DNA of 64,000 nt from Vampirovibrionaceae bacterium NZW_1234 (GCA_041697335.1 JBGUGD010000007.1:151976-215975); one strand, 5' to 3'. Positions 1 to 64,000 are shown, counted from the stretch's first letter. Program-made: numbers and translations. Notes: a model not told the origin generated them from the sequence alone.

Positions 1-33
1 TTTGTGGCTGATTGAGGGTGGAGAATTTGAGTT

Positions 34-53
34 GCAAATAAGAATCATTCTCA
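34..53. promoter_or_regulatory. Fur-box-like operator (probably for a gene beyond the left edge)
   Basis: GCAAATAAGAATCATTCTC (34-52) matches GATAATGATAATCATTATC at 14/19; near-perfect 7-1-7 inverted repeat TAAGAAT-C-ATTCTCA (39-53). Confidence 0.5.
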
Positions 54-152
54 ATAAGCCTGGGTCCACCGTAAGAGAAAAGTACTATGTATGTCAAGTC
101 AAAGAAAAATCGGGCTACTGTCGGTTTTATATACTTTTCTCTGCCAAAACCT

Positions 153-1850
153 TTAATTTGTAGGTTTCGATTGGATACCAAGTCGCTTTACTTCTCGATA
201 CAAAGCACTTCGGGTTAAACCGGAGTCTTCAATCATATTATTGATGCGGTAGTCATGACGCTTGAGCAATTGTTCCAAATAGGATTTTGAAGCTAGATCG
301 ACAACGGTTGTCAGTGGCTTCGTATCCAAATGCTCGACAGCCTGCTTTAATGATTCAAGCCTTGCTTCAATGGGTGGAATAGGGATAGCCGGATCTGCCT
401 GGAGAGCATTTGTTTTACCTTTCAGTTCGGTTGGGAGGCCGATACCCAATCGTGACAACTCCCGATAAAAGGTCATCACAGCCAATCCTGATTTTGTAGC
501 TGCCTTTGGGACCTTAAAGTCGTTTTGCTTCAAGGCATGAAGCAGATAGGTTTTTGCCACAAGGTCTCTTAAGGGAGGCAAGGGGCCATCGATGAATTCG
601 CTGACCGCATGATGGAGTTGCTCTTCGGTGTCGGCAGGAGCCGCTTCATCTTGAGAACGATTGATACGGAGTAAATCCAAGCGGACCTTGTCATCCCACA
701 GCCCCATATTCTTCGCCGTTGCGGTAATCACGCCGCCGCACAGCTGGTGACGTTGTTGAAGCACCGTTTGATAGACCAGGGCATGAAGTTTATCCCAGGT
801 CAGGTCACCAAAGGCGGCAAGGACCTGCGCGAGAACACCATTACGAGTATCTGGGGTCAAATTATCTAAATTCATCGGTTTTGCTGAAGGCGGGCTTATT
901 CCCAGATCAGTGGCCTGGATTGCGGATTCTTCTCCATTAATCACTGCGCGTTCAATCACGTTCTCCAATTCGCGAATATTGCCTGGCCATGGAGCATTTT
1001 TTAAAGTATGGAGGGCCTCTTCAGAAAACCCACCCGGAAAGGGCTTCCCATATCTTTCGCTGAATTTTGCCAGAAAGTGGTTTGCCAACAGCGGAATATC
1101 TTCCTGGCGCTCTCGTAACGGGGGCACCCGAATGGGAAACACATTGAGTCGGAAGAACAAGTCATCGCGAAACTTTTTTTCGTCGACCATTTTGGGGAGA
1201 TCCTGCTTGGTGGCCGTGATGACGCGAACATCAACGGGGATTTCATCGTTACCCCCCACCCGTTTGATGGTTCGCTCCTGAAGTGTGCGCAGCAGATCCG
1301 ATTGACACTTGGTCGACATATCACCCACTTCGTCGAGAAACAATGTTCCACCTGAAGCTTGCTCAAAGATGCCAATACGTTGGCCCGCTGCACCACTGAA
1401 GGAGCCTTTCTCATGGCCAAACAGCTCCGATTCTAAAAGACCTTCCGGGAACGCTGCACAATTCAGGGCTTTCAGCTTTTTACGCGGGCTTAATCCATGA
1501 ATGGCTTTTGCAACCAGTTCTTTACCTGTCCCTGTTTCACCGAGGATGAGTATCGTGGCCGTGGTTGGAGCCACTTTCTGTATTGTTTTGCGGACCTGCT
1601 GCATGGCCGGGCTGGTGCCGATGAGAAAGCGGTCCAGATTGGCTGGAGTAATTTCCTGCGTTTTTATGGATACGCTTTGAAGCGGCTCGTTTCCGGTAAA
1701 CCGGAATGAAGCTGAATAGAAATATGTGGCGGTAGATTGAGGCTTTTGATCTCGATAATGGGTACGGCTTGCACTTGTGTAAAACGACTGAGGCACATAA
1801 CTATGCCCTAGTGTGCTATATGAACCAAGTCGCATCATTACCGAACCCAT
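153..1850 (-). CDS. Sigma-54-interacting AAA+ enhancer-binding protein (NtrC/Fis-like) lacking a receiver domain, with repeated C-terminal Fis-like HTH segments
   Basis: Walker [24 protein letters not shown] (GAFTGA variant), Walker [30 protein letters not shown]-terminal leader ending FRFTG. Confidence 0.9.
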
Positions 1851-2195
1851 CTATGAATCGCTCATTCGGGGGATTAGTTAGTGTCAGCGCTTTGAAACAG
1901 AGGCCTTACCGTCCCCAACCAATTCCATTGTATGTAAGTCATCACGGCGACTTCAAGCTTAGGTTTTAAAACTGTTACAATATTGAACTAAATTTGAAGG
2001 TCTAAATGATAATTGAGATCGTAACCGTTAAAGCCTGAAGTGGTTATTCTGTTTAAGTTCGGAACAATTTCTGTTGGGGCCACCCAGTATTGATTTACTC
2101 TAAAGATCACGCCTTCTGCTTTACGGTAGAAGATGCCCCTTATTATTTTGATAAGCGGGTTCGTATCCTATAGTAGGCTATGCCCAATTCGCTTT

Positions 2196-2813
2196 TTAAG
2201 CCATCCAGAAGGGTTGTGGATTGATTTGGGCGTTCGGTACAACAACGCGTATGGCATCGGTTGCAAGAGGGCCTGCCGGGGTGGTGATATTTTTGTAGGA
2301 ATCGATGTACGAATCGAGGACCCCTTTGGCTTCGAAGGTTGGGACGTAAATATCAACGCCGCCTTGAGCCCCTTTGACTGTTAGTCCCGGAACCAATGGG
2401 ACTGCGGGTCTTTCCTGAACTCCCATAACGAGATGGCGCAAATTATTGGCCGATAAAAACTTTTCAACGGCCCCACGAGCCGACAAGATGGCCGGATCAA
2501 TCCCTCGGGAATACATCGGTTGGCTCACCGGCATATAAGACGCATAACTTTGCTGGAATGCCGGGTTCGGGAGGGCCGGTGGAGCATTAAATGCTGTGCT
2601 TGTGTATGCGGCTTGGCTTGGGGGGAACATATTTTGCATCGGCTGAGCTGCTGCATAGGCCGATGGAAAGCTTGGTGTCGGCAGGGCCGGTGGAACAAAA
2701 GCGGGTGGATTATTAAACGCATTTTGCTGAGCGGCGTATGGCGACATTTGCGGATTCAATGCATTTTGTTGTTGCATCATTGGATTGGGTAATACTGGAG
2801 AGAGGCTGTACAT
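2196..2813 (-). CDS. Hypothetical protein with Pro/Gln/Ala-rich repetitive N-terminus
   Basis: 205 aa ORF with GGAG upstream of ATG; repeated AFN..PPALP.P.F unit; globular-looking C-terminal half. Confidence 0.7.
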   Translation of the reverse strand: MYSLSPVLPNPMMQQQNALNPQMSPYAAQQNAFNNPPAFVPPALPTPSFPSAYAAAQPMQNMFPPSQAAYTSTAFNAPPALPNPAFQQSYASYMPVSQPMYSRGIDPAILSARGAVEKFLSANNLRHLVMGVQERPAVPLVPGLTVKGAQGGVDIYVPTFEAKGVLDSYIDSYKNITTPAGPLATDAIRVVVPNAQINPQPFWMA

Positions 2814-3398
2814 GTTCCGAAAACTCCCAGGCCATTAGTAAACTAGACTGTACCCCATATAAACCCCCACGTCTTCTAAAATTGTCATAAGGATGAATTT
2901 TTGTTGCAATATTCTGAAATGTTCCAATATAACAGAGGGTTTGAGCTGTTTACGACTCAAAAGCCCTCAGTCTTTCATTAAGATTGAGGGCGTCGTGGTT
3001 GTGTTTTCAGGGATGGAAAGGGTTATGGCCGAGATTCCAAAATCAATTGGCCATAAGTCTCTAACCACTGAACAAGTTGTGTAAGTGCACTTCTCATTGC
3101 CGTAGCTCCTTTTGTTTACTGTGTGAGCCTATGATAAAAGGGATACGGCAATCAGAAATCAACTGTTCACAGTATTTGGCCATGCGGTTGAGTTGTCAAG
3201 GTTGTCAGCCTAGAACAGATGCTTTTCTCTCAGTATTTAAAAATATTTTCAGGATTCATTTTGCTCAATGCTAGACCAGTTTCGTGTTTTATCGAAAGAG
3301 ATGTGAATGTTCGATTTCGAGGATCGAACGCATGAATCCATAAGCGTCGGGGTGGTTCTGTATGGAGAGTCTGTTGCTCGAATTCGTCTCGAATTCGA

Positions 3399-3475
3399 GC
3401 CTCGTTTTTTCGGAGGATTTACGCTATGCTGAAGTCCCAATATTCACGTATTGATCTGTCTCGATAAGATCAAAA
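3399..3475 (+). repeat. Direct repeat copy 1 (about 75 bp)
   Basis: GCCTCGTTTTTTCGGAGGATTTACGCTATGCTGAAGTCCCAATATTCACGTATTGATCTGTCTCGATAAGATCAAAA, near-identical to 4317-4390. Confidence 0.95.
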
Positions 3476-3522
3476 AGTTACGAAAATTGGTGATCAGAAA
3501 CGCCCAGGAGTCATGTCATCAA

Positions 3523-4224
3523 ATGTTTTCGTTTTTGAAACGCTCGAAGCTTAGCCCAGAAGAGCCAGATGGCCATTACGACATAGAAGGGATTCGTTTA
3601 TATCGTGATGGTTTTAATCTCTCGTGGCTTGTGGAACTCAATGTTCAGCCTGAGGTTATTGTTGATGTTGGGAGTTATGATGGTGGGGACGCCATTCGTT
3701 TCAAGCTTGCCTATCCAACCGCTAGGGTTGTGGCTATTGAGGCTGATCCAGATAGAGCTCCAATTGTTCGCTCTAATGCTGAGCAACATGGCGTAGTAGT
3801 AATCGAAGCTGCAGCGTTTAAAATAGATGGCTCAATTCCTTGGTATCAGGCCACTATAAACGGCTTAGTCCATGCACAGGGCTCTGCTTATCTACAAACT
3901 GATGAGATGAATGAGAGATATCCTCATGTATGTCAGAAAACTGTTCCGAGGACTGTTCCTGCTGTAAGGCTGGATTCTATATTCTCGCATATTGACGTTC
4001 TGCACGTTGATGCTCAAGGTTCTGAATACGATGTATTGATTGGCTTAGGAGATATACGCCCTGCTATTGTATTCCTTGAAACTATGGACGGTTGGGTTGG
4101 AGCCAAAAGCGTTAAAGAACTCTGTAGTTTAATGCAAAATCTAGGCTATGTCCTTGGAAGAGATTTAGTTTCTGATCGTCTGTATATTAGAAAGAATCTT
4201 TTCTTACGATGGCCCTGGATATAA
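3523..4224 (+). CDS. FkbM-family SAM-dependent methyltransferase
   Basis: IVDVGSYDG, VVAIEAD, IDVLHVDAQGSEYDVL motifs; ATG 3523 follows AGGAG. Confidence 0.85.
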   Translation: MFSFLKRSKLSPEEPDGHYDIEGIRLYRDGFNLSWLVELNVQPEVIVDVGSYDGGDAIRFKLAYPTARVVAIEADPDRAPIVRSNAEQHGVVVIEAAAFKIDGSIPWYQATINGLVHAQGSAYLQTDEMNERYPHVCQKTVPRTVPAVRLDSIFSHIDVLHVDAQGSEYDVLIGLGDIRPAIVFLETMDGWVGAKSVKELCSLMQNLGYVLGRDLVSDRLYIRKNLFLRWPWI

Positions 4225-4316
4225 TGTAATTAATGAATTTTGCTTTTGATAATTTGACTAACTTACTCTGATGGTAGATGAAATCTCTTGCAATGCAAAT
4301 TTAACCCTCGAGTCGC

Positions 4317-4390
4317 GCCTCGTTTTTTCGGAGGATTTACGGTATGCTGAAGTCCCAATATTCAATATTGATCTGTCTCGTAAGATAAAA
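4317..4390 (+). repeat. Direct repeat copy 2 (tpx promoter/5' UTR region)
   Basis: Near-identical to 3399-3475; contains TATGCT (-10-like) and runs into the AAGGAG RBS of tpx. Confidence 0.95.
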
Positions 4391-4403
4391 GGAGTGTACT
4401 ACA

Positions 4404-4934
4404 ATGAGCGAACAAGAACGCCAAGGGGTGATTACCTTTAAAGGCAATCCGTTAACCTTGATTGGGCCGGAAATCAATGTGGGGGACCAGGCTCCCGATT
4501 TTACCGTATTGGCCAACGACCTGTCTCCCGTGACGCTTGAAAGCACGAAAGGCAAAACCCGACTCATCGTCACTGTTCCTTCTCTGGATACTCCGGTGTG
4601 CGATACCGAAGTCCGCCGCTTTAACCAGGAAGCCTCTCAGTTGTCCAATACCGAAGTTTTGGTTATCAGCATGGACTTGCCTTTTGCCCAAACCCGCTGG
4701 TGTGGTGCTGCTGGAATCAGCAACGTTAAAACCCTGTCCGATCACCGGGACGCTTCTTTTAGCAAAAACTTCGGCGTTCTGATCAAGGAGCTCAAGTTGA
4801 CTGCTCGGGCTATTTTTGTTTTAGATGCCAACAATAAAGTGGTTTATAAGGAAATTGTTTCCGAAGTAACCCAAGAGCCTAACTATGAAGCGGCTTTAAA
4901 GGCGGCTTCCGCTCAGCCTGTTGGCGCTCGTTAA
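4404..4934 (+). CDS. tpx: Thiol peroxidase (atypical 2-Cys peroxiredoxin)
   Basis: [46 protein letters not shown]. Confidence 0.95.
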
Positions 4935-4960
4935 TCAAACGCCTGATTTGTAGGACCCTT

Positions 4961-4994
4961 AACCCCCTTGGGCATTTTGTCCAAGGGGGTTTTT
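4961..4994 (+). terminator. Intrinsic terminator after tpx
   Basis: AACCCCCTTGG...CCAAGGGGGTT stem followed by T-rich tract. Confidence 0.85.
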
Positions 4995-5170
4995 GTTTAT
5001 TTATAAACGTAACCCTAAAGGATGGACTAAAACTTGTTGAGTCGAGCGCAACATTTTTTTCCTTCAGTGGCCTTAATTTGATTAATCCGAATTGATCCCT
5101 TTTCAATCCGGTTTGTTTCTCCTTTAATCATCCAATGAACATATCTTGAGGAACGGTGGGTATAATCTGA

Positions 5171-7516
5171 ATGGGTATAATTACGTTTCAAAATTTAAAT
5201 GTCGGCGCGTTGCTTGCTCAGAAGTCTAAGAGAGCCTCAACGCAACGAGGCACCCCAACAGAGGCCCCCATTAACAGGCGTTTGGGGGCGTTTGCAACGT
5301 CTTCCTCTATTTCCCCTCAAAACTGGAGAGCCTACAAGCTCCAGGTACCCCGGTTTGGACGCCACTTGACCCAAGGGGATCGCAATCATTTGCAGTATTT
5401 AGGTGCACATTACCTTGGCAATAATCGGGCCGTTTTTCGGGTTTTTGCTCCTGCTGCCAAACAAATGCAGCTTCAACTGACATCTTCCAGTCATCACGGG
5501 GCCTACTATGATCCAGTGGCTCCCGATGATACGCGAACACTCCCGATGAAACCTCATCCGAGAGACCCTCGGGTCTTTGAAATTGAAGTGGATCAGGTGG
5601 TGCCGGGCCACTTGTATCGGTTTGTTCTTGAGGCAGATCAATCCCGTCGGTACTTGAAAGATCCCAGATCGCAGTTTCAACCCAATGATACGTTTGGTTG
5701 GTCGCAACTGATCGATCATGGGGCTTTTCAATGGACTGATTCTCAATGGAAATCTCCATTTTCCCATCGCAATGACTCTGGTCAGTCAGGAATTCCACCC
5801 GGTATGGTGATGGCGGAACTCCATCTGGCGACCTTGGGGGGATATGATGCTGCTAAAAAAGAAATTGATCGACTTGCGGCAGAAGGTGTCTGTAATACGG
5901 TTGAGATTATGCCAATCGGAGAAGGCTATGGCAAGCTGGGGTGGGGGTTTGATGAGGTGGATAAATTTGCCCCTGAAAGTGGTTTAGGGAGTCCGGAAGC
6001 CTTCAAATCACTGGTGGATTACAGTCATAAAAAGGGTTTAAGTGTTGTTTTGCATGTCGTTCCCAATCACTTTGGACCCTATGGGAATGTCGTTCATGAG
6101 TTTGGTGAAGCCTTGGCCTCCAAGGATACGGGGTGGGGCCGTCGGCTGAATTTTGACAGCCATAATCGTGACTATATGCGTGATTACATGGTTGACATGA
6201 TGATGAACTGGGTCGTGAATTATCATGTGGATGGATTTCGCATGGATGCGTTGCAAGAGGTGGATTCCGATCAGGCGATGAAACTGATGACCTCCGAATT
6301 GCGAAGTCATCCCGAGACGTCGAAGACAATCCTGATCGCCGAAAGTATGACCAAATCCAAGCGTCTTACGGCACCTCTGGAAGCTCATTTTATTAACAAT
6401 CCCGAAGATGAAGTCAACAAGGCCCAAGCATGTTCTACAGCGCTTCTAAAACAAGGTTATGATGCGCAAGAGATTTTTGATTTTCGAAGTGTCGTGACTG
6501 CTTTGGCGATGGATTGGACCATCTACGACTGTTCCCCGAGTATTGATGACTTGGCGACAGTATTTCGTCAAGGACAGCGCTACTTTGAACCTTATGGTCA
6601 GCATTTACCAACACCACCAGGGTCAAACAATGTGATCTATGTCAGTGCCCACGACGAGAACGATACGTTCGGGGGAACAAGGCTAGTGCCTCGCTTAATT
6701 GCGACTCGGTTAGGTCTGACCCCGGATCGACAGTTGACAGATGCCCATAAGCTTAACAAGAAGCCGTTTCGAGATGTATTACCCCTTTTAAAACTGTATC
6801 TTCAGCCTAATATGACAGAACAGCAATGGAACCAACAGACGGGTGCTCTGGGGTTATCGTTTCAGGTTCCATTGAGTCGGTTTGCTCAGGCCTATCATGA
6901 GGCAAAAGCGCTTAATCGTTTAACCATGGGGACAATGTTTGTCCATCCTGGACAGAAACGTGTCTTTATGGGCGATCAGCGAGGTGAACTGGCACCTTTT
7001 AATTTTAATGGCGAATATCCACCAGATGCGAAACATGGGGATAAACCTCTGGCAGATTATGTTTCCGAGCAAAAAGGGTATCGACTGGGCCATGAGGCCT
7101 ATGCTCAATCTTTGCTGGATCAACCCGAACTGACCGATCCGATTTGGCAGCGCCAAATGCTTTTATATAGTCAAGATTTGGCGAGATTGCTTCGTACGAA
7201 CAAAGCTCTGAATAATGGGAGCTTCACAAACCTTAAAACCGCTGTGAATCAGCAGCATAAGTTGTTGTTTGTTCATCGCTGGCAGGATAACCATGAGGTG
7301 ATCGCTGTGATGAACTATGGAGAAAAGGACTTGCAGAATTTTTCTCTCAATAGCTTTGGCATTTTTCCTCAAGGAACTTGGGAAGAGGTCTTAAACAGCA
7401 ACGAGGCCAAGTATGGGGGAGACGGCCAGAACGTGAACGGTGCAAAAGGTATTACTCAACAACAATCTCAAGTGTCGGTTCCTCGACATAGTCTTTTAAT
7501 TTTTCAAAAGCGATAA
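5171..7516 (+). CDS. GH13 alpha-amylase-family glycoside hydrolase (TreZ/branching-enzyme-like, N-terminal CBM48-like domain)
   Basis: FRVFAPAA, DPRS.FQP, VVPNHFGP, catalytic DGFRMDA / LIAE / HDE, C-terminal WEEVLNS...YGG; leader ending PRFG. Confidence 0.85.
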   Translation: MGIITFQNLNVGALLAQKSKRASTQRGTPTEAPINRRLGAFATSSSISPQNWRAYKLQVPRFGRHLTQGDRNHLQYLGAHYLGNNRAVFRVFAPAAKQMQLQLTSSSHHGAYYDPVAPDDTRTLPMKPHPRDPRVFEIEVDQVVPGHLYRFVLEADQSRRYLKDPRSQFQPNDTFGWSQLIDHGAFQWTDSQWKSPFSHRNDSGQSGIPPGMVMAELHLATLGGYDAAKKEIDRLAAEGVCNTVEIMPIGEGYGKLGWGFDEVDKFAPESGLGSPEAFKSLVDYSHKKGLSVVLHVVPNHFGPYGNVVHEFGEALASKDTGWGRRLNFDSHNRDYMRDYMVDMMMNWVVNYHVDGFRMDALQEVDSDQAMKLMTSELRSHPETSKTILIAESMTKSKRLTAPLEAHFINNPEDEVNKAQACSTALLKQGYDAQEIFDFRSVVTALAMDWTIYDCSPSIDDLATVFRQGQRYFEPYGQHLPTPPGSNNVIYVSAHDENDTFGGTRLVPRLIATRLGLTPDRQLTDAHKLNKKPFRDVLPLLKLYLQPNMTEQQWNQQTGALGLSFQVPLSRFAQAYHEAKALNRLTMGTMFVHPGQKRVFMGDQRGELAPFNFNGEYPPDAKHGDKPLADYVSEQKGYRLGHEAYAQSLLDQPELTDPIWQRQMLLYSQDLARLLRTNKALNNGSFTNLKTAVNQQHKLLFVHRWQDNHEVIAVMNYGEKDLQNFSLNSFGIFPQGTWEEVLNSNEAKYGGDGQNVNGAKGITQQQSQVSVPRHSLLIFQKR

Positions 7517-7622
7517 GGTGATTAAGAGAATCACATGAATTAATTAAGGCTATAGGACAAGTGTTTAGTATTCTTTTGTCATCCTTACGGGTACAGTAGA
7601 TGATGAGTCTCAGCCAAACTGA

Positions 7623-8555
7623 GTGGTCTACATGTACCGATTCTTTCAGAATTCTGCCTATTCAGGGGCGGATAATCGATTTACTCGCCAAATGCAATCC
7701 GGGCTAACCTTTCTAAAATTGTTGTACAAGAAAATCATGCGGGATGATTGTACCGGGTTGGCCAGCCAGATGGCCTATAACCTAATTATGTCATTGATCC
7801 CGGCACTGATTTTTTTAATCTCGCTTTTCGGAATCATTGGTCAACAGACCACTTTTTTGCCCTTATTGTTGAATAGCCTGGAAAAATTGGCTCCAGCACC
7901 TACATTCCTTCTTCTTAAACAGACCATTCTATCGATTGTGGAAACAAGTTCTACACAGCTAACAATTTTGGGGCTTATTTTCTCTCTGTGGTCTGCTGCA
8001 AGAGGCTTAGGAGTTTTGGTTAAAGGTTTGAGCCGTGCATTTGTCATTCGAAAACAGTTGACAAAGTTTTGGTATGTTCCTGCATTATCGCTCTTGTTAA
8101 TGGTTTCTTTCGGTGCCATGTTGATTTTCTCTGCCAATATGATTCTGTTTGGCGATTTGGCCATCTCGTGGTCGGGTCAATATTTTCAGCTTTCTGATGT
8201 GGTTTTAACACTTTTAAACTGGGGGCGTTGGGTGTTAACTGTAGTTGGCCTCGTCTTTTTCACCAGTTTCGTGTATGCACTCGTGTTGCGCCCAAAACGT
8301 CATGGGATGGCTTGGCGCCAGTCTTTGCCAGGAGCGACCGTTTTTGTAGCGTTATGGATCACGTTGTCCCTATTGTTTCGTATATATGGTGATAGAATGT
8401 ACCATTACAACCCTGTCTACGGATCGATGGGGGTATTTGTCGTCCTTTTGTTCTGGTTTTATCTGACTTCCCTGTTTTTGCTCGTGGGCGGGGAAATCAC
8501 AGCGATCATTGCTTTATACGTGGATAAAAAGTCTTTGAAATCGGAATTGTCGTGA
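7623..8555 (+). CDS. YihY/BrkB-family inner membrane protein
   Basis: LASQMAYN, multiple TM helices, YNPVYGSMG..VVLLFWFYL....LLVGGE; start may be ATG 7632. Confidence 0.9.
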   Translation: MVYMYRFFQNSAYSGADNRFTRQMQSGLTFLKLLYKKIMRDDCTGLASQMAYNLIMSLIPALIFLISLFGIIGQQTTFLPLLLNSLEKLAPAPTFLLLKQTILSIVETSSTQLTILGLIFSLWSAARGLGVLVKGLSRAFVIRKQLTKFWYVPALSLLLMVSFGAMLIFSANMILFGDLAISWSGQYFQLSDVVLTLLNWGRWVLTVVGLVFFTSFVYALVLRPKRHGMAWRQSLPGATVFVALWITLSLLFRIYGDRMYHYNPVYGSMGVFVVLLFWFYLTSLFLLVGGEITAIIALYVDKKSLKSELS

Positions 8556-8632
8556 TTAAATTGAACCAAGATATTGGAAACTTGAATATGCTGAAGCTGA
8601 AGTTAAATTCTCAGGTATTGTAGGGGTAGTTT

Positions 8633-9040
8633 GTGAGTATTGGTGAACTGGAAAAATCAGATTGGCAGGTTAACTCTGATCCGTTGGTTTACTCTGTAGA
8701 ATTGAGAGAAATGATTTGGGCGGATTTAATGGATCGGGTGGCCCAAAATTGTGATGTGGCATTGCGCCTGGTCACGTTATTTATTGAGAAATCCGGAGAA
8801 GATATGGCGCTTATTGCATTGGGTATCGAGTGTCAGGACCCGGATTTACTTAGGTTGTCGTCTCATGGGCTTATGGGAGCGACAAGTTACTTTTCCAAGG
8901 ACTTAGCCTACCCAACTCTGGCCAAATTAGAAGCGCTTGCGAGATCGGGTTCATTTGAGACTGCAGAAGACCTCTTGATGCAATTAAAACAAGAGATGAC
9001 ACTTCTGCTGACTCTTTTAAAATCTTTTGTATCATCCTAA
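8633..9040 (+). CDS. Hpt (histidine phosphotransfer) domain protein
   Basis: SHGLMGA matches H.LKG pattern; LAKLEALAR helical bundle; adjacent to response regulator. Confidence 0.75.
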   Translation: MSIGELEKSDWQVNSDPLVYSVELREMIWADLMDRVAQNCDVALRLVTLFIEKSGEDMALIALGIECQDPDLLRLSSHGLMGATSYFSKDLAYPTLAKLEALARSGSFETAEDLLMQLKQEMTLLLTLLKSFVSS

Positions 9041-9196
9041 TCAGTAAAGGGTATTGTTTTTGTAAGGCTCATTCTGGTTAAGCCTGCTTATTTGAGCTGT
9101 TTCCCACGGAGTAGCATCTATAAAAATCGTTTTCTTCATATGATAAAATGAATAAAATGTTGCAATCCCGTAATTTTCTTCAAATCCTTTACAATT

Positions 9197-9868
9197 ATGG
9201 AATTTTCGTCCAAAGGCCCGCCCACACCATTAAGGCTATTGATTGTTGATGATCATGAGTTTACACGAGCAGGACTCACTTACTCTCTTCAACAACGAGA
9301 AGGCATTGTCATCGTTGGCGAAAGTGAAAACGGTGAAGAAGCCATTCGCGCTGTAAACGATTTAAAGCCGGATGCCGTTCTCATGGATATTGTTATGCCT
9401 GTGATGGACGGGATTGCTGCAACACAAGCTATCAAGTCTGATCATCCAGATATTAAAGTTGTCATGTTGACCGCTATTGACTCTATTGATGAAATCCATG
9501 CTGCATTATCCGCTGGGGCTGATGCGTATTGTATGAAAGATATTCATCCTGGGCAGTTGCTTCAGGTTTTTAATGTTATTTTTGAGGGTACTATTTGGCT
9601 TGCGCCATCCATTGCCCGGAAAGTATTAATTGCTCTTTCTGAAAAACCAGAAGTACCTGCTTCCTCAAATACCACAGGCGAGTTGCGTCCTCGCGAGCTT
9701 GAGGTCCTGAAACTCATTTCTCAAGGGAGGAGCAATAAGGAAATTGCTCAGGAGTTGAATATCTCCGTTCCTACTGTTAAGGCCAATGTCAGCAGTTTGA
9801 TACAAAAATTATCTGTCTCGGACAGGACGCAGGCGGCCATAAAAGCCATTCAGGATGGCTTGGTATAA
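9197..9868 (+). CDS. NarL/FixJ-family response regulator (REC + LuxR HTH)
   Basis: LIVDDH, VLMDIVMP, RELEVLKLISQGRSNKEIA, DRTQAA. Confidence 0.95.
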   Translation: MEFSSKGPPTPLRLLIVDDHEFTRAGLTYSLQQREGIVIVGESENGEEAIRAVNDLKPDAVLMDIVMPVMDGIAATQAIKSDHPDIKVVMLTAIDSIDEIHAALSAGADAYCMKDIHPGQLLQVFNVIFEGTIWLAPSIARKVLIALSEKPEVPASSNTTGELRPRELEVLKLISQGRSNKEIAQELNISVPTVKANVSSLIQKLSVSDRTQAAIKAIQDGLV

Positions 9869-10315
9869 ATCGCTAGCAAAGATGAGTAGATGTAGAGAGG
9901 ACTAGTTCTTACGAGCGGTCTCTCTTTAGAGAAAAAATGACTCGCAAGAGCCCTGACCAAAACTCTGACCCGGTCGATTACTAGATTATTCATGACAGAA
10001 TCGTCAATATGATCTTTGTGCTTTCCTCCTCCTCGTGAAAAAAGTGGGCTATTGATGTCGCAAGGAGTGCATTGGCCGAGTGCCGGTGGTCACGGATGAC
10101 CTGAGAGGAGAGGTAGGGCAGGAAAGTCTGGCTAAAGGGTTTGACCCAGTATCGATCTACCAATTCAACACCGTATGGTTCAGGGTTTTACTAGCGGTAT
10201 TATTTGTTGGGTTCGTGTTTTTCGATATATTTGTTACAGTTGTAACTTTTGAATTGTCTTTCGAGTTCTTCTGTTTTATAGTTCATTTACCCGCACCTTA
10301 AGGAGAACTTTTTTC

Positions 10316-11401
10316 ATGTTAGGAAGACGTCTTGAAATTGCTGGACATATTCTGGATGATGCTAGCGATTGCTTTGTGATTGCTGAAATTGGCCATAATC
10401 ATCAGGGGAGTGTAGAGACCTGTAAGCAATTGTTTGATGCCGCTAAGGATGCAGGGGCTCAGGCTGTTAAGCTTCAAAAGCGGGATAATAAGGCTCTTTT
10501 TACCGAAGCGTTTTATAACAGCCCTTATAATTCCGAAAATGCCTATGGGCCTACATACGGTCTGCACCGAGAAGCCTTGGAATTTGGTAAGGCGGAATAT
10601 ACAGAATTAAAAGCGTATGCAGAGAGTCTTGGGCTCGTCTTTTTTGCGACTGCCTTCGATATGCCCAGTGCAGATTTTCTGGAGGAGCTTGATGTTCCGT
10701 GTTTTAAGCTTGCGTCAGGTGATTTAACCAATATTCCCTTACTGAAATACGTGGCTCAATTCCAAAAACCTCTGATCTTAAGTACAGGCGGCGGGGATAT
10801 GGAGGATGTCCAGCGGGCTTACGACGCGATTATGCCCATCAACCCCCGGCTTGCCCTGTTGCAATGTACCACGACTTACCCCACTGAGTTTGAGAAGCTG
10901 AACTTGAATGTTATCACGACCTATCGAGAGGCATTTCCCGAGGTCGTGGTTGGTTTGTCCTCTCACGATAGTGGGATTGCGATGGCTGTTGCCTCGTATA
11001 TGCTTGGTGCTCGTATTGTAGAGAAACACTTTACCTTGAACCGTGCTATGCGCGGCACGGATCACGCCTTTTCTTTAGAGCCTGTTGGATTGAAGAAAAT
11101 GGTGCGAGACTTGAAGCGTTTGCGAGTAGCCCTTGGGGATGGCGTGAAAGCAGCATTCCCTGAGGAGGCTGCTGCCCGTATGAAAATGGGTAAAAAAATC
11201 GTCGCTGCAAAAGACCTACCGCAAGGCCATGTGCTTACCGAAGGTGATTTGGCATTTAAATCTCCTGGAGATGGTTTGCCTCCGTATTATGCCGATGACT
11301 TCTATGGGAAACCGCTTCGCACCGCTGTCGTTCGAGACCAGGATATGCTTTTTGAGTTTGTAGATGCGGTGCAATCTGCGGAATTACAAGCTCTGGTTTA
11401 G
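10316..11401 (+). CDS. NeuB-family ulosonic acid (N-acylneuraminate-type) synthase with C-terminal SAF/AFP-like domain
   Basis: IAEIGHNHQG, AVKLQKR, FKLASGD, ILSTG, LQCTTTYP, SSHD, IVEKHFTL, GTDH.FSLEP; AAGGAG RBS. Confidence 0.92.
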   Translation: MLGRRLEIAGHILDDASDCFVIAEIGHNHQGSVETCKQLFDAAKDAGAQAVKLQKRDNKALFTEAFYNSPYNSENAYGPTYGLHREALEFGKAEYTELKAYAESLGLVFFATAFDMPSADFLEELDVPCFKLASGDLTNIPLLKYVAQFQKPLILSTGGGDMEDVQRAYDAIMPINPRLALLQCTTTYPTEFEKLNLNVITTYREAFPEVVVGLSSHDSGIAMAVASYMLGARIVEKHFTLNRAMRGTDHAFSLEPVGLKKMVRDLKRLRVALGDGVKAAFPEEAAARMKMGKKIVAAKDLPQGHVLTEGDLAFKSPGDGLPPYYADDFYGKPLRTAVVRDQDMLFEFVDAVQSAELQALV

Positions 11402-11418
11402 TAATTGCAACGTCATTT

Positions 11419-11465
11419 AAAACAAGCGCCTCAGGATTATTTTTTTCCAATGAGGCGCTTGTTTT
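11419..11465. terminator. Bidirectional terminator between convergent genes
   Basis: AAAACAAGCGCCTCA...TGAGGCGCTTGTTTT inverted repeat. Confidence 0.75.
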
Positions 11466-11495
11466 ATGGGCTCTTTCTGAAAGCGACGGTCAGCG

Positions 11496-13328
11496 CTAGA
11501 CGGCAACTGTAGTTTCTTTGCTCTCTGTTGTAGACTCCGGTGAAGTGAGGCTTAAATCTTTAAATTGGGTATTGTAAAGCATCGCGTACGTTCCACCTTG
11601 GCTTATCAATTGGTTATGGGTGCCTTCTTCGGTAATACGCCCTTCGCTTAATACGACGATCCGATCGGCGTTGCGGATTGTGGATAACCGGTGAGCAATC
11701 ACAATAACTGTCCGGTTTCTCATGAGCGCTTCGATGGCTTTTTGAACAATCGCTTCGGATTGGTTGTCTAATGCACTGGTTGCTTCGTCCAATATGACAA
11801 TCGGGGCATCTTTCAGCAGGGCCCGAGCAATGGCGAGACGTTGCTTTTGGCCGCCGGAGAGGAGGACACCTCGTTCTCCAATCAGGGTATCCAGGCCATC
11901 GGGCTGGTTGGCAACAAAGTCAGAGAGAAAGGCCTTTTCCAGGGCATCATTAATTTCCGTCTCTGAGGCATTGGGCTTGCCGTAAAGCAAATTGTCTCGA
12001 ATCGAGCCATTGAAGAGAAAATTTTCTTGCGTAACGAGACCAATATGTTGTCTTAAGGAGTCCAGGGACAAATCACGGAGATCGACTCCATCGATTTTGA
12101 TTGCGCCTTCCTGTACGTCATAAAAGCGAGGGATGAGGTTGGCGACTGTTGTTTTTCCGCCTCCTGAATTACCCACCAAAGCCACGGTTTCACCTTTTTT
12201 AAAGGTGAGATTGATGTGATGAAGTACCGGTCTGTCAGGGGTATAGCTAAAACACACGTTTTCGAAGCTTATCCCTTGGTTTACGCCATTAAGGACGATA
12301 GCATTTTCTTTATCCTGAATTGTGGGCTGAATTTTAAAGATATCAATCAACCTTCCCACCGCCATCATATACGTTTGGTTTCGCATCACCATGCCACCCA
12401 GGTTTTTAATGGGGTTAAACAGCAGGATGAGGGCAATAATAAACGAGGCAAATGCACCGGCTGTTAAACTTCCTGATGCCATTTCCTGGAATCCGAACCA
12501 GATGATGACTGCAATGCCAATGGAGGCAATAATGTGAGTAGACGGGGTGAGCCACCCTTGGAGTTTGATGAATTTCATATATTTGTTTAATAAATCGCGT
12601 TGATAATCATTAAACTCTTTTAACCGAATTGAGGCGAGGTTATAGCTGTAGACGACCCGAATGCCCATGGTTGTTTCGTTATAAAACGTCAGCATTTCTG
12701 ACGAGAGGTTGTTGATTTGGTGGGAGACAACCCGGATGATTTTCCGCAATCGGGTTGTGGGATACACAATGAGTAATAGAATACCGATAGCGACGATGGC
12801 TAATTTCCAGGACGTGTAGAGTAAAACACAAGACAATGCAACAGCTGAGACACTTCGGGTGAGTAAACCCTTACTGTTTTCAAGGAGTCCGGTCTGTAGT
12901 GTCGCCGCATCGTTGGAAAAGCGTTGAATAACGAAGCCGGTACCATTTTGATCAAAGAATTGAACGTCCATGGTTTGCAGCTTCTTGAACAGATCTGTGC
13001 GAATATTATTAACTAGGCGATATCCCAGCCAGCCATTCAGATATATCCAAAACCAGTTGAGGATGCCTTGGCAGACCGTAAATCCAACAATAACAAAAGG
13101 GATATAGCCATGAGCATGGGCGATTTCATTCTTATCCATTAAGGGTTTAATGGAATACGCAATGGCGGCATCCAGGCTGCCAATGGGAATACTAATGAAA
13201 AGCGCCACAATGGCTCTTAGCAAATAGGGGCGAATATACGTATACAGCCAATAATAGAGGTAAAGGGTTGAGTATGTGCCGTCTTCACGGGGTTGACTGC
13301 GCTTTTGAATAAAGGCTGGAGGGGTCAT
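11496..13328 (-). CDS. MsbA-like ABC exporter (fused TMD-NBD)
   Basis: GNSGGGKT, LSGGQKQR, ILDEATSALD, IAHRLSTI; six-TM N-terminal domain; ATG 13328 chosen as start. Confidence 0.92.
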   Translation of the reverse strand: MTPPAFIQKRSQPREDGTYSTLYLYYWLYTYIRPYLLRAIVALFISIPIGSLDAAIAYSIKPLMDKNEIAHAHGYIPFVIVGFTVCQGILNWFWIYLNGWLGYRLVNNIRTDLFKKLQTMDVQFFDQNGTGFVIQRFSNDAATLQTGLLENSKGLLTRSVSAVALSCVLLYTSWKLAIVAIGILLLIVYPTTRLRKIIRVVSHQINNLSSEMLTFYNETTMGIRVVYSYNLASIRLKEFNDYQRDLLNKYMKFIKLQGWLTPSTHIIASIGIAVIIWFGFQEMASGSLTAGAFASFIIALILLFNPIKNLGGMVMRNQTYMMAVGRLIDIFKIQPTIQDKENAIVLNGVNQGISFENVCFSYTPDRPVLHHINLTFKKGETVALVGNSGGGKTTVANLIPRFYDVQEGAIKIDGVDLRDLSLDSLRQHIGLVTQENFLFNGSIRDNLLYGKPNASETEINDALEKAFLSDFVANQPDGLDTLIGERGVLLSGGQKQRLAIARALLKDAPIVILDEATSALDNQSEAIVQKAIEALMRNRTVIVIAHRLSTIRNADRIVVLSEGRITEEGTHNQLISQGGTYAMLYNTQFKDLSLTSPESTTESKETTVAV

Positions 13329-13597
13329 AAGCGAGACATCTTGCAGGTTGCGAACACGTGTGAGGTTATTCTGACACAAATGTGGTGTGAGATAAATCAT
13401 AAGCTTTTACAAACCGTATTGGTTAATGCTTGGGTGCTTCTGACAGAGGACTCATTGATTTCTTTGAGGCTGTTTTGGCTTATGGCCTTTTCAAATTGAC
13501 TTCCTGTGTTCCCTGGTATATAACTCTAATCAAGGTTTGAGTGGCTTTATATCTTCTTGCCATGGTGAAGCCGGTATTAATCCTAAGAGATGCTTCA

Positions 13598-14164
13598 ATG
13601 AGCTTTTCCGAAAAGTTTGTACTCCAGAATGGGCCTGAGTCAGCTCCTATTAGTCCCTTGCCCGTGCCTGACCCATTGGCGGCTCAGGTTAAATTAGTGG
13701 TTTTTGACTTTGATGGTGTCTTTACTGACAATGCAGTCTGGGTCTCAGAGACAGGAGAAGAATGGGTTCGTTGTAGCCGAGGGGATGGCTACGGGTTGAA
13801 GCTTCTTCGGGAACAAGGAATTTCCCTCTGTGTGCTGTCCAGTGAAATTAACCCGGTGGTTCAGGCTCGATGCACGAAATTAAAGCTGGATTGCTACCAG
13901 GGTTTCGAGGATAAGTCTTCCAAATTCGCTGAAATTGTTGAGCAGTATGGTGTTTCATTAATGCAAACAGCCTATGTCGGTAACGACATTAACGATATTT
14001 GCTGTTTACAACAAGCAGGGGTCTCTGTGGCCGTCAGTGACGCTTTTCTTCCTGCGCTTGCTGCGGCACGCTATCAGACACAATTGCCTGGAGGCCATGG
14101 GGCTGTTCGCGAAGTCTGTGAATGGATCTTTGCTTGTCGGCAGGCTTTGGTTGATCCACAATAA
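13598..14164 (+). CDS. KdsC/YrbI-family HAD phosphatase (ulosonate-phosphate phosphatase)
   Basis: VFDFDGVFTD, DGYG, YVGNDIND, GGHGAVREVCE. Confidence 0.9.
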   Translation: MSFSEKFVLQNGPESAPISPLPVPDPLAAQVKLVVFDFDGVFTDNAVWVSETGEEWVRCSRGDGYGLKLLREQGISLCVLSSEINPVVQARCTKLKLDCYQGFEDKSSKFAEIVEQYGVSLMQTAYVGNDINDICCLQQAGVSVAVSDAFLPALAAARYQTQLPGGHGAVREVCEWIFACRQALVDPQ

Positions 14165-14168
14165 ACCT

Positions 14169-14990
14169 ATGGATGCGGTTTTAGAGCAATTTTCGTTGAA
14201 AAATACGGTTGCCGTGGTGACTGGAGCACTTGGCAAGCTCGGTTATACCTGGGTCAGGACATTGCTTTCGGCAGGTGCCATGGTAGCTGCTGTTGATTTG
14301 CCTGGTGCTAAAGCGTCTCCTGAGTTTGAAGCACTTCTCCTGGGAGAGGGTGCAGAACGCCTTAACGTGTTTGAAGCCGATGTGACGGATAAGGCGTCGC
14401 TTTTGGCTTGTCGTGATAAAATTCATGACACCTTTGGGTTGGTGTCTGTGTTGGTAAACAATGCCGGTATTGATCAGCCACCGTCTGGGCAAGCAAAAAT
14501 GTACACCCTTCCTGAGATCCCCATTGCCAATGTGCAGCGTGTGTTTGATGTCAATGTGATGGGTGCTTTCCTCTGCCATCAGGTTTTTGGTGAAGACATG
14601 CTTAAGCAGGGGCAAGGCAGCATTATTAACATTGGGTCTCTTTATGCCTCTGTTTCGCCTCAAGAACGCTTGTATGATCATTTTCAAATGGATCCGCCCT
14701 TTCTGAAGCCCCCGGCCTATGGAGCCTCGAAGGCGGCCTTGATTAATCTGACCCGTTATTTTGCTGCCCATTGGGGTAAACACGGTATTCGTGTCAATGC
14801 GCTTTCTCCCGGGGGAGTTGAAGGGGGCCAGGATGACGAGTTCAAACGCAAATTTTGTGAGCGTGTGCCCATGGCACGCATGGCTCAGCTTGAGGATTTG
14901 GCAGGGCCGCTTTTGTTTCTGGCAAGTCCTGCGTCTCAATATGTTACCGGCACGGAACTTGTGGTTGATGGAGGATTTTTGGCATGGTAA
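14169..14990 (+). CDS. Short-chain dehydrogenase/reductase
   Basis: VTGALGKLG, LVNNAG, NIGSLY, YGASKAAL, RVNALSPGG, VDGG; ORF-track 5' extension overlaps the upstream gene. Confidence 0.92.
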   Translation: MDAVLEQFSLKNTVAVVTGALGKLGYTWVRTLLSAGAMVAAVDLPGAKASPEFEALLLGEGAERLNVFEADVTDKASLLACRDKIHDTFGLVSVLVNNAGIDQPPSGQAKMYTLPEIPIANVQRVFDVNVMGAFLCHQVFGEDMLKQGQGSIINIGSLYASVSPQERLYDHFQMDPPFLKPPAYGASKAALINLTRYFAAHWGKHGIRVNALSPGGVEGGQDDEFKRKFCERVPMARMAQLEDLAGPLLFLASPASQYVTGTELVVDGGFLAW

Positions 14991-16492
14991 ACACCCCTGA
15001 GTCTCAGACGGTCTTGGCTGAAAAGACAGCCCTTTATCCCAAACAAGTGGGACATTGGATTGGCAACACAATGGTCGGCTCTGAAAGCCTGGCCGAGTTT
15101 GAGAAGCGAAATCCCCATAATGGCGAGGTCCTGGCTCAGGTGGCTCGTGGGGCCTGGGTGGAAGTAGACCGTGCTATTGAGAATGCTGTGACGCTGTTTC
15201 CTCAATGGAGTCAAACGCCCATTGTAAAACGTTCGGAAATTCTTCGCTCTGCCACTCAGCTGATCCAAGAGCGTTCTCACGAAATTGCTGCCATTGTGGC
15301 TCTGGAAACGGGGAAATCCATGAAAGATGCCCTCGGCGAAGTTTCTGCCGCCATTGAGATGGGTTATTTTATTGCCGGTGAGGGCCGCCGTTTTTACGGC
15401 CGAACCACAACCAGTGCTGTCCCCAATCGTATGGCGATGACGGTCCGCCAGCCCGTGGGAGTTTGTGGTCTGATCATTGCTGCCAATACGCCCATTGCCA
15501 ATGTGGCATGGAAAGTTTACCCCGCTTTATTGTGTGGTAATACGGCGATATTGAAGCCTTCGGAAGATACACCCTATTCAGCGGTTTGGTTTGCCCAACG
15601 ATTGGCAGAAGCGGGGCTACCTGAAGGTGTATTGTCGGTTCTGCAAGGTCATGGCGAAGACGTTGGGGCTCCTTTGGTTGAAGATCCTCGGGTGGATCTT
15701 ATCAGTTTTACCGGGTCTGAGCCTGTCGGGCGCTATATTCAGAAAACAGCCGGTGAGCGTCTTGCCAAAGTTTGCCTGGAACTGGGGGGTAAAAACGCCC
15801 TGGTTGTCTGTGATGACGCGAATTTAGATGCTGCCGTGGAATCTGCCGTATTATCGGCATTCTCAAATGCAGGACAGCGTTGTGCTGCTGGGAGTCGCGT
15901 TGTTATTTTCGATAGCGTTTATGATGCGTTTAAGCAGAAGATGATTGCACAGACTCAAGCTCTCAGCTTGGGGAACCAGGACGACAACGATTATGGCCCC
16001 GTCATTAACGAAACGCAGCTGACTCAAATGCTTCAGGCTGTCGAGAAAGCGGTTTCCGAGGGAGCCTCACTCTTGACTGGTGGTTTTCGGCTTGTGGATG
16101 ACACGCATCAAGGGGGGTATTATATGGCTCCGACCATCTTGGAAAACGTGCGTCCCGATGCCCCTATTTCTCGGGATGAGCTGTTTGGCCCAATTACCTG
16201 TCTGTATCGGGTTCCGGACTTTGAAGCGGCAATTCAACTGGTGAATGACAGTCCCTTTGGGTTGACGGCCGCCATTCATACGAAAAGCCTCCATCGGGCC
16301 AACCGCTTCCAAGAATTGGCTTGTACCGGGGTTGTTTCCATCAATGGCCCCACCTATGGGAGTGAGCCCCATATGCCATTCGGTGGCCTTGCCGCCTCTG
16401 GCAACGGGTTTCGTGAAGCCGGGACGGAGGTTCTAGACGTTTATTCCGAGTGGAAAACGGTTTACACCAAAATTGATCCTGCCGAGGTATAG
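14984..16492 (+). CDS. Aldehyde dehydrogenase
   Basis: LKPSEDTP, SFTGS, LELGGKN, NAGQRC, ELFGP, PFGG. Confidence 0.95.
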   Translation: MVNTPESQTVLAEKTALYPKQVGHWIGNTMVGSESLAEFEKRNPHNGEVLAQVARGAWVEVDRAIENAVTLFPQWSQTPIVKRSEILRSATQLIQERSHEIAAIVALETGKSMKDALGEVSAAIEMGYFIAGEGRRFYGRTTTSAVPNRMAMTVRQPVGVCGLIIAANTPIANVAWKVYPALLCGNTAILKPSEDTPYSAVWFAQRLAEAGLPEGVLSVLQGHGEDVGAPLVEDPRVDLISFTGSEPVGRYIQKTAGERLAKVCLELGGKNALVVCDDANLDAAVESAVLSAFSNAGQRCAAGSRVVIFDSVYDAFKQKMIAQTQALSLGNQDDNDYGPVINETQLTQMLQAVEKAVSEGASLLTGGFRLVDDTHQGGYYMAPTILENVRPDAPISRDELFGPITCLYRVPDFEAAIQLVNDSPFGLTAAIHTKSLHRANRFQELACTGVVSINGPTYGSEPHMPFGGLAASGNGFREAGTEVLDVYSEWKTVYTKIDPAEV

Positions 16493-16496
16493 CCTG

Positions 16497-18449
16497 ATGA
16501 CTTCACTGCAATACGTACCTGTTGAAGAGATTCGTCGTATCCGCACCGCCATGGCGGATCCATTCGAGCGAAGTCAGGTCCTTGCGGATCTGTTTCGCCT
16601 CAACACCTTGTACATGATTATGATTGCTGGTTCGGGTCATATTGGCAGTAGTTTTAGTTCCATGGATCTGTTCACTTGGCTTTGGTCGGAAGTAATGACC
16701 TCACCCAATGAGTCATCTGCCCCAAATCACGATATCTTTTTCTCTTCTAAAGGACACGATGCCCCTGGACTGTATTCGGTGCTGATTGGATTGGGCAAAT
16801 TGCCTGAGGCCAAGTTGCACCAGCTTCGACAATTAGACGGTTTGCCAGGACATCCGGATGTTCATACGCCCTTTATTGCGGCCAATACCGGATCCTTGGG
16901 CATGGGAATTTCGAAAGCTCGTGGTATGGCCCTAGCTAAGAGGCTTTCCGGTGAATCGGGCACGATTTATGTATTGACCGGGGACGGCGAATTACAAGAA
17001 GGCCAGTTTTGGGAATCCTTGCAACCGACGGTTAACCAGAAATACGGCAATATTGTCGTGATTGTGGATCATAATAAATTCCAATCCGACACCTGGGTGA
17101 AGCAGGTCAGTGATTTGGGAGATTTGGCTGGTAAATTGGAAGCCTTTGGCTGGGATGTTGCTCGCTGTAACGGTCATGACCTTCGTGCTGTGGCGCAGTG
17201 TTTGGAAGGGTTTAAGAAAACCACCGATAAGCCTCATATTTTGATTGCCGATACCATTAAAGGGGCCGGTGTTTCGTTTATGGAGCACACGACCTTGGGC
17301 GATGACAGTGAGTTGCGGATGTACAACTACCATAGCGGAGCCCCTTCTGTGGAAGACTATGCCAAGGCCTCTCAGGAGTTGGTTGCCAGAATTAATAACA
17401 CGCTTAAGGCCCATCAGCTTTCATCATTGTCATTGCTGTCTGTGGATAAGGCGCCCAATTCTCCCCCAACCTCTGTGCAAAAGTTGGTGGTGGCTTACGG
17501 CGAAGAACTGAAGGCCCTGGGGCAGCAGAACGCCAAGATCGTTGTGCTGGATGGCGACCTGATGAAGGATTGCGGCCTGATGCCGTTTAAAGACGCATTT
17601 CCCGATCGCTTTGTCGAATGTGGTATTGCAGAGCAAGATATGACCTCAATGGCAGGCGGCTTGGCTTTGTCTGGTTATCTTCCCATTGTCCATTCGTTTG
17701 CCTGCTTTTTAACCACGCGCCCCAATGAACAGATCTATAACAATGCCACTGAGGGGACCAAAGTCATTTATGCAGGTTCCTTGGCTGGGCTCATTCCTTC
17801 GGGGCCTGGCCACTCCCATCAATCGGTCCGCGATATCAGTGCGTTGGGCTCTATTCCGGGCCTTACTATGATTGAACCCTGTGATGAAGCCGAAACACGT
17901 TTGGCCTTGCAATGGGCCGTGAATGAGAACCTAAAGAGTACCTATATCCGCCTCACCAGTGTTCCGTTGGAAATTCCCTATACGCTGCCCTCGGGGTATC
18001 GCTTGGAGAAAGGCCACGGCGTTGAATTGCGCTCCGGTCGTGATGCGGCAATTATAGGCTATGGCCCAACATTATTATCCGAAGCCTATCGCGCTGCTGA
18101 AGTGCTGGAGCAGGAGTTCGGCCTCTCGGTTGCGGTCATTAACCTTCCTTGGCTCAATACGATTTCATCGCAATGGCTTGAACAGCTGGTGCGGAAGTAT
18201 TCTGTCATCATTACGCTGGATAACCATTACACCACCCTCGGGCAAGGCACGCTTTTGGCGGCTAACATTGCTCAACTTGGTGCCTCCTCGTCTGTCCGCC
18301 TACTCAGCCTGGGCTTGGATGAAATTCCGGTTTGCGGCTTGAATCACCAGGTTCTGGCGCATCATCAACTCAATGCTCAGGCCATTGTTTCCAAGGTTAA
18401 CGCTTTTATCACTTCCACCCCGGCCCTTGCCCATAGTGCCGGCTCATAA
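16497..18449 (+). CDS. Transketolase-like ThDP enzyme (fused N- and C-terminal halves)
   Basis: SGHIGSS, SKGH, GHP, TGSLGMG, GDGELQEGQ.WE, GIAEQ, GHSHQ. Confidence 0.92.
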   Translation: MTSLQYVPVEEIRRIRTAMADPFERSQVLADLFRLNTLYMIMIAGSGHIGSSFSSMDLFTWLWSEVMTSPNESSAPNHDIFFSSKGHDAPGLYSVLIGLGKLPEAKLHQLRQLDGLPGHPDVHTPFIAANTGSLGMGISKARGMALAKRLSGESGTIYVLTGDGELQEGQFWESLQPTVNQKYGNIVVIVDHNKFQSDTWVKQVSDLGDLAGKLEAFGWDVARCNGHDLRAVAQCLEGFKKTTDKPHILIADTIKGAGVSFMEHTTLGDDSELRMYNYHSGAPSVEDYAKASQELVARINNTLKAHQLSSLSLLSVDKAPNSPPTSVQKLVVAYGEELKALGQQNAKIVVLDGDLMKDCGLMPFKDAFPDRFVECGIAEQDMTSMAGGLALSGYLPIVHSFACFLTTRPNEQIYNNATEGTKVIYAGSLAGLIPSGPGHSHQSVRDISALGSIPGLTMIEPCDEAETRLALQWAVNENLKSTYIRLTSVPLEIPYTLPSGYRLEKGHGVELRSGRDAAIIGYGPTLLSEAYRAAEVLEQEFGLSVAVINLPWLNTISSQWLEQLVRKYSVIITLDNHYTTLGQGTLLAANIAQLGASSSVRLLSLGLDEIPVCGLNHQVLAHHQLNAQAIVSKVNAFITSTPALAHSAGS

Positions 18450-18465
18450 TAAAAGAGAAATAGTT

Positions 18466-20226
18466 ATGTATCTTTTCTGGGATCCTATTATCAAGCCGTT
18501 ATTTAACCTTCTTCAGCCCTCTACCATTGTTTTTATTGGCTCTGACTTTGCGTTTGAAACACAGAATTTATTAGATTACTGTGTCTCTCATCAGGCCCAA
18601 CTGCACATCATCGATCCTGTTCCGAAGTCTGATGTTGCCGAGTGGGAACAACGGTATGGTCAGGCACTGGTGTTTCATACGGCGATGAGCGTGGATGCGT
18701 TGCCCAAAATTCCAGCCATGAATGTGGTTTTGATTGATGGCGATCAAAACTGGTATACGGTTTATCACGAGTTAAAGCTGGTTGAACAGCAGTGCCAGAA
18801 ACATCAGCAGCCATTTCCGCTCGTTTTCCTACATGACATTCATTGGCCCTATGGTCGCCGTGATCTGTACTACGATCCGGATAACGTCCCAGAAGCCCAT
18901 CGCCAGCCCTATGCGAAAAAAGGCATCCGCATTGGTTCTACCGAGCTTGTCGAGACTGGCGGGTTAAATTGGCATTTGCCGAATGCACTTCGAGAAGGCG
19001 GACCCAGAAATGGTGTTCTGACCGGAGTTGAGGACTTTCTCAAGGAGTCTTCTTTTAACCTGAAGCTCCTTCAGATTCCCGGCTATTATGGTTTGGGGGT
19101 ATTGCATGAAGAGTCGCTTGCTCAAGAAAATCCAGCCATCCGGGAATTTTTAAAGATCTTTGAGCTCGCTTCCCCGGTGGACGGCTTGTTGCGAGCGCTG
19201 GAAGAATCTCGCTTACAGACCCTGACCCAGCGTTGTGATCGGGACTGGACGATTAATCAAATGAAAATTCCGAGCATCCTGAAGCGAATGGCGGATCAGA
19301 TACAAACTGCCCTTCGAATCTCTAAGCCCAAACCGGCGATTTCAACAATCATGTCACAGGCCCGTCAATCCAACGCTTCTTTGGTCTCTCAGGATGTGAC
19401 CGTGATTATTCCGGTTCACAATGCGTTTGCCGAAGTCAAAGCGTGCATTGAAAGTGTCATTAAGCATACCCCGCGTATGTACTCGATTTTGCTCATCGAT
19501 GACGCCAGTACGGATCCCGCAATTTGGCCTTTGTTGCAGTCCTATGCCATAAATCACTGGCAGGTGAAAGCCGTTCAAAATGCGAAGAACCTCTATTGGA
19601 CGGCCACTATAAATGAAGGCCTAAAGCATGCCACGGGCGATGTTGTGTTGCTTAATAGTGACACAGTGGTTACGCCTGGTTGGGTGGATAAACTGGTCAA
19701 CGTCGCCTATAGTCGACCCAATGTGGCCACAGTGACACCTTTGTCTAATGCTGCGGGTGCATTTTCTGTTCCTGAAAATAATACGGTCAATATTCTCCCT
19801 CCACATTTAACGGTGGACGAGATGGCTATACTCGTCGAGCGATTATCTCCCAAATTAACTCCTGAAGTACCCATCGGAAATGGATACTGTCTGTACATCA
19901 CACGCCATGCATTAGATGTCGTTGGTCAGTTAAATGTCGAGCAATTCCCCTATGGCTATGGCGCCGAAAATGATTTCTGTATGCGAGCCAGTGCCGCTGG
20001 CTTTGTTCATCTTATCGAGGACTCAACATTCATCTTCCATCATCGGAGCGCTTCTTTTAAGGAAAGTAAGCACGAAAAACTAGAAGCAGCGAACCAGAAA
20101 CTTAAGGAATTACACCCCTCTTATAAAAAGCGAATTCGGGCCTGGGCTGACAATGACCCTTTAAATGATTTTCGAAATAACTTGAAAGTTGTTATTGATT
20201 CTCAAAAAGTGTTATCTGATTCTTAA
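18466..20226 (+). CDS. Fusion of class I methyltransferase-like domain and GT2 glycosyltransferase
   Basis: N-half LIDGDQNWYTV..EL, LHDIHWPYGRRD, NGVLTGVEDF; C-half VIIPVHN, IDDAS, LLNSD, GAENDFC.RA. Confidence 0.85.
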   Translation: MYLFWDPIIKPLFNLLQPSTIVFIGSDFAFETQNLLDYCVSHQAQLHIIDPVPKSDVAEWEQRYGQALVFHTAMSVDALPKIPAMNVVLIDGDQNWYTVYHELKLVEQQCQKHQQPFPLVFLHDIHWPYGRRDLYYDPDNVPEAHRQPYAKKGIRIGSTELVETGGLNWHLPNALREGGPRNGVLTGVEDFLKESSFNLKLLQIPGYYGLGVLHEESLAQENPAIREFLKIFELASPVDGLLRALEESRLQTLTQRCDRDWTINQMKIPSILKRMADQIQTALRISKPKPAISTIMSQARQSNASLVSQDVTVIIPVHNAFAEVKACIESVIKHTPRMYSILLIDDASTDPAIWPLLQSYAINHWQVKAVQNAKNLYWTATINEGLKHATGDVVLLNSDTVVTPGWVDKLVNVAYSRPNVATVTPLSNAAGAFSVPENNTVNILPPHLTVDEMAILVERLSPKLTPEVPIGNGYCLYITRHALDVVGQLNVEQFPYGYGAENDFCMRASAAGFVHLIEDSTFIFHHRSASFKESKHEKLEAANQKLKELHPSYKKRIRAWADNDPLNDFRNNLKVVIDSQKVLSDS

Positions 20227-20235
20227 GCTTGGTAT

Positions 20236-21651
20236 CTAAACACTTAAAGGTCTTAATTGAGAAATGACGCTGGGCATTTCCTGGTAGATATTTTTGCCTT
20301 CTGCAGCCAACATAATCGCTCTTGCCGCCACGGTTCCTGAAATTACGGATTCGCCATGGGGACGAACGAAGGAAGTTATGAAGCGATTGCGCTGTTGAAG
20401 TTTTAAATCGACTCCTTGCAGGATATTGGCAATCTGTGAAATAAATTCCAGGATCTGGGTCGATGTTTCAAGAACATCGCATTGATTCAGATATTGGAAA
20501 TGTACGGCTTCCGTTTGTGTTTTGCTATACCGTTCTGTCAGTATGGAAAGCGTAGGCTTTTGGAGAATAACACTATCAATCATACCCGTGGTATTGACGC
20601 CAACACAGGCTAAGGCATGATGAACCGAATTAACAAAATCCGAGCGTGAAGTCGGATCGTCCGGGAAACTAATATCACGTGGCCAAAGAGCAACTTGAGG
20701 TTCTTCAAAAGAGTTAAATACTTCACGATTAAACGGATGGGGTCTGAGAAGCACACCGATGGAGCTAATGTTGGGATCCGGGTGTTTACGAAGTGTATCA
20801 ATCAGTTCTCGGACCAACCAAGACTCATCGGGGGCAATGTTTTTAGTGGATGCCATGTACATAATATAGTGTTTTGTTGGATCAAGCCCCACTTTTTGGC
20901 AAAAAGCATCCCGAGTTTCCAGTAAGGTTTTGCTAGAAAACCATTTATCAAAAAATGGGGAACCTGTTACAACTATTCTGTCGTGGGGAATGCGATGAAT
21001 GGTTTCCGCTTCTTTTGCATGGGTGTCGTTCCAAGCAAGGAGCCAGTCTGGTTGAATGTGATACAACCCCTTCGTCGTTAAGTTATCCCAGCTAAACACC
21101 GGTACTAATGTAGGAATACCGAGGTACTTTGCTGCTTTAACATACTCCACCTCGCTACAGGAAAGTAAGTTCATCGGGGTTGCAACGACAGCATCAGGCC
21201 GATTTTCTTTGAGCCAGTTTAATATGGCTTTATCCGGTGGAGCCATTGTTTCAATTGTCCGCAAGATCTCTTGAAATTCGGGAGCAGAAGCAATTTGTTG
21301 AATAAACTTCCACATTGCAACTTTTTGCATGGATTTGGGTAAAAATGTAATCGCACGATTTAAATAGAATTCAGATTGTTTACCTTTCCGACTCAGATAA
21401 TTCGCATAGGTTAACAGTGAGCGAGAGGGTCTTAGCAGGCCACGCCAAAAGTCCGAGCGTCTGAGGAATGAACCCGTGGTTAATTCGGGGTGATGTTGCT
21501 CATAGGCCCTAACAGCTCTATCAGAGTCTTCTAGACGGGTTGGATCAAAAAGAAGAGTTACGTCTTGTCCCTGTCGTAAAAGCTCATCAATAATCGATTC
21601 AAAATAGGAAAAATAAATGGGGGACCGGGACAGAAATAAAATCTTGCTCAT
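20236..21651 (-). CDS. Putative GT-B fold transferase associated with surface-sugar cluster
   Basis: SWDNLTTKG, WN, TGSPFFD, RPHP, NTT..ID motifs resemble CDP-glycerol/capsule GT-B transferases; context of NeuA/NeuB. Confidence 0.55.
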   Translation of the reverse strand: MSKILFLSRSPIYFSYFESIIDELLRQGQDVTLLFDPTRLEDSDRAVRAYEQHHPELTTGSFLRRSDFWRGLLRPSRSLLTYANYLSRKGKQSEFYLNRAITFLPKSMQKVAMWKFIQQIASAPEFQEILRTIETMAPPDKAILNWLKENRPDAVVATPMNLLSCSEVEYVKAAKYLGIPTLVPVFSWDNLTTKGLYHIQPDWLLAWNDTHAKEAETIHRIPHDRIVVTGSPFFDKWFSSKTLLETRDAFCQKVGLDPTKHYIMYMASTKNIAPDESWLVRELIDTLRKHPDPNISSIGVLLRPHPFNREVFNSFEEPQVALWPRDISFPDDPTSRSDFVNSVHHALACVGVNTTGMIDSVILQKPTLSILTERYSKTQTEAVHFQYLNQCDVLETSTQILEFISQIANILQGVDLKLQQRNRFITSFVRPHGESVISGTVAARAIMLAAEGKNIYQEMPSVISQLRPLSV

Positions 21652-21910
21652 TTGGGTATGTACCTAAAATCGTGGTTGGTAGGACTATTAAGGGCGAAAA
21701 TCCAAATCTCATTGGTATATTACCACGAGACGTTTGCCTGTCTCAATTAATTTAGCATTTTGTTCGGCGTTAAATCAGGGCTTCAAACGGAATTAGTGCT
21801 TTTCATATCATTGTGGCCTTGAGGTTCGCGCTAAAAGACTTGGCAGGAAGTTAACCACTAAAATTGAAGCTTCAAAGGGTGAGTTAGGGGCTCTGTAGAG
21901 GAAAAACTGT

Positions 21911-22543
21911 TTATGAATTGCCAGTAAAGCGATTTTGGATCACGACGTCGTGGTATGGCAATTGTCCGCCGCGTGGTCGAGCCGGTTCCAGGGCTTTGCC
22001 CACGGTGACCATCAAGGCGATGACATGATCCTCTGGGAGGTCAATGATTTTTGCCACCTCAACGGGATCAAACCCCACCATGGGGCAGCTGTCATAGCCC
22101 ATGCTCCGTGCGGCCAGCATTAAGGTTTGGGCGGCCAGGCCACAGGAGCGCATGGCTTCGTCACGTTGCAGCTGGGGTTTGTCTTTATAGAAGTTTTCGA
22201 GCATAGGGACAAGGGTATTTTGAATTTCTGCTGGGGCATTTTTCCAGTACCGCTCTGGGTTTTTTTCAGCAGCTCTGAGGTCTGCGCAAAACACCACCGT
22301 AAAGGAAGAATCTGTAATTTGTGCTTGGTTCCATGCCGCCTCTCTGAGCTGCTGCTTGATTTCGGGAGCGGTGACGAGGACCAGTCGCCAGTTCTGAATA
22401 TTAAACGATGTGGGGGACAGCAAGGTGAGTGACAGTAAGGTTTCCATGTCGGCCTGTGGCATGGCAAAGTCCGGATCATAGCGCTTGACGGCCCGCCGGG
22501 TTTGGATGGCTTCTACGGTATTTAACAAGGTTTGTGTTGGCAT
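21911..22543 (-). CDS. Nitroreductase-family protein
   Basis: RRAVKRY, SPTSFNIQNWR, LMLAARSMGYDSCPMVGFD. Confidence 0.93.
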   Translation of the reverse strand: MPTQTLLNTVEAIQTRRAVKRYDPDFAMPQADMETLLSLTLLSPTSFNIQNWRLVLVTAPEIKQQLREAAWNQAQITDSSFTVVFCADLRAAEKNPERYWKNAPAEIQNTLVPMLENFYKDKPQLQRDEAMRSCGLAAQTLMLAARSMGYDSCPMVGFDPVEVAKIIDLPEDHVIALMVTVGKALEPARPRGGQLPYHDVVIQNRFTGNS

Positions 22544-22629
22544 TGGGGTTTTTCTCCTGATGGGTTGTGTATAAAGCTATCCGTCAACTCTAGAAAGTAG
22601 GTGCTCTCTCGTAACTCGAATTTATGGGC

Positions 22630-23382
22630 CTAGACCTCTAAAGGCACTTGATAGGAGGCAACATCAATTTGTGGCAATGTGGCATGCCCGGTTTGAAGCC
22701 AATGTTGTGCAATCAGCCAATCATCTTCATAGTCAATGGAAAACCCTTCACTCGGATCAGTCAGAAAGGGAGCAATAATGCGTCCTTCTCGTGAGTTTGT
22801 TTCAAATACCACTCTGCTCCACGCCATCTCCAAACTGCTATTTTGAATATAGACTTTGGGGCAATCCTGGTATTGTCGCGCATGGTAGGGCACGTCTAAA
22901 TGATCTTGAGGCAAAAGAGGTTCCATCAGCGTATCGTTAATAATCCACATTTTGCCAGGATGTTGCTTGCAAAGCTCAACGGCCCGGATAGAGTCAATGC
23001 CCGATTGACTGAGGAATTGGGTCTTCGCTCGTAAAATGGTTTCTACCTGGCGAAACGGGCTGGTGGGCCGAAGGATTGCAAAGGCGTCATAGGTTTCACC
23101 CAGATTGCTGAAAGTATACTTCAGCCACTCAATATCGGGGGATGTGGATGAGGCGAGTTCTGGAGGCCGAAGAAAAGGAACATCGGCACCATAGTGGCGA
23201 GCCACATCGGCAATCGCCTCGGAGTCGGTCGATACCAGAACGCGATCGAAGATGTTGCTTTGAAGGGCTGTCTGTATGGCATAGGCCAAGAGCGGATGCC
23301 CTCCCAAGGGGCGAATATTTTTGAGTTTGACACGTTGTGAGCCTGCTCGAGCCGGAACAAAAGCAATCAATTTGGCGGACAT
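22630..23382 (-). CDS. NeuA-family acylneuraminate cytidylyltransferase (CMP-ulosonate synthetase)
   Basis: PARAGSQRVKLKN, VSTDS, FLRP.ELAS, LRPTSPFR, SIDYEDD. Confidence 0.92.
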   Translation of the reverse strand: MSAKLIAFVPARAGSQRVKLKNIRPLGGHPLLAYAIQTALQSNIFDRVLVSTDSEAIADVARHYGADVPFLRPPELASSTSPDIEWLKYTFSNLGETYDAFAILRPTSPFRQVETILRAKTQFLSQSGIDSIRAVELCKQHPGKMWIINDTLMEPLLPQDHLDVPYHARQYQDCPKVYIQNSSLEMAWSRVVFETNSREGRIIAPFLTDPSEGFSIDYEDDWLIAQHWLQTGHATLPQIDVASYQVPLEV

Positions 23383-24323
23383 GCCAGCAAACTCCTTTCT
23401 GAATGATGTATGGTGTATTGAGCTTCTTCGATAGAGCGGATACGTTCAACCAGCGTAGCAATGGTGTGGCATGGAATCTGGAGGTGTTCGCCAAGTCGCA
23501 TTAAGGCACCACCGATGGCATCCACTTCAGTGGTTTTTCCAGAGTAGAGATCTCGTTGCATGGATGTTCCCAGTGTGGCCGGGAGCTTATCAATAAAGGC
23601 CAGCACTTCTGCCGTCTCGAAGGCTAGACCCATGGCTTTGGCTACGGTTACACCTTCTCGGACACAGCCTTCAAGAGCATTACGATATTCAGGGGTATTG
23701 CGTATAACTCCCAATTCGCAGTTAAAGGCCGAGGTGGTGAGGGCCAGTGCATTCAGGCGCACCAGTTTATCAAACAGCACTTGATTTTCATCGGCGTAGG
23801 TTTCAAAATCCACTCGACTTACCTGAAGTTGGTTGGCCAGGGCTTTTAAGTCGGCCATGGGAAAATCCTGGGAAGCCCACTGGATAAGCGCAAAGTGAGA
23901 GGTGTGGTCAAAACGGTTGGGCGCGACATACTTGGCTTCAATGCGGACCACGCCGCCAACCAGTCGTGGCCCGAAAACTTTTCGCAGTGTATTCATATGC
24001 TCATACCCGTTCAGTAGGGGTACGACCATGCCGCTTTGTAAGGCATTTTGAGAAATACGCTTCAGGGCTTCAGACAGATGTTGCCCTTTGGTCGTGACAA
24101 AAAGGATGTCAACGGGCGCATCTAAGCAAGCGGTGGCTTCAGGGTGGGCGACAATGGTGCCGAAGTCCACACTGTTAACAAGGATGCCTTCTTTTTGAAT
24201 CAGGGCGGTGGTAGACTCACGTGCCACACAGGTGACAGGGAAACCGGCTTGCCAGAACATTGCTGCCAGAAAGCCGCCAACTGCACCGGGGCCCAGAATG
24301 CCAATGGAGGGTTTATCGTTCAT
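23367..24323 (-). CDS. Ketopantoate reductase (PanE/ApbA)-family oxidoreductase
   Basis: GPGAVGG, TTKG, LLNG, KLVRLNA, SMQRD, TEVDAI.G. Confidence 0.88.
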   Translation of the reverse strand: MNDKPSIGILGPGAVGGFLAAMFWQAGFPVTCVARESTTALIQKEGILVNSVDFGTIVAHPEATACLDAPVDILFVTTKGQHLSEALKRISQNALQSGMVVPLLNGYEHMNTLRKVFGPRLVGGVVRIEAKYVAPNRFDHTSHFALIQWASQDFPMADLKALANQLQVSRVDFETYADENQVLFDKLVRLNALALTTSAFNCELGVIRNTPEYRNALEGCVREGVTVAKAMGLAFETAEVLAFIDKLPATLGTSMQRDLYSGKTTEVDAIGGALMRLGEHLQIPCHTIATLVERIRSIEEAQYTIHHSERSLLACPPN

Positions 24324-25539
24324 GAGTGGCAACTAAGGGTTTTACCACACCGGAACCTGAAGGATTTGGCCAGGGGTGGGCACGCAGAACCTCTTCATTC
24401 AGATCTGCACCCCAGCCCGGAGCTGTTGGCAGGTGTAGATAACCGTCTTGAATCTGTGGCACGGCTGTAATCAATTCTTCTCGCCAGGGAACATCATCGA
24501 CATCGACTTCGAAAATTCTTAAATTCGGGACAATTGCACAGAAGTGGGCACCGATCAGCGTGGCTAAGTGGCTATAATAATTGTGAGGCGCCACGTTCAT
24601 CTCGTGGATTTCGGCCAGATCTGCAATTTTCTTGGACTGAGCAAGGCCATTCCAAGGTATGTCTACCATCACAACCGACATGGCTTGTTTCTCCAGGAAG
24701 GGGCGATATTGACGAGCGGTGTAGAGATTCTCGCCAGAACAAATTGGAATGGTTGTGGCGTTTCGTATGGTCTTCAGGGCATCCGGGTCGTAGCAATCGA
24801 CTTCCAGCCAGAACAAGTTGAAGGGTTCCAAGGCTTTTGCCATCTGGATACAGCCCTCAGGTTTAAAGTTGAAGTTCAAGTCCAACATAATGTCGACATT
24901 CGGCCCAACCGCATCTCGAAACGTGCCAATGACGGAGACAACGTGATCAATGAGTTTTGGGGGTATGTTCTGGTCAACACTGCCCTGATCTCGACGAAAG
25001 CCCTGCATAAACACGTGGGGATTATCCGGATCCAGGACCAGCATATTGGTTTTAAAGGCCGTGTAACCTTTTTCAACCACTTCTCTACCCAGCTCGGCCA
25101 CATCGCCCAGTGTGCGGACAGGCTTCACATTGGCATGATGAGCTGCGCGAACCCGGGTTGTTCCGCAATGGGACCAGTAGGTGCGTATCTTCTCGCGAAC
25201 AGGTCCTCCGAAGAGTTCATAAACGGGCACACCCAAGTCTTTGGCTTTGAGATCCAGGAGGGCATTTTCGATGCCGCCAAGGGCCTTCTGGACAATGCCG
25301 CCTGGACTTTGGCGAGTGGCCCGATATAAATCCCAGTAAATTTTTTCATAGGGACGCGGATCCTGGTTCAGGAGTAAGGGCTTGAGATCGTCAATGCATC
25401 CGGCAATGGCCCGGGGAGAGCCGTTGGAGTCGGTAATTTCGCTATAACCGATTAATCCTTTATCGGTTGTGATTTTGATAAAAATCCAGGGACGCCATCC
25501 AGCGTCACAAAACAGGGTTTCTACATTGGTGATTTTCAT
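24313..25539 (-). CDS. Mandelate racemase/muconate lactonising enzyme family (enolase superfamily, acid-sugar dehydratase-like)
   Basis: IENALLDLKAK.LGVPVYELFGG, GYTAFK, MLDLN, WLE, GENL, APHN, PGWG; start moved to ATG 25539 because the ORF-track extension covers a tRNA. Confidence 0.9.
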   Translation of the reverse strand: MKITNVETLFCDAGWRPWIFIKITTDKGLIGYSEITDSNGSPRAIAGCIDDLKPLLLNQDPRPYEKIYWDLYRATRQSPGGIVQKALGGIENALLDLKAKDLGVPVYELFGGPVREKIRTYWSHCGTTRVRAAHHANVKPVRTLGDVAELGREVVEKGYTAFKTNMLVLDPDNPHVFMQGFRRDQGSVDQNIPPKLIDHVVSVIGTFRDAVGPNVDIMLDLNFNFKPEGCIQMAKALEPFNLFWLEVDCYDPDALKTIRNATTIPICSGENLYTARQYRPFLEKQAMSVVMVDIPWNGLAQSKKIADLAEIHEMNVAPHNYYSHLATLIGAHFCAIVPNLRIFEVDVDDVPWREELITAVPQIQDGYLHLPTAPGWGADLNEEVLRAHPWPNPSGSGVVKPLVATHER

Positions 25540-25664
25540 AGGGTGTTCTCCGGGCTGCACGTTGCCATCATTGATCACGTGTTCGCCTTGATGATAGCAC
25601 AAACCTAAGGGTCTTCCCTCTGCAATCCCACAGGAAACCTGATGTATTTGAATTGAAAAAAGGG

Positions 25665-25748
25665 TGGTGGGCAGAACAGGACTTGAACCTGCACGCATTG
25701 CTGCACTGGTACCTAAAACCAGCGCGTCTACCATTCCGCCATCTGCCC
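25665..25748 (-). tRNA. tRNA-Leu (anticodon TAG), CCA encoded
   Basis: GGGCAGATGGCGGAATGGTAGACGCG-CTGGT-TTTAGGT-ACCAG-long variable arm-GCAGGTTCAAGTCCTGT-TCTGCCC-ACCA. Confidence 0.97.
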
Positions 25749-26372
25749 ACGACGGCACTCCGATGGGATCGGAGACGCTGAGGTAATGAGGCTATTTTAC
25801 ACCAGTCTTTGGGCCGAGACTAGGTGTTATTCACGGCGTGTTCAATCGTGCGAAATGTCTTAGCGTGCGTGTTGAAATGCTTTATCCGTCATAAAAAAGA
25901 AGCTTTTTGGTTAGAAATGCGATGTCTGGGAATGATTGTCAGGGTTGTTGTAGCTAATGTTATTGTAGGGAAAAGGTTTTTTCTTTGTAAAAGGTTTGAA
26001 AATTAGGCAAGATGGGAATAATTATGGAAAAAAGGTTTGTGTGACTTCCATGAAGACATTTCTCCGGTACATATCAGGGTCAAATCGACAAAATACGACA
26101 AATCGCGTCGTTTGCCCCCAGAGTTTGAAGATGAAATGCTGAAACGCTCTTCTTGAGAGGGTTTTGGCTTTTGTGGTGTTGGTAACCCGACGCGAAACCG
26201 ACGTTGAAAAGACGAATTTTACCGCGATTCTACCGATAAATTGCCGCGAGCGTGTTTTCTGCGAGGGTTTCATCCGCGACACCTTGATGCTATGGTAACG
26301 GATGGATGGGAAGACAATGGGTCAAGGAAGACGATTCATCCAGTGACATAGGGTAATTGGGAGATAAGGGCC

Positions 26373-27476
26373 ATGGGGATACCTCGTGTTTTTCCGACAT
26401 CTGTGCGCTTTGGCTGGTTCGATCATGGTCATCATGCCATTGATACCGGGGCCATAAACCGACTACCGCAACAAACTCAAGATGAAAGGCAATGGCAAGG
26501 GTTTTTAAAGGAAAACCTGCAATTCATCCATGACGAAGATGATATGGAGGATCTGGTTTATGACGGCCCGATGCATTATGTGGATCTGGATAAATGGCTT
26601 CGCCCCGACGTTCCGGTCGCTCACGAGAAGAAAATGGGGGTTTCTTGGGAGGAGGCCCAAAACGCTTTTTCTGAAGAGGAGCGCCATCGGTTACACCAGC
26701 GCTGGCATGCCTCCAGTATTGAACCCGAGGACTTCTATCGCCCGCGGAACATCTTCTTATCCGTGATGCAGAAATACGATATGGTGAAACGCCAGTTGGA
26801 ATCCATTGCTCAAGGAAATAAGCGCCTTTTGACGGTGGCGCCAGGCCACACCAGCCGGGAGTTAAATATTCAACGGAACTTTTACCTGGAGCTGGTGCGC
26901 AATGTGGGTCGATTGTCACATTACATTGGCGATTTGTTTATGCCACTTCACTTAACACGTTATCACGACTGGCTCTTACACCCGGATGCGAAGGCCGAAC
27001 AGCACGCCTTTACCGAGGGCATGCACTTTTTTCTGGAAGGCAAAACCTTGACGACCCAGGATTATCAATCGCTTCTAAGCACCCCTGTCAAAGCGCCGCC
27101 AGGACCACCTCTGAATCGAGAGGCCCTGAGAACCTACCTGATTGAGAAGATGCAGCAAACCTATGGCCGGATGTATGACCTGGTCAGACTTCAACAGCAG
27201 GCGCTTGCCCAGAAGCGTGAGCACGCCAGTACCGACCTGTACGAAAAGCGTCTGGCGGAAGCGGTAAAGCCCCTGTTATTAGAGCAACTGCAATCGGCAC
27301 AAGAGGCCTTGGCAGTGACACTCCAATCGGTATGGCACGAAGCAGGACGACCAGTAGATTTTCGCTCCACTCAACCGGTTTCACTTCAGCAGAAAGCTTG
27401 GTCTGCCTTGATCAGTTTGCCCCGGAAGCTGGTGGGCCTGCTCCTTCGACGAACACCGCCTGAGGGGAAAAATTAG
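26373..27476 (+). CDS. S1/P1 nuclease / Zn-dependent phospholipase C superfamily protein with RFG leader
   Basis: WxxxGH (W15-H20), HYVDLD, SHYIGDLFMPLH, MHFFLE zinc-ligand motifs. Confidence 0.8.
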   Translation: MGIPRVFPTSVRFGWFDHGHHAIDTGAINRLPQQTQDERQWQGFLKENLQFIHDEDDMEDLVYDGPMHYVDLDKWLRPDVPVAHEKKMGVSWEEAQNAFSEEERHRLHQRWHASSIEPEDFYRPRNIFLSVMQKYDMVKRQLESIAQGNKRLLTVAPGHTSRELNIQRNFYLELVRNVGRLSHYIGDLFMPLHLTRYHDWLLHPDAKAEQHAFTEGMHFFLEGKTLTTQDYQSLLSTPVKAPPGPPLNREALRTYLIEKMQQTYGRMYDLVRLQQQALAQKREHASTDLYEKRLAEAVKPLLLEQLQSAQEALAVTLQSVWHEAGRPVDFRSTQPVSLQQKAWSALISLPRKLVGLLLRRTPPEGKN

Positions 27477-27497
27477 TGTTCGATTGGTAGGGACTTG

Positions 27498-27797
27498 TTA
27501 GGGAACCTGCTGGCAGCGGCGGTTTTGTTTTAATGTTGCTTTCAGCTCAAATAAGACGTTGAGCACGCGTGAATTCTGTTTGGTCCAACCCATCGGGTGT
27601 GCCGGTAGACCCCGCCCCAGGGTGCTTTTAGATAGTTCTGACTGACATCCCGATGTCGCTGTACATTCTTGATGCGATTCGCCCGTAAGCCATTCCAGCG
27701 TTTCCTGTTCTAATATCACCCACGGTTGCAAGTCCGAGGCCAGTCGTGTCCAAGACGGTTTCATAAAGTCTCTCCTCATTTCACTGCTTAACGACAC
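27498..27797 (-). CDS. Hypothetical protein
   Basis: Only ORF filling the gap; GAGGAG precedes internal ATG (MKPSW); no recognisable motif. Confidence 0.4.
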   Translation of the reverse strand: MSLSSEMRRDFMKPSWTRLASDLQPWVILEQETLEWLTGESHQECTATSGCQSELSKSTLGRGLPAHPMGWTKQNSRVLNVLFELKATLKQNRRCQQVP

Positions 27798-28038
27798 ATT
27801 ATCTATAGCACTGTCTATAGCAATAAAAACGAGTATTGGGTTTAGATTGCATTAATATTTCCTTCGCAAGGATCTGTTATTTGCGATAATGTTCTCCCAG
27901 ACAATGTTTTAGCGATCTCTTAAGTCATTCTTAAATCTCGATATATGTAGATTCAGGAGAAAGAAAAAGGATGTCTGACGGTTTCAAACGATCAGACACC
28001 CGAAGGAGCAATCGAAAATAGCTCGATTGACAGCGGAT

Positions 28039-29307
28039 TTAGCGAATCCGCTGAATCACCAGTTTTTTGGATTCCAAGGGATTCAGGCCCAGGCGAGCGC
28101 TGGCATTGTCAAAGTTCAAGGCAATTTCGACGAAGCGTTTGTCTGGTTTCGGGCTGTAGGTGCTGCCCAAGTACAAGACAGGGTCTTTTTTGGGGACTTG
28201 GGCAAAGAATTTTTTCAAGGGCAATTGCAGCGGCGTAATGGGATCTGTGGGATCGGCGCTTCGAATTTCAAATACCGCATCCTGGGCCAAGAGCTTTTCT
28301 GCTTGTTTGGCGTTGAGAATCAGGTTCGTTTTGATGTTACCGAAGGTTCGGTCTTGAACGCCATAAAATTCCGTGCCCTTGTCGCTTGCTTTTAGAGGCA
28401 GAGAGACGATGGATTGGGCAAATGGGGTGATCTTGGGCGTAAATTTACGAGCTCGTTTCTCATCACATAAGGCTTCCGGGGCAATGCCGTTGGCAATGGC
28501 CGCAGCTGCCACCATAAACACATCTCGCCCGTGGAAGGTTTCAGGCAGTGTGTAGCTGGGGTTTTTCAGGCGAATGCGCTCCAGTTGCTGAACTTTTTCC
28601 AAATCGATGGGCAGGAGTTTATAACGTTCGCCTTTTTCTTCCAGACTCTTGATGGCCAAGCTGAAAATGCCGTTATTGGGGCCAATCACCAAGCCGTAGT
28701 TCTCCGTGATGAGAATGCTTCGATCATGGGTGATTTTTTTCTTTCGGGTCTCCCCATTACCAACACCGGGGTCACACACCAGAACAACAATGTCTTTGTT
28801 TGGACGTGATGTTGCAATCCGTTGCAGGGTGAGTGCAGCGTAGTCGGTATTCCCGAAGGGAATGTCGGACAGGGAGTGAACGGGGATGGTGTCGGCTTTT
28901 TTCGGTGTTGAGAACACCCCTAAAATGGCGTTTAGAACTGTCTTTAAAATCGCTTTGATTTGGCCGATTAGTGATGTGTCCGGTGCTTCTTTGGGGGCGC
29001 GATTCCAGCGCTTAAAGGGTTGCAGTTCCTGGCCCCGGGTGTCGGTGAATTTTAAGACGTCCCGGTAACGACTGATGGCTTCGGCATTGGAGCTGGCATC
29101 GTTAAAATCGGTAATGAGGTGAACATTTTCAATGGGGGCTTTAACCCAGGATTTTCCAAATCGCAGGTTTGGCAAGGAATGTAATGACCCTGCGCCTTTT
29201 AGGAGGCTGTGACGAGCGGGCACCCGTTGGGAAATCTGCGCTGGGGATTTTTTTAGGGGAAGGGTGTGTTGTGTGACAGTGTGGTGAATGGGGTGAATGT
29301 GGGACAT
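28039..29307 (-). CDS. DUF62 SAM hydroxide adenosyltransferase (SAM hydrolase; halogenase fold) with RFG leader
   Basis: ITDF, VCDPGVG, DR, GPNNG, TFHGRDVF, DRTFGNI; His in TFHGRD fits the hydrolase type. Confidence 0.85.
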   Translation of the reverse strand: MSHIHPIHHTVTQHTLPLKKSPAQISQRVPARHSLLKGAGSLHSLPNLRFGKSWVKAPIENVHLITDFNDASSNAEAISRYRDVLKFTDTRGQELQPFKRWNRAPKEAPDTSLIGQIKAILKTVLNAILGVFSTPKKADTIPVHSLSDIPFGNTDYAALTLQRIATSRPNKDIVVLVCDPGVGNGETRKKKITHDRSILITENYGLVIGPNNGIFSLAIKSLEEKGERYKLLPIDLEKVQQLERIRLKNPSYTLPETFHGRDVFMVAAAAIANGIAPEALCDEKRARKFTPKITPFAQSIVSLPLKASDKGTEFYGVQDRTFGNIKTNLILNAKQAEKLLAQDAVFEIRSADPTDPITPLQLPLKKFFAQVPKKDPVLYLGSTYSPKPDKRFVEIALNFDNASARLGLNPLESKKLVIQRIR

Positions 29308-29344
29308 GAGGGAGCATCCTTTCGGGGTTTACTGACAGAACAAT

Positions 29345-29382
29345 AAAAAAGACCGCCGACCTGGTGGAGGTCGGCGGTCTTT
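29345..29382 (-). terminator. Intrinsic terminator (attenuator 3:4 hairpin) 37 nt upstream of the DUF62 gene
   Basis: Minus strand AAAGACCGCCGACCT-CCACC-AGGTCGGCGGTC-TTTTTT. Confidence 0.92.
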
Positions 29383-29399
29383 GAAGCTTTGGGTTCGAC

Positions 29400-29510
29400 T
29401 TATCTCGATCCGGCGCTGCACGTGCCAACCTCCACCAAGAAGGGCATCATCATGGTGGACATCATCATGGCAGTGGTTTGTGCAGCGGTTTGGATGGCAA
29501 GAGTCAGCAT
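29400..29510 (-). CDS. Attenuator leader peptide, 36 aa, MLTLAIQTAAQTTAMMMSTMMMPFLVEVGTCSAGSR
   Basis: Not in ORF track (too short); six ATG codons in an 8-codon run; overlaps antiterminator and anti-antiterminator segments. Confidence 0.8.
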   Translation of the reverse strand: MLTLAIQTAAQTTAMMMSTMMMPFLVEVGTCSAGSR

Positions 29511-29550
29511 GGGAAAATTTTTTTCAAATTTAAGGTCAAACTTGGTAAGA

Positions 29551-29579
29551 AGAATAACAGCGTTCTCGTGTGCTGTCAA
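29551..29579 (-). promoter_or_regulatory. Sigma-70-type promoter for the leader/DUF62 transcript
   Basis: TTGACA (29579-29574), 17 nt spacer ending TGT (extended -10), TATTCT (29556-29551). Confidence 0.8.
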
Positions 29580-29604
29580 TCTGTAAGGTAAAACTCGGTC
29601 TTGT

Positions 29605-29946
29605 TCAGCGTGACTGTCTTCGTTTGGCTAGAGATGACAGCAGCAGCGGAGGCTGACATTGATGAATATTCACGGAAATCCGATTCATCGCCTCTAATTG
29701 CTCCTGATGCAGGATCATCCCAAGGCGAATCCGTTTTTGAAGCGTCGGCAATGCCAAGGCCTCACACACGGTTTCTGGGTCAATGGATGCTGCATCCCGT
29801 TGTGTTTGAGTGACTTCGTGGATGGCTCGGCTGGTTGAAAACCGAAGCTTGCCCAAGGCCAAGCGATCCAGCAGGTGTTCGGCCTGTTCAAAGAAAAACG
29901 TATAGGATGGGGGAATAACCACCGGGGGGCGTTCAGTGACAACCAT
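29605..29946 (-). CDS. Hypothetical protein
   Basis: 113 aa from ATG 29946, helical composition, co-oriented with neighbours; no motif recognised. Confidence 0.45.
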   Translation of the reverse strand: MVVTERPPVVIPPSYTFFFEQAEHLLDRLALGKLRFSTSRAIHEVTQTQRDAASIDPETVCEALALPTLQKRIRLGMILHQEQLEAMNRISVNIHQCQPPLLLSSLAKRRQSR

Positions 29947-30076
29947 TGATAAAAACCATATTTCTTTGCGGTTATCGTAACAGATATGAATTTTATAAGT
30001 ACTCGAATAAAACCACAACAGCAGCAAATATGCATCTGTTACGAGCAAAGATTACAGAAGTTTAAGTAACAAATCG

Positions 30077-32041
30077 TTAAAAACGGGACGATAAAGGGCG
30101 CTGATCGACGCTGGTTGCCCAGTCTTTGACGATGCTGCTACGGGAAGGTGTGGTTGTATAAGAATCACACGATTCTGTTACCGCAGACACCGTATCCGTA
30201 TTGGGATTAATCGCAGAGCCTAACTTTCCATACAGGCAATAGCCTACACCTGGAGCAAAAAGCTCTTGGCCCGGCTGCGGGTGATAGAAGTTGGAGCAGC
30301 TGCCACAGGAGACGAGTGTGAAGCCTTTGGCCCGAAGCTTGTCTTGAAGGGCTTCAAAGGCATCGTCCAATATGGAATAGGTGCGTGTTGTAAAGGAGAG
30401 GTTTTTGTACTCGAAAATCAGATGGTAGGCCGGATCTCCATTACTGTCATAATCGGTTACGGTCGTGATGCTGCACATCACAGCATTTTTACCGTTCGTG
30501 ATGGGTAAGGTGGTGGTCACCGAGGTGGGTTCTTTCGAAGCTTCCTGAAGGGGGGCTTCTTGGCGATTCAATTGATCCTGGTAGATTTGAGTAAAGGGAT
30601 CCTCGGCCAATTCCGTTGTCGTTACCCACTGAGAGGTGGCTACCGGTTTGTCTTCCATGACGTAATCGGCGGCATACATATCGGCAGTGGGAGATTCAAG
30701 CGTCGTATCAAAATCGACGGCAAACCGGCGTGGCTTGCGATTTGATTTTTTGGATTTTTCCTGGCGAGCCGGCTTTTCTTTAACAGACATATCTGTTTTT
30801 GCGGCCGGTTGACTTTCGTCAAAGCGCTTGCCGATTCGTGCCTGGCGGTTTTGGGTACTGAGGTTCATAACGCTTTCAATTCCAACCCGGACCAGGTAGA
30901 AGGGCAGAGCCACCAAACCCAAGGCATAGACCAGCGGTGTCACTGCAATGGAGAACAGGATATCTCCCAGACCACACCGGGCAACGGCCAAAGACATCAG
31001 TTGCAGGCTCCAGAAGGCCAGGGTGAATGCACCAAAAGCATAAAAACCTGCCAAGCCATTGGGGTCCTGCATGAAGGAGACGGCAACCGTGGCTGCAATC
31101 AGGCCCAAGACAAAGCCGGGCGGCTTTGCAATACACCATGCTTGCTCAAGGGCGTTTAATTCCAATTTGGAGATCCCCTGCCAGAGCAATTTCGGTACAT
31201 ACTGGACCAGCATTCCCAGGCGAGTCGGGATGCTTTGGGCAATGCGATGCATCTGGGACGGGAAGGTAACCCGATCTTCTTTATACACCACCACATTGGG
31301 GGCCCAGTGAACGCGGTAGCCATTTAAATTGAGAAGGGCCGTATACTCCAGGTTGTCCAGTTCATCAACTTGACGAAAAGGGAGCATTTCCAGAACTTCC
31401 TGGCGAACCACCCAGCCGGAACTCATTAAACGACAGGACAGGCCCATGTGAAAGCGCCCTGCGTTTTCAATCCGGTTAATCAAGCGATTGGACAGGGCCA
31501 CGATTTGCGAAATGGGGCCTTTGGGTGGGCGTTTCAGTGCCAGGTAGCCTTGAATGGCAAAACAATCGAACGCTCGTGTCGTGACATTCTTCAGAAAATC
31601 GGGGCGAATAATGTCATCGGGCTCTAAAAAAACAAAGAGTTTAGAGGGGCCACCGGCAGCCAATAACCGTTCTACCAACCAGCAAACCAGCTGCCCCCGG
31701 TTTGCCGGTCGCTGAGGATAGGTCCAGACTTTGGCATGGGATGGAAGTTCCCCGGGCATGGGGAGCCCATACTGATTGGCTTCCGTGGTGACAATGTGAA
31801 TCCCCAGGCGACTGACAGGATAATCCTGTTTCTCCAGGGCCTGCATCAAATCCTGAAAAGCCAGGGCTTTGCGGGAATCGGTAAAGGGAATAACAATGGC
31901 GATATGAAAGTCGGTGCCACTTTTATAAATATGTTTGATGAGATCCTGTTTGCGCCCCATTTCCGCAAAGAATAACAACAGGGCAGAACGAAGCAGGATT
32001 AGGCTCCCGAGAACGGTAAAAGCAATAGACAGCATGGTCAT
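30077..32041 (-). CDS. Degenerate processive GT2-like membrane protein with Cys-rich C-terminal domain
   Basis: IAIVIP, FLEPDD at the DxD position, QMHRI at the QxxRW position, TM helices; C-terminal CGSC..F...GYC...C. Confidence 0.7.
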   Translation of the reverse strand: MTMLSIAFTVLGSLILLRSALLLFFAEMGRKQDLIKHIYKSGTDFHIAIVIPFTDSRKALAFQDLMQALEKQDYPVSRLGIHIVTTEANQYGLPMPGELPSHAKVWTYPQRPANRGQLVCWLVERLLAAGGPSKLFVFLEPDDIIRPDFLKNVTTRAFDCFAIQGYLALKRPPKGPISQIVALSNRLINRIENAGRFHMGLSCRLMSSGWVVRQEVLEMLPFRQVDELDNLEYTALLNLNGYRVHWAPNVVVYKEDRVTFPSQMHRIAQSIPTRLGMLVQYVPKLLWQGISKLELNALEQAWCIAKPPGFVLGLIAATVAVSFMQDPNGLAGFYAFGAFTLAFWSLQLMSLAVARCGLGDILFSIAVTPLVYALGLVALPFYLVRVGIESVMNLSTQNRQARIGKRFDESQPAAKTDMSVKEKPARQEKSKKSNRKPRRFAVDFDTTLESPTADMYAADYVMEDKPVATSQWVTTTELAEDPFTQIYQDQLNRQEAPLQEASKEPTSVTTTLPITNGKNAVMCSITTVTDYDSNGDPAYHLIFEYKNLSFTTRTYSILDDAFEALQDKLRAKGFTLVSCGSCSNFYHPQPGQELFAPGVGYCLYGKLGSAINPNTDTVSAVTESCDSYTTTPSRSSIVKDWATSVDQRPLSSRF

Positions 32042-32079
32042 GAACGTTTTCTACATCCCTCTGCTTAGAACGGTTAGTC

Positions 32080-32697
32080 CTATTGTAAGGTATTTCCCAT
32101 GGGTTTGGCTACTTTCATCGCTTCAAGGTTTACACGTGCGGCATCAGCCAGTTCTGAGCGAGGGGCAAGTTTTACAAAGGTTTCAAACGCTGTTCTTGAC
32201 TCCGCTTCTCGGCCTTGGGCCTGAAGAAGTGAGCCAAGCAGATACCAGCTTTGGACGTTGTTGGGATTGCTTTGGGTAAGGCGTTGCAACTGGTTAATAG
32301 CCGTTTCACATTTGCCGCCTTGGCGGTAGGCTTTGGCCAGATTTTCGTAATAAAGGCTGTAGTTGGGGTTTGTGGATACGGCTTTTTGGAGGTACTTTAT
32401 GGCATTGCCGGGCTGGCCAATCTTCAGGTAAGCCAATCCCAGATTGTTATAGATGACACCACTCATGGCGGCTGTAGGTTTTAAACGAATGGCGATTTCC
32501 CACTCCTGGATAGCCGCTGAGTAGTCTCCGACTTCCATCCAGCTTTGACCCGTATGGAAATGACTGATGGCATTGTCATCCATCTCAAACATATCGGTGC
32601 TAATGCCGTTTGCCCTGAGTATCAAGCACGAGAGAAGCACGCTTAGGGATAGTCCCAGGCACCTGACGAGCTGACTTATCCGAATACAGGACTTCAC
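32080..32697 (-). CDS. Tetratricopeptide repeat protein, probably exported
   Basis: YNNLGLAY, YENLAKAY, WYLLGSLL TPR units; hydrophobic N-terminus. Confidence 0.88.
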   Translation of the reverse strand: MKSCIRISQLVRCLGLSLSVLLSCLILRANGISTDMFEMDDNAISHFHTGQSWMEVGDYSAAIQEWEIAIRLKPTAAMSGVIYNNLGLAYLKIGQPGNAIKYLQKAVSTNPNYSLYYENLAKAYRQGGKCETAINQLQRLTQSNPNNVQSWYLLGSLLQAQGREAESRTAFETFVKLAPRSELADAARVNLEAMKVAKPMGNTLQ

Positions 32698-32916
32698 TGT
32701 AAACCTCCACGCGTGGGGGGTGTTTCTCGAATTATGTCCAGTATCGGACGGAATGCAAGGCAGAGTTCAGTCATCTTTCGATAAGATACGTTGCCTGGTT
32801 GAGTAACGACAACGGGACGATTCTGAGCAATGGTAGACGTTTGGGCGGTGTCAACGCCAGAAATGTCTCCTACAATAATAGCGCTGAAGAATTTCATTAA
32901 TAGGCGGAGTTGGAGT

Positions 32917-33810
32917 ATGCCAGAGCTTTTAACCCGAGAGGGGACTCGCGTCTATTACGAGACGACGAGTGATGTTGGTGAGCCGCTTGTTCTGATTCAT
33001 GGTCTGGGTTCGTCCGGGCAGTTATGGCAACCGCAAGTGGCCGACCTCAAGAATCACTATCGTGTGATAACGCTTGATTTCCCAGGCCATGGACGTTCCG
33101 GCAAGGCGGATGCCTATTCCATTGAGCAGCTGGTGGATGTCCTGGAAGACGTGATGGATCATTGCGGCATTGAGAAAGCCCACCTGATGGGCTTATCTCT
33201 GGGATGTGCAGTGGCTTTGACGTATGCTACCCGATTTCCGGAGCGGGTATTATCGCTTGTTCTTCAAGGGCCGGTTGGTGGCTTGGTCCCCAGAACACAT
33301 CCCGGCTGGTGCGTTAAAATCGCCTTGTTAAGGGCTTACCTTTTATTTTTATACCTCTTGTCGTGTATTGCCAGTCGCGAAGCCGCCATTCATTGGGTTA
33401 ACTGCTACGGATTTCAAACGTATGGGGTTTATCAATTCCTGGAGTCCATCCAGTGCCGTGCGCAACCCAAGGCGATATGGCAATTGGCCCAGGCTCTGGC
33501 CTATCCCCCTTACATCGGCAAACTGCACCAGGTGGCTTGCCCCCTGCTCTTGGTGGTGGGGGCTGGAGATGTCACGCCGAAACGTTACTGGCAGTACATT
33601 ATGGAGAATGTATCCGGGGCAACCCAGTACGTGATTGTCCCGAGAGCCCGGCATATTGTCTCTATTGAACAATCATCCCACTATAACCAGCTTGTCCTTC
33701 AGTTCTTGGGGGATTTGAAGAGAGCACATACGTTTGGGGTCTCAAAATCGCAGGCTGCTCGTCAGCCAGTTAAGACTCGGGGCGTTCTTTTTCCGGCAGG
33801 CGCTCAATAA
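32917..33810 (+). CDS. Alpha/beta hydrolase
   Basis: LIHGLGS, DFPGHGRS, GLSLG nucleophile elbow, GAGD, C-terminal His; GGAG RBS before ATG 32917. Confidence 0.9.
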   Translation: MPELLTREGTRVYYETTSDVGEPLVLIHGLGSSGQLWQPQVADLKNHYRVITLDFPGHGRSGKADAYSIEQLVDVLEDVMDHCGIEKAHLMGLSLGCAVALTYATRFPERVLSLVLQGPVGGLVPRTHPGWCVKIALLRAYLLFLYLLSCIASREAAIHWVNCYGFQTYGVYQFLESIQCRAQPKAIWQLAQALAYPPYIGKLHQVACPLLLVVGAGDVTPKRYWQYIMENVSGATQYVIVPRARHIVSIEQSSHYNQLVLQFLGDLKRAHTFGVSKSQAARQPVKTRGVLFPAGAQ

Positions 33811-35335
33811 CATTAACCATGCAGTTCAAGAGTCCATCGCCGTCTTCCAGCTCCAGCATGCCGGGGACGGGGATCAGAATCGCCTGTGGGCCATACAGTT
33901 TACGATAGGTCTCTAACGCCTCTTTGTCCTGGGGGCTGTTGCCACCTTGCACTCCGATATACAGAATGGGTTGGCCTGTGTCTGTCTGGTCGGTCACAAT
34001 ATTGACATAGTTGAGCAGGCTGCTTTTCCCATCCGGTGTGAGCCATAGAGTTGATGAGGGGACGGTTTCAATCTCGAATCCGCCATCAAGCAATTGTTTG
34101 CGAGCCCCATTGTAGTACACAAGGCTTTTTTCATAGCGCTCCCGGGCGAGGTCGGTTTTTGCTGAGGTGAGGTTCAAGGGCGGAACCGGACGACTCAGCA
34201 CCATCACAGGTTTTCCGGAAGGTCCCGCACAACCGGGCGTGAACCCCACCAAATCTGCATGATAATCCAGGCCATGCATCGGGAGTTCCGACTCTTTCAA
34301 AGTTTCGATATGAGGGTGTAGACGGCGTCGTTCTTCTGGCGGCATGGTTTTCAATACATCCCCAAAGGTCAGCTTTTGGGTGTTGCCACCAATAAATACC
34401 AGGGAGCGAGGGGAATAGCCGAGCGTCGAAAAAGTGTTGATAAATTCACTCACGGTTTGAACGATACGCTGTGGTAATGGGGTCGGTGCCTGATTCATCC
34501 AGATAGCCTGGTGTTCCAGAGAACGGTAACCAATCAGGAGGCCCGGCCCGTAAGGCGTGTGTATGGGGCGGATGTCCCCGCCTTCAAAATAGAGGGTTGA
34601 ATGTTGCTTTTCATCGAACCCAATACGGGCTTTTACCAGATCGGACGCCACGTGTGACGAATGGCGGTATCCACCTTTGGGCTCCAGCGCCATGCGTTGA
34701 TTTCCAGAAGGTGTTTTCAGATTTAGGGCCATCAGATTATCCTGTTGATACCACGTGACGTTGCCTTCAGAGGGGAGCAACCGGACGGTTTTTCTCGGGA
34801 TTTTCAAGGTCTTGAACAAGGTGGTTTCCAGCTCCATTAGACGTTCAGGCGTCGTGTGCTTACCATAGGTCAATAAAATGGTGGCATTCGGGTTTTGGGT
34901 ATGAAGGGCTTTCAGAAATTCGATTTGAAGAGGATGAAGCCCATCTTGAGACTTCGCCCTGTCATCAATTCCCATCAGGACCGTCTTAATAGGGCCACGC
35001 TGCTGGTTTACCAGGGGCATGGTCGCTGTTGGTTTTAGCCAGCGATATCCATTGCCTGCCTGAATCGGGGGGATTATGGCTTCTGGTGACGACATTGAAT
35101 GCCTTGGATTGGAAGGCCGGAGTGCCCAGGCTCCGGAAGCAAGCCCCGAGCTTAGAGCGAGAAACAGGGCGGTCTGTTTTAGTTTGGATCCGCAAAATGA
35201 AATGCTTGGCAATGTTGATGGGGATAAAGAACCTGTCTTCGTCGTTATAGACCGGGTATGAGGCTGTCCATTTGAAGCACCCCGATAAGGCCTCATCGGC
35301 GAATAAGAGCCAGTCCGAATTGCGTTAAGCTTCAT
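33770..35335 (-). CDS. Putative guanidino-modifying (pentein; peptidylarginine/agmatine deiminase-like) enzyme with FxG leader
   Basis: WYQQD, FEGGD, YHADL, NYVN, GLLNC in the order of W..D / EGG / H.D / N / G..HC motifs. Confidence 0.6.
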   Translation of the reverse strand: MKLNAIRTGSYSPMRPYRGASNGQPHTRSITTKTGSLSPSTLPSISFCGSKLKQTALFLALSSGLASGAWALRPSNPRHSMSSPEAIIPPIQAGNGYRWLKPTATMPLVNQQRGPIKTVLMGIDDRAKSQDGLHPLQIEFLKALHTQNPNATILLTYGKHTTPERLMELETTLFKTLKIPRKTVRLLPSEGNVTWYQQDNLMALNLKTPSGNQRMALEPKGGYRHSSHVASDLVKARIGFDEKQHSTLYFEGGDIRPIHTPYGPGLLIGYRSLEHQAIWMNQAPTPLPQRIVQTVSEFINTFSTLGYSPRSLVFIGGNTQKLTFGDVLKTMPPEERRRLHPHIETLKESELPMHGLDYHADLVGFTPGCAGPSGKPVMVLSRPVPPLNLTSAKTDLARERYEKSLVYYNGARKQLLDGGFEIETVPSSTLWLTPDGKSSLLNYVNIVTDQTDTGQPILYIGVQGGNSPQDKEALETYRKLYGPQAILIPVPGMLELEDGDGLLNCMVNVIERLPEKERPES

Positions 35336-35553
35336 GAATCCTCATCGAGAGTTGTGGCCATTATCGGGTTGGCATACCTGGCCCTCACGTTTCAACTCCA
35401 ACCAATGTCTCTCATGTGACGGAATCAAGCATCTAAGTCAAGTTTTTTTCTGATTTAGTAGTAAATATTGTAAGGATTTTAAATTGCTGGTGTTTGGGAG
35501 TCGTCAAGAACTCTGATAAGGTCTTTGTGAGGCAGCAAGTTCATCGGAAAAGG

Positions 35554-38157
35554 CTAGTGGGCTTTACGATGTGGCTCATTGCCCATGGCGGCTGCAATAC
35601 CGGGGTGGGTGTTTTGTCCTGTCAGATAGGTGGTCAGTGCATACTGGACCTTGGGAATAATCCAGCCTAAGCCGGCAATGCCAAAGGCAATTCCAATGAT
35701 GTTGGTGACATAGCGAATATTCCGGGTAAAGCGAAAGACATAGGCGATCTGATCCTGAATTCGGTTGGGAGTAAGCGGACCTTTTAGCAGGCTTAAACGT
35801 GTTGTCAACTGTTTAAGGTAATCGGCCAGATAGGCTTGAAGCTGGGTGAATTTGTGAGGGTTCTGATAAAATCGGCCATTTTCAGCCAAGGTTCCTGTCA
35901 GACGCAGTCCTTGCTTCAAAAGGGGTACATCGCGTTCAAGCCCTCCGAGGATCAAGGCTTCCAGCTTTTGTAGGGTCATCGACGGGTGTTTGCCGGTCTC
36001 GAATGAAAATAGGCGACTGACAGCGGTAGGGTTCATTTGTTCCAGAATGCGGGTCTTCAGTCGGGCAAAAAGCAGATTCTTGGCTGGATGGGATATCTCT
36101 CTCTCCAGTGCGTGTAATACTTTGGGCAGGGACTGTTTCAGATGACTGCCCTTCTCCAGGGATTGGATACGCTGATAGAGTGCCGGTTCGGTAATGTGAA
36201 GCGAAGGTTTCAAAGCTTTTAAATCGTTCAGAAGGGTTTTTAACGAGTACTGCGGTGCTTTTGTAAGCCCTGAAGCCATGGGACGGGGTGCATATTTCTG
36301 GAGTCGGCGCTGATGATGGTCTGTAAACCCATGGCGGTCTCGCCAGAGATGTTGAAGAAGTTCCTGGGCCTCTTCGTATATCGTTTTTTCCAGTGAAAGG
36401 CTTCGGGCCTGGGCTTTCTCCAGCCAAAGGCTTAAGTCTTCCCCGTGCTTGAGAAGTTTATTGGTGCTGGGAGAAGCGTTGCCTGCCAGGACCAAGGCTC
36501 GGCGAACCAAGGCGTTCAGGTGAGACATGCCGTCTTGCCGGGCAGTTGTCGTGATTCGTTCTTTTAAAGCGGACCATTCCGATGCACTTAATTTGTATTG
36601 CAGATGCTTCATCCCCGGCAAGGACAACAGTTCGTGCCCGCTGATGCCCACGCTGTGCTCAAACGCCTGCTTTACGGCAACGGCTACGTCTCGTCGCTGA
36701 GAATGACTCAGGCGCGAAAATGCCGGTTTTGTGCCTTTTTGAATCGTGTCCAGCAGAGACGCGATCTGATCCGTAGAGATACGCCCTGACTTTTTGGGCA
36801 ACGTCTCTTCAATGGCCTTCAGAATCGCGTTCGACTGGTTTGATCCTCCGACATAGCTGGGAACTTCTAGATGCAACCACTCAAGGAAGCCTCGGGTTGG
36901 ATGTTTTAGTGGGGCTGATCGCAGTGAAGCCAGGAGTTCGGGTTGAATCTCTTTTAATGTGACAGGAGAGAGACCATGAAACAGGGTATTCAGTTGGGCC
37001 ATGGTGACGTGCCCCGAGGCATCTTTCAGGTGGGGCAGCGAGGACTGGATTTTTTGGGTCAGGGCTTCTGCAACCATGGGCTCCAGCATCAGGTTGGTTT
37101 TTACAACCGGCTTCAGGGCCAGATTCATCAACTGCATGCTGTGGCTGACCGCCATGAAGTAGAAATAATAGGACGCCACATCTCTCAACACCACTTCGGC
37201 AGACTCAAACGTGCTTCGTCGTGCGGCGGTGTAGGCACGTCCCCCAATGATTCCGGTATCCAGAACAAACATTCGGCCCAGGTCGGTATCTTGCACCATA
37301 TGACCGGTCCAGTTCAAGGCGGATTGTCCCCAGCCCTGGTAGCGAATTTGGCGTAAGGGCTGTTGCGCCGGCAATGGTTTGGTATTGTGAAGTCCTCCTT
37401 GGGGCGGAGACCAGGGGGCAAGGCTAGGCCAATAGTAAGGGTATCCGGAATAAGCGGCCTGAATCCACGATGGAGACTGTGACCTGATGCTGTGGTGGAG
37501 GTCAGCCTGTGTCGCGGGTGTGGCATTGCCTTGCTGTAGTACAGACGCTAATGCTGGGGTCGCGGATGAAACCGGCCTGGATGCTGAGGCTTTGGACTGG
37601 GGAGAGATTTCGGGCTGCGGCGGGACAGGCTGTGTTTTGGGTTTCTGGTAGTAGCGCTTAATCAGCCAGTCGGTTTTAAGCTGGTTTAACCAGGGCACCA
37701 CCAGGGCTATCAACACCACGGCAGACAGGACGCTAAAGGCCAGCCGGATGCCTTTGAGCGCAAGAATCCGCTGGGCCACGGTGGTGTTGGGTGCATAACG
37801 CTCCAGAGGTTGTAATGCCACACTGGGCTCTTTCACGGTCCACCCAATCGTCGTGTCCAAATTTTTCCATCGAGGGGGCGATACTTTCTTCTGGGTCCGA
37901 TCAAACAGCTTTTCCATCCAGCCTACGCCCCAGAACCAGAGCGCTGCGACAGAGGCCTCCTCCATAAAGCGCTCCTGGGATTCCAGAAAGCCGCTTCGCT
38001 TCCAGCCATTGACAGTTCTGCCGACAATATTCCCCGATTCCAGGACAACCGTCGGGAGAAGATTCTCCGGGCTGGAGTTGCTCAGCTTGCTCATCACCTG
38101 GATCATCCCGGTAGAGGGCGTCGGCTTGGCAATCAGCGCTGGAATCTTGTCCCACAT
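35554..38157 (-). CDS. Large hypothetical membrane protein built from two homologous units
   Basis: 867 aa ORF 8 nt downstream of the permease; internal similarity described in findings. Confidence 0.75.
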   Translation of the reverse strand: MWDKIPALIAKPTPSTGMIQVMSKLSNSSPENLLPTVVLESGNIVGRTVNGWKRSGFLESQERFMEEASVAALWFWGVGWMEKLFDRTQKKVSPPRWKNLDTTIGWTVKEPSVALQPLERYAPNTTVAQRILALKGIRLAFSVLSAVVLIALVVPWLNQLKTDWLIKRYYQKPKTQPVPPQPEISPQSKASASRPVSSATPALASVLQQGNATPATQADLHHSIRSQSPSWIQAAYSGYPYYWPSLAPWSPPQGGLHNTKPLPAQQPLRQIRYQGWGQSALNWTGHMVQDTDLGRMFVLDTGIIGGRAYTAARRSTFESAEVVLRDVASYYFYFMAVSHSMQLMNLALKPVVKTNLMLEPMVAEALTQKIQSSLPHLKDASGHVTMAQLNTLFHGLSPVTLKEIQPELLASLRSAPLKHPTRGFLEWLHLEVPSYVGGSNQSNAILKAIEETLPKKSGRISTDQIASLLDTIQKGTKPAFSRLSHSQRRDVAVAVKQAFEHSVGISGHELLSLPGMKHLQYKLSASEWSALKERITTTARQDGMSHLNALVRRALVLAGNASPSTNKLLKHGEDLSLWLEKAQARSLSLEKTIYEEAQELLQHLWRDRHGFTDHHQRRLQKYAPRPMASGLTKAPQYSLKTLLNDLKALKPSLHITEPALYQRIQSLEKGSHLKQSLPKVLHALEREISHPAKNLLFARLKTRILEQMNPTAVSRLFSFETGKHPSMTLQKLEALILGGLERDVPLLKQGLRLTGTLAENGRFYQNPHKFTQLQAYLADYLKQLTTRLSLLKGPLTPNRIQDQIAYVFRFTRNIRYVTNIIGIAFGIAGLGWIIPKVQYALTTYLTGQNTHPGIAAAMGNEPHRKAH

Positions 38158-38165
38158 GTTCGTTG

Positions 38166-39557
38166 CTACCTTGCGCTAGGGGAAACGCTTTGACGGGTCC
38201 AAAAGAAGTACGCCGGAATCCCGGCCAGGATAATGCCCAGGCCAATCAAGGCATCTCGGGGGTTAGCCCAGATAGTGTTTACGGTAAGCCAAAGGGCAAA
38301 GCCGATAAACAGCAGCGGCGTCCAGGGATACCCCCAGACCTTGTACGCACGAGGAACATCCGGCTGTGTTCGTCTGAGGATAAACAAGGCTCCGCAGGAC
38401 AGGGCATAAAACAGCCATGAGGCGAAGATGACATAGGTGAAGAGCTGCTCAAAACTGCCGGTTAACGTTAATATACAGGCCCAGGAACCTTGAAGAATGA
38501 GTGCTGCATAAGGCGCTTTGGTCTTGGGATGAATGGTTCCGGCCCAGGGAAAGAACTGGCGCTTGCGGGCCATGGCATAAGAAATTCGAGCCCCGGTTAA
38601 AATAAACCCGTTATTGGCCCCCAGGGTCGACAGAATAATCGCCAAGGCCACGAAGCTTGCCCCCCAGAGACCGGTTGCCACTTGGGCCGCATCGGCGGCC
38701 ACGCGCTCGGACCCGGCCATAACGTGTGGGGCCAGTAAATGCAGGTAGGCGATGTTAATAAGCAGATAAAGGCCAATAACCATTGCTGTTGATGCCACCA
38801 GAGCCTTGGGCAAGGTTTTCTGAGGCTCGGCCACTTCACCGGCGACATAGGTAATCTGAATCCACCCGTCATAAGCCCATAAAACGGCAACCATGGCGGT
38901 GCCAAAGGCTTGAAACCAGGATGCCGAGTGATCGGTGCTAAATAACGGTGTAAAGTGCCCCCAAGACCCCGCAGGCAGGCCCAAGCCCATCAAGATGAGC
39001 AGCCCCAAGGCGCCGATTTTGAGCAGGGTCAAGGTGTTTTGGACTTTTGCACCGGATTGCACACCCAGTGTATTGATAACCGTCAAGAGTAGTACGGAGA
39101 CGATAGCAACCCCTTTAATGCCCCAAGGGCTTAAAGGAATGAAATAGCTCAGGTACAAGGCAAAGGCGGTTCCTACGGCAGCAATAGAAGCCGTATTAAT
39201 GACGGCAAACCCTGTCCAGCCGGAAAGAAAACCAACCAGCGGGCTGTAGGCCGAGCTCAGGTAAACAAACTGTCCACCGGCCTGAGGCATCATTACGCCG
39301 AGTTCCGCAATGGACAAGGCCCCCATCATGCTGACCAGGCCGCCAATAATCCAGGCTGCCAGCATGTCGCCCGGCATCCCCAGGGCCAGTGCTACTGAGG
39401 CTGGGACAAAGAAAATGCCCGAACCAATCATGCTGCCCATATTGATCATAAGGGCATCCAGGAGTTTTAGGCGCCGCGGCAATTCTTCCATGCTTTCAGA
39501 CGTCATCGACGATGGCGTGGCTTCCATGGGGTGCCCCCCTGAGATGGCATTGGTCAT
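38166..39557 (-). CDS. APC-family amino acid permease
   Basis: GSMIGSGIF, AELG.MMPQAGG, WAYDGW, GEV.EP, R.YKVWGYP; about 12 TM helices. Confidence 0.95.
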   Translation of the reverse strand: MTNAISGGHPMEATPSSMTSESMEELPRRLKLLDALMINMGSMIGSGIFFVPASVALALGMPGDMLAAWIIGGLVSMMGALSIAELGVMMPQAGGQFVYLSSAYSPLVGFLSGWTGFAVINTASIAAVGTAFALYLSYFIPLSPWGIKGVAIVSVLLLTVINTLGVQSGAKVQNTLTLLKIGALGLLILMGLGLPAGSWGHFTPLFSTDHSASWFQAFGTAMVAVLWAYDGWIQITYVAGEVAEPQKTLPKALVASTAMVIGLYLLINIAYLHLLAPHVMAGSERVAADAAQVATGLWGASFVALAIILSTLGANNGFILTGARISYAMARKRQFFPWAGTIHPKTKAPYAALILQGSWACILTLTGSFEQLFTYVIFASWLFYALSCGALFILRRTQPDVPRAYKVWGYPWTPLLFIGFALWLTVNTIWANPRDALIGLGIILAGIPAYFFWTRQSVSPSAR

Positions 39558-39599
39558 TAATTGCGTTTCCCCCTGTCGCTCCCCCTGACATCAATCGAT

Positions 39600-40751
39600 C
39601 TATTCTATTCCTCGGCACCGCTCCAGAAACTGAACCTTTGCCTGGTGTTGCTCACTGCGCTTCATGCCCAGTCGATAGGCTTCCTTCAACAAATTTTGGA
39701 AGTGGTATACGCCTTCTTCGCGCTTTACGGAAAATCGGCCCTGATGATACACCCCGGATTCCAGATTTTTCTGGACATGTTGGCAGATTTCGATGTCCTG
39801 CTCCTGAACAACATCGCTATAGGCCAGGTCCTCCTCAATCATTTTTCGGGCCTGGGGTGATGTCGTGTCGTCGTAGAAATAATCAAAAACCACCTGAGAG
39901 CGGTCCGGCCCCACGGGGACCACGATATTGGTCTGGACCCGCGATGGCATGATATTGAGCATCATGTTCGGGAAAATAAAGTAGTAGAAGACCTGGTCTC
40001 CCCCGTAAAAATTGTCCTGGCCCTTTAAGGGGCTGTATTGCAGGGAATAATAGGGGTTGATTTCGGTGGTGTAATTTTTGTAGTCCAGCAGGTTGGCCAA
40101 TTCCGGGTGAACCTGATAGATGTGGTAGCCTTCCAGGTAGTTGTCGACATAAACCTTCCAGTTACATTCCACGTCGTAGACAACCCGTTGATGAAAGGTT
40201 TTGCCGTTCAGTTTCAGAGGGGCAATTTTTTCCAGAATTCCACCCAGCACGGCGTTCAGTGGTGTCGGATTCTCCGACAGGTTCACAAAAATCAGGTTTT
40301 CCCATGTGGCCACCTGGACCGGAAATAGACCGTAGTCTTCGGCTTGAAAGCATTCGACACCGTCAAACTCCGGAGTCCCTATCAGTCGACCGTCCAGGCC
40401 ATACGTCCAGCCATGATATTTGCAGCGTAATGTGCTTGCATGGCCGTCCGCAGTCGCAAGCGGGCCACCGCGGTGACGGCATATGTTGTAAAACCCTCGG
40501 AGGGAGCCATCTTTTTCTTTCAGCACAATCACGGAGCGCCCGGCGATGTTGGCCAGAAAATAATCTCCGGGCCGCTGCACTTGATCCAGCCGCCCCGCCA
40601 TCTGCCATTGGTGGCTGAAGACCTCCTGGATATCCCAGTCAAAAAAGGCCCGTGAGGTGTACCAGCTGGCCGGAATCGTAGAGGCTTCCGCCAAGGGTTT
40701 GATGCTCAGGGTGTCTTCGGACAGGTCCGGTAACTGCATAGGGTAAATCAT
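39600..40751 (-). CDS. Rieske non-heme iron oxygenase alpha subunit (choline monooxygenase-like)
   Basis: NICRHRG, CKYHGWTY, NWKVYVDNYLEGYH...VH, QDIEIC; GGAGG before ATG 40751. Confidence 0.92.
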   Translation of the reverse strand: MIYPMQLPDLSEDTLSIKPLAEASTIPASWYTSRAFFDWDIQEVFSHQWQMAGRLDQVQRPGDYFLANIAGRSVIVLKEKDGSLRGFYNICRHRGGPLATADGHASTLRCKYHGWTYGLDGRLIGTPEFDGVECFQAEDYGLFPVQVATWENLIFVNLSENPTPLNAVLGGILEKIAPLKLNGKTFHQRVVYDVECNWKVYVDNYLEGYHIYQVHPELANLLDYKNYTTEINPYYSLQYSPLKGQDNFYGGDQVFYYFIFPNMMLNIMPSRVQTNIVVPVGPDRSQVVFDYFYDDTTSPQARKMIEEDLAYSDVVQEQDIEICQHVQKNLESGVYHQGRFSVKREEGVYHFQNLLKEAYRLGMKRSEQHQAKVQFLERCRGIE

Positions 40752-40989
40752 GGTGTTTCCCTCCATATCCCAGCCTCTTCTATCCAACAGATGACTTGAA
40801 GGTATCCTAGCACAAACATGCCTTCGGCTATCAAAAAATGCGAATCTTAGTTGTTAAGCGGATGATGAGGTATGGCATCCGCGTGTTGAAGTCTCGCATA
40901 GACCCATGTTGAGATGGGGGGATCTTTCAGGCAAAATAGGGACGTGTGATACCCCATGTACTAGTGGACGAATGAAGGAGATGTCTCAC

Positions 40990-42945
40990 ATGACCCAGAC
41001 CCTCGAACGCCATGAGTTTCAAGCTGAAACCAAAGAGTTGCTGGCGTTAATGATTCACTCTATTTATTCCAACAAGGATATTTTTCTGCGCGAGCTGATT
41101 TCCAACAGTTCGGACGCTATCGATAAGTTGAAGTTTGAGGCCTTGACCCAAAAAGACCTGCTTCCGGCTGATTACGAGCCCCACATTTTTCTCAGTGTTG
41201 ATAAAAAAGCCAATACCCTCTCCATTGCCGACAATGGGATTGGGATGTCCCGCGAGGACTTGGTAAACCTGATTGGCACCATTGCCAAGTCCGGTACCCG
41301 TGAATTTATGGCAGCGCTTAAAGAGACCCAACGCCAGGACGCTGTTTTGCCGCCGGAATTGATTGGGCAGTTTGGCGTAGGCTTTTACTCGACCTTTATG
41401 GTGGCGGATAAAGTAACCCTGGTTACACGAAAGGCCGGTGAAGCCCAGGCCACCCGATGGGAATCCACCGGGGATGGGACATTTACTCTCGAAACCGTAG
41501 AGGCGCCTACCCAAGGCACCACCATCACCTTGCATCTGAAAACCACGGATTCGGAAGACGGCTTGCATGACTATACCGATGAGTGGACCCTTCGGGGCAT
41601 TGTTAAAAAATATTCCGACTTCGTGGCCTATCCTATTCAAATGGACTTGGAGCGTAAGGAAGTCGAGCGCGATGCCGAAGGAAAGCCCATCGAAGGCACC
41701 GAAAAGACGATCGTTGAACGTCAGACCCTGAATTCCATGAAGGCCATTTGGACGCGTCCCGAATCCGAGGTGACCGAGGAAGAGTACCAGGAGTTCTACA
41801 AGCATATTTCTCACGACTGGAACAACCCCTTGAAAACCATTCGGATGAAGATGGAAGGCAACTTCGAAGCCCAGGCCCTGTTGTTCATTCCGGCCAAGGC
41901 CCCCATGGATCTGTTTTACCGCGACAGCCGCCGTGGTGTTCAGCTTTATGTCAAGCGCGTCTTTATCATGGACGACTGCAAAGAGCTGCTGCCCGACTAC
42001 CTGCGTTTCGTCAAAGGCGTGGTGGATTCGGAAGATCTGTCTTTGAATATTTCTCGGGAGATTTTGCAGCAGGATCGGCAGATCCATGCCATTCGCAAGC
42101 GGCTGGTCAAAAAGCTTCTCAGTACCTTGAGCGATTTGCGTCGGACAGACAAGGAAACCTATCTGAACTTCTGGGCCGAATTCGGCAAGGTGATGAAAGA
42201 AGGGCTGTATGAAGACTACGACAATCGGGAGTCTTTACTGGAGATCGCCTTCTTCCAGTCCACCCAGTCGGAAACCGAGTTGACCACGCTAAAGGAATAC
42301 GTGGATCGGATGAAGCCCGGTCAGGATGACATTTACTTTATGACCGGCGAGTCTCGCAAGACCGTGCTGAATTCACCCCACCTGGAAGCCTTTAAGGACA
42401 AGGGCTATGAAGTCCTGATTCTGACCGATCCGGTGGATGAACTTTGGGTGCAATCGGTTTCGGAATTTGAGGGCAAGCGTTTCAAGTCCATCGGAAAGGG
42501 CACTGTGGAGCTGGGCACCGAAGATGAGCGCAAGAAGAATGAAGAAGCGCTTCAGGAAAAGCAAAAATCCTTCCAGTCTTTGCTCGATGCCTTGAAAAAC
42601 CAACTTAACGAGGACATTAGCGAAGTTCGTTTGTCAAATCGACTCACGCAATCCGCTTCCTGTCTGGTGGGTAATCCCCACGACCTGAGCCCGCAGATGG
42701 AGCAGATGTTGAAGGCCATGAATCAGGAGGTCCCCAAATCCAAGCGGGTTCTGGAGTTGAATCCCAGCCACCCAATCATGACCAAGCTCCAGAGTATTTT
42801 TGAGAAAAACGCTTCGGATGCGGCCTTGGGCGATTATGCCTACCTGCTTTACGGACAGGCGTTGCTCGCTGAAGGAAGCCCGTTGCAGGAGCCGGCGCGC
42901 TTCAGCAAACTGGTCTCCGAATTGATGCTGAAGTCCTTGGACTAA
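40990..42945 (+). CDS. htpG: Hsp90 chaperone HtpG
   Basis: FQAET, YSNKDIFLRELISN, DNGIGM, IGQFGVGFYS, LNISRE; AAGGAG before ATG 40990. Confidence 0.97.
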   Translation: MTQTLERHEFQAETKELLALMIHSIYSNKDIFLRELISNSSDAIDKLKFEALTQKDLLPADYEPHIFLSVDKKANTLSIADNGIGMSREDLVNLIGTIAKSGTREFMAALKETQRQDAVLPPELIGQFGVGFYSTFMVADKVTLVTRKAGEAQATRWESTGDGTFTLETVEAPTQGTTITLHLKTTDSEDGLHDYTDEWTLRGIVKKYSDFVAYPIQMDLERKEVERDAEGKPIEGTEKTIVERQTLNSMKAIWTRPESEVTEEEYQEFYKHISHDWNNPLKTIRMKMEGNFEAQALLFIPAKAPMDLFYRDSRRGVQLYVKRVFIMDDCKELLPDYLRFVKGVVDSEDLSLNISREILQQDRQIHAIRKRLVKKLLSTLSDLRRTDKETYLNFWAEFGKVMKEGLYEDYDNRESLLEIAFFQSTQSETELTTLKEYVDRMKPGQDDIYFMTGESRKTVLNSPHLEAFKDKGYEVLILTDPVDELWVQSVSEFEGKRFKSIGKGTVELGTEDERKKNEEALQEKQKSFQSLLDALKNQLNEDISEVRLSNRLTQSASCLVGNPHDLSPQMEQMLKAMNQEVPKSKRVLELNPSHPIMTKLQSIFEKNASDAALGDYAYLLYGQALLAEGSPLQEPARFSKLVSELMLKSLD

Positions 42946-42987
42946 GCGTTTCTTCAGCATCGCGATCTTTATTTTCAATCAGAGTCT

Positions 42988-43030
42988 AAACAACCCCCTT
43001 GGGAATGATGATCCCAAGGGGGTGTTTTTT
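42988..43030. terminator. Terminator between convergent htpG and Hsp20 genes
   Basis: ACCCCCTTGGGA...TCCCAAGGGGGT stem followed by GTTTTTT. Confidence 0.85.
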
Positions 43031-43041
43031 GAGTGCAGGGT

Positions 43042-43524
43042 CTATGACTGTTGTTGCTGCTGTTGTTGTGAATTCACTTTGATCTTGTGCTTACGGCTCT
43101 GCTCGGCTTTGGGGAGCCGGACCGTCAGCATGCCATGCTCAAAGGACGCCTGTGCCTGATCGCTCATGACATCGACGGGCAGTGGAATCTGTCGATAAAA
43201 GCTGCCTTTGACAATTTCACGCCGGACAAACTCTTTTTCCTCGGCCTGTTCTTCCTGGCTCATCTGTCCGCTCAAGGTAATCATATGCTCGTCCACCTCA
43301 ATGTCAATGTCCTCGGGACGATAGCCAGGAATGCTGGCTTTGACTTCAATTTCTTTTTCCAGATTTCGGATGTCCACCGAAGGCATCCATTTGCCACTCA
43401 TTTCCATGAGTCCCGTACCCCCGTGGCGGCGCCCCATCAGCGGGCTGAAAAATTCCTGCTCCAACTCGCTAAAAAGTCGGTTTATATCGCCCTGAATCGA
43501 AGACAATGGTCGCATTATTGCCAT
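43042..43524 (-). CDS. Small heat shock protein (Hsp20/alpha-crystallin)
   Basis: PSVDI, IPG..PEDI, RRE..GSFYR.I.LP, ASFEHGMLTVRLPK; GGAGG before ATG 43524. Confidence 0.95.
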   Translation of the reverse strand: MAIMRPLSSIQGDINRLFSELEQEFFSPLMGRRHGGTGLMEMSGKWMPSVDIRNLEKEIEVKASIPGYRPEDIDIEVDEHMITLSGQMSQEEQAEEKEFVRREIVKGSFYRQIPLPVDVMSDQAQASFEHGMLTVRLPKAEQSRKHKIKVNSQQQQQQQS

Positions 43525-43725
43525 GATGAATCCTCCCCATCTGGATTGTTCTGCCTCAAACATATTCCTACGGTCGGCGCTATTGCCGCCGACCGGTGTT
43601 CAAATTTGGATGCCATAGTATGCCCTTTGGCCCCATTACGGACATTGGCAGTCAGGGTAGTTTTCGTTCGCCATAAGAGGATGACTTGAGGCCGATAGAC
43701 CTAAAAAAGTCGTCGCAAGGCGAAT

Positions 43726-45720
43726 TTAGCTTGTCGCAACACGGGCGGTCTCAGCAGAGGCGGGGCGGGATTCCAGCACGTGCTCAGCCGTTACGATGGC
43801 ATCCAGGAGACTATGGGTGCCATCCAGAGCCGCTTCATACAAGAACAAGGTATCTTCCAACGCCGACATGACTTTTTGCCAATCCACGGCACCGGCTGGC
43901 TGCTCCGTCCGCCGTTTGTTTTTCTGGGTGTAGCGTAACAGGGCATGTTGAATGTAGTCATTAATCAACACCTGTTGACGAAGACGTGTCAGTGTTTCAG
44001 CATTTTTCTGATCCAGTTTACGCACCCGGGCTTCCAGTGAATGGGTCAGTACCCGTTTCTGGCTCAGTTCCCGGATTACCCGTGTCATCTCCTCAATGCA
44101 CTCGGGCAGCAGTTTCTTCAGGCTCATCAGCATGTCTTTGTCCTGGGCGAATTGGGCCTGAACTTTTTGGAAAATATCATGGTCCGCCGAGAGCTCCTGG
44201 TAGTGAGTTTGTATGTAAGCCTCCAGGCTGGCTGCGGCTTGTGGGTCGGCAGGTGGGTATTTGGTCAGGGCCTCGTCAAAGGGCAAATGCTCAAAGCCTT
44301 TGATAAAGGATCCACCCACGGAACAGTTGACGAGGGTCAGGTCTGGATACTGATCGGGTACCCGTTCAAAGCAGCGCCGAAACACGTCGTACGTCCGCTG
44401 GCTTAGGATAGTGTTGCCATACCAGTCCTTGGCCCGGGTCACAGGGCCGCCGAACTTGAACTGAAACTTGTGCCAGTCGGCTTCGCTGTCCATAAAGCCG
44501 TCCACACCAAAGAAATCATCTTTGTTGTCCCATTGCACGACTTTCTGCCCGCCCTTGCCCAGAATAAAGCGACAGTTGGCATAGACCGAGTTTTGGGCAT
44601 ACATTTTTCCATCCGGGCAGGCCAAGTCTTGTCCCACCAGAAAAATAGGGTTGCAGCCCAGTTTAATCAAGTGCTGCAAGGCTGTAAGCGAGACCGTCCC
44701 ATCGTGATCGTAGGGCTCCATATCTTGCCCCGTGGCATGAGAGACCCAGCGGATAAAGGGCTGGTTTGACGTATACGCCACGAATTTGCGCCGTGTGGGC
44801 AGTGCCAGAATCTTGGGGTTGGCTTGGGGCAGGACCAGCAGGTTCACGTCTGGGGTGAAACTGACGTCTTTCAATTGTAGGGTAATGTCCTTGCTTTCCA
44901 GCATACAGACAAAGTCCGGGGTGATACCGGCTTTGTCCAGAGCTTTGGCGGCCTGACCCACGGCACAGATAATCAGCTTGTCCCGCTGGGCTTTCAGGGT
45001 ATCCAGCACACCCGGCTGATCCAGCGAGGGACCTGCCGACACCACGACGCCATGCTTCTGTGGGCAGGTATTTTTAAGAGAACCGGCATCGGGGTAGCGC
45101 AAAATGGTGCCCAAGTTGTTTAAGGCGTTTTGTGTGAAAATCGCCTGCTGGGAGATATCAGTGCTTTGGGTGGTGATACACAGACTCATCGAAATGTTCA
45201 ATTCGTCCAGCACCTCAAGCAGAATTTCGGGTTCTTTCTCCCGGTAGCTGGGCAGGGCCAGAAAATTAAAGGGATCGCCCACAATGTACCAGCGGCTCAA
45301 CGCGTTCAGGAGCTGATCGGGTGAGGTGACAAACCAGACTCGCTTCGAGGCAATTTCTTCGGAAAGATCCACGAGTTCCAAGGTCTGGCGCAAGACTTCC
45401 GGGTAGGGTTCATAAATAATCAGGGTGCTCTGGCTGCTGACATAGCTTCGCCGGAGCAGGTAGCCTAACCCCAGTCCGTACATGAAGATCAGGCTTTGTT
45501 CGGTGCGCTGGTCTTCCGGTACACCCTGTTCAAAGGTTTCCAAGGCCTCGCCGCCCGGATCGTTGATGCGGTGAAGGGCAATTTCCTCGTAGGCAATGTT
45601 GACATCATCAAAGTGGCCTTTAAACAGGCATACTTTCTCACTGATGGGGGTGGCTTCGATGAGTTTGACGATTTCGGGCTGAAGGGGCTTTAAAGCTTTC
45701 AAATTCTTGTCTAGCGTCAC
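43726..45720 (-). CDS. Motility-associated factor (Maf/DUF115)-like glycosyltransferase
   Basis: YGLGLGY, IYEP, VVSAGPSL, GITPDF, GTVS, LVGQDLA, VNCSVGG..I.G. Confidence 0.8.
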   Translation of the reverse strand: MTLDKNLKALKPLQPEIVKLIEATPISEKVCLFKGHFDDVNIAYEEIALHRINDPGGEALETFEQGVPEDQRTEQSLIFMYGLGLGYLLRRSYVSSQSTLIIYEPYPEVLRQTLELVDLSEEIASKRVWFVTSPDQLLNALSRWYIVGDPFNFLALPSYREKEPEILLEVLDELNISMSLCITTQSTDISQQAIFTQNALNNLGTILRYPDAGSLKNTCPQKHGVVVSAGPSLDQPGVLDTLKAQRDKLIICAVGQAAKALDKAGITPDFVCMLESKDITLQLKDVSFTPDVNLLVLPQANPKILALPTRRKFVAYTSNQPFIRWVSHATGQDMEPYDHDGTVSLTALQHLIKLGCNPIFLVGQDLACPDGKMYAQNSVYANCRFILGKGGQKVVQWDNKDDFFGVDGFMDSEADWHKFQFKFGGPVTRAKDWYGNTILSQRTYDVFRRCFERVPDQYPDLTLVNCSVGGSFIKGFEHLPFDEALTKYPPADPQAAASLEAYIQTHYQELSADHDIFQKVQAQFAQDKDMLMSLKKLLPECIEEMTRVIRELSQKRVLTHSLEARVRKLDQKNAETLTRLRQQVLINDYIQHALLRYTQKNKRRTEQPAGAVDWQKVMSALEDTLFLYEAALDGTHSLLDAIVTAEHVLESRPASAETARVATS

Positions 45721-45820
45721 CGGTGGATTCCTCTCTCAACGCGTTGGCTTGGCTATATTCATTATAGGTTTTCTGCCGCAACTCAGGCTCCCTTGATTGG
45801 ACGAACCCGCTGAACGTTTT

Positions 45821-47059
45821 TCAACACGTCAGAGAAGCCGGAATACCGATGTCTTTCAGGTGATCCTGCGGAGGAATTTTTGAGACAATATAGCGCCCGA
45901 TTTCCAGCGAGGCAGTCGCGGCAGGAGAAGGGGCATTGCAGACATGGAGCATGCGCGGGGCTTCGACGATGAGAAAATCATCCAGAAGCGAACCGTCCGG
46001 TTTCAGGGCCTGGGCTCGGACACCACAGGGAGCCGGGTTCAGGTCTTTTGCCTGAATGTCGGGGACGAGACGCTGAAGATTTTTGACAAATAAGGCTTTG
46101 CTCCAGGACCGGATCATTTCCTGTAAGCCTTCGCCCAGGTATTTGGAGGACAGGCGCCAGAAGCCCGGATAGGTGAGGGTATCAAGAGCGTCTCTGAGGT
46201 GAACGTCATAACGCCGGTAACCTTCTCGCTTCAGGCTGAGAACGGCATTGGGTCCTACATGGACGTGCTCGTCCACCCCTCGGGTCAGGTGAACCCCCAG
46301 AAATGGGAAGGCCGGGTTTGGGACCGGATAGACGAGGCCGTTGACAAGGTGCTGTCTGCTGGCGACAAGTTCGTAGTATTCGCCTCGAAAAGGAACAATG
46401 CGGTAGCTGGGGGGTGCAGTTTTGCTCAGGCGGCTTAGGCGATCGCTGAATAACCCACCACAGTTAATGGCGTAGCGGGTTTCCAGGGGGCCTTGGGTGG
46501 TTTGGATCCGGATGCCCATCGCCTGGTGTTGAATTCCGGTGACCCGGTGGTTCAGACGAATTTCCCCACCCAGGGCTTCAATGTCTCTGGCCAGGTGATG
46601 GGCCACTTGGCGATAATCAACCACACCGGTGGTGGCGACTTCGATGGCGGCCATGCTGTTGACATAAGGTTCCTGTTCACGGACTTCTTCTCCGGAAATC
46701 AGGCGCACGGGGATTTCGTTTTCAAGGCCGCGCTGATACAGGGTTTCCAGTCGAGGCAATTCGCTGGGGTGTGTGGCAACAATCAATTTGCCGCGGGTAA
46801 TGCAGGGAATGCGGTGTTGTTGGCAATAGTCTTTCATGGAGGCAACCCCCGCCTTGGCGAGTTGGGCTTTTAGGCTCCCCGGGGCATAATAGATGCCCGA
46901 ATGAATGACACCGCTGTTGTGGCCTGTTTGGTGATACGCCAGCATGGTCTCTTTTTCCAGGATCACAATCTTGGCGTCCGGGAATCGGTTCAGGAGCATC
47001 AAGCCGGTTGCCAGGCCGACAATGCCGCCGCCAATGATACAAAAGTCATTCATACCCAA
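45821..47059 (-). CDS. lhgO: L-2-hydroxyglutarate oxidase
   Basis: IIGGGIVG, HQTGHNSGVIHSGIYY.PGSLKA, PFRGEYY, PFLGVH, GVRAQA, NAPSPAATASL. Confidence 0.92.
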   Translation of the reverse strand: MGMNDFCIIGGGIVGLATGLMLLNRFPDAKIVILEKETMLAYHQTGHNSGVIHSGIYYAPGSLKAQLAKAGVASMKDYCQQHRIPCITRGKLIVATHPSELPRLETLYQRGLENEIPVRLISGEEVREQEPYVNSMAAIEVATTGVVDYRQVAHHLARDIEALGGEIRLNHRVTGIQHQAMGIRIQTTQGPLETRYAINCGGLFSDRLSRLSKTAPPSYRIVPFRGEYYELVASRQHLVNGLVYPVPNPAFPFLGVHLTRGVDEHVHVGPNAVLSLKREGYRRYDVHLRDALDTLTYPGFWRLSSKYLGEGLQEMIRSWSKALFVKNLQRLVPDIQAKDLNPAPCGVRAQALKPDGSLLDDFLIVEAPRMLHVCNAPSPAATASLEIGRYIVSKIPPQDHLKDIGIPASLTC

Positions 47060-47210
47060 AAATGCCCCTCTCCGGGTGCCACACTACGTTTATTATACCC
47101 AATTCTTTCATCCCCTAGCCTTGGCGTCTCAATCCGGTAAGAGCCTTTGCAGATTGGCTTGGATTTGGGTATGGTCTAAGATAGAAGCAGGAAGTTCTGG
47201 AGGCGAATCA

Positions 47211-47702
47211 ATGGCCCATCAACGTTGGAATGTGGTGTTGTTCTGTATCGGGTTATCCCTGGTGATGGGGGTTTTCGGAACGTCCCTGACCGGGTGTGTG
47301 ATTCGCAAAGGCTCCCCGACGACGGCGGAGGAACGACGCCAGGATCAGGAAAGCAAGGCCTTTGTCGATAGCTTGCTGCCTCAGATTTTAACCACGTGGG
47401 ATAGCGGACTGCTGGTTGACCATGCGACTCACTCGTTGCTTAAATCAACACCTCCTGAGGCAGTTGCCTCCATGTTCAAGGCGTTTTCCCGGAAGCTGGG
47501 TCCTCTGGAAACCTACGAAGGCTCCTATGGCATGACTCGCACGGTTAAAACCCGTAAGGGAACCTTTTTGGTGGCTTCCTATAAAGTGGTTGGCATCTTC
47601 AAGTATGGTCCGGCCGAAATCATCCTGAAGCTGATTCATCGTGATAACCAATGGAAGATTTATCAATTTCAAGTGAATTCCGAAGCCCTGACGGTAATGT
47701 AG
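47211..47702 (+). CDS. Putative lipoprotein
   Basis: GGAGG RBS, hydrophobic signal ending LTGC lipobox; KLGPL...WKI C-terminal pattern. Confidence 0.7.
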   Translation: MAHQRWNVVLFCIGLSLVMGVFGTSLTGCVIRKGSPTTAEERRQDQESKAFVDSLLPQILTTWDSGLLVDHATHSLLKSTPPEAVASMFKAFSRKLGPLETYEGSYGMTRTVKTRKGTFLVASYKVVGIFKYGPAEIILKLIHRDNQWKIYQFQVNSEALTVM

Positions 47703-47812
47703 TATCATTTTGATGATGCCCTGTCTTTCGGGCATGATTGAGAGAGTCCCCCGGGTAGTTGAATCACGAGTGTTTGTTCTTGGGGGAGCCTGGTGGAAGG
47801 AGAAGACGGCCT

Positions 47813-48952
47813 GTGGCATCGGCCCCTCGAGTTGAGAGTTTAACCGGATTGCGCTTTTTCCTGGCGTTCTTTGTGTTTCTTTCGCATGTGATGAAGTATT
47901 TCTTTGGCGAAAGCTATGGGATTTGGGATGGCTTGGGCACGCTTGGGGTGTCGATGTTCTTTGTGCTGAGTGGTTTCGTGTTGTTTATTAACTACATCGA
48001 CCCGCATGAGATGAAGGCAATAGACTTCAAGGGCTTTTATATTGCCCGGGTGGCTCGGATTTATCCGGCCTTTTTGGCCACGTTGATCCTGGCTATTCCC
48101 CTGGAGTTGGGAAGCTGGTCTAAACCCCTGTTCTGGGAATCGTTGGCGTTGAATGTAACGATGATGCACTCGTTTTTTTCCGAGAGTGTGTTTAGTTTTA
48201 ACAACGTGGGGTGGACCATCGGCGTGGAAGTGCTATTTTACGCCCTGTTTCCCTTTATTGCCTCGGCCCTGTTTATGACGGCCCGGCCACTCAGGACCGT
48301 CATGATAGCAGCACTCTGCTGGTTTCTGTTGTGGGTGTGTGTTCAGACATGGTTGCCTGACAGCTATTTTGCCACTCAGTTTTACCCTCTGAATCGGTTG
48401 ATGGAGTTTGTGGGCGGCATGGTGACCGGTTATGTTTTCCTTCGCTATCCTGCCATGTTGCCCAACGTCTTGGCTCGTCCTAAGTATGTCGGACTTTTGG
48501 CCTTTAGTGTGCTTGCGTTGCTAGTGGTAATGCCTCTGGGCTTGCCTCGTCTGCCGAATATGTTGTTTTTGCTGTATCTGCTTCCCACCATGCTGTTGTA
48601 TTACCTGTTGGCCGTGGCCGAATTTCGATCCCGGGTCCGGATTCCCCTGCTGTGCACCGGGTGGATGGTACTGGGCGGTGAAATTAGCTACGCATTCTAC
48701 TTGGCCCATAATCTGATCCTGCGTTATGCCCGAAATGCGATGGATGCCTTCTTGCCACAACATTTTATGCTGCCGGTCTATCACGATTTACGGGTGATGG
48801 TCAGTGTCCTGAGCCTGATGCTGACCCTGGGAACGGCTTATGGGATCTATCGCTGGGTGGAGGCACCTATGCGGCAATGGCTGCGTTTGGCCTTGAAATC
48901 TCTGTTTTCAGGGGCGGGTTTGGTGAAGTCCCCTGAGCGAGTTGACGTTTAG
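47813..48952 (+). CDS. Acyltransferase family 3 (OafA-like) membrane protein
   Basis: LTGLRF, GVSMFFVLSGF, RVARIYP, WTIGVE..FY, GEISYAFYL.H, VEAP; AAGGAG before GTG 47813. Confidence 0.92.
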   Translation: MASAPRVESLTGLRFFLAFFVFLSHVMKYFFGESYGIWDGLGTLGVSMFFVLSGFVLFINYIDPHEMKAIDFKGFYIARVARIYPAFLATLILAIPLELGSWSKPLFWESLALNVTMMHSFFSESVFSFNNVGWTIGVEVLFYALFPFIASALFMTARPLRTVMIAALCWFLLWVCVQTWLPDSYFATQFYPLNRLMEFVGGMVTGYVFLRYPAMLPNVLARPKYVGLLAFSVLALLVVMPLGLPRLPNMLFLLYLLPTMLLYYLLAVAEFRSRVRIPLLCTGWMVLGGEISYAFYLAHNLILRYARNAMDAFLPQHFMLPVYHDLRVMVSVLSLMLTLGTAYGIYRWVEAPMRQWLRLALKSLFSGAGLVKSPERVDV

Positions 48953-49153
48953 ATTCTCCCGGACTCATTCGGCAAGGTGTCACCCTGTGTACTATGGTCC
49001 CGAAGATTTGCCGGGCGGCCATTCCCGTTAACGAATGTAAATTTTTGAGCCATTTTTCCTACAAAAGTAGTCGCAAAATTCTTGAGGGGTGTTTATCTCT
49101 TGAACCAATTTTTACGAGAGATGATGTCACGGTAAGCATAAGGAACTGATTGT

Positions 49154-50341
49154 ATGGTGTTTCCAGTCTCGTTACCCCAAGTAAAACCGGCTGTGCGCTT
49201 TGGTACAAGCGAACAATTTGCACAAAAACTCGGTGTGAAGAAAGAAGATGTCGAGGCCAACTTGCCTGAATTATTGTCCGGTTTGGATTTGGCGCCTGTC
49301 TTGTCCAAATTGTCCGGGAAAGACCGTGTGGATTTTGCCAATGCCGTCAATGCTCTGGCCGCCAGTGCTAAAAAGGCCTTCCCGAAAGGCGATGTGAAAT
49401 TCGAAGATGGGCATTATGTCATTACCTCCTATGACAACAACGAAGGCAAAGCCAGCATTACGAAAGTCAATGCCGCCGTTCGTCCCAATGTCAAAGTCCT
49501 GGGTCGTGATGTGAAGACCGTCAAGGAGTTTCTGGCCGATGCTTTGGGGCCGCAGCCTCGCCTCATTATCAGCCCGGTGGGTTGGACCATTCCTGATCCC
49601 AACGTGCTGATCCAGAACAACAAGGTCTTCGCCGACAAAGCGGCCAACCTGCGTGAAGCCCTGGTGGGCAAGTACGGTGCGGATCACCCGGAACTGGATA
49701 AGAAATACCAGAAGGGCATTAAGACCATGGCCGATAATGCCTACCAGACGGCATTCAACAACTTCTGGAGCGGCGTGGACAATTACCTGTTCAACGACCT
49801 GGGCCTGAAAGCCAAGGATGTGGCCTTTGTGACCAGTGCTTCCTATGCCGGGATTGATAAAGCGGCGATGGATTTTGCGAAAAACCGCAACATCGATGTC
49901 GTGAACATTACCCCCTATTGTTACGCCGAGTGGATGGACACCAATCTGAAGCACCCGCTTCTGGTGACGGAATCCGTGGACGATTACGCCAAGGCCTGTG
50001 CCGAAGCCGCGAACCTGTTATTGGTCACCGGTGGACGTGGCCATGCCTATCAGCAGGATTTCAAACGCTTTATGGTGGATGAGAACAAAGCGGTTCTGGC
50101 CGTTGATGTGATGAAAGAAGGCCTCAACCTCAAGGTTCCCGCCCTGAATAAAGGCGTGGTGGACAATGCGGCGGCCTTGTTGATTGAAAAAGGCTTTAAC
50201 GCCGAGAATGCCGATTTTGCCAAGAACGTTCGCAATGCGGCCAACCTGACCCCAATGCAGCGGGTTGTGGCGGGTGCGTTGGAAACCTTGCACCGGCAAT
50301 TTACCTTCACCAATGAAAAAGCCATTGCCGAGAAACTTTAG
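49154..50341 (+). CDS. RFG-leader protein, putative SLOG/LOG-like Rossmannoid domain; paralogue A
   Basis: VRFG at 14-17; IISPVGWT, GIDKAA, LLVTGGR; strongly biased codon usage; AAGGA RBS. Confidence 0.7.
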   Translation: MVFPVSLPQVKPAVRFGTSEQFAQKLGVKKEDVEANLPELLSGLDLAPVLSKLSGKDRVDFANAVNALAASAKKAFPKGDVKFEDGHYVITSYDNNEGKASITKVNAAVRPNVKVLGRDVKTVKEFLADALGPQPRLIISPVGWTIPDPNVLIQNNKVFADKAANLREALVGKYGADHPELDKKYQKGIKTMADNAYQTAFNNFWSGVDNYLFNDLGLKAKDVAFVTSASYAGIDKAAMDFAKNRNIDVVNITPYCYAEWMDTNLKHPLLVTESVDDYAKACAEAANLLLVTGGRGHAYQQDFKRFMVDENKAVLAVDVMKEGLNLKVPALNKGVVDNAAALLIEKGFNAENADFAKNVRNAANLTPMQRVVAGALETLHRQFTFTNEKAIAEKL

Positions 50342-50353
50342 TAGGAACTGCGC

Positions 50354-51586
50354 ATGATGACTCGGGACAGCCGCTTGACTGCATTGACGCCTAACCTGAC
50401 AGCCCCCGCTGTCGTGGGAGGTCGTCGGGCGTTGGGGCTGTCCCAGTCTCATTCCCCTTCAGTGCGTTTTGGGTCAGCCGAAAATCCGTTGTCCCAGGAG
50501 GATATCTTTGCCCGGATGGGGGCAGCCCATGAAGCGTTAAAAGACGCCGAAACCCGGCCCGATATGTTTCACGATGCCGTTAAGGCCCTGACCAATGGCG
50601 GTGAGGATTTTATCGATAAGATGATGAAAGCCTTGCAAGCGGCCAAGGCCCAAATCCAGCAGACCCGAAGCTGTGAGCTTCTGCGCTCCGAGCACGGGGC
50701 TGAGGTGGGGCAGAAGATTCGCTCCGGATCCTTTGAAAAAGTCTTTGTCAATCGACGGAACTTTTATCCGTCGGATCAAGTCGATTTTAAATCCTTTTTG
50801 CGGGATGAGAAGGTGTTTGGCAAAAAGCAGCGGGCTATTATTGCCCTGACCGGCTGGACCAAGCCTCCGGCTCATTACCTGCAGCAGAACGAAGTGTTTA
50901 AGGAAGCCATGTCCCTGATTCCTCGGGAGAAGTGGCCCCTCTATGCCGAAAAGATTTATGTGCGGGCCATTAAGGAATATCTGGGTGCGGTGCTCGATCG
51001 CTTGAAAAAAGCCGGCTATAACGAAGATGATGTCGCCTTTCTATATGGCGTTACCCCCCAGGGTGTGGATCGGGCCATTGAAGAATTCTGCGAAGAGAAA
51101 AACGTCCCCTATGCCGGGGTGACTTGCTATGACTGGGTCCCCTATGTTGACGATGTTGCCGGGAAGAGGCCGATTTATCTGGCGAAAGATCCGAAAGAGT
51201 TCGGGCAGATTATGTCCGATGCCTCTGACAAGCTCGTTGTGGTGGGTGGACGGGCCTTTGCCTCAACCATCACCAAGAGCGGCGAAACCGTGGGTAAAAA
51301 CAAATCCATGGTACCTATCGACCTGATGCAGATGCGCTATGGGATTCGCATTCCGGCGGTGGTGATTAGCGATGTGGATCGCAGCAGTTCGGAAGTGGAA
51401 AATGCTGCGGCTGTTCTGAACGGTAATAAAGAAACCAATCCTGCCAACTGGCAGGAAGTACAGGAAGGCATGACGTCCTACGAGTTTGACGATCCCTTCG
51501 AGGTCAAAGCCCTGGTCATCATCCTGAAGAAGGCCCTTCAAAACATCGTGGATGCCCGCAAGGTCTCTGAAGAACTCGGGGTATAA
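50354..51586 (+). CDS. RFG-leader protein, putative SLOG/LOG-like domain; paralogue B
   Basis: VRFG at 37-40; IIALTGWT, GVDRAI, LVVVGGR, VENAAAVL align with the upstream gene. Confidence 0.7.
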   Translation: MMTRDSRLTALTPNLTAPAVVGGRRALGLSQSHSPSVRFGSAENPLSQEDIFARMGAAHEALKDAETRPDMFHDAVKALTNGGEDFIDKMMKALQAAKAQIQQTRSCELLRSEHGAEVGQKIRSGSFEKVFVNRRNFYPSDQVDFKSFLRDEKVFGKKQRAIIALTGWTKPPAHYLQQNEVFKEAMSLIPREKWPLYAEKIYVRAIKEYLGAVLDRLKKAGYNEDDVAFLYGVTPQGVDRAIEEFCEEKNVPYAGVTCYDWVPYVDDVAGKRPIYLAKDPKEFGQIMSDASDKLVVVGGRAFASTITKSGETVGKNKSMVPIDLMQMRYGIRIPAVVISDVDRSSSEVENAAAVLNGNKETNPANWQEVQEGMTSYEFDDPFEVKALVIILKKALQNIVDARKVSEELGV

Positions 51587-51678
51587 CCTGCTTTAGTCAT
51601 TTTTCAACCTGGGTTTTTTCAGACTCGCCCCACGATTTTTTTGAGCCAGTGTTTTATTAGGCTTCTCAAATGGGTTAG

Positions 51679-52635
51679 TCAGCCTGGACGCATCTTGCGG
51701 CGGATGGTGAGGGTGTTGATGCGGTAGTATTCGCGTTTGGTGTAGTCGTTGAGTTGCAGCATAAGATCTTCCAGTTTGAACATGTCGTAAGGGTTGCTGA
51801 GGGTCTCCCAGTCCATGGGGTTTGTCTTCAACAGATCCAGCGCAAGCTGGAAGAGAGCCATGGCATCATCGGCATGGCGAACCGCCGAAACTTTTGGGGC
51901 TTGTGTTTCAACAGGCGACACGCGTGGGGTGCTTCGCAGAAAGCCTTTGAGAGTTTCCGGTTTATTGTCGCTTTCCTGCAGGGCTTTTTGCAACAAGGCC
52001 TGTTCTTCCGGTTTTCGTTTCGAGATGGCCAGGGCTTGCTGCTTGGTGGCTTTGGCTTCTTTTAGTTCCGGCATGTGAATCACCAGTTTGCCGACTTGAA
52101 TGTCCCGCCGGATGGCGGCCTGATTTCGGTTAAGGCTTTTGGCCTTCACTGACGCGAATCCTGGGGTCTCCGTACGCGCAAATTGCGCGTACGGGCCTAC
52201 TTTATTCCCGCCACGCTTTGCAGCCGGGTAAAAGGCTTCATATATTTCCTGCTCCCGGACGAGGGCTTCACAGGCTTCCAGGTCGGTCAATTGCTTGCGC
52301 AAGGTGTTGGTGTGGAGTTTCATCAGAAAGGCCTGGGCATCGGTGGCGGGGGTTACGATTTGGCATGGAGCCTCCAGCCAGCCGCCTTGCTGTAAGGCGC
52401 AAAAACGATGGTTCCCGCTGAGAATGATGTATTTCCCTGTTTCAGCATCAGGGCGCACCAGCAGGGGATCCAGGGGGCCTCGATTTAACAGGGCAAAACT
52501 TTCAGCCAGGTCCTTGATATGCTCGGCATCCAATTCCTGGCGCAAGGGATCAGGATCCAGCATCAGCTGATTCAACGGCAACATGACAATAGGAGACTCC
52601 GTAACTCCGCTGTTTTCCTCAAATTCGGGCAACAT
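51679..52635 (-). CDS. ParB/Srx N-terminal domain protein
   Basis: IKDLAESF, PLLVRP, YIILSGNHRF.A, NTLRKQLT; GGAG RBS. Confidence 0.85.
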   Translation of the reverse strand: MLPEFEENSGVTESPIVMLPLNQLMLDPDPLRQELDAEHIKDLAESFALLNRGPLDPLLVRPDAETGKYIILSGNHRFCALQQGGWLEAPCQIVTPATDAQAFLMKLHTNTLRKQLTDLEACEALVREQEIYEAFYPAAKRGGNKVGPYAQFARTETPGFASVKAKSLNRNQAAIRRDIQVGKLVIHMPELKEAKATKQQALAISKRKPEEQALLQKALQESDNKPETLKGFLRSTPRVSPVETQAPKVSAVRHADDAMALFQLALDLLKTNPMDWETLSNPYDMFKLEDLMLQLNDYTKREYYRINTLTIRRKMRPG

Positions 52636-53205
52636 ACTCTATTCTCCTTAATTGGAACACACACTTTTATATAAATATTATATATTACGCTTTGCCTTCT
52701 GTCAAGGCTTTTTCCAGGGTGCCTTTCGGTGGTTTTGCTTTCACTCACTGAGGCTTCTGGGTATGCGATCCGGTATAAAGTTATGGCTTAAAATTCTAGG
52801 GCACTTTTTATCTGGGAGGACAAAAAAACGTTCGGGAGTTTCATGTTTGTATAAGACAAGTGGCAGCTTCCTCATGTTATTTGGCTGGCTTTCCAGGAAG
52901 AGATGTCTTGGAAGGAGAATGATTCATGTTTATATCAGCGCTAATCTTTGTTGCTATTGTATTTCACAGTTTATAACTGGATTATCAATGGATGAGGTAG
53001 TTCAGATAAGCCTGGTGATGCTGAATTAATAATTGTAACGATCTGTGCTAGAAACTAGCAAAACAAGACTTGAGAGGTTTTTATGCTTGCACACAACAAC
53101 ACATCCCCCAGTACTCTTTCCAGTTGTGTTGTTGCGGTAAATTCTATTGTAAACGTATGGGTTATTAGGTAGACGATAGGAATATCACATTAGAAAGGAG
53201 ATTCT

Positions 53206-53676
53206 ATGTCTCGCATTGGTGCAATGTCAGTACGGTTTGGCGCGGTTACGGATAAACAAGCCGACCAAATGCGACTTTTGGCACGACGAACCGAAGAGTT
53301 ACAGACCGAACTTGAGGCCAATAAAAGCGATTTAGGTAATCCGAAGATCATCGCTAAAACGCTTCCTGACTTGATTACCGGGTATACGAATCTGACGAAA
53401 AGTTTCAATCAGGATCCGGACATTGTGGATAAAAACGGCCTTCCCTATCAAGCTCGAGAAGCCATCACCACCATTGGCAAGCGACTGGTAAAATTTGTGG
53501 CCAACATCTTTGAGTCCAGTGTGGCGAAACAGGTGGTGTCGGACATTCAGGCTAAAAACGGAGGGTTCGACCGCGATCTCGAAAACGATCTGCAAGCCAC
53601 CCTTGAGGAAAAGCAAAAGGCCAATGTGAATGATGCCATTGCCAAGGTGCTGGGTTTAAAAGCCTTCGGCGATTAG
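53206..53676 (+). CDS. Hypothetical helical protein with RFG leader
   Basis: AAGGAG RBS, VRFG at 9-12, downstream hairpin. Confidence 0.8.
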   Translation: MSRIGAMSVRFGAVTDKQADQMRLLARRTEELQTELEANKSDLGNPKIIAKTLPDLITGYTNLTKSFNQDPDIVDKNGLPYQAREAITTIGKRLVKFVANIFESSVAKQVVSDIQAKNGGFDRDLENDLQATLEEKQKANVNDAIAKVLGLKAFGD

Positions 53677-53707
53677 ATCCAAGCCAGAAAAATAGGTATT
53701 CAATGTC

Positions 53708-53746
53708 AAAAGCCTGTCTCTGCTAAATACGGCAGGGCGGGTTTTT
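53708..53746 (+). terminator. Probable intrinsic terminator
   Basis: AAAAGCCTGTC.CTGC...GCAGGGCGGGTTTTT stem with G:U pairs and T tract. Confidence 0.6.
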
Positions 53747-53805
53747 GGCGTTTCCATATGCAAAATGTCAAAACTGCTCAGGGTTTACTCATGTAAAACA
53801 CCGAC

Positions 53806-54600
53806 TCAGGATCGGGTGGTTTTGGGCTTCATTCCCAGACACCATAGAATGCCTGAGCGAAGCTGATTAAAGAGCCACGTGACAGGTTTAAACAGGCAAG
53901 CAAACCAGTCTTTAATGGCTTGCATGAGGGGTTGCTTCGATTTTTTTGTACTGCGGGCCGCTTTTGTGGAAGATGCCGATTTTGACCGGGTTCTTAAAGG
54001 GCTCGGGCTGGAAATGCCCTTGGGTTTTTGGACCGTAGTGGACGTACTTGAGGATGTCGATGCTGCACTATGACCTGTAACCAATGCCCCTGGGGCAAGC
54101 TGGCTTACGTCGTTTTGGGCAGATTGGGTGGAGGCGATTTGTTTCTGGCGGACCCAAGAGACCAGTGCTTGTTTGAGATCCGGATCCAACAGGGAATGCA
54201 TGTGCCCCTTGGGAGAGAGGAAGCGGCTTCGCGCTAAAATTGCTTTCACCAGGCTTTTGGCTTCCTTGGGGTCAGGAATCTGAGCTATCCAGGCTTCGAA
54301 GAGTGCGGTGAATTTTTCCTGCACTGTGGTCAGGAGCTTGGTTGTCGGGTGATTCTTCTCTAAGAGCACCCCTTCCAGGACAGCGTCATTTCGAATGTGG
54401 CGGACCACCATGGAGTAGGCCTCTGCCAAGCGAGGGAGCTGTTGTTTCAAGTAGGGCACCTGGGTGCCTTGCTGGCTGATTTCCTGGGCCAAGGTCGCGA
54501 GATCCCGGACTTGATCCGGCAGGTCGCGTCGATTCGATTGCCCTTGGCCGAAGCGCAATGATTGTATGTTGGGGGGTGTTCCCATCAATCGAATCGTCAT
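53806..54600 (-). CDS. Hypothetical protein with RFG leader, Ser/Thr/Lys-rich linker and amphipathic C-terminus
   Basis: LRFG; start ATG 54600 or TTG 54648; C-terminal WFACLFKPVTWLFNQL. Confidence 0.75.
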   Translation of the reverse strand: MTIRLMGTPPNIQSLRFGQGQSNRRDLPDQVRDLATLAQEISQQGTQVPYLKQQLPRLAEAYSMVVRHIRNDAVLEGVLLEKNHPTTKLLTTVQEKFTALFEAWIAQIPDPKEAKSLVKAILARSRFLSPKGHMHSLLDPDLKQALVSWVRQKQIASTQSAQNDVSQLAPGALVTGHSAASTSSSTSTTVQKPKGISSPSPLRTRSKSASSTKAARSTKKSKQPLMQAIKDWFACLFKPVTWLFNQLRSGILWCLGMKPKTTRS

Positions 54601-54675
54601 GGACGAACGCGGTCCTACATTGTCCTGTTTGGTATTAACGCTCGTCAATGCATCTTGTTGCTAGTTGTCTTTTAT

Positions 54676-57492
54676 TTAGGCCTGGGTTGATTTGCCTTCG
54701 GCGATGATCTGCTTCAGGTAGGTCTCCATGCCGGGGTCCATTTGCTTTTTAACCTCGGCGGCCTTACGGTGCATTTCGTCGAGTTTGACCATGAATTTTT
54801 CGGTAAAAAAGATGTTCAAGCGGTAGGGCATCTGGAACAGGGCCCAGACTTTAAGCATAACCAGAAAGGGGAGCACCTGGCCCTGAACAATAGAAGTAAA
54901 GCCGATGCGACCGGCCACGTTCAGGAGGCTGTGGGCCGGGGTCCAGAAGATACCGGAAAGCCAGCTGTTGTATTTTTCCTGAAAGGCCATATTTTTGCCG
55001 GTTTGCTTCAACGCCATTCCTGCCTGGATGAAGTTGCGTTGAAGTTTTTCCCAGCCCCAGGGTAGATTTCGCGTTTCTTCGGCGTAGGCTTTTCGCAGGG
55101 CCCGGTAGGCTTCTACATCTGCTCGGGCCTCGTCTTTGCTTTTGGCATGCAATACGGTCAGGTCGTGGGTCAGTCCTTTTTGGGTTTTTCTCAGGCAATA
55201 TTCCAGGTCTTTTATCAATTGTCGATCGGCGGGTGTTGTGGCCTGCTGCTTAAACGTTTCCAGCGCATTATAGACGGGGCTGCCGGGTTTGCAACCTGCA
55301 ATTCCGAGAGTGAATAATTTGTCCAAGGTGTTTTTATCCCGGTCGGCTTTCAGCAGCAAGGGTTCAAAGGGTTGTTCCGCTCTTGGGTATTTCAAGGATA
55401 GATCGGCCAGAAACTGCTCCGCGTGATTTAGGGTTTGGATGAAAAACTGATCATGCTTGGGGAGCAGTTTTTTAGCGACACCGGTGTCTGTCATTTCCTT
55501 GCGATAATAATCGGACAGGGCTTTGAGTTCAAAGCGGGTCCGCTCCATGGGGACATAGGCGGCACGATCCAGGGCCTTATGCAAATAGGTCAGGTAACGC
55601 CGGAAGGATTTGGCGGCTTTGTATTCGCTCTTGTGACGGGCATAGTCTGGAGAGGACCCCAAAGTTTTGATATAGTCATTGACCTCGGTCTGCATCTTTT
55701 TGATGGCGTCGGTCTGGTCCATGGAGAATTGTAGTTTCGCCTCTCGGGTGAGGGTTTTTTCCGATCCGGCTTGATCCGCCTCCGTACCGATGAGGGGAAG
55801 GGCGAGTGAGGCGTAGAGGGTTTTTAGTGCGTTGGTTACAGGCAGGGCTGCCGGATTTTTGGAAGCCTCCATGTCTTTAAGCATGCCTTTCATTCGTGCC
55901 AGGGTGTCTCGGCTTTCGAGGGCAAGAAGTTCGTCTTTACGACCTTCCAGATACAGTTTGGCGCGCTCCTGGGTGATGTGGATGATCTGCTTTAAAATGA
56001 CATTGGCTCCGGCGCTTAACAAAGTCATGTAGCCCACCAGCAAGGCAAACTTTCCGGACAAGGGCGAGATTTCGTAATCGGTGTAGCGATTAACGTACAG
56101 CCACTCGTAGGTTACCGTCAGCGGGATGCTGATGGGCACCATGACTTTGAGGTCGCTTAACAATTGGGGGGGCTTTTTCCAGAGTTTCTCGAAAAAGCCC
56201 ATCTTCTCAATTCCCAGCAGTTTATTGAGATTGCGCTGGGTCTTCTCTACCTTCATGGCCAGATCTTTGGTTTTTTGGACCATCGGTGTCATGACGGTTT
56301 CGTCAAACTGTTGGCTTAGGGCCTCGGCCTGGTCCGGGTTAGCTTTGATTTTTTCCGCCAGTATTGCCCGTTCCTGTTCAAGTTTTTCGGCGAGTACGTG
56401 TTTCTCCTTGGCAATTTCGCGAATTTCTTTTTCAAATTGTGCTCGTTGGCGATCGGGTTTTTCTTTGTCCCACCCGACGAGAAGAATCTGGAGCTTGGTG
56501 GTCCAGAACCCAATGCCATTGAAGAGGCCATCCAGCGCTACCATTTGCTCAAATAGGGCTGGGACGCTGATGGTTTTGCTCAGGCCCGTAACAAAGGCCG
56601 TGGTTTGACCGTAAAGTGCATCAACAAAAGAGTAAAATGGCAGAAACTGAGCGTCGGAAAGCTGATTGTCCTTAGCCCATCGGGCGAGCTTGCGATAGGT
56701 TGGGCTTTCGTTGAGCCAGGCATTAAGATCTTGACCGGCTTTGGCGATAGTTCCCGGATGGGGCATTGCTGAAGCCGCTCCTAAATGGAAAAGGTAGGTG
56801 TCTACGTACGCTTGAGGGCTTTGACCGTAGGTTTCATAATAGAACGGGATGGTGTCCTTGATGTCCTGGCGCAGGGCCTGCAGGGTTTCTGCCGTGAGGG
56901 TGCCAGGTGTTTTGCTCAGGTGTTGCAGTATCGGAAAGGCACTTACCAGCGTTTTTGCCTCTTCCAGCGCCTCGGATGAACCAAAATTTTGCGGATGATG
57001 TTGAATTTGCCCCAGGAGTTGATCCACCTGGGACAGGCGAATCGTTTTTGTTTCTGTCTCGCCGAAGTGTTCAAGAGCCCGGGTGAGTCTGACGATCAAG
57101 GGGTTCTGGTCGATGGCTGCTTCCAGCGCGGAGGGTACACTGTGGCTGGCTGGTAGCATCCGTCGCCAGAACCCCACGTGGCGAGTACGGAGATCGTCAA
57201 ACACCCGTTGCCGCTGTTGCGGCGTGAGCTGCTTCATCAGGTCGAGTTTGTGAAAAAAGTCCTTTGCGCCGGCCTGGGTGGCATACAGTGCTGAATGTGC
57301 TTCGTTTTTGGGAAGACTGTCGGCACTGTTGGAGGTGAATACATCTTTTGGGCCTTCTGACGGCAGTGGATTGAGCGGATCTGAGCCAAATCGAAACGGT
57401 GTGCGTTTCGGCACCGGTATTTCAAATGGATTTGCGACAGCCGTCCGGGGCAGCCCAAACGGCCTCTCTTTCAGAGGTGACACTGCTGGCAT
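54676..57492 (-). CDS. Large hypothetical helical/coiled-coil protein with hydrophobic segments and RFG leader
   Basis: 938 aa ORF; FRFG at 33-36; coiled-coil RAQFEKEIREIAKEK; hydrophobic stretches. Confidence 0.8.
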   Translation of the reverse strand: MPAVSPLKERPFGLPRTAVANPFEIPVPKRTPFRFGSDPLNPLPSEGPKDVFTSNSADSLPKNEAHSALYATQAGAKDFFHKLDLMKQLTPQQRQRVFDDLRTRHVGFWRRMLPASHSVPSALEAAIDQNPLIVRLTRALEHFGETETKTIRLSQVDQLLGQIQHHPQNFGSSEALEEAKTLVSAFPILQHLSKTPGTLTAETLQALRQDIKDTIPFYYETYGQSPQAYVDTYLFHLGAASAMPHPGTIAKAGQDLNAWLNESPTYRKLARWAKDNQLSDAQFLPFYSFVDALYGQTTAFVTGLSKTISVPALFEQMVALDGLFNGIGFWTTKLQILLVGWDKEKPDRQRAQFEKEIREIAKEKHVLAEKLEQERAILAEKIKANPDQAEALSQQFDETVMTPMVQKTKDLAMKVEKTQRNLNKLLGIEKMGFFEKLWKKPPQLLSDLKVMVPISIPLTVTYEWLYVNRYTDYEISPLSGKFALLVGYMTLLSAGANVILKQIIHITQERAKLYLEGRKDELLALESRDTLARMKGMLKDMEASKNPAALPVTNALKTLYASLALPLIGTEADQAGSEKTLTREAKLQFSMDQTDAIKKMQTEVNDYIKTLGSSPDYARHKSEYKAAKSFRRYLTYLHKALDRAAYVPMERTRFELKALSDYYRKEMTDTGVAKKLLPKHDQFFIQTLNHAEQFLADLSLKYPRAEQPFEPLLLKADRDKNTLDKLFTLGIAGCKPGSPVYNALETFKQQATTPADRQLIKDLEYCLRKTQKGLTHDLTVLHAKSKDEARADVEAYRALRKAYAEETRNLPWGWEKLQRNFIQAGMALKQTGKNMAFQEKYNSWLSGIFWTPAHSLLNVAGRIGFTSIVQGQVLPFLVMLKVWALFQMPYRLNIFFTEKFMVKLDEMHRKAAEVKKQMDPGMETYLKQIIAEGKSTQA

Positions 57493-57888
57493 CGGATGTA
57501 TCCCAACCTAAGGCCTCTCGGCCATAACAACGATTTCTTCGCAACGGTTTCTGTCGTTCATCGACACACCATATATATCCCTAACCTCATCCGCTGTCAC
57601 TGATTTTTTATTATTTTGTAAATTAAAGTTAACAATCTTTTCTGGAGCTCTGAAAAGAGGCGGATCTCAGCCTTGCTCTCAAAAAGAAACAGTCCGATTC
57701 GGTTGGCAATTCGACACTTGTCCAAAACAGCCTCAGCGGTTTGGAGGAGTGTGATTCTAAAAGCCCCACGCTATCAGAACTTTGCCTGTCTAGTCTTTCA
57801 ATTACAACACGTGATTGATCTTGTCTTTGACCCGCCCATATTAGGATAGAGTGGTTGTCACGTGGATTTTTGTGTTAGGAACGTTTTC

Positions 57889-57969
57889 ATGACCCGGCTG
57901 AATTTTAAGCGGCTGAATATTATTGACTATGCTGCCCTTGCGGCTCTTGGGGCCCTGCTGTTTATCTAG
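57889..57969 (+). CDS. Possible 26 aa hydrophobic peptide MTRLNFKRLNIIDYAALAALGALLFI
   Basis: AGGA 8 nt before ATG; basic N-terminus plus hydrophobic helix; sits in an otherwise empty gap. Confidence 0.35.
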   Translation: MTRLNFKRLNIIDYAALAALGALLFI

Positions 57970-58133
57970 GTGTGGTGCTTATCGGGGGGTGTGCCGGATT
58001 GCCCAGGGTTTGGGCGTGACCTCTACCGGATGAAAGTGAAGCCTTGCTTTAAGCGAAGGCATCTTGGTTTTCAAGTCAATACGCTATAATACTGTAAGCG
58101 CTGGAATGTGGATGTAGAGAGGCTGATTTTTTG

Positions 58134-59471
58134 ATGGTGTCGGCAAGCCAAATTCTTCAGGCGGTGGATCGGATCCTGCATTTCGATACCAGTGGCATCC
58201 TATTTTCAACCATTTTGTCTCACGGGCGAACCGGATCGTTCTTGTTGCACAGTTATCTGGATAATCATCCGGAAATTATTCTGGTTCCCCGCCAATGTCA
58301 TTATTTTACGGACTACTACAGCGGCATGTACCAGCAAGCCCAAACACCCGACGAGTGGATGACGGTGTTTTTCAAGCAGTCTTCTTTCAGTTATCCGATG
58401 AACTATTCCATGAAGCTCCTGGGGCCGGGTATGAACGAGCCCTATGTGTTTCCCGAAGACGAATTGAGACCGATTCTTCACGAGGTGTTAAGTCAACTTC
58501 CCGAGATTAATTGCAAAACCTTTATTTTGGCCTTTCATTTTGCCTATGCTCTCTTGCGGCAACAGGATTTGGACCAGGTCCGGGCTATTGTCCTCCACCA
58601 TCATCTGCCTATCACCGTGTATCTGAATTTTGGTGCTCCCACCTCCATCCGAGCAATGACCGATGAGACCCTGCGCCAGACCCTGTGTGCCTTTCCCAGG
58701 ATGAAGGTGATGCACTGTATTCGAAATCCCTTCGATCTGTATCGGAGTACCATGGAAATTATCCAAGGAGAGCTGGCCGAGCACCTGAAGACGGTCTATC
58801 AGAAGAGTTGGATCTGTTTACTCGGGTACTTCCAAGCCACCCATCTGTCAGAGTTGATGGGCCCGGACCAGTACATGTTCGTTAAACTGGAATCGATGCA
58901 TCTGGCCCATCGTGAGACCATGGACGCCGTTTGCCGCTATCTGAACATTGGTTTTTCCGAAACCCTTCAGGAAAGTACCTTTGACGGCAAGATTTGGTGG
59001 GGTAAATACCCCAAAACGGCCCCTCTCAACGGGATTAATCCAGACTTTAAAGAAAACACATGGCCAGACCGCATGGATGACGGAACCTTGGCCTTGTGCA
59101 ATGCCATTTTCAGAACCTTGGCGGTGAAGCACGGCTATCACATTCCTGAATGCCGGGCCCGCATTCCCAATGTCTATGTGAACTGGACCCAATATGAGCA
59201 AAAAGCCTATAAAGCCTTGATCCGAGATTACATGCGTCGCCCTCTGAAGCATTTTCGCTCATTTTTACCGGTCATTCTTGCGTATCCGTTTGTTCGTACC
59301 CGTTTCATGTATGAGATGTGTCGTGCTGCGAAGACCATCGGGCGCTCTTGGCCGAATCTGGACTATCGGGCGTTTTGGATGCGCAAAAACAAGGCCTGGA
59401 TGCAGGCGTTGCCCTATCGGCAAAACCAGATTCTCTCCAGCGATGCGCAAAATCCCGTTGGCGTGCGCTAG
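58134..59471 (+). CDS. Sulfotransferase-family protein
   Basis: HGRTGSFLL..YLDNHPEI (5'-PSB-like), IRNPFD (3'-PB-like), VKLE.M, STFDGK.W. Confidence 0.75.
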   Translation: MVSASQILQAVDRILHFDTSGILFSTILSHGRTGSFLLHSYLDNHPEIILVPRQCHYFTDYYSGMYQQAQTPDEWMTVFFKQSSFSYPMNYSMKLLGPGMNEPYVFPEDELRPILHEVLSQLPEINCKTFILAFHFAYALLRQQDLDQVRAIVLHHHLPITVYLNFGAPTSIRAMTDETLRQTLCAFPRMKVMHCIRNPFDLYRSTMEIIQGELAEHLKTVYQKSWICLLGYFQATHLSELMGPDQYMFVKLESMHLAHRETMDAVCRYLNIGFSETLQESTFDGKIWWGKYPKTAPLNGINPDFKENTWPDRMDDGTLALCNAIFRTLAVKHGYHIPECRARIPNVYVNWTQYEQKAYKALIRDYMRRPLKHFRSFLPVILAYPFVRTRFMYEMCRAAKTIGRSWPNLDYRAFWMRKNKAWMQALPYRQNQILSSDAQNPVGVR

Positions 59472-59551
59472 ACGCTTCGGTCACCAACCTCGACTTGCCA
59501 GGGCCGTATTTTGGGAGTAAGATCTTGAAGGAATTGACAAATAAACCTTAT

Positions 59552-59625
59552 CGGGATGTAGCGCAGCTTGGTAGCGCACTTCGTTCGGGACGAAGGGGCC
59601 GCAGGTTCGAATCCTGTCATCCCGA
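59552..59625 (+). tRNA. tRNA-Pro (anticodon CGG), no CCA encoded
   Basis: CGGGATGTAGCGCAGCTTGGTAGCGCA-CTTCG-TTCGGGA-CGAAG-GGGCC-GCAGGTTCGAATCCTGT-CATCCCGA. Confidence 0.97.
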
Positions 59626-59684
59626 TTCTTAATTCCCACCCCAATGGTTCTCATAGAGAGGCTTTTGACCCTGTATCGGGTAAG

Positions 59685-60806
59685 ATGGCCTTTGAAGCTT
59701 TATTTGAGAATCCTCAGCCATCAAAACACAAAATTCGACAAACTCGGACACAAACTCCGACATTTTTGAGTGTCAAAGATGCCGCTATCATACTGGGCAA
59801 GAATGAACGCACCATTGCTCGATGGTGTGCTTCAGGAACCCTCGCTGCTATCCCTAAAGCGTTTGGCATTAAAACAACGTGGCTTATAAGTCCCCAAGCG
59901 GTTGAGCTGAAATTGCTCGAAATCCAGCACAGTCAAAGTGCGAGTGTTGATGTGTCTAAGGTTGCTAAGCGATCTCACAAAGACCTCATAGGGCCTTGGA
60001 AGGCTGCTATGCGATCTGGTGGGATTGGTAATAAGCCCTTTAGCCCCAGAACCATAGAAACCTACAACGTCTATCTGCCTCCCTTTGTTCAGAAATATAA
60101 GACTGTCTCAGCCGAAACCTTGAAGAAGGCCCTAAACGCTATCCCCGTTGAACAGTTTGCCAAGCGTCTTAAACTTTATGAGGCTGTGGTGTGCTTCGCT
60201 AAGTTTGCCGTGCAGGAAAATTCCCTGGAAGCTTCTGAGCTAGAGGCTATTAAGCAACTTCGGCCAAAGAGACACCTTCCGCCTAAGCGTAATACAGTCA
60301 CGGAGAGGCAGCTAGGAAGCCTCACAGCAGCTTGCAAAGATCCGTTAGATACTTTGATAGTAACTCTGTTAGCGAACACAGGACTTCGAGCTTTCGAGGC
60401 CTGCAATTTACGACTTAGTGATATTGACTTAGCCGCTGCCACTTTGAACGTTCAATTAGGCAAAAACAACAAACCAAGAACGGTAGGGCTTAATCCGGCT
60501 ACAATCCAGACTATACAACAATATGTTGAGGTTGTTAAGCCATCTACCTATCTGCTACTCAACTCCAAGGGGCAAAAGATGGACAGGCATGGCCTAAAGA
60601 GGCGGCTTGAAAGAATCGGCAGAGATGCTGGAGTCAAAGTGTCACCTCATTCCCTTAGGAGAGTTTTCGTGACTCTTAATGCAAACCGAGGGAAGCCCCT
60701 ACCAATGATTCAGATGGCTTGTGGGCACTCTGACATAAGGACAACAATGGGCTACTGTCAGACTTCGCAGGATGAACTAATCGAGTCAATGAAGCAATGG
60801 GATTGA
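59685..60806 (+). CDS. Tyrosine recombinase/integrase with N-terminal excisionase-like HTH
   Basis: TGLRAFE, GKNNK.R, HSLRR, GHSDIRTTMGY; N-terminal LSVKDAAIILGKNERTIARWC; start moved out of the tRNA. Confidence 0.93.
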   Translation: MAFEALFENPQPSKHKIRQTRTQTPTFLSVKDAAIILGKNERTIARWCASGTLAAIPKAFGIKTTWLISPQAVELKLLEIQHSQSASVDVSKVAKRSHKDLIGPWKAAMRSGGIGNKPFSPRTIETYNVYLPPFVQKYKTVSAETLKKALNAIPVEQFAKRLKLYEAVVCFAKFAVQENSLEASELEAIKQLRPKRHLPPKRNTVTERQLGSLTAACKDPLDTLIVTLLANTGLRAFEACNLRLSDIDLAAATLNVQLGKNNKPRTVGLNPATIQTIQQYVEVVKPSTYLLLNSKGQKMDRHGLKRRLERIGRDAGVKVSPHSLRRVFVTLNANRGKPLPMIQMACGHSDIRTTMGYCQTSQDELIESMKQWD

Positions 60807-60833
60807 ATTCAAGAATCCCAGAAAGGAGCAACT

Positions 60834-61094
60834 ATGAGCGTTTCTGAAGTGACATTTACGGGTATGACAGAGGGGCCTGACAAGACCCTACTGACACTTA
60901 GGGCTGAAGCGGCAGGGCATCTGTTTGAGGTGTCTGAGGGATTCTCAGAAGTTCAAAGGAGCTATTTATGGTTATGCTTCAGTCAAAGTCTGAATGGCTA
61001 TAAATTCCCTGTTAAAGGTAGGATCAAAAGCTCTGAAGTTGATGGCACAAATAAGCCCCTGGACCCTGTATTTATTGAATTCATTGAGCAATAA
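60834..61094 (+). CDS. Hypothetical protein
   Basis: AAAGGAG RBS, 86 aa, followed by hairpin. Confidence 0.7.
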   Translation: MSVSEVTFTGMTEGPDKTLLTLRAEAAGHLFEVSEGFSEVQRSYLWLCFSQSLNGYKFPVKGRIKSSEVDGTNKPLDPVFIEFIEQ

Positions 61095-61131
61095 AAAAGC
61101 CCCAGCCTCCACAGGGGAAGCTAGGGCGTTT
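61093..61131. terminator. Probable terminator between convergent genes
   Basis: AAAAAAGCCCCAGC...GCTAGGGCGTTT imperfect stem; T tract on minus strand. Confidence 0.55.
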
Positions 61132-61133
61132 AA

Positions 61134-61772
61134 TCAAATACACATGAGTGTGTACACATTGGTGTGTAAGAGTCCTAAGTCATAGAGTCTCGACAGGTCA
61201 AGGCCCAAAAAGTCTTGGCCTGTTTCGTGATTAGTTTTTAATTCGAAGTTGCTGGTTACGGATTTCCAGTCGGCGTAACCAAGGGTTTTTATCGCATTGT
61301 CCCAACGGTGGAAAGTGAAGTAATCACATTTCTGTATGGTTAAGTCTTTGTACCACAGCGGGAATGAGAAGTCACAGCGGGTATTTTGTGTGATTTTACT
61401 GTCAATGCGTTTACCTTTTAGAATGTAGTCAAATCCCGGATCGCCTCCACGTTTGCCTTCAGAGGGCTGAGGGAGACTCTCGTTAAATTGTTTTATGTAG
61501 TCCTCAACTGAAGCTCTATATAGAAAGATGTCAGCTAACTCAGCTACACCACCGTGATAGTGGTTTTTAATTTGTCGCTCTAATTCATTTTTGGAGAGCC
61601 GCTCCGGGTTTCTAATCCTAAGCGCAAAGATTTCTTTTAAAGTGTTTTTGTCGCTCTCAAACTGGATTCTTAATGTGGGCGCAAAGGTTATCAACGGATT
61701 GTCCTGCTTTGCTATTACAAAGCCGATTTCTGAAAATTCATGCAGGAAATCCTGTTGCTCAAGTGTAAGCAT
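61134..61772 (-). CDS. Hypothetical protein, PD-(D/E)xK nuclease-like motif
   Basis: GVAELA ... GDPGFDY ... IDSK; GAGAGG before ATG 61772. Confidence 0.6.
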   Translation of the reverse strand: MLTLEQQDFLHEFSEIGFVIAKQDNPLITFAPTLRIQFESDKNTLKEIFALRIRNPERLSKNELERQIKNHYHGGVAELADIFLYRASVEDYIKQFNESLPQPSEGKRGGDPGFDYILKGKRIDSKITQNTRCDFSFPLWYKDLTIQKCDYFTFHRWDNAIKTLGYADWKSVTSNFELKTNHETGQDFLGLDLSRLYDLGLLHTNVYTLMCI

Positions 61773-61853
61773 TAATACCTCTCTTAAAGCCAAAGTGGTG
61801 TTAGGCCCTGTAGAGAGCCCACACCGACTTTGACTGTGTGTATCTTGAGTTAA

Positions 61854-63677
61854 CTATCCAAAAGCTGTCATTGCACCAGGAGCTTCATACCAGTTGTGTC
61901 CTGATGTTGGAGTCACAAGTTTCTTAGCACTGCTACTGATGGCAGCGGCAATTTCTTGGGCCAGTTCTTTCTTGTCCTTGGCATAACCTTCAATGACGAA
62001 GTTGTTACTAATTTGAACGCCCTGCCCTGCTTGTGACTTATGCAGACCTGTCGGACTCCAGCTAGCACTCGATCCGTGACCTCTCAGGCCCTTTACTGGC
62101 TTGCTGGTATCGGCCCTTTGTTGGACGTTCATCGCCTCATACTTGAGGTGTCCTAGTCCTGGAAGTCCTGAAGCTAAGTTGTAGACCATCGCTGTAACAG
62201 CAGAAACAACTTTAAACCATGCCGCCACTATGCCGCTATTTGTGATCAAAGCAGCTATAGTAGCAAGTCCTGCTGTTACTGCCGCTGCTACACCAAGGAC
62301 TCCAGCTACAGTTACTCCAGGTAGGGCAGCGATTAAAGCAGTGGCAGTGACAATAGCACCACCCACAACTAAAGCAGCGGCTCCTAACAGACCGAAAATA
62401 AATAGGAATCTTGTCAGCTTGGGGTGCTGTTCCACAAAGCTTTTCAACTCTTGGACTACTGGAGTTAGGGCTGCCGCCCACTGTGCAAACATCGGTATGA
62501 GGTTTTGCCCCAGAGCCACTTTCAGATTTTCCATAGCCACGTTAAGCGCTGCGAATTTACCAAGGTCACTCTTACTAAATTTAGCCGCTGCTTCCTCAGT
62601 GCCAAAGGCTTCCCCATACATCCCCTGGTGGCGTTTGACGGCATATCTCTGAAGCGCTGTGGAGATGTTAATGCCTGCTGCATTCTGTGAGGACCACAAA
62701 CCAGCCATAGCAGGGATGCTAGAGGGGTTAGTGATATCGACACCCTTTTTAGCAAAGGCAGGGCCTAAAACCGTATACAGCCATTCCACTTTGTCTTTGA
62801 GATACAAGTCTTGATTCTTCAAGGTAAAGTCTGCAATGTTCCCCTTGGCATTACGTTTAACGTTCTCCAGTAACCCAAGTTGGAACCACTTTTCCCGCTT
62901 TTCCTTAGAGACACCATGAGCGGCTAAATGAGCAACGGCGAAACGGTCCATAGCAGTGAAACCAGTTCCGGCTCTAGGCCCTCCCATCTCCTGCATCATT
63001 ACAGCCATGTTTGCGATGGCCTGAGGGCTTTGAGAGGTGCGGGTATATGGCATGTTTTTCATCATTCCGTGGATGGCATGCATGTCTACCTTGCCGCCCG
63101 TCATATAGGCCACTCGCATATAACTATCGAGGTACTTCATCATTTTGTAGGCGTTGAACTGACCACCCATCTGCAATTCTGCCGCTCTCTGGGCATCCCA
63201 ACCCATTTCTTCAGCCCGTTCTCCGTAGAGTCCCTGAAGACCTAAGTTGAATTTAGCCATATAAGCTTGCATACGCATCGCTTCTCGATAGTTACCAAAG
63301 ACAGCATACGAGTCTTTGAAGTTGTGATAAGCCGTTGCAGTAGACAGCGCTGGAAACATTTTAGTTAGTCGGCTGACTTCGGTAGTTACACCGGTGATTT
63401 GCTTGGTGGTAAGTCCCAAGCCCTGTAGCTCAAACTTCAGTTTCTCGACTTTCTTGGCTGCGTCCACAGATTCTTTACCTAAATGAACAAATCCGGCTAC
63501 AACAGCACCGCCAACCATCATTGCACCCAGCCCACCCATGAGCTTTAACTGTCTGTTGATATGCCCTACGTTCTGCCCCGCTCCCTTTGCAAGGTTGCTA
63601 AAGTGAATGAGATGCTTACTAGCGTTGTCCACCATGTGCAATGCAACGTAAACACGGAAAGCTCCACTGCCGCTCAT
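61854..63677 (-). CDS. Phage tail tape-measure-like protein
   Basis: Ala/Gly-rich helical sequence, V.LHMVDNAS N-terminus, NLKVALGQNLIP...FVEQHPKL followed by hydrophobic segments, QISNNFVI..DKKELAQEI C-terminus; AGGAGG RBS. Confidence 0.75.
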   Translation of the reverse strand: MSGSGAFRVYVALHMVDNASKHLIHFSNLAKGAGQNVGHINRQLKLMGGLGAMMVGGAVVAGFVHLGKESVDAAKKVEKLKFELQGLGLTTKQITGVTTEVSRLTKMFPALSTATAYHNFKDSYAVFGNYREAMRMQAYMAKFNLGLQGLYGERAEEMGWDAQRAAELQMGGQFNAYKMMKYLDSYMRVAYMTGGKVDMHAIHGMMKNMPYTRTSQSPQAIANMAVMMQEMGGPRAGTGFTAMDRFAVAHLAAHGVSKEKREKWFQLGLLENVKRNAKGNIADFTLKNQDLYLKDKVEWLYTVLGPAFAKKGVDITNPSSIPAMAGLWSSQNAAGINISTALQRYAVKRHQGMYGEAFGTEEAAAKFSKSDLGKFAALNVAMENLKVALGQNLIPMFAQWAAALTPVVQELKSFVEQHPKLTRFLFIFGLLGAAALVVGGAIVTATALIAALPGVTVAGVLGVAAAVTAGLATIAALITNSGIVAAWFKVVSAVTAMVYNLASGLPGLGHLKYEAMNVQQRADTSKPVKGLRGHGSSASWSPTGLHKSQAGQGVQISNNFVIEGYAKDKKELAQEIAAAISSSAKKLVTPTSGHNWYEAPGAMTAFG

Positions 63678-63838
63678 TAGGAAGCCTCCTGTATGGGTAA
63701 ATTTAATCGAATCCTGATTAGGATGTTATAAATTGGGTTGGGGCCTTTTAGACCTCGGTAGATTGCCTCTTTTTCAGTCTGTGAGGCTGTCTCTCTCGCT
63801 TGGAGCAGAGTCACAGCGGGGTTAATGGTATTCATCAT
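63677..63838 (-). CDS. 53 aa hypothetical protein translationally coupled to the tape-measure-like gene
   Basis: MMNTINPAV...IQEAS; AGGTG RBS; TAATG stop/start overlap; not in ORF track. Confidence 0.6.
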   Translation of the reverse strand: MMNTINPAVTLLQARETASQTEKEAIYRGLKGPNPIYNILIRIRLNLPIQEAS

Positions 63839-64000
63839 AATTTCACCTAATAATTAAAAGCCTAAGTTCCGAAAGGCTGCTTAGAATTGCCCTGCGACAC
63901 TTAGGCTTGTGGTGAGTATCACAGTCAAAGTTGTGTGTTATGGGTATTTTCGAAGTTCAATCATTCAAACTATGTTTAACGTGCTCATCAGTAAGTAAAA

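Follow-up and report, generated by a model that had tools for sequence, protein, structure and literature searches.

Eight unrelated proteins encoded in the window, by which we mean the whole 64,000-nt stretch of DNA analysed here, carry the tripeptide RFG near the N-terminus, and two further proteins carry the possible variants FRFTG and ISFCG (Table 1); all ten sites named in the original prediction were located. An SD-like sequence precedes the upstream ATG in six of the eight RFG carriers. AGGA stands ahead of the ATG of the DUF62-like gene, and neither this protein nor the 938-aa orphan offers a start codon in the 25 codons past the motif. The orphan beginning with the ATG at 54600 can also be read from a TTG (ORF 53806-54648), which places LRFG at aa 31-34 and the ATG, preceded by AGGA, at aa 17. 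Recognisable domains begin past the motif, as had been claimed, with the CBM_48 domain of the GH13 protein as an example. In the sigma-54 activator, the Sigma54_activat domain starts at aa 76, and an x-F-x-G form comparable to FRFTG also occurs in relatives; its membership of the set is doubtful, because such an activator would have no use outside a cytoplasm. The ISFCG leader of 33770-35335 is followed by a signal-peptide-like hydrophobic stretch.

Table 1. Leaders and possible variant leaders in the window
Feature	Position	Strand	Details
GH13/CBM48 protein 5171-7516, leader 63 aa	5171..5359	+	PRFG aa 60-63; CBM_48 from aa 77
Zinc-PLC/S1-P1-like protein 26373-27476, leader 14 aa	26373..26414	+	VRFG aa 11-14
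Zinc-PLC/S1-P1-like protein, putative mature part	26415..27476	+	Trp codon 26415-26417 directly past leader
DUF62 / SAM hydroxide adenosyltransferase-like 28039-29307, leader 51 aa	29155..29307	-	LRFG aa 48-51
Orphan 49154-50341, leader 17 aa	49154..49204	+	VRFG aa 14-17; AGGA 10 nt before ATG
Orphan 50354-51586, leader 40 aa	50354..50473	+	VRFG aa 37-40
Small orphan 53206-53676, leader 12 aa	53206..53241	+	VRFG aa 9-12; AGGAG 7 nt before ATG
Orphan 53806-54600, leader 18 aa	54547..54600	-	LRFG aa 15-18 from ATG at 54600
938-aa orphan 54676-57492, leader 36 aa	57385..57492	-	FRFG aa 33-36
Possible variant leader, sigma-54 activator 153-1850, 53 aa	1692..1850	-	FRFTG aa 49-53; acid-free
Possible variant leader, 33770-35335, 49 aa	35189..35335	-	ISFCG aa 45-49

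The RFG leader across the genome

The whole 3.70-Mb genome was represented by 3034 non-overlapping ORFs (100 aa or longer), a crude collection of longest ORFs made with no gene finder. RFG occurs 165 times within aa 1-49, where 32.2 occurrences are expected from internal positions, an excess that answers the genome-wide comparison on which the original prediction had been made to depend. The density is 0.86-1.38 per 1000 positions in N-termini and 0.20 per 1000 past aa 300. When N-terminal tripeptides with 15 or more occurrences are ranked, RFG leads by a wide margin in excess and comes third by ratio, marginally below the rare SPC and CLM (15-16 occurrences). The first 210 nt of the ORFs contain 187 RFG in frame and 46-95 per frame in the other five. 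Synonymous codons vary, and since all Arg, Phe and Gly codons are in use, the recurring element is the peptide rather than a DNA word. About 30 chance matches are expected, for example MqnA and HxlR, in which RFG lies inside the domain. Carriers number roughly 110-150 with RFG and about 230 when RF[GSAQN] is counted, corresponding to about 5% and up to about 8% of ORFs; the proposed carrier set is real, whereas ten carriers were too few. A total of 183 carriers separate into 161 BLAST clusters, the biggest of which has four members, and the proposed lineage-specific signal at the N-termini of numerous unrelated proteins is supported. Our literature search found no printed description of such a leader.

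The logo of the carriers reads S(-2), [L/P/V/I](-1), R, F, G, [S/A](+1). The leader spans 7-60 aa, is rich in P/S/T/R, has no hydrophobic core, and ends with RFG; acidic residues are scarce (2.7% D and 1.9% E versus 5.2% D and 5.9% E in the background). A hydrophobic, TM-like segment precedes the motif in 3 of 172 carriers and is absent altogether from 143 of them, compared to 561 of 2862 other ORFs with such a segment in the first 40 aa, which agrees with the earlier view of a signal other than those of the Sec, Tat, lipoprotein and prepilin pathways. In about ten or more carriers that look genuine, a membrane segment lies 10-45 aa past the motif; if these proteins insert into the cell's own membrane, the leader would be kept on the cytoplasmic side.

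Conservation is confined to 3-5 positions, and the leader sequence outside the motif is unconserved even among orthologues. Orthologues of the DUF62- and Lon-like carriers in related genomes have x-F-G or x-F-S just ahead of the domain, in the forms PRFG, VRFS, VKFG, LRFG and a tandem EFG-KFG-KFG, and in the DUF62 family of relatives x-F-G is kept about 15 aa ahead of a conserved TDFND. These leaders are conserved at the protein level despite differing codons and differing residues at -3.

Part of the carriers also have a promoter-like motif in common, GCAATTT-N14-17-TTnAnT, which points to partial co-regulation. It precedes 52 ORFs, and RF[GSAQN] leaders poor in acidic residues are present in 23 of these 52 and in 260 of the 2982 others (Fisher p = 2.5e-11). 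Pfam domains were recognised in 20 of 60 sampled carriers and include FtsH-like, Lon, ClpB-like, M16, M20, LDH/MDH, IDH, PRPP synthetase, ECH, NTP-transferase, EEP, alpha/beta-hydrolase and EF-hand. Among the cargo, which reaches 1088 aa, are orphans and hydrolases, and also second copies of housekeeping enzymes that have diverged (FtsH-/Lon-/ClpB-like, MDH, IDH, Prs). At least one other paralogue exists in the genome for 14 of 17 carriers tested, DUF62, isochorismatase and EEP being single, and clearly leaderless copies were found for MDH, Prs, IDH, ClpB, FtsH, M16 and NTP-transferase. These leaderless paralogues open directly with the domain, which marks the leader as an add-on. Cysteine makes up 0.50% of the carriers' mature parts and 0.91% of other ORFs (Mann-Whitney p = 3e-9).

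A putative cleavage junction

The zinc-PLC/S1-P1-like protein indicates where the leader is likely to be cut. Its predicted structure (pLDDT 87.7, with residues 1-12 below 50) has the zinc phospholipase C / S1-P1 nuclease fold, matching 29 zinc PLC, alpha-toxin and S1/P1 nuclease entries of the PDB at Z 15.8-18.9, followed by the next match at Z 5.0; Pfam gives a weak Zn_dep_PLPC match (E 0.041). W15, H20, D60, H68, H183, D187, H193, H218 and E222 are invariant or near-invariant among 54 homologues. Trp15, which directly follows RFG, aligns in the model with residue 1 of the mature chains (21, 26 and 27 in precursor numbering). The mature chain of S1 nuclease is reported to open with the same Trp once the signal sequence has been removed, and to coordinate zinc through its N-terminal main chain (PMC5201275).

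[PVIL][RKQ]FG stands directly ahead of this Trp in 48 of the 54 aligned homologues, and a hydrophobic core is absent from all 48 of these leaders. Five distant homologues begin instead with hydrophobic leaders of the Sec type, such as AHA|W and AAA|W; three of these end at the Trp itself and, judged from the alignment, two (P0056 and P0063) end two residues past the likely cut. Since Sec signal peptides thus end at or within two residues of the RFG junction, the leader occupies the place of a cleaved export signal, and this makes export of the RFG carriers likely. We infer that the zinc-PLC/S1-P1-like protein is cut directly after Gly (FG|W), and this likely cleavage site is what is new beyond the earlier observation. 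The original prediction of an export or processing signal is supported in part, with one enzyme family and positional analogy pointing to both cleavage and export; the effector-like role of the carriers and the predatory or host-associated life that it also proposed are conjectural. The motif is not universal, as homologues from the gut lineage (f2) have the leader end QRQG|W. The 5'-nucleotidase family shows a comparable replacement: the leaders of all 12 aligned Melainabacteria-type members are polar; among four outgroup members, three open with a short N-terminus resembling a signal peptide, and the fourth (P0145) is hydrophobic at its start and then has a long insert. At the junction, RF[GS] is missing from the nearest relatives of the 5'-nucleotidase-like carrier.

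Known export systems and a candidate machine

On balance, we hold it moderately probable that RFG closes an N-terminal sorting leader that is cleavable, is of a kind not described so far and directs proteins out of the cytoplasm. A disordered, Pro/Ser/Thr/Arg-rich leader of 8-60 residues, nearly devoid of Asp and Glu and ending in [P/V/I/L]-[R/K/Q]-F-G, would be cut by a peptidase directly past Gly, and numerous unrelated proteins, co-regulated in part, would leave the cytoplasm by a route other than the Sec, Tat, lipoprotein and prepilin pathways. The most plausible machine would be one of two flagellar-type type III export sets, preferably the divergent set B. If true, roughly one in twenty proteins in this uncultured cyanobacterial relative would bear an export address label.

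The genome encodes two each of FlhA, FlhB, FliP, FliR, FliI, FliF, FlgB and FlgC, and one FliG_C. Set B comprises FliF, FliH, FliI, FlhA, FlhB, FliPQR, rod proteins and an SctQ-like protein with two SPOA domains that adjoins FliPQR_B; the FliG_C torque domain was not recognised among its genes. At least two FlhA matches are present in 39 of 41 genomes of the order, and one in the remaining two. In favour of the link, 400 kb sampled from a class member that lacks FlhA contained no leaders of this kind. Against it, 400 kb from family f7 (genome G151), which has an FlhA_B orthologue (64% identity), yielded only a few leaders, of a looser x-F-(x)-G form. A contractile sheath, TssC and VirB4 were not found in the 94.75%-complete genome. 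Around the set-B loci there are about 5 carriers in roughly 95 kb, compared to about 1 per 25 kb genome-wide, and no clustering is clear by eye. A study on a gut Melainabacteria genome reports core genes that are retained and a filament, cap, junction and L/P rings that are missing (Di Rienzi et al., 2013; PMC3787301). Linking the leader to a flagellar-type type III set is tentative, a possibility rather than a probability, with set B as the better candidate of the two.

Early flagellar subunits are reported to have a bipartite signal, composed of a hydrophobic extreme N-terminus and a gate-recognition motif docking to FlhB-C (Bryant et al., 2022; PMC8983047). Like this and other type III signals, the RFG leader is disordered, Ser/Thr/Pro-rich, acid-poor and coreless, and has a single key Phe about 10-50 residues from the start, in a genome with two export gates. 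Unlike the early flagellar signal, it has a fixed RFG in place of the loose F-x-x-x-hydrophobic, and nothing is enriched at the F+4 position in the logo of the carriers. It would also differ in being cleaved, as type III substrates are not known to be cleaved or to share a conserved tripeptide. Flagellar apparatuses that export non-flagellar proteins or lack a filament are known from Campylobacter (Cia/FlaC), Yersinia (YplA) and Buchnera (basal bodies). Set B resembles these systems in keeping genes for the export gate, ATPase complex, MS-ring and rod, whereas they have few substrates and no known common cleavable tag.

Compared to Sec signals cut by signal peptidase I, the leader has the same position and enzyme junction in the PLC/S1-P1-like family, a similar junction in the 5'-nucleotidase family and a presumed removal, but it lacks an h-region and has Arg/Lys/Gln at -3 and Phe at -2, where Sec signals have small residues at -3 and -1. 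Plastid transit peptides and mitochondrial presequences are likewise hydroxylated, basic, acid-poor, variable in length and equipped with an Arg-containing cut site; the F-G element is reminiscent of the transit-peptide 'FGLK' motifs, and the cargo resembles organelle-imported proteins (FtsH, Lon, ClpB, M16, MDH, IDH, Prs, glucan enzymes). This likeness is one of composition only, in a bacterium, and implies no TOC/TIC or TOM/TIM.

Alternative explanations

The leader could instead be a cytoplasmic pro-sequence or a short docking or degradation motif, whose removal or binding in the cell would activate, localise or destroy co-regulated proteins, for example in a pathway linked to M16 or AAA+ proteases. 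Lon-, FtsH- and ClpB-like ATPases, MDH, IDH and PRPP synthetase would serve no purpose outside a compartment that contains ATP or NAD, which counts against export; several M16 peptidases in the genome, the possible variant on the sigma-54 activator and the membrane anchors that would leave some leaders facing the cytoplasm point the same way. Gram-positive zinc PLCs, moreover, are made with pro-peptides that are cut ahead of Trp1. We nevertheless consider a cytoplasmic role unlikely, as the leader fills the place of a Sec signal peptide in the PLC/S1-P1-like family (48 versus 5 of 54) and similarly in the 5'-nucleotidase family, while the carriers almost always lack a Sec signal of their own, are low in cysteine, include typical exo-enzymes and mostly have other paralogues.

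Export by another machine would be offered by double-glycine leaders, which are N-terminal, non-hydrophobic, 15-30 aa long, hydrophobic at -4 and cut after Gly by peptidase-C39 ABC transporters (PCAT). Here an ABC exporter or other translocon, with an attached or partner peptidase that cuts after Gly in the course of transport, would act with the flagellar-type systems uninvolved. The RFG leader shares the non-hydrophobic N-terminal character, the putative cut after Gly and a hydrophobic residue or Pro four positions before it, and the lack of known cleavage among type III substrates favours such a system as well. Peptidase_C39 has seven matches in the genome, including one in a 709-aa frame that is as large as an ABC exporter and has one internal TAA stop. 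However, all 48 of 48 leaders have Phe instead of Gly at -2, and whole enzymes of up to about 1000 aa far exceed the small peptides that are the usual double-glycine cargo. C39-like proteins that stand alone occur sporadically, in 7 of 151 genomes from the class, a distribution that departs from that of the leader, and since at least one has an RFG leader and one a VRFS leader, they look like cargo themselves. We judge this explanation distinctly improbable.

Common descent or a shuffled N-terminal module in place of a signal would account for the few paralogue groups of 2-4 carriers, but is very hard to reconcile with 161 clusters, leaders of varying length and the restriction of conservation to the motif. 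Least credible of all is an artefact of chance, of over-extended ORFs with downstream starts, or of a promoter or ribosome-binding site that reads as RFG: the ORFs do run from the longest possible start, about 30 matches are expected by chance, and only 75 of 136 leader regions (55%) score as coding in frame, versus 2139 of 2862 ordinary N-termini, for which the odd leader composition may be the cause, yet the in-frame excess, the varied codons, the protein-level conservation among orthologues and the exact junction with a structurally obligatory Trp all argue otherwise, and in 48 of 146 strict carriers the 20 codons past RFG contain no ATG, GTG or TTG from which a shorter protein, the outcome named beforehand as refuting, could start.

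Extent and coding of the leader

The original prediction described a shared N-terminal leader ending in R-F-G on ten proteins of the window, and a sequence check recovered its eight exact x-R-F-G sites and two variant sites at the same residues. This observation is confirmed, and its scope grows from ten proteins to a genome-wide system. For the source genome (3.70 Mb in 41 contigs, completeness 94.75%), we used a crude set of 3034 ORFs, comprising the longest ORFs of at least 100 amino acids after greedy thinning of overlaps and covering 85% of the genome. The genome-wide count that had been proposed as a check of the leader, N-terminal against internal positions, yielded 165 occurrences of RFG in the first 50 residues (0.86-1.38 per 1000 positions), compared with 32.2 expected from internal positions; beyond residue 300, the tripeptide was found 60 times in 299,230 positions (0.20 per 1000). 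This is by far the largest N-terminal excess, followed by those of PRF, LRF, and VRF, and two rare tripeptides, SPC and CLM (15-16 occurrences), have ratios marginally above that of RFG. Over the first 210 nt, RFG is encoded in frame 187 times, compared with 58 and 95 times in the other sense frames and 46-76 times in the antisense frames. Given that 36 distinct codon combinations are used, selection acts on the protein and not on a DNA word.

The motif logo reads Ser(-2), Leu/Pro/Val/Ile(-1), Arg, Phe, Gly, Ser/Ala(+1). Residues preceding it are enriched about 2-fold in Pro, Ser, Thr, and Arg and depleted in acidic residues (Asp 2.7% and Glu 1.9%, compared with background values of 5.2% and 5.9%), and the composition is normal again past the motif. 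Single-substitution variants are also enriched (RFA, RFS, and RFQ about 2.2-fold; SFG 1.7-fold). Strict RFG carriers, defined by at most one acidic residue in the 20 residues before the motif, number 146, while the wider acid-poor form RF[GSAQN] is found in 283 of the 3034 ORFs, compared with 165 of 10,113 internal control windows. No second motif was evident at the extreme N-terminus, where positions 3-5 are hydrophobic in only 40% of cases, compared with about 30%, and where starts are ambiguous.

If the true start codons lay downstream of the motif, as was considered with the original prediction, the leader would not be part of the protein. However, 48 of the 146 strict carriers offer no start codon within the 20 codons after RFG, and in six of eight window carriers an AGGA-, GGAG-, or AGGAG-like sequence stands 7-13 nt ahead of the upstream ATG. 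Orthologues of the DUF62 protein (28039-29307) display x-F-G or x-F-S a few residues ahead of the conserved domain start at all eight loci from seven related genomes, with variation at the -3 residue (PRFG, VRFS, ARFG/IHFG, VKFG, YFG/KFG, SFG/KFG, VFG, and LFG). Similarly, orthologues of a Lon-like carrier retain LRFG, VRFS, or a tandem EFG-KFG-KFG. The Lon-like orthologue L185 (G020:C2:711983-717142) is the tandem case, with V-E-F-G, V-K-F-G, and L-K-F-G before its mature part. A codon-usage model scored 75 of 136 leaders as in frame; for ordinary N-termini, the figure was 2139 of 2862, and for upstream regions, 339 of 2839. The low score of the leaders is probably due to their odd composition. 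Two tRNA genes of the window, at 59552-59625 (+; Rfam 65.8 bits) and 25668-25748 (-; 57.9 bits), fall within the 5' parts of two long ORFs (59568-60806 and 24313-25758, respectively), whose starts are therefore probably wrong.

Some carriers also share an upstream sequence. In 22 of 146 carriers, the 150 nt upstream contain the heptamer GCAATTT, compared with 83 of 2827 other ORFs (p = 2.6e-9). Alignment shows it to be the first half of a promoter-like element, GGCAATTT-N14-17-TTTATT, whose spacer often includes TGAGGG; the element occurs 82 times in the genome and ahead of 52 ORFs. Strict carriers account for 10 of these 52 ORFs, compared with 136 of 2982 others (p = 1.4e-4), and ORFs with an acid-poor RF[GSAQN] leader for 23 of 52, compared with 260 of 2982 (p = 2.5e-11). 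Looser forms in the window are listed in the table. The one at 2857-2884 closely precedes ORF 2196-2813, which encodes a Pro/Gln-rich protein of 205 amino acids with neither Asp nor Glu in its first 78 residues.

A defined junction and its relation to known signals

The zinc PLC/S1-P1-like protein 26373-27476, which begins ...S-V-R-F-G-W-F-D-H-G-H-H, provides the key new result, a defined junction, FG|W, at which we infer the chain to be cut. This protein did not reach the Pfam cut-offs for Zn_dep_PLPC (14.3 bits, cut-off 26.8; E 0.041) or S1-P1_nuclease (7.8 bits, cut-off 29.5; E 3.5), a word-based homologue search returned the query itself alone, and a PDB sequence search gave no match. Relatives came from a full HMMER search and a fold search. 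HMMER against 1.84 billion representatives listed 64 proteins, including the query, of which 54 were aligned; short or N-terminally truncated proteins (P0016, P0021, P0025, P0041, P0042, P0048, P0052, and P0060) were excluded, as were P0062 and P0064, whose junctions read KFG|W and HFG|W. Six residues are invariant in the alignment (H20, H68, H183, D187, H193, and H218), and conservation is 90% or higher at F13, G14, W15, D60, and E222; the conserved W, H, D, and E residues presumably correspond individually to the nine known ligands. The AlphaFold model (mean pLDDT 87.7; leader residues 1-12 under 50) has the all-helical PLC/P1 fold, with the Trp start and the His, Asp, and Glu residues conserved. 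The best 35 Foldseek rows are all zinc PLC, clostridial alpha-toxin, or S1/P1-type nuclease (E 0.0055-0.14), and VIA-align scored 29 superfamily entries at Z 15.8-18.9, superposing 208-229 residues with an rmsd of 2.8-4.0, whereas the entry after these had Z 5.0. Protein 26373-27476 is a divergent branch of the zinc PLC/S1-P1 superfamily.

All 29 structural alignments begin at model residue 15 (residue 14 in five rows), and the partner of residue 15 is chain residue 1, or 21, 26, or 27 in entries with precursor numbering. In S1 nuclease, the mature chain starts with Trp and its N-terminal main chain coordinates zinc (PMC5201275). Given that the zinc site needs a chain beginning at Trp, the leader would be cut after Gly. 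F-G directly precedes this Trp in 48 of the 54 aligned homologues, with R (28), K (9), Q (7), or another residue (4) at -3 and P (22), V (11), I (7), L (6), or another residue (2) at -4; one further homologue reads PRFG|F. In length, the 48 leaders span 7-53 residues (median 18); they contain 2.3% Asp plus Glu, and none has a hydrophobic core. Five distant homologues carry a Sec-type hydrophobic leader instead, which in three cases directly adjoins this Trp (AHA|W, AAA|W, and VIG|W); P0056 and P0063 read A|W-G-W, with the aligned junction two residues past the likely cut. Since the polar leader holds the place of the cleaved Sec signal in these relatives, it would, by analogy, be functionally an export-type signal. 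If the leader is cut, FG|X is a precise bond to seek in metaproteomes.

Within GTDB, the PLC-like family occurs only in the order of the window, in 14 of 151 genomes of the class (in family f1, 1/1 plus the window's genome; in the gut lineage f2, 3/17; in f3, 9/17; elsewhere 0/115), and it failed as a map of the leader across the class because of this confinement. Its 13 parsed loci show [R/Q/S]FG|W or |F. Three f2 loci (L254-L256 in G031, G015, and G035) read QRQG|W, with no Phe at -2 and P-A-F-V-K about 15 residues upstream, an arrangement suggesting that the Phe motif need not coincide with the cut site.

In the 5'-nucleotidase-like family, the same picture is seen less sharply, with a Sec peptide replaced by a polar leader. 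We aligned 16 proteins, 12 of Melainabacteria type and four outgroup members. Polar leaders are present in all 12, and three of the four outgroup proteins have short Sec-type N-termini ending 6-8 residues ahead of the first strand; in the fourth, P0145, a long insert comes after a hydrophobic start. The copy of the source genome has RFS five residues before the first strand. It was rejected as a second exact junction, as RF[GS] is not conserved there in its closest relatives. Among more distant homologues with polar leaders (P0085-P0092), six of eight share the N-terminus M-I-N/S-x-I/V/T-N/S-x-Y and have no x-F-G; this start may be another lineage's version of the tag.

The leader had been predicted to be neither a Sec, Tat, lipoprotein, nor prepilin signal, and it indeed lacks the defining features of all four. 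In Sec signals, a basic n-region precedes a hydrophobic h-region of about 7-15 residues, whereas only 3 of 172 carriers have a TM-like segment ahead of the motif; by comparison, 561 of 2862 other ORFs have one within their first 40 residues. A 10-residue hydropathy of 2.2 is reached by none of the 48 FG|W leaders, while the five Sec-type homologues score 2.26-2.94. The A-x-A rule requires small neutral residues at -3 and -1; the leader has a small Gly at -1, but Phe at -2 and R, K, or Q at -3 in 44 of 48 cases. In 13 carriers, the motif is followed within 40 residues by a TM-like segment; some of them represent chance RFG inside ordinary signal peptides, and about ten look like a true leader followed by a membrane anchor. 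Compared with the Tat signal, S/T-R-R-x-F-L-K plus an h-region, the leader has a single Arg with Ser at -2 to it, no enrichment of a second Arg or of Leu-Lys, and no h-region. The lipobox has an invariant Cys at +1, whereas the leader has S, A, Q, G, T, or N, and between -20 and +20 no position has Cys among its six commonest residues. Type IV prepilins have a short basic leader cut after Gly and followed by a hydrophobic helix, F/M-T-L-I-E. The leader would likewise be cut after Gly, but polar residues follow, and a hydrophobic segment is missing altogether from 143 of 172 carriers; a relative's true pseudopilins are quite unlike the carriers. Double-glycine leaders (PCAT/C39) have Gly-Gly, Gly-Ala, or Gly-Ser at -2/-1, unlike the F-G in all 48.

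In composition, the leader resembles type III signals and organelle transit peptides. With the former it shares polar, core-less first residues, those of the PLC-like model (1-12) being predicted at pLDDT below 50, and the genome contains two sets of core genes of an export apparatus. However, export by type III signals depends on that apparatus and the signals are not known to be removed, so that cleavage of the leader would be atypical, and the flagellar gate-recognition motif F-x-x-x-hydrophobic is not enriched (F+4 is L at 0.12, or 1.2-fold, S, or P). Plastid transit peptides and mitochondrial presequences are imported through TOC/TIC or TOM/TIM and removed by M16 peptidases; a similar composition, and M16 genes, are seen here, and the leader could serve as a bacterial comparison for the composition of such peptides.

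On these data, the leader is best read as an N-terminal signal for export or sorting, non-hydrophobic and cleavable, that ends in [PVIL]-[RKQ]-F-G|; it would be removed and would direct its carriers out of the cytoplasm. Protein-sorting signals are few and considered well catalogued. If true, this would be a new cleavable signal on 5-8% of the proteins of a whole Melainabacteria order, which would change how these genomes are read. In the literature searched on secretion signals and systems of Melainabacteria, Gastranaerophilales, and Vampirovibrionia, no description of such a leader was found.

Candidate export machinery

The two flagellar-type export gene sets of the source genome, a canonical set A and a divergent set B, are listed together with a family of stand-alone Peptidase_C39-like genes.

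Positions of promoter-like elements (in the window) and of export and peptidase genes (C, contig of the source genome)
Feature	Location	Remark
Promoter-like element, looser form	2857-2884 (-)	
Promoter-like element, looser form	8724-8751 (-)	
Set A FliP-FliR-FlhB-FlhA	C2:99137-104324	canonical
Set A FlgB-FlgC-FliE-FliF-FliG-FliH-FliI	C2:179936-186195	canonical
Flagellins	C26	
Set B two FlgF/G-like, FlgB, FlgC, FliF, FliH, FlhA, FliI	C32:8784-20950	
Set B FliG position	C32	385-aa protein without Pfam match
Set B FliP/Q/R and 472-aa SctQ-like protein	C8:66046-69954	two FliMN_C (SPOA) domains in the SctQ-like protein
Set B FlhB	C29:178730-179812	adjoins a putative sigma-factor-like gene (about C29:179872-180600), the first candidate to read the promoter-like element
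Stand-alone C39-like (family 232-375 aa)	C5:228339-229037	
Stand-alone C39-like	C14:49516-50214	
Stand-alone C39-like	C37:142312-143406	
Stand-alone C39-like	C37:143692-144786	
Stand-alone C39-like	C17:11018-12145	
Stand-alone C39-like	C4:52203-53150	
Stand-alone C39-like	C22:12069 onward	

A flagellum-derived exporter is the best available candidate for the leader, given the set B genes, the distribution of its FlhA and FlhB copies (FlhA_B and FlhB_B), and the lack of any match to a contractile sheath, TssC, or VirB4 in the 94.75%-complete source genome. Only one FliG_C domain, that of set A, is detectable even at E 0.1, and set B has none. FlhB_B reads N-P-I-H at what we take to be the usual N-P-T-H autocleavage site, and N267, P268, and H270 are invariant in 25 orthologues. 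Within the order, an FlhB_B orthologue is present in 41 of 41 genomes, and 39 of these have at least two FlhA matches (one in the other two). Orthologues of FlhA_B with at least 63% identity were found in f1, f2, f3, f7, and one of two f4 genomes, and copies with 42-49% identity in f6, f8, f9, and f11; FlhA_B is absent from f5 (0/33) and f10 (0/2). The cluster seen in set B, as flgG-flgG-flgC-fliF-fliH-flhA-fliI, and a second flhA have been reported in genome ACD20 (Di Rienzi et al., PMC3787301). Two export-gate sets were not found described in the literature covered here; the supplementary flagellar gene table of PMC3787301 may bear on the point. A flagellum-derived apparatus may have turned secretion machine independently of the injectisome.

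The predicted complex of the FlhB_B cytoplasmic domain (residues 212-360) with the first 40 residues of protein 49154-50341 scored 0.01, compared with a mark of 0.32, a value that speaks neither way on binding. Carriers show no clear excess around the set B loci by eye. Phylogenetic co-occurrence with a secretion system had been proposed as a check; leader samples of low power yielded no firm test of it. These samples, of 385-400 kb from three other families, set the leader against FlhA copy number, and their power can be gauged from 260-kb samples of the source genome itself, in which RFG was the top tripeptide in two of eight and among the top four in three of eight. At this power, an RFG-type excess was not seen in G104 (f5, no FlhA), G151 (f7), or G045 (f8), and the 400-kb sample of the f5 genome contained no such leaders. 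By eye, the f7 sample has a few looser leaders (NFAG, HFG, FTG, TFNG, SFG, and NFEG) and the f8 sample polar N-termini bearing Phe. In one gut relative, FlhA_B adjoins a gene with a VQFG leader.

The C39-like proteins were rejected as a universal leader peptidase, since only 7 of the 151 genomes in the class contain homologues. A double-glycine leader would go with a cognate ABC transporter bearing an N-terminal C39 peptidase domain; the source genome has seven Peptidase_C39 matches, one of them in a 709-amino acid frame with an internal stop. One protein follows an RFG leader and membrane segment and another VRFS and a lipobox, and the family therefore looks like cargo.

Cargo and its possible destination

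By BLAST of their mature parts, 183 carriers form 161 clusters, the biggest of which has four members. Three of the ten window carriers have solid Pfam domains (sigma-54 activator, GH13/CBM48, and DUF62). A sample of 20 regions, picked for clustering, takes in 60 of the 138 strict carriers found outside the window; Pfam domains (E up to 1e-4) were found in 20 of these 60 and none in 40. The domains include FtsH-like AAA plus M41, Lon, ClpB-like AAA_2, M16, and M20; LDH/MDH, isocitrate dehydrogenase, PRPP synthetase, enoyl-CoA hydratase, NTP-transferase, and isochorismatase; and alpha/beta-hydrolase, EEP nuclease/phosphatase, acyltransferase, cytidylyltransferase, EF-hand, and HEAT. MqnA and HxlR, which also count among the 20, have RFG inside the domain and are thus chance hits. 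Cys is rarer in mature carrier parts (0.50%) than in other ORFs, a set including some spurious ORFs (0.91%; Mann-Whitney p = 3e-9).

That the leader is an add-on agrees with the source genome's own paralogues. At least one other paralogue exists for 14 of 17 carriers tested, the single-copy exceptions being DUF62, isochorismatase, and EEP, and leaderless copies of seven carrier types (MDH, Prs, IDH, ClpB, FtsH, M16, and NTP-transferase) begin at the very start of the domain; several FtsH- and ClpB-like paralogues have the leader, too. Among these 17, no carrier was seen as the only copy serving an essential cytoplasmic function.

What the export reading chiefly leaves unexplained is why the cargo contains ATP-dependent proteases and paralogues of central metabolism. 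These proteins are also the reason to consider a bolder one, to which we assign only a slight chance, namely that a transit-peptide-like cleavable leader sends a second, leader-tagged proteome into another ATP-containing, cytoplasm-like compartment. Its cargo would include the FtsH-, Lon-, and ClpB-like proteins, M16 peptidase, MDH, IDH, PRPP synthetase, and the glucan enzymes, and its destination would be either the host or prey cytoplasm, reached via a FliG_C-less flagellum-derived machine, or an internal organelle-like compartment. Melainabacteria are the sister lineage of Cyanobacteria, and in the boldest form the acid-poor, hydroxylated, F-G-bearing leader would be evolutionarily related to plastid transit peptides.

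Returning to the cleavable export or sorting leader, standard predictors would place all the carriers in the cytoplasm, among them about a hundred orphans as well as nucleases or phospholipases, nucleotidases, and proteases. The group is uncultured and known from animal guts and groundwater, and for it the leader would delimit a testable secretome or 'effectome'. A four-EF-hand protein (G000:C23:21666-23480; L025:1-1815) begins M-F-I-Y-I-I-Y-K-L-R-F-G and has a GCAATTT element upstream, and it may belong to the leader set, though its first residues are hydrophobic.
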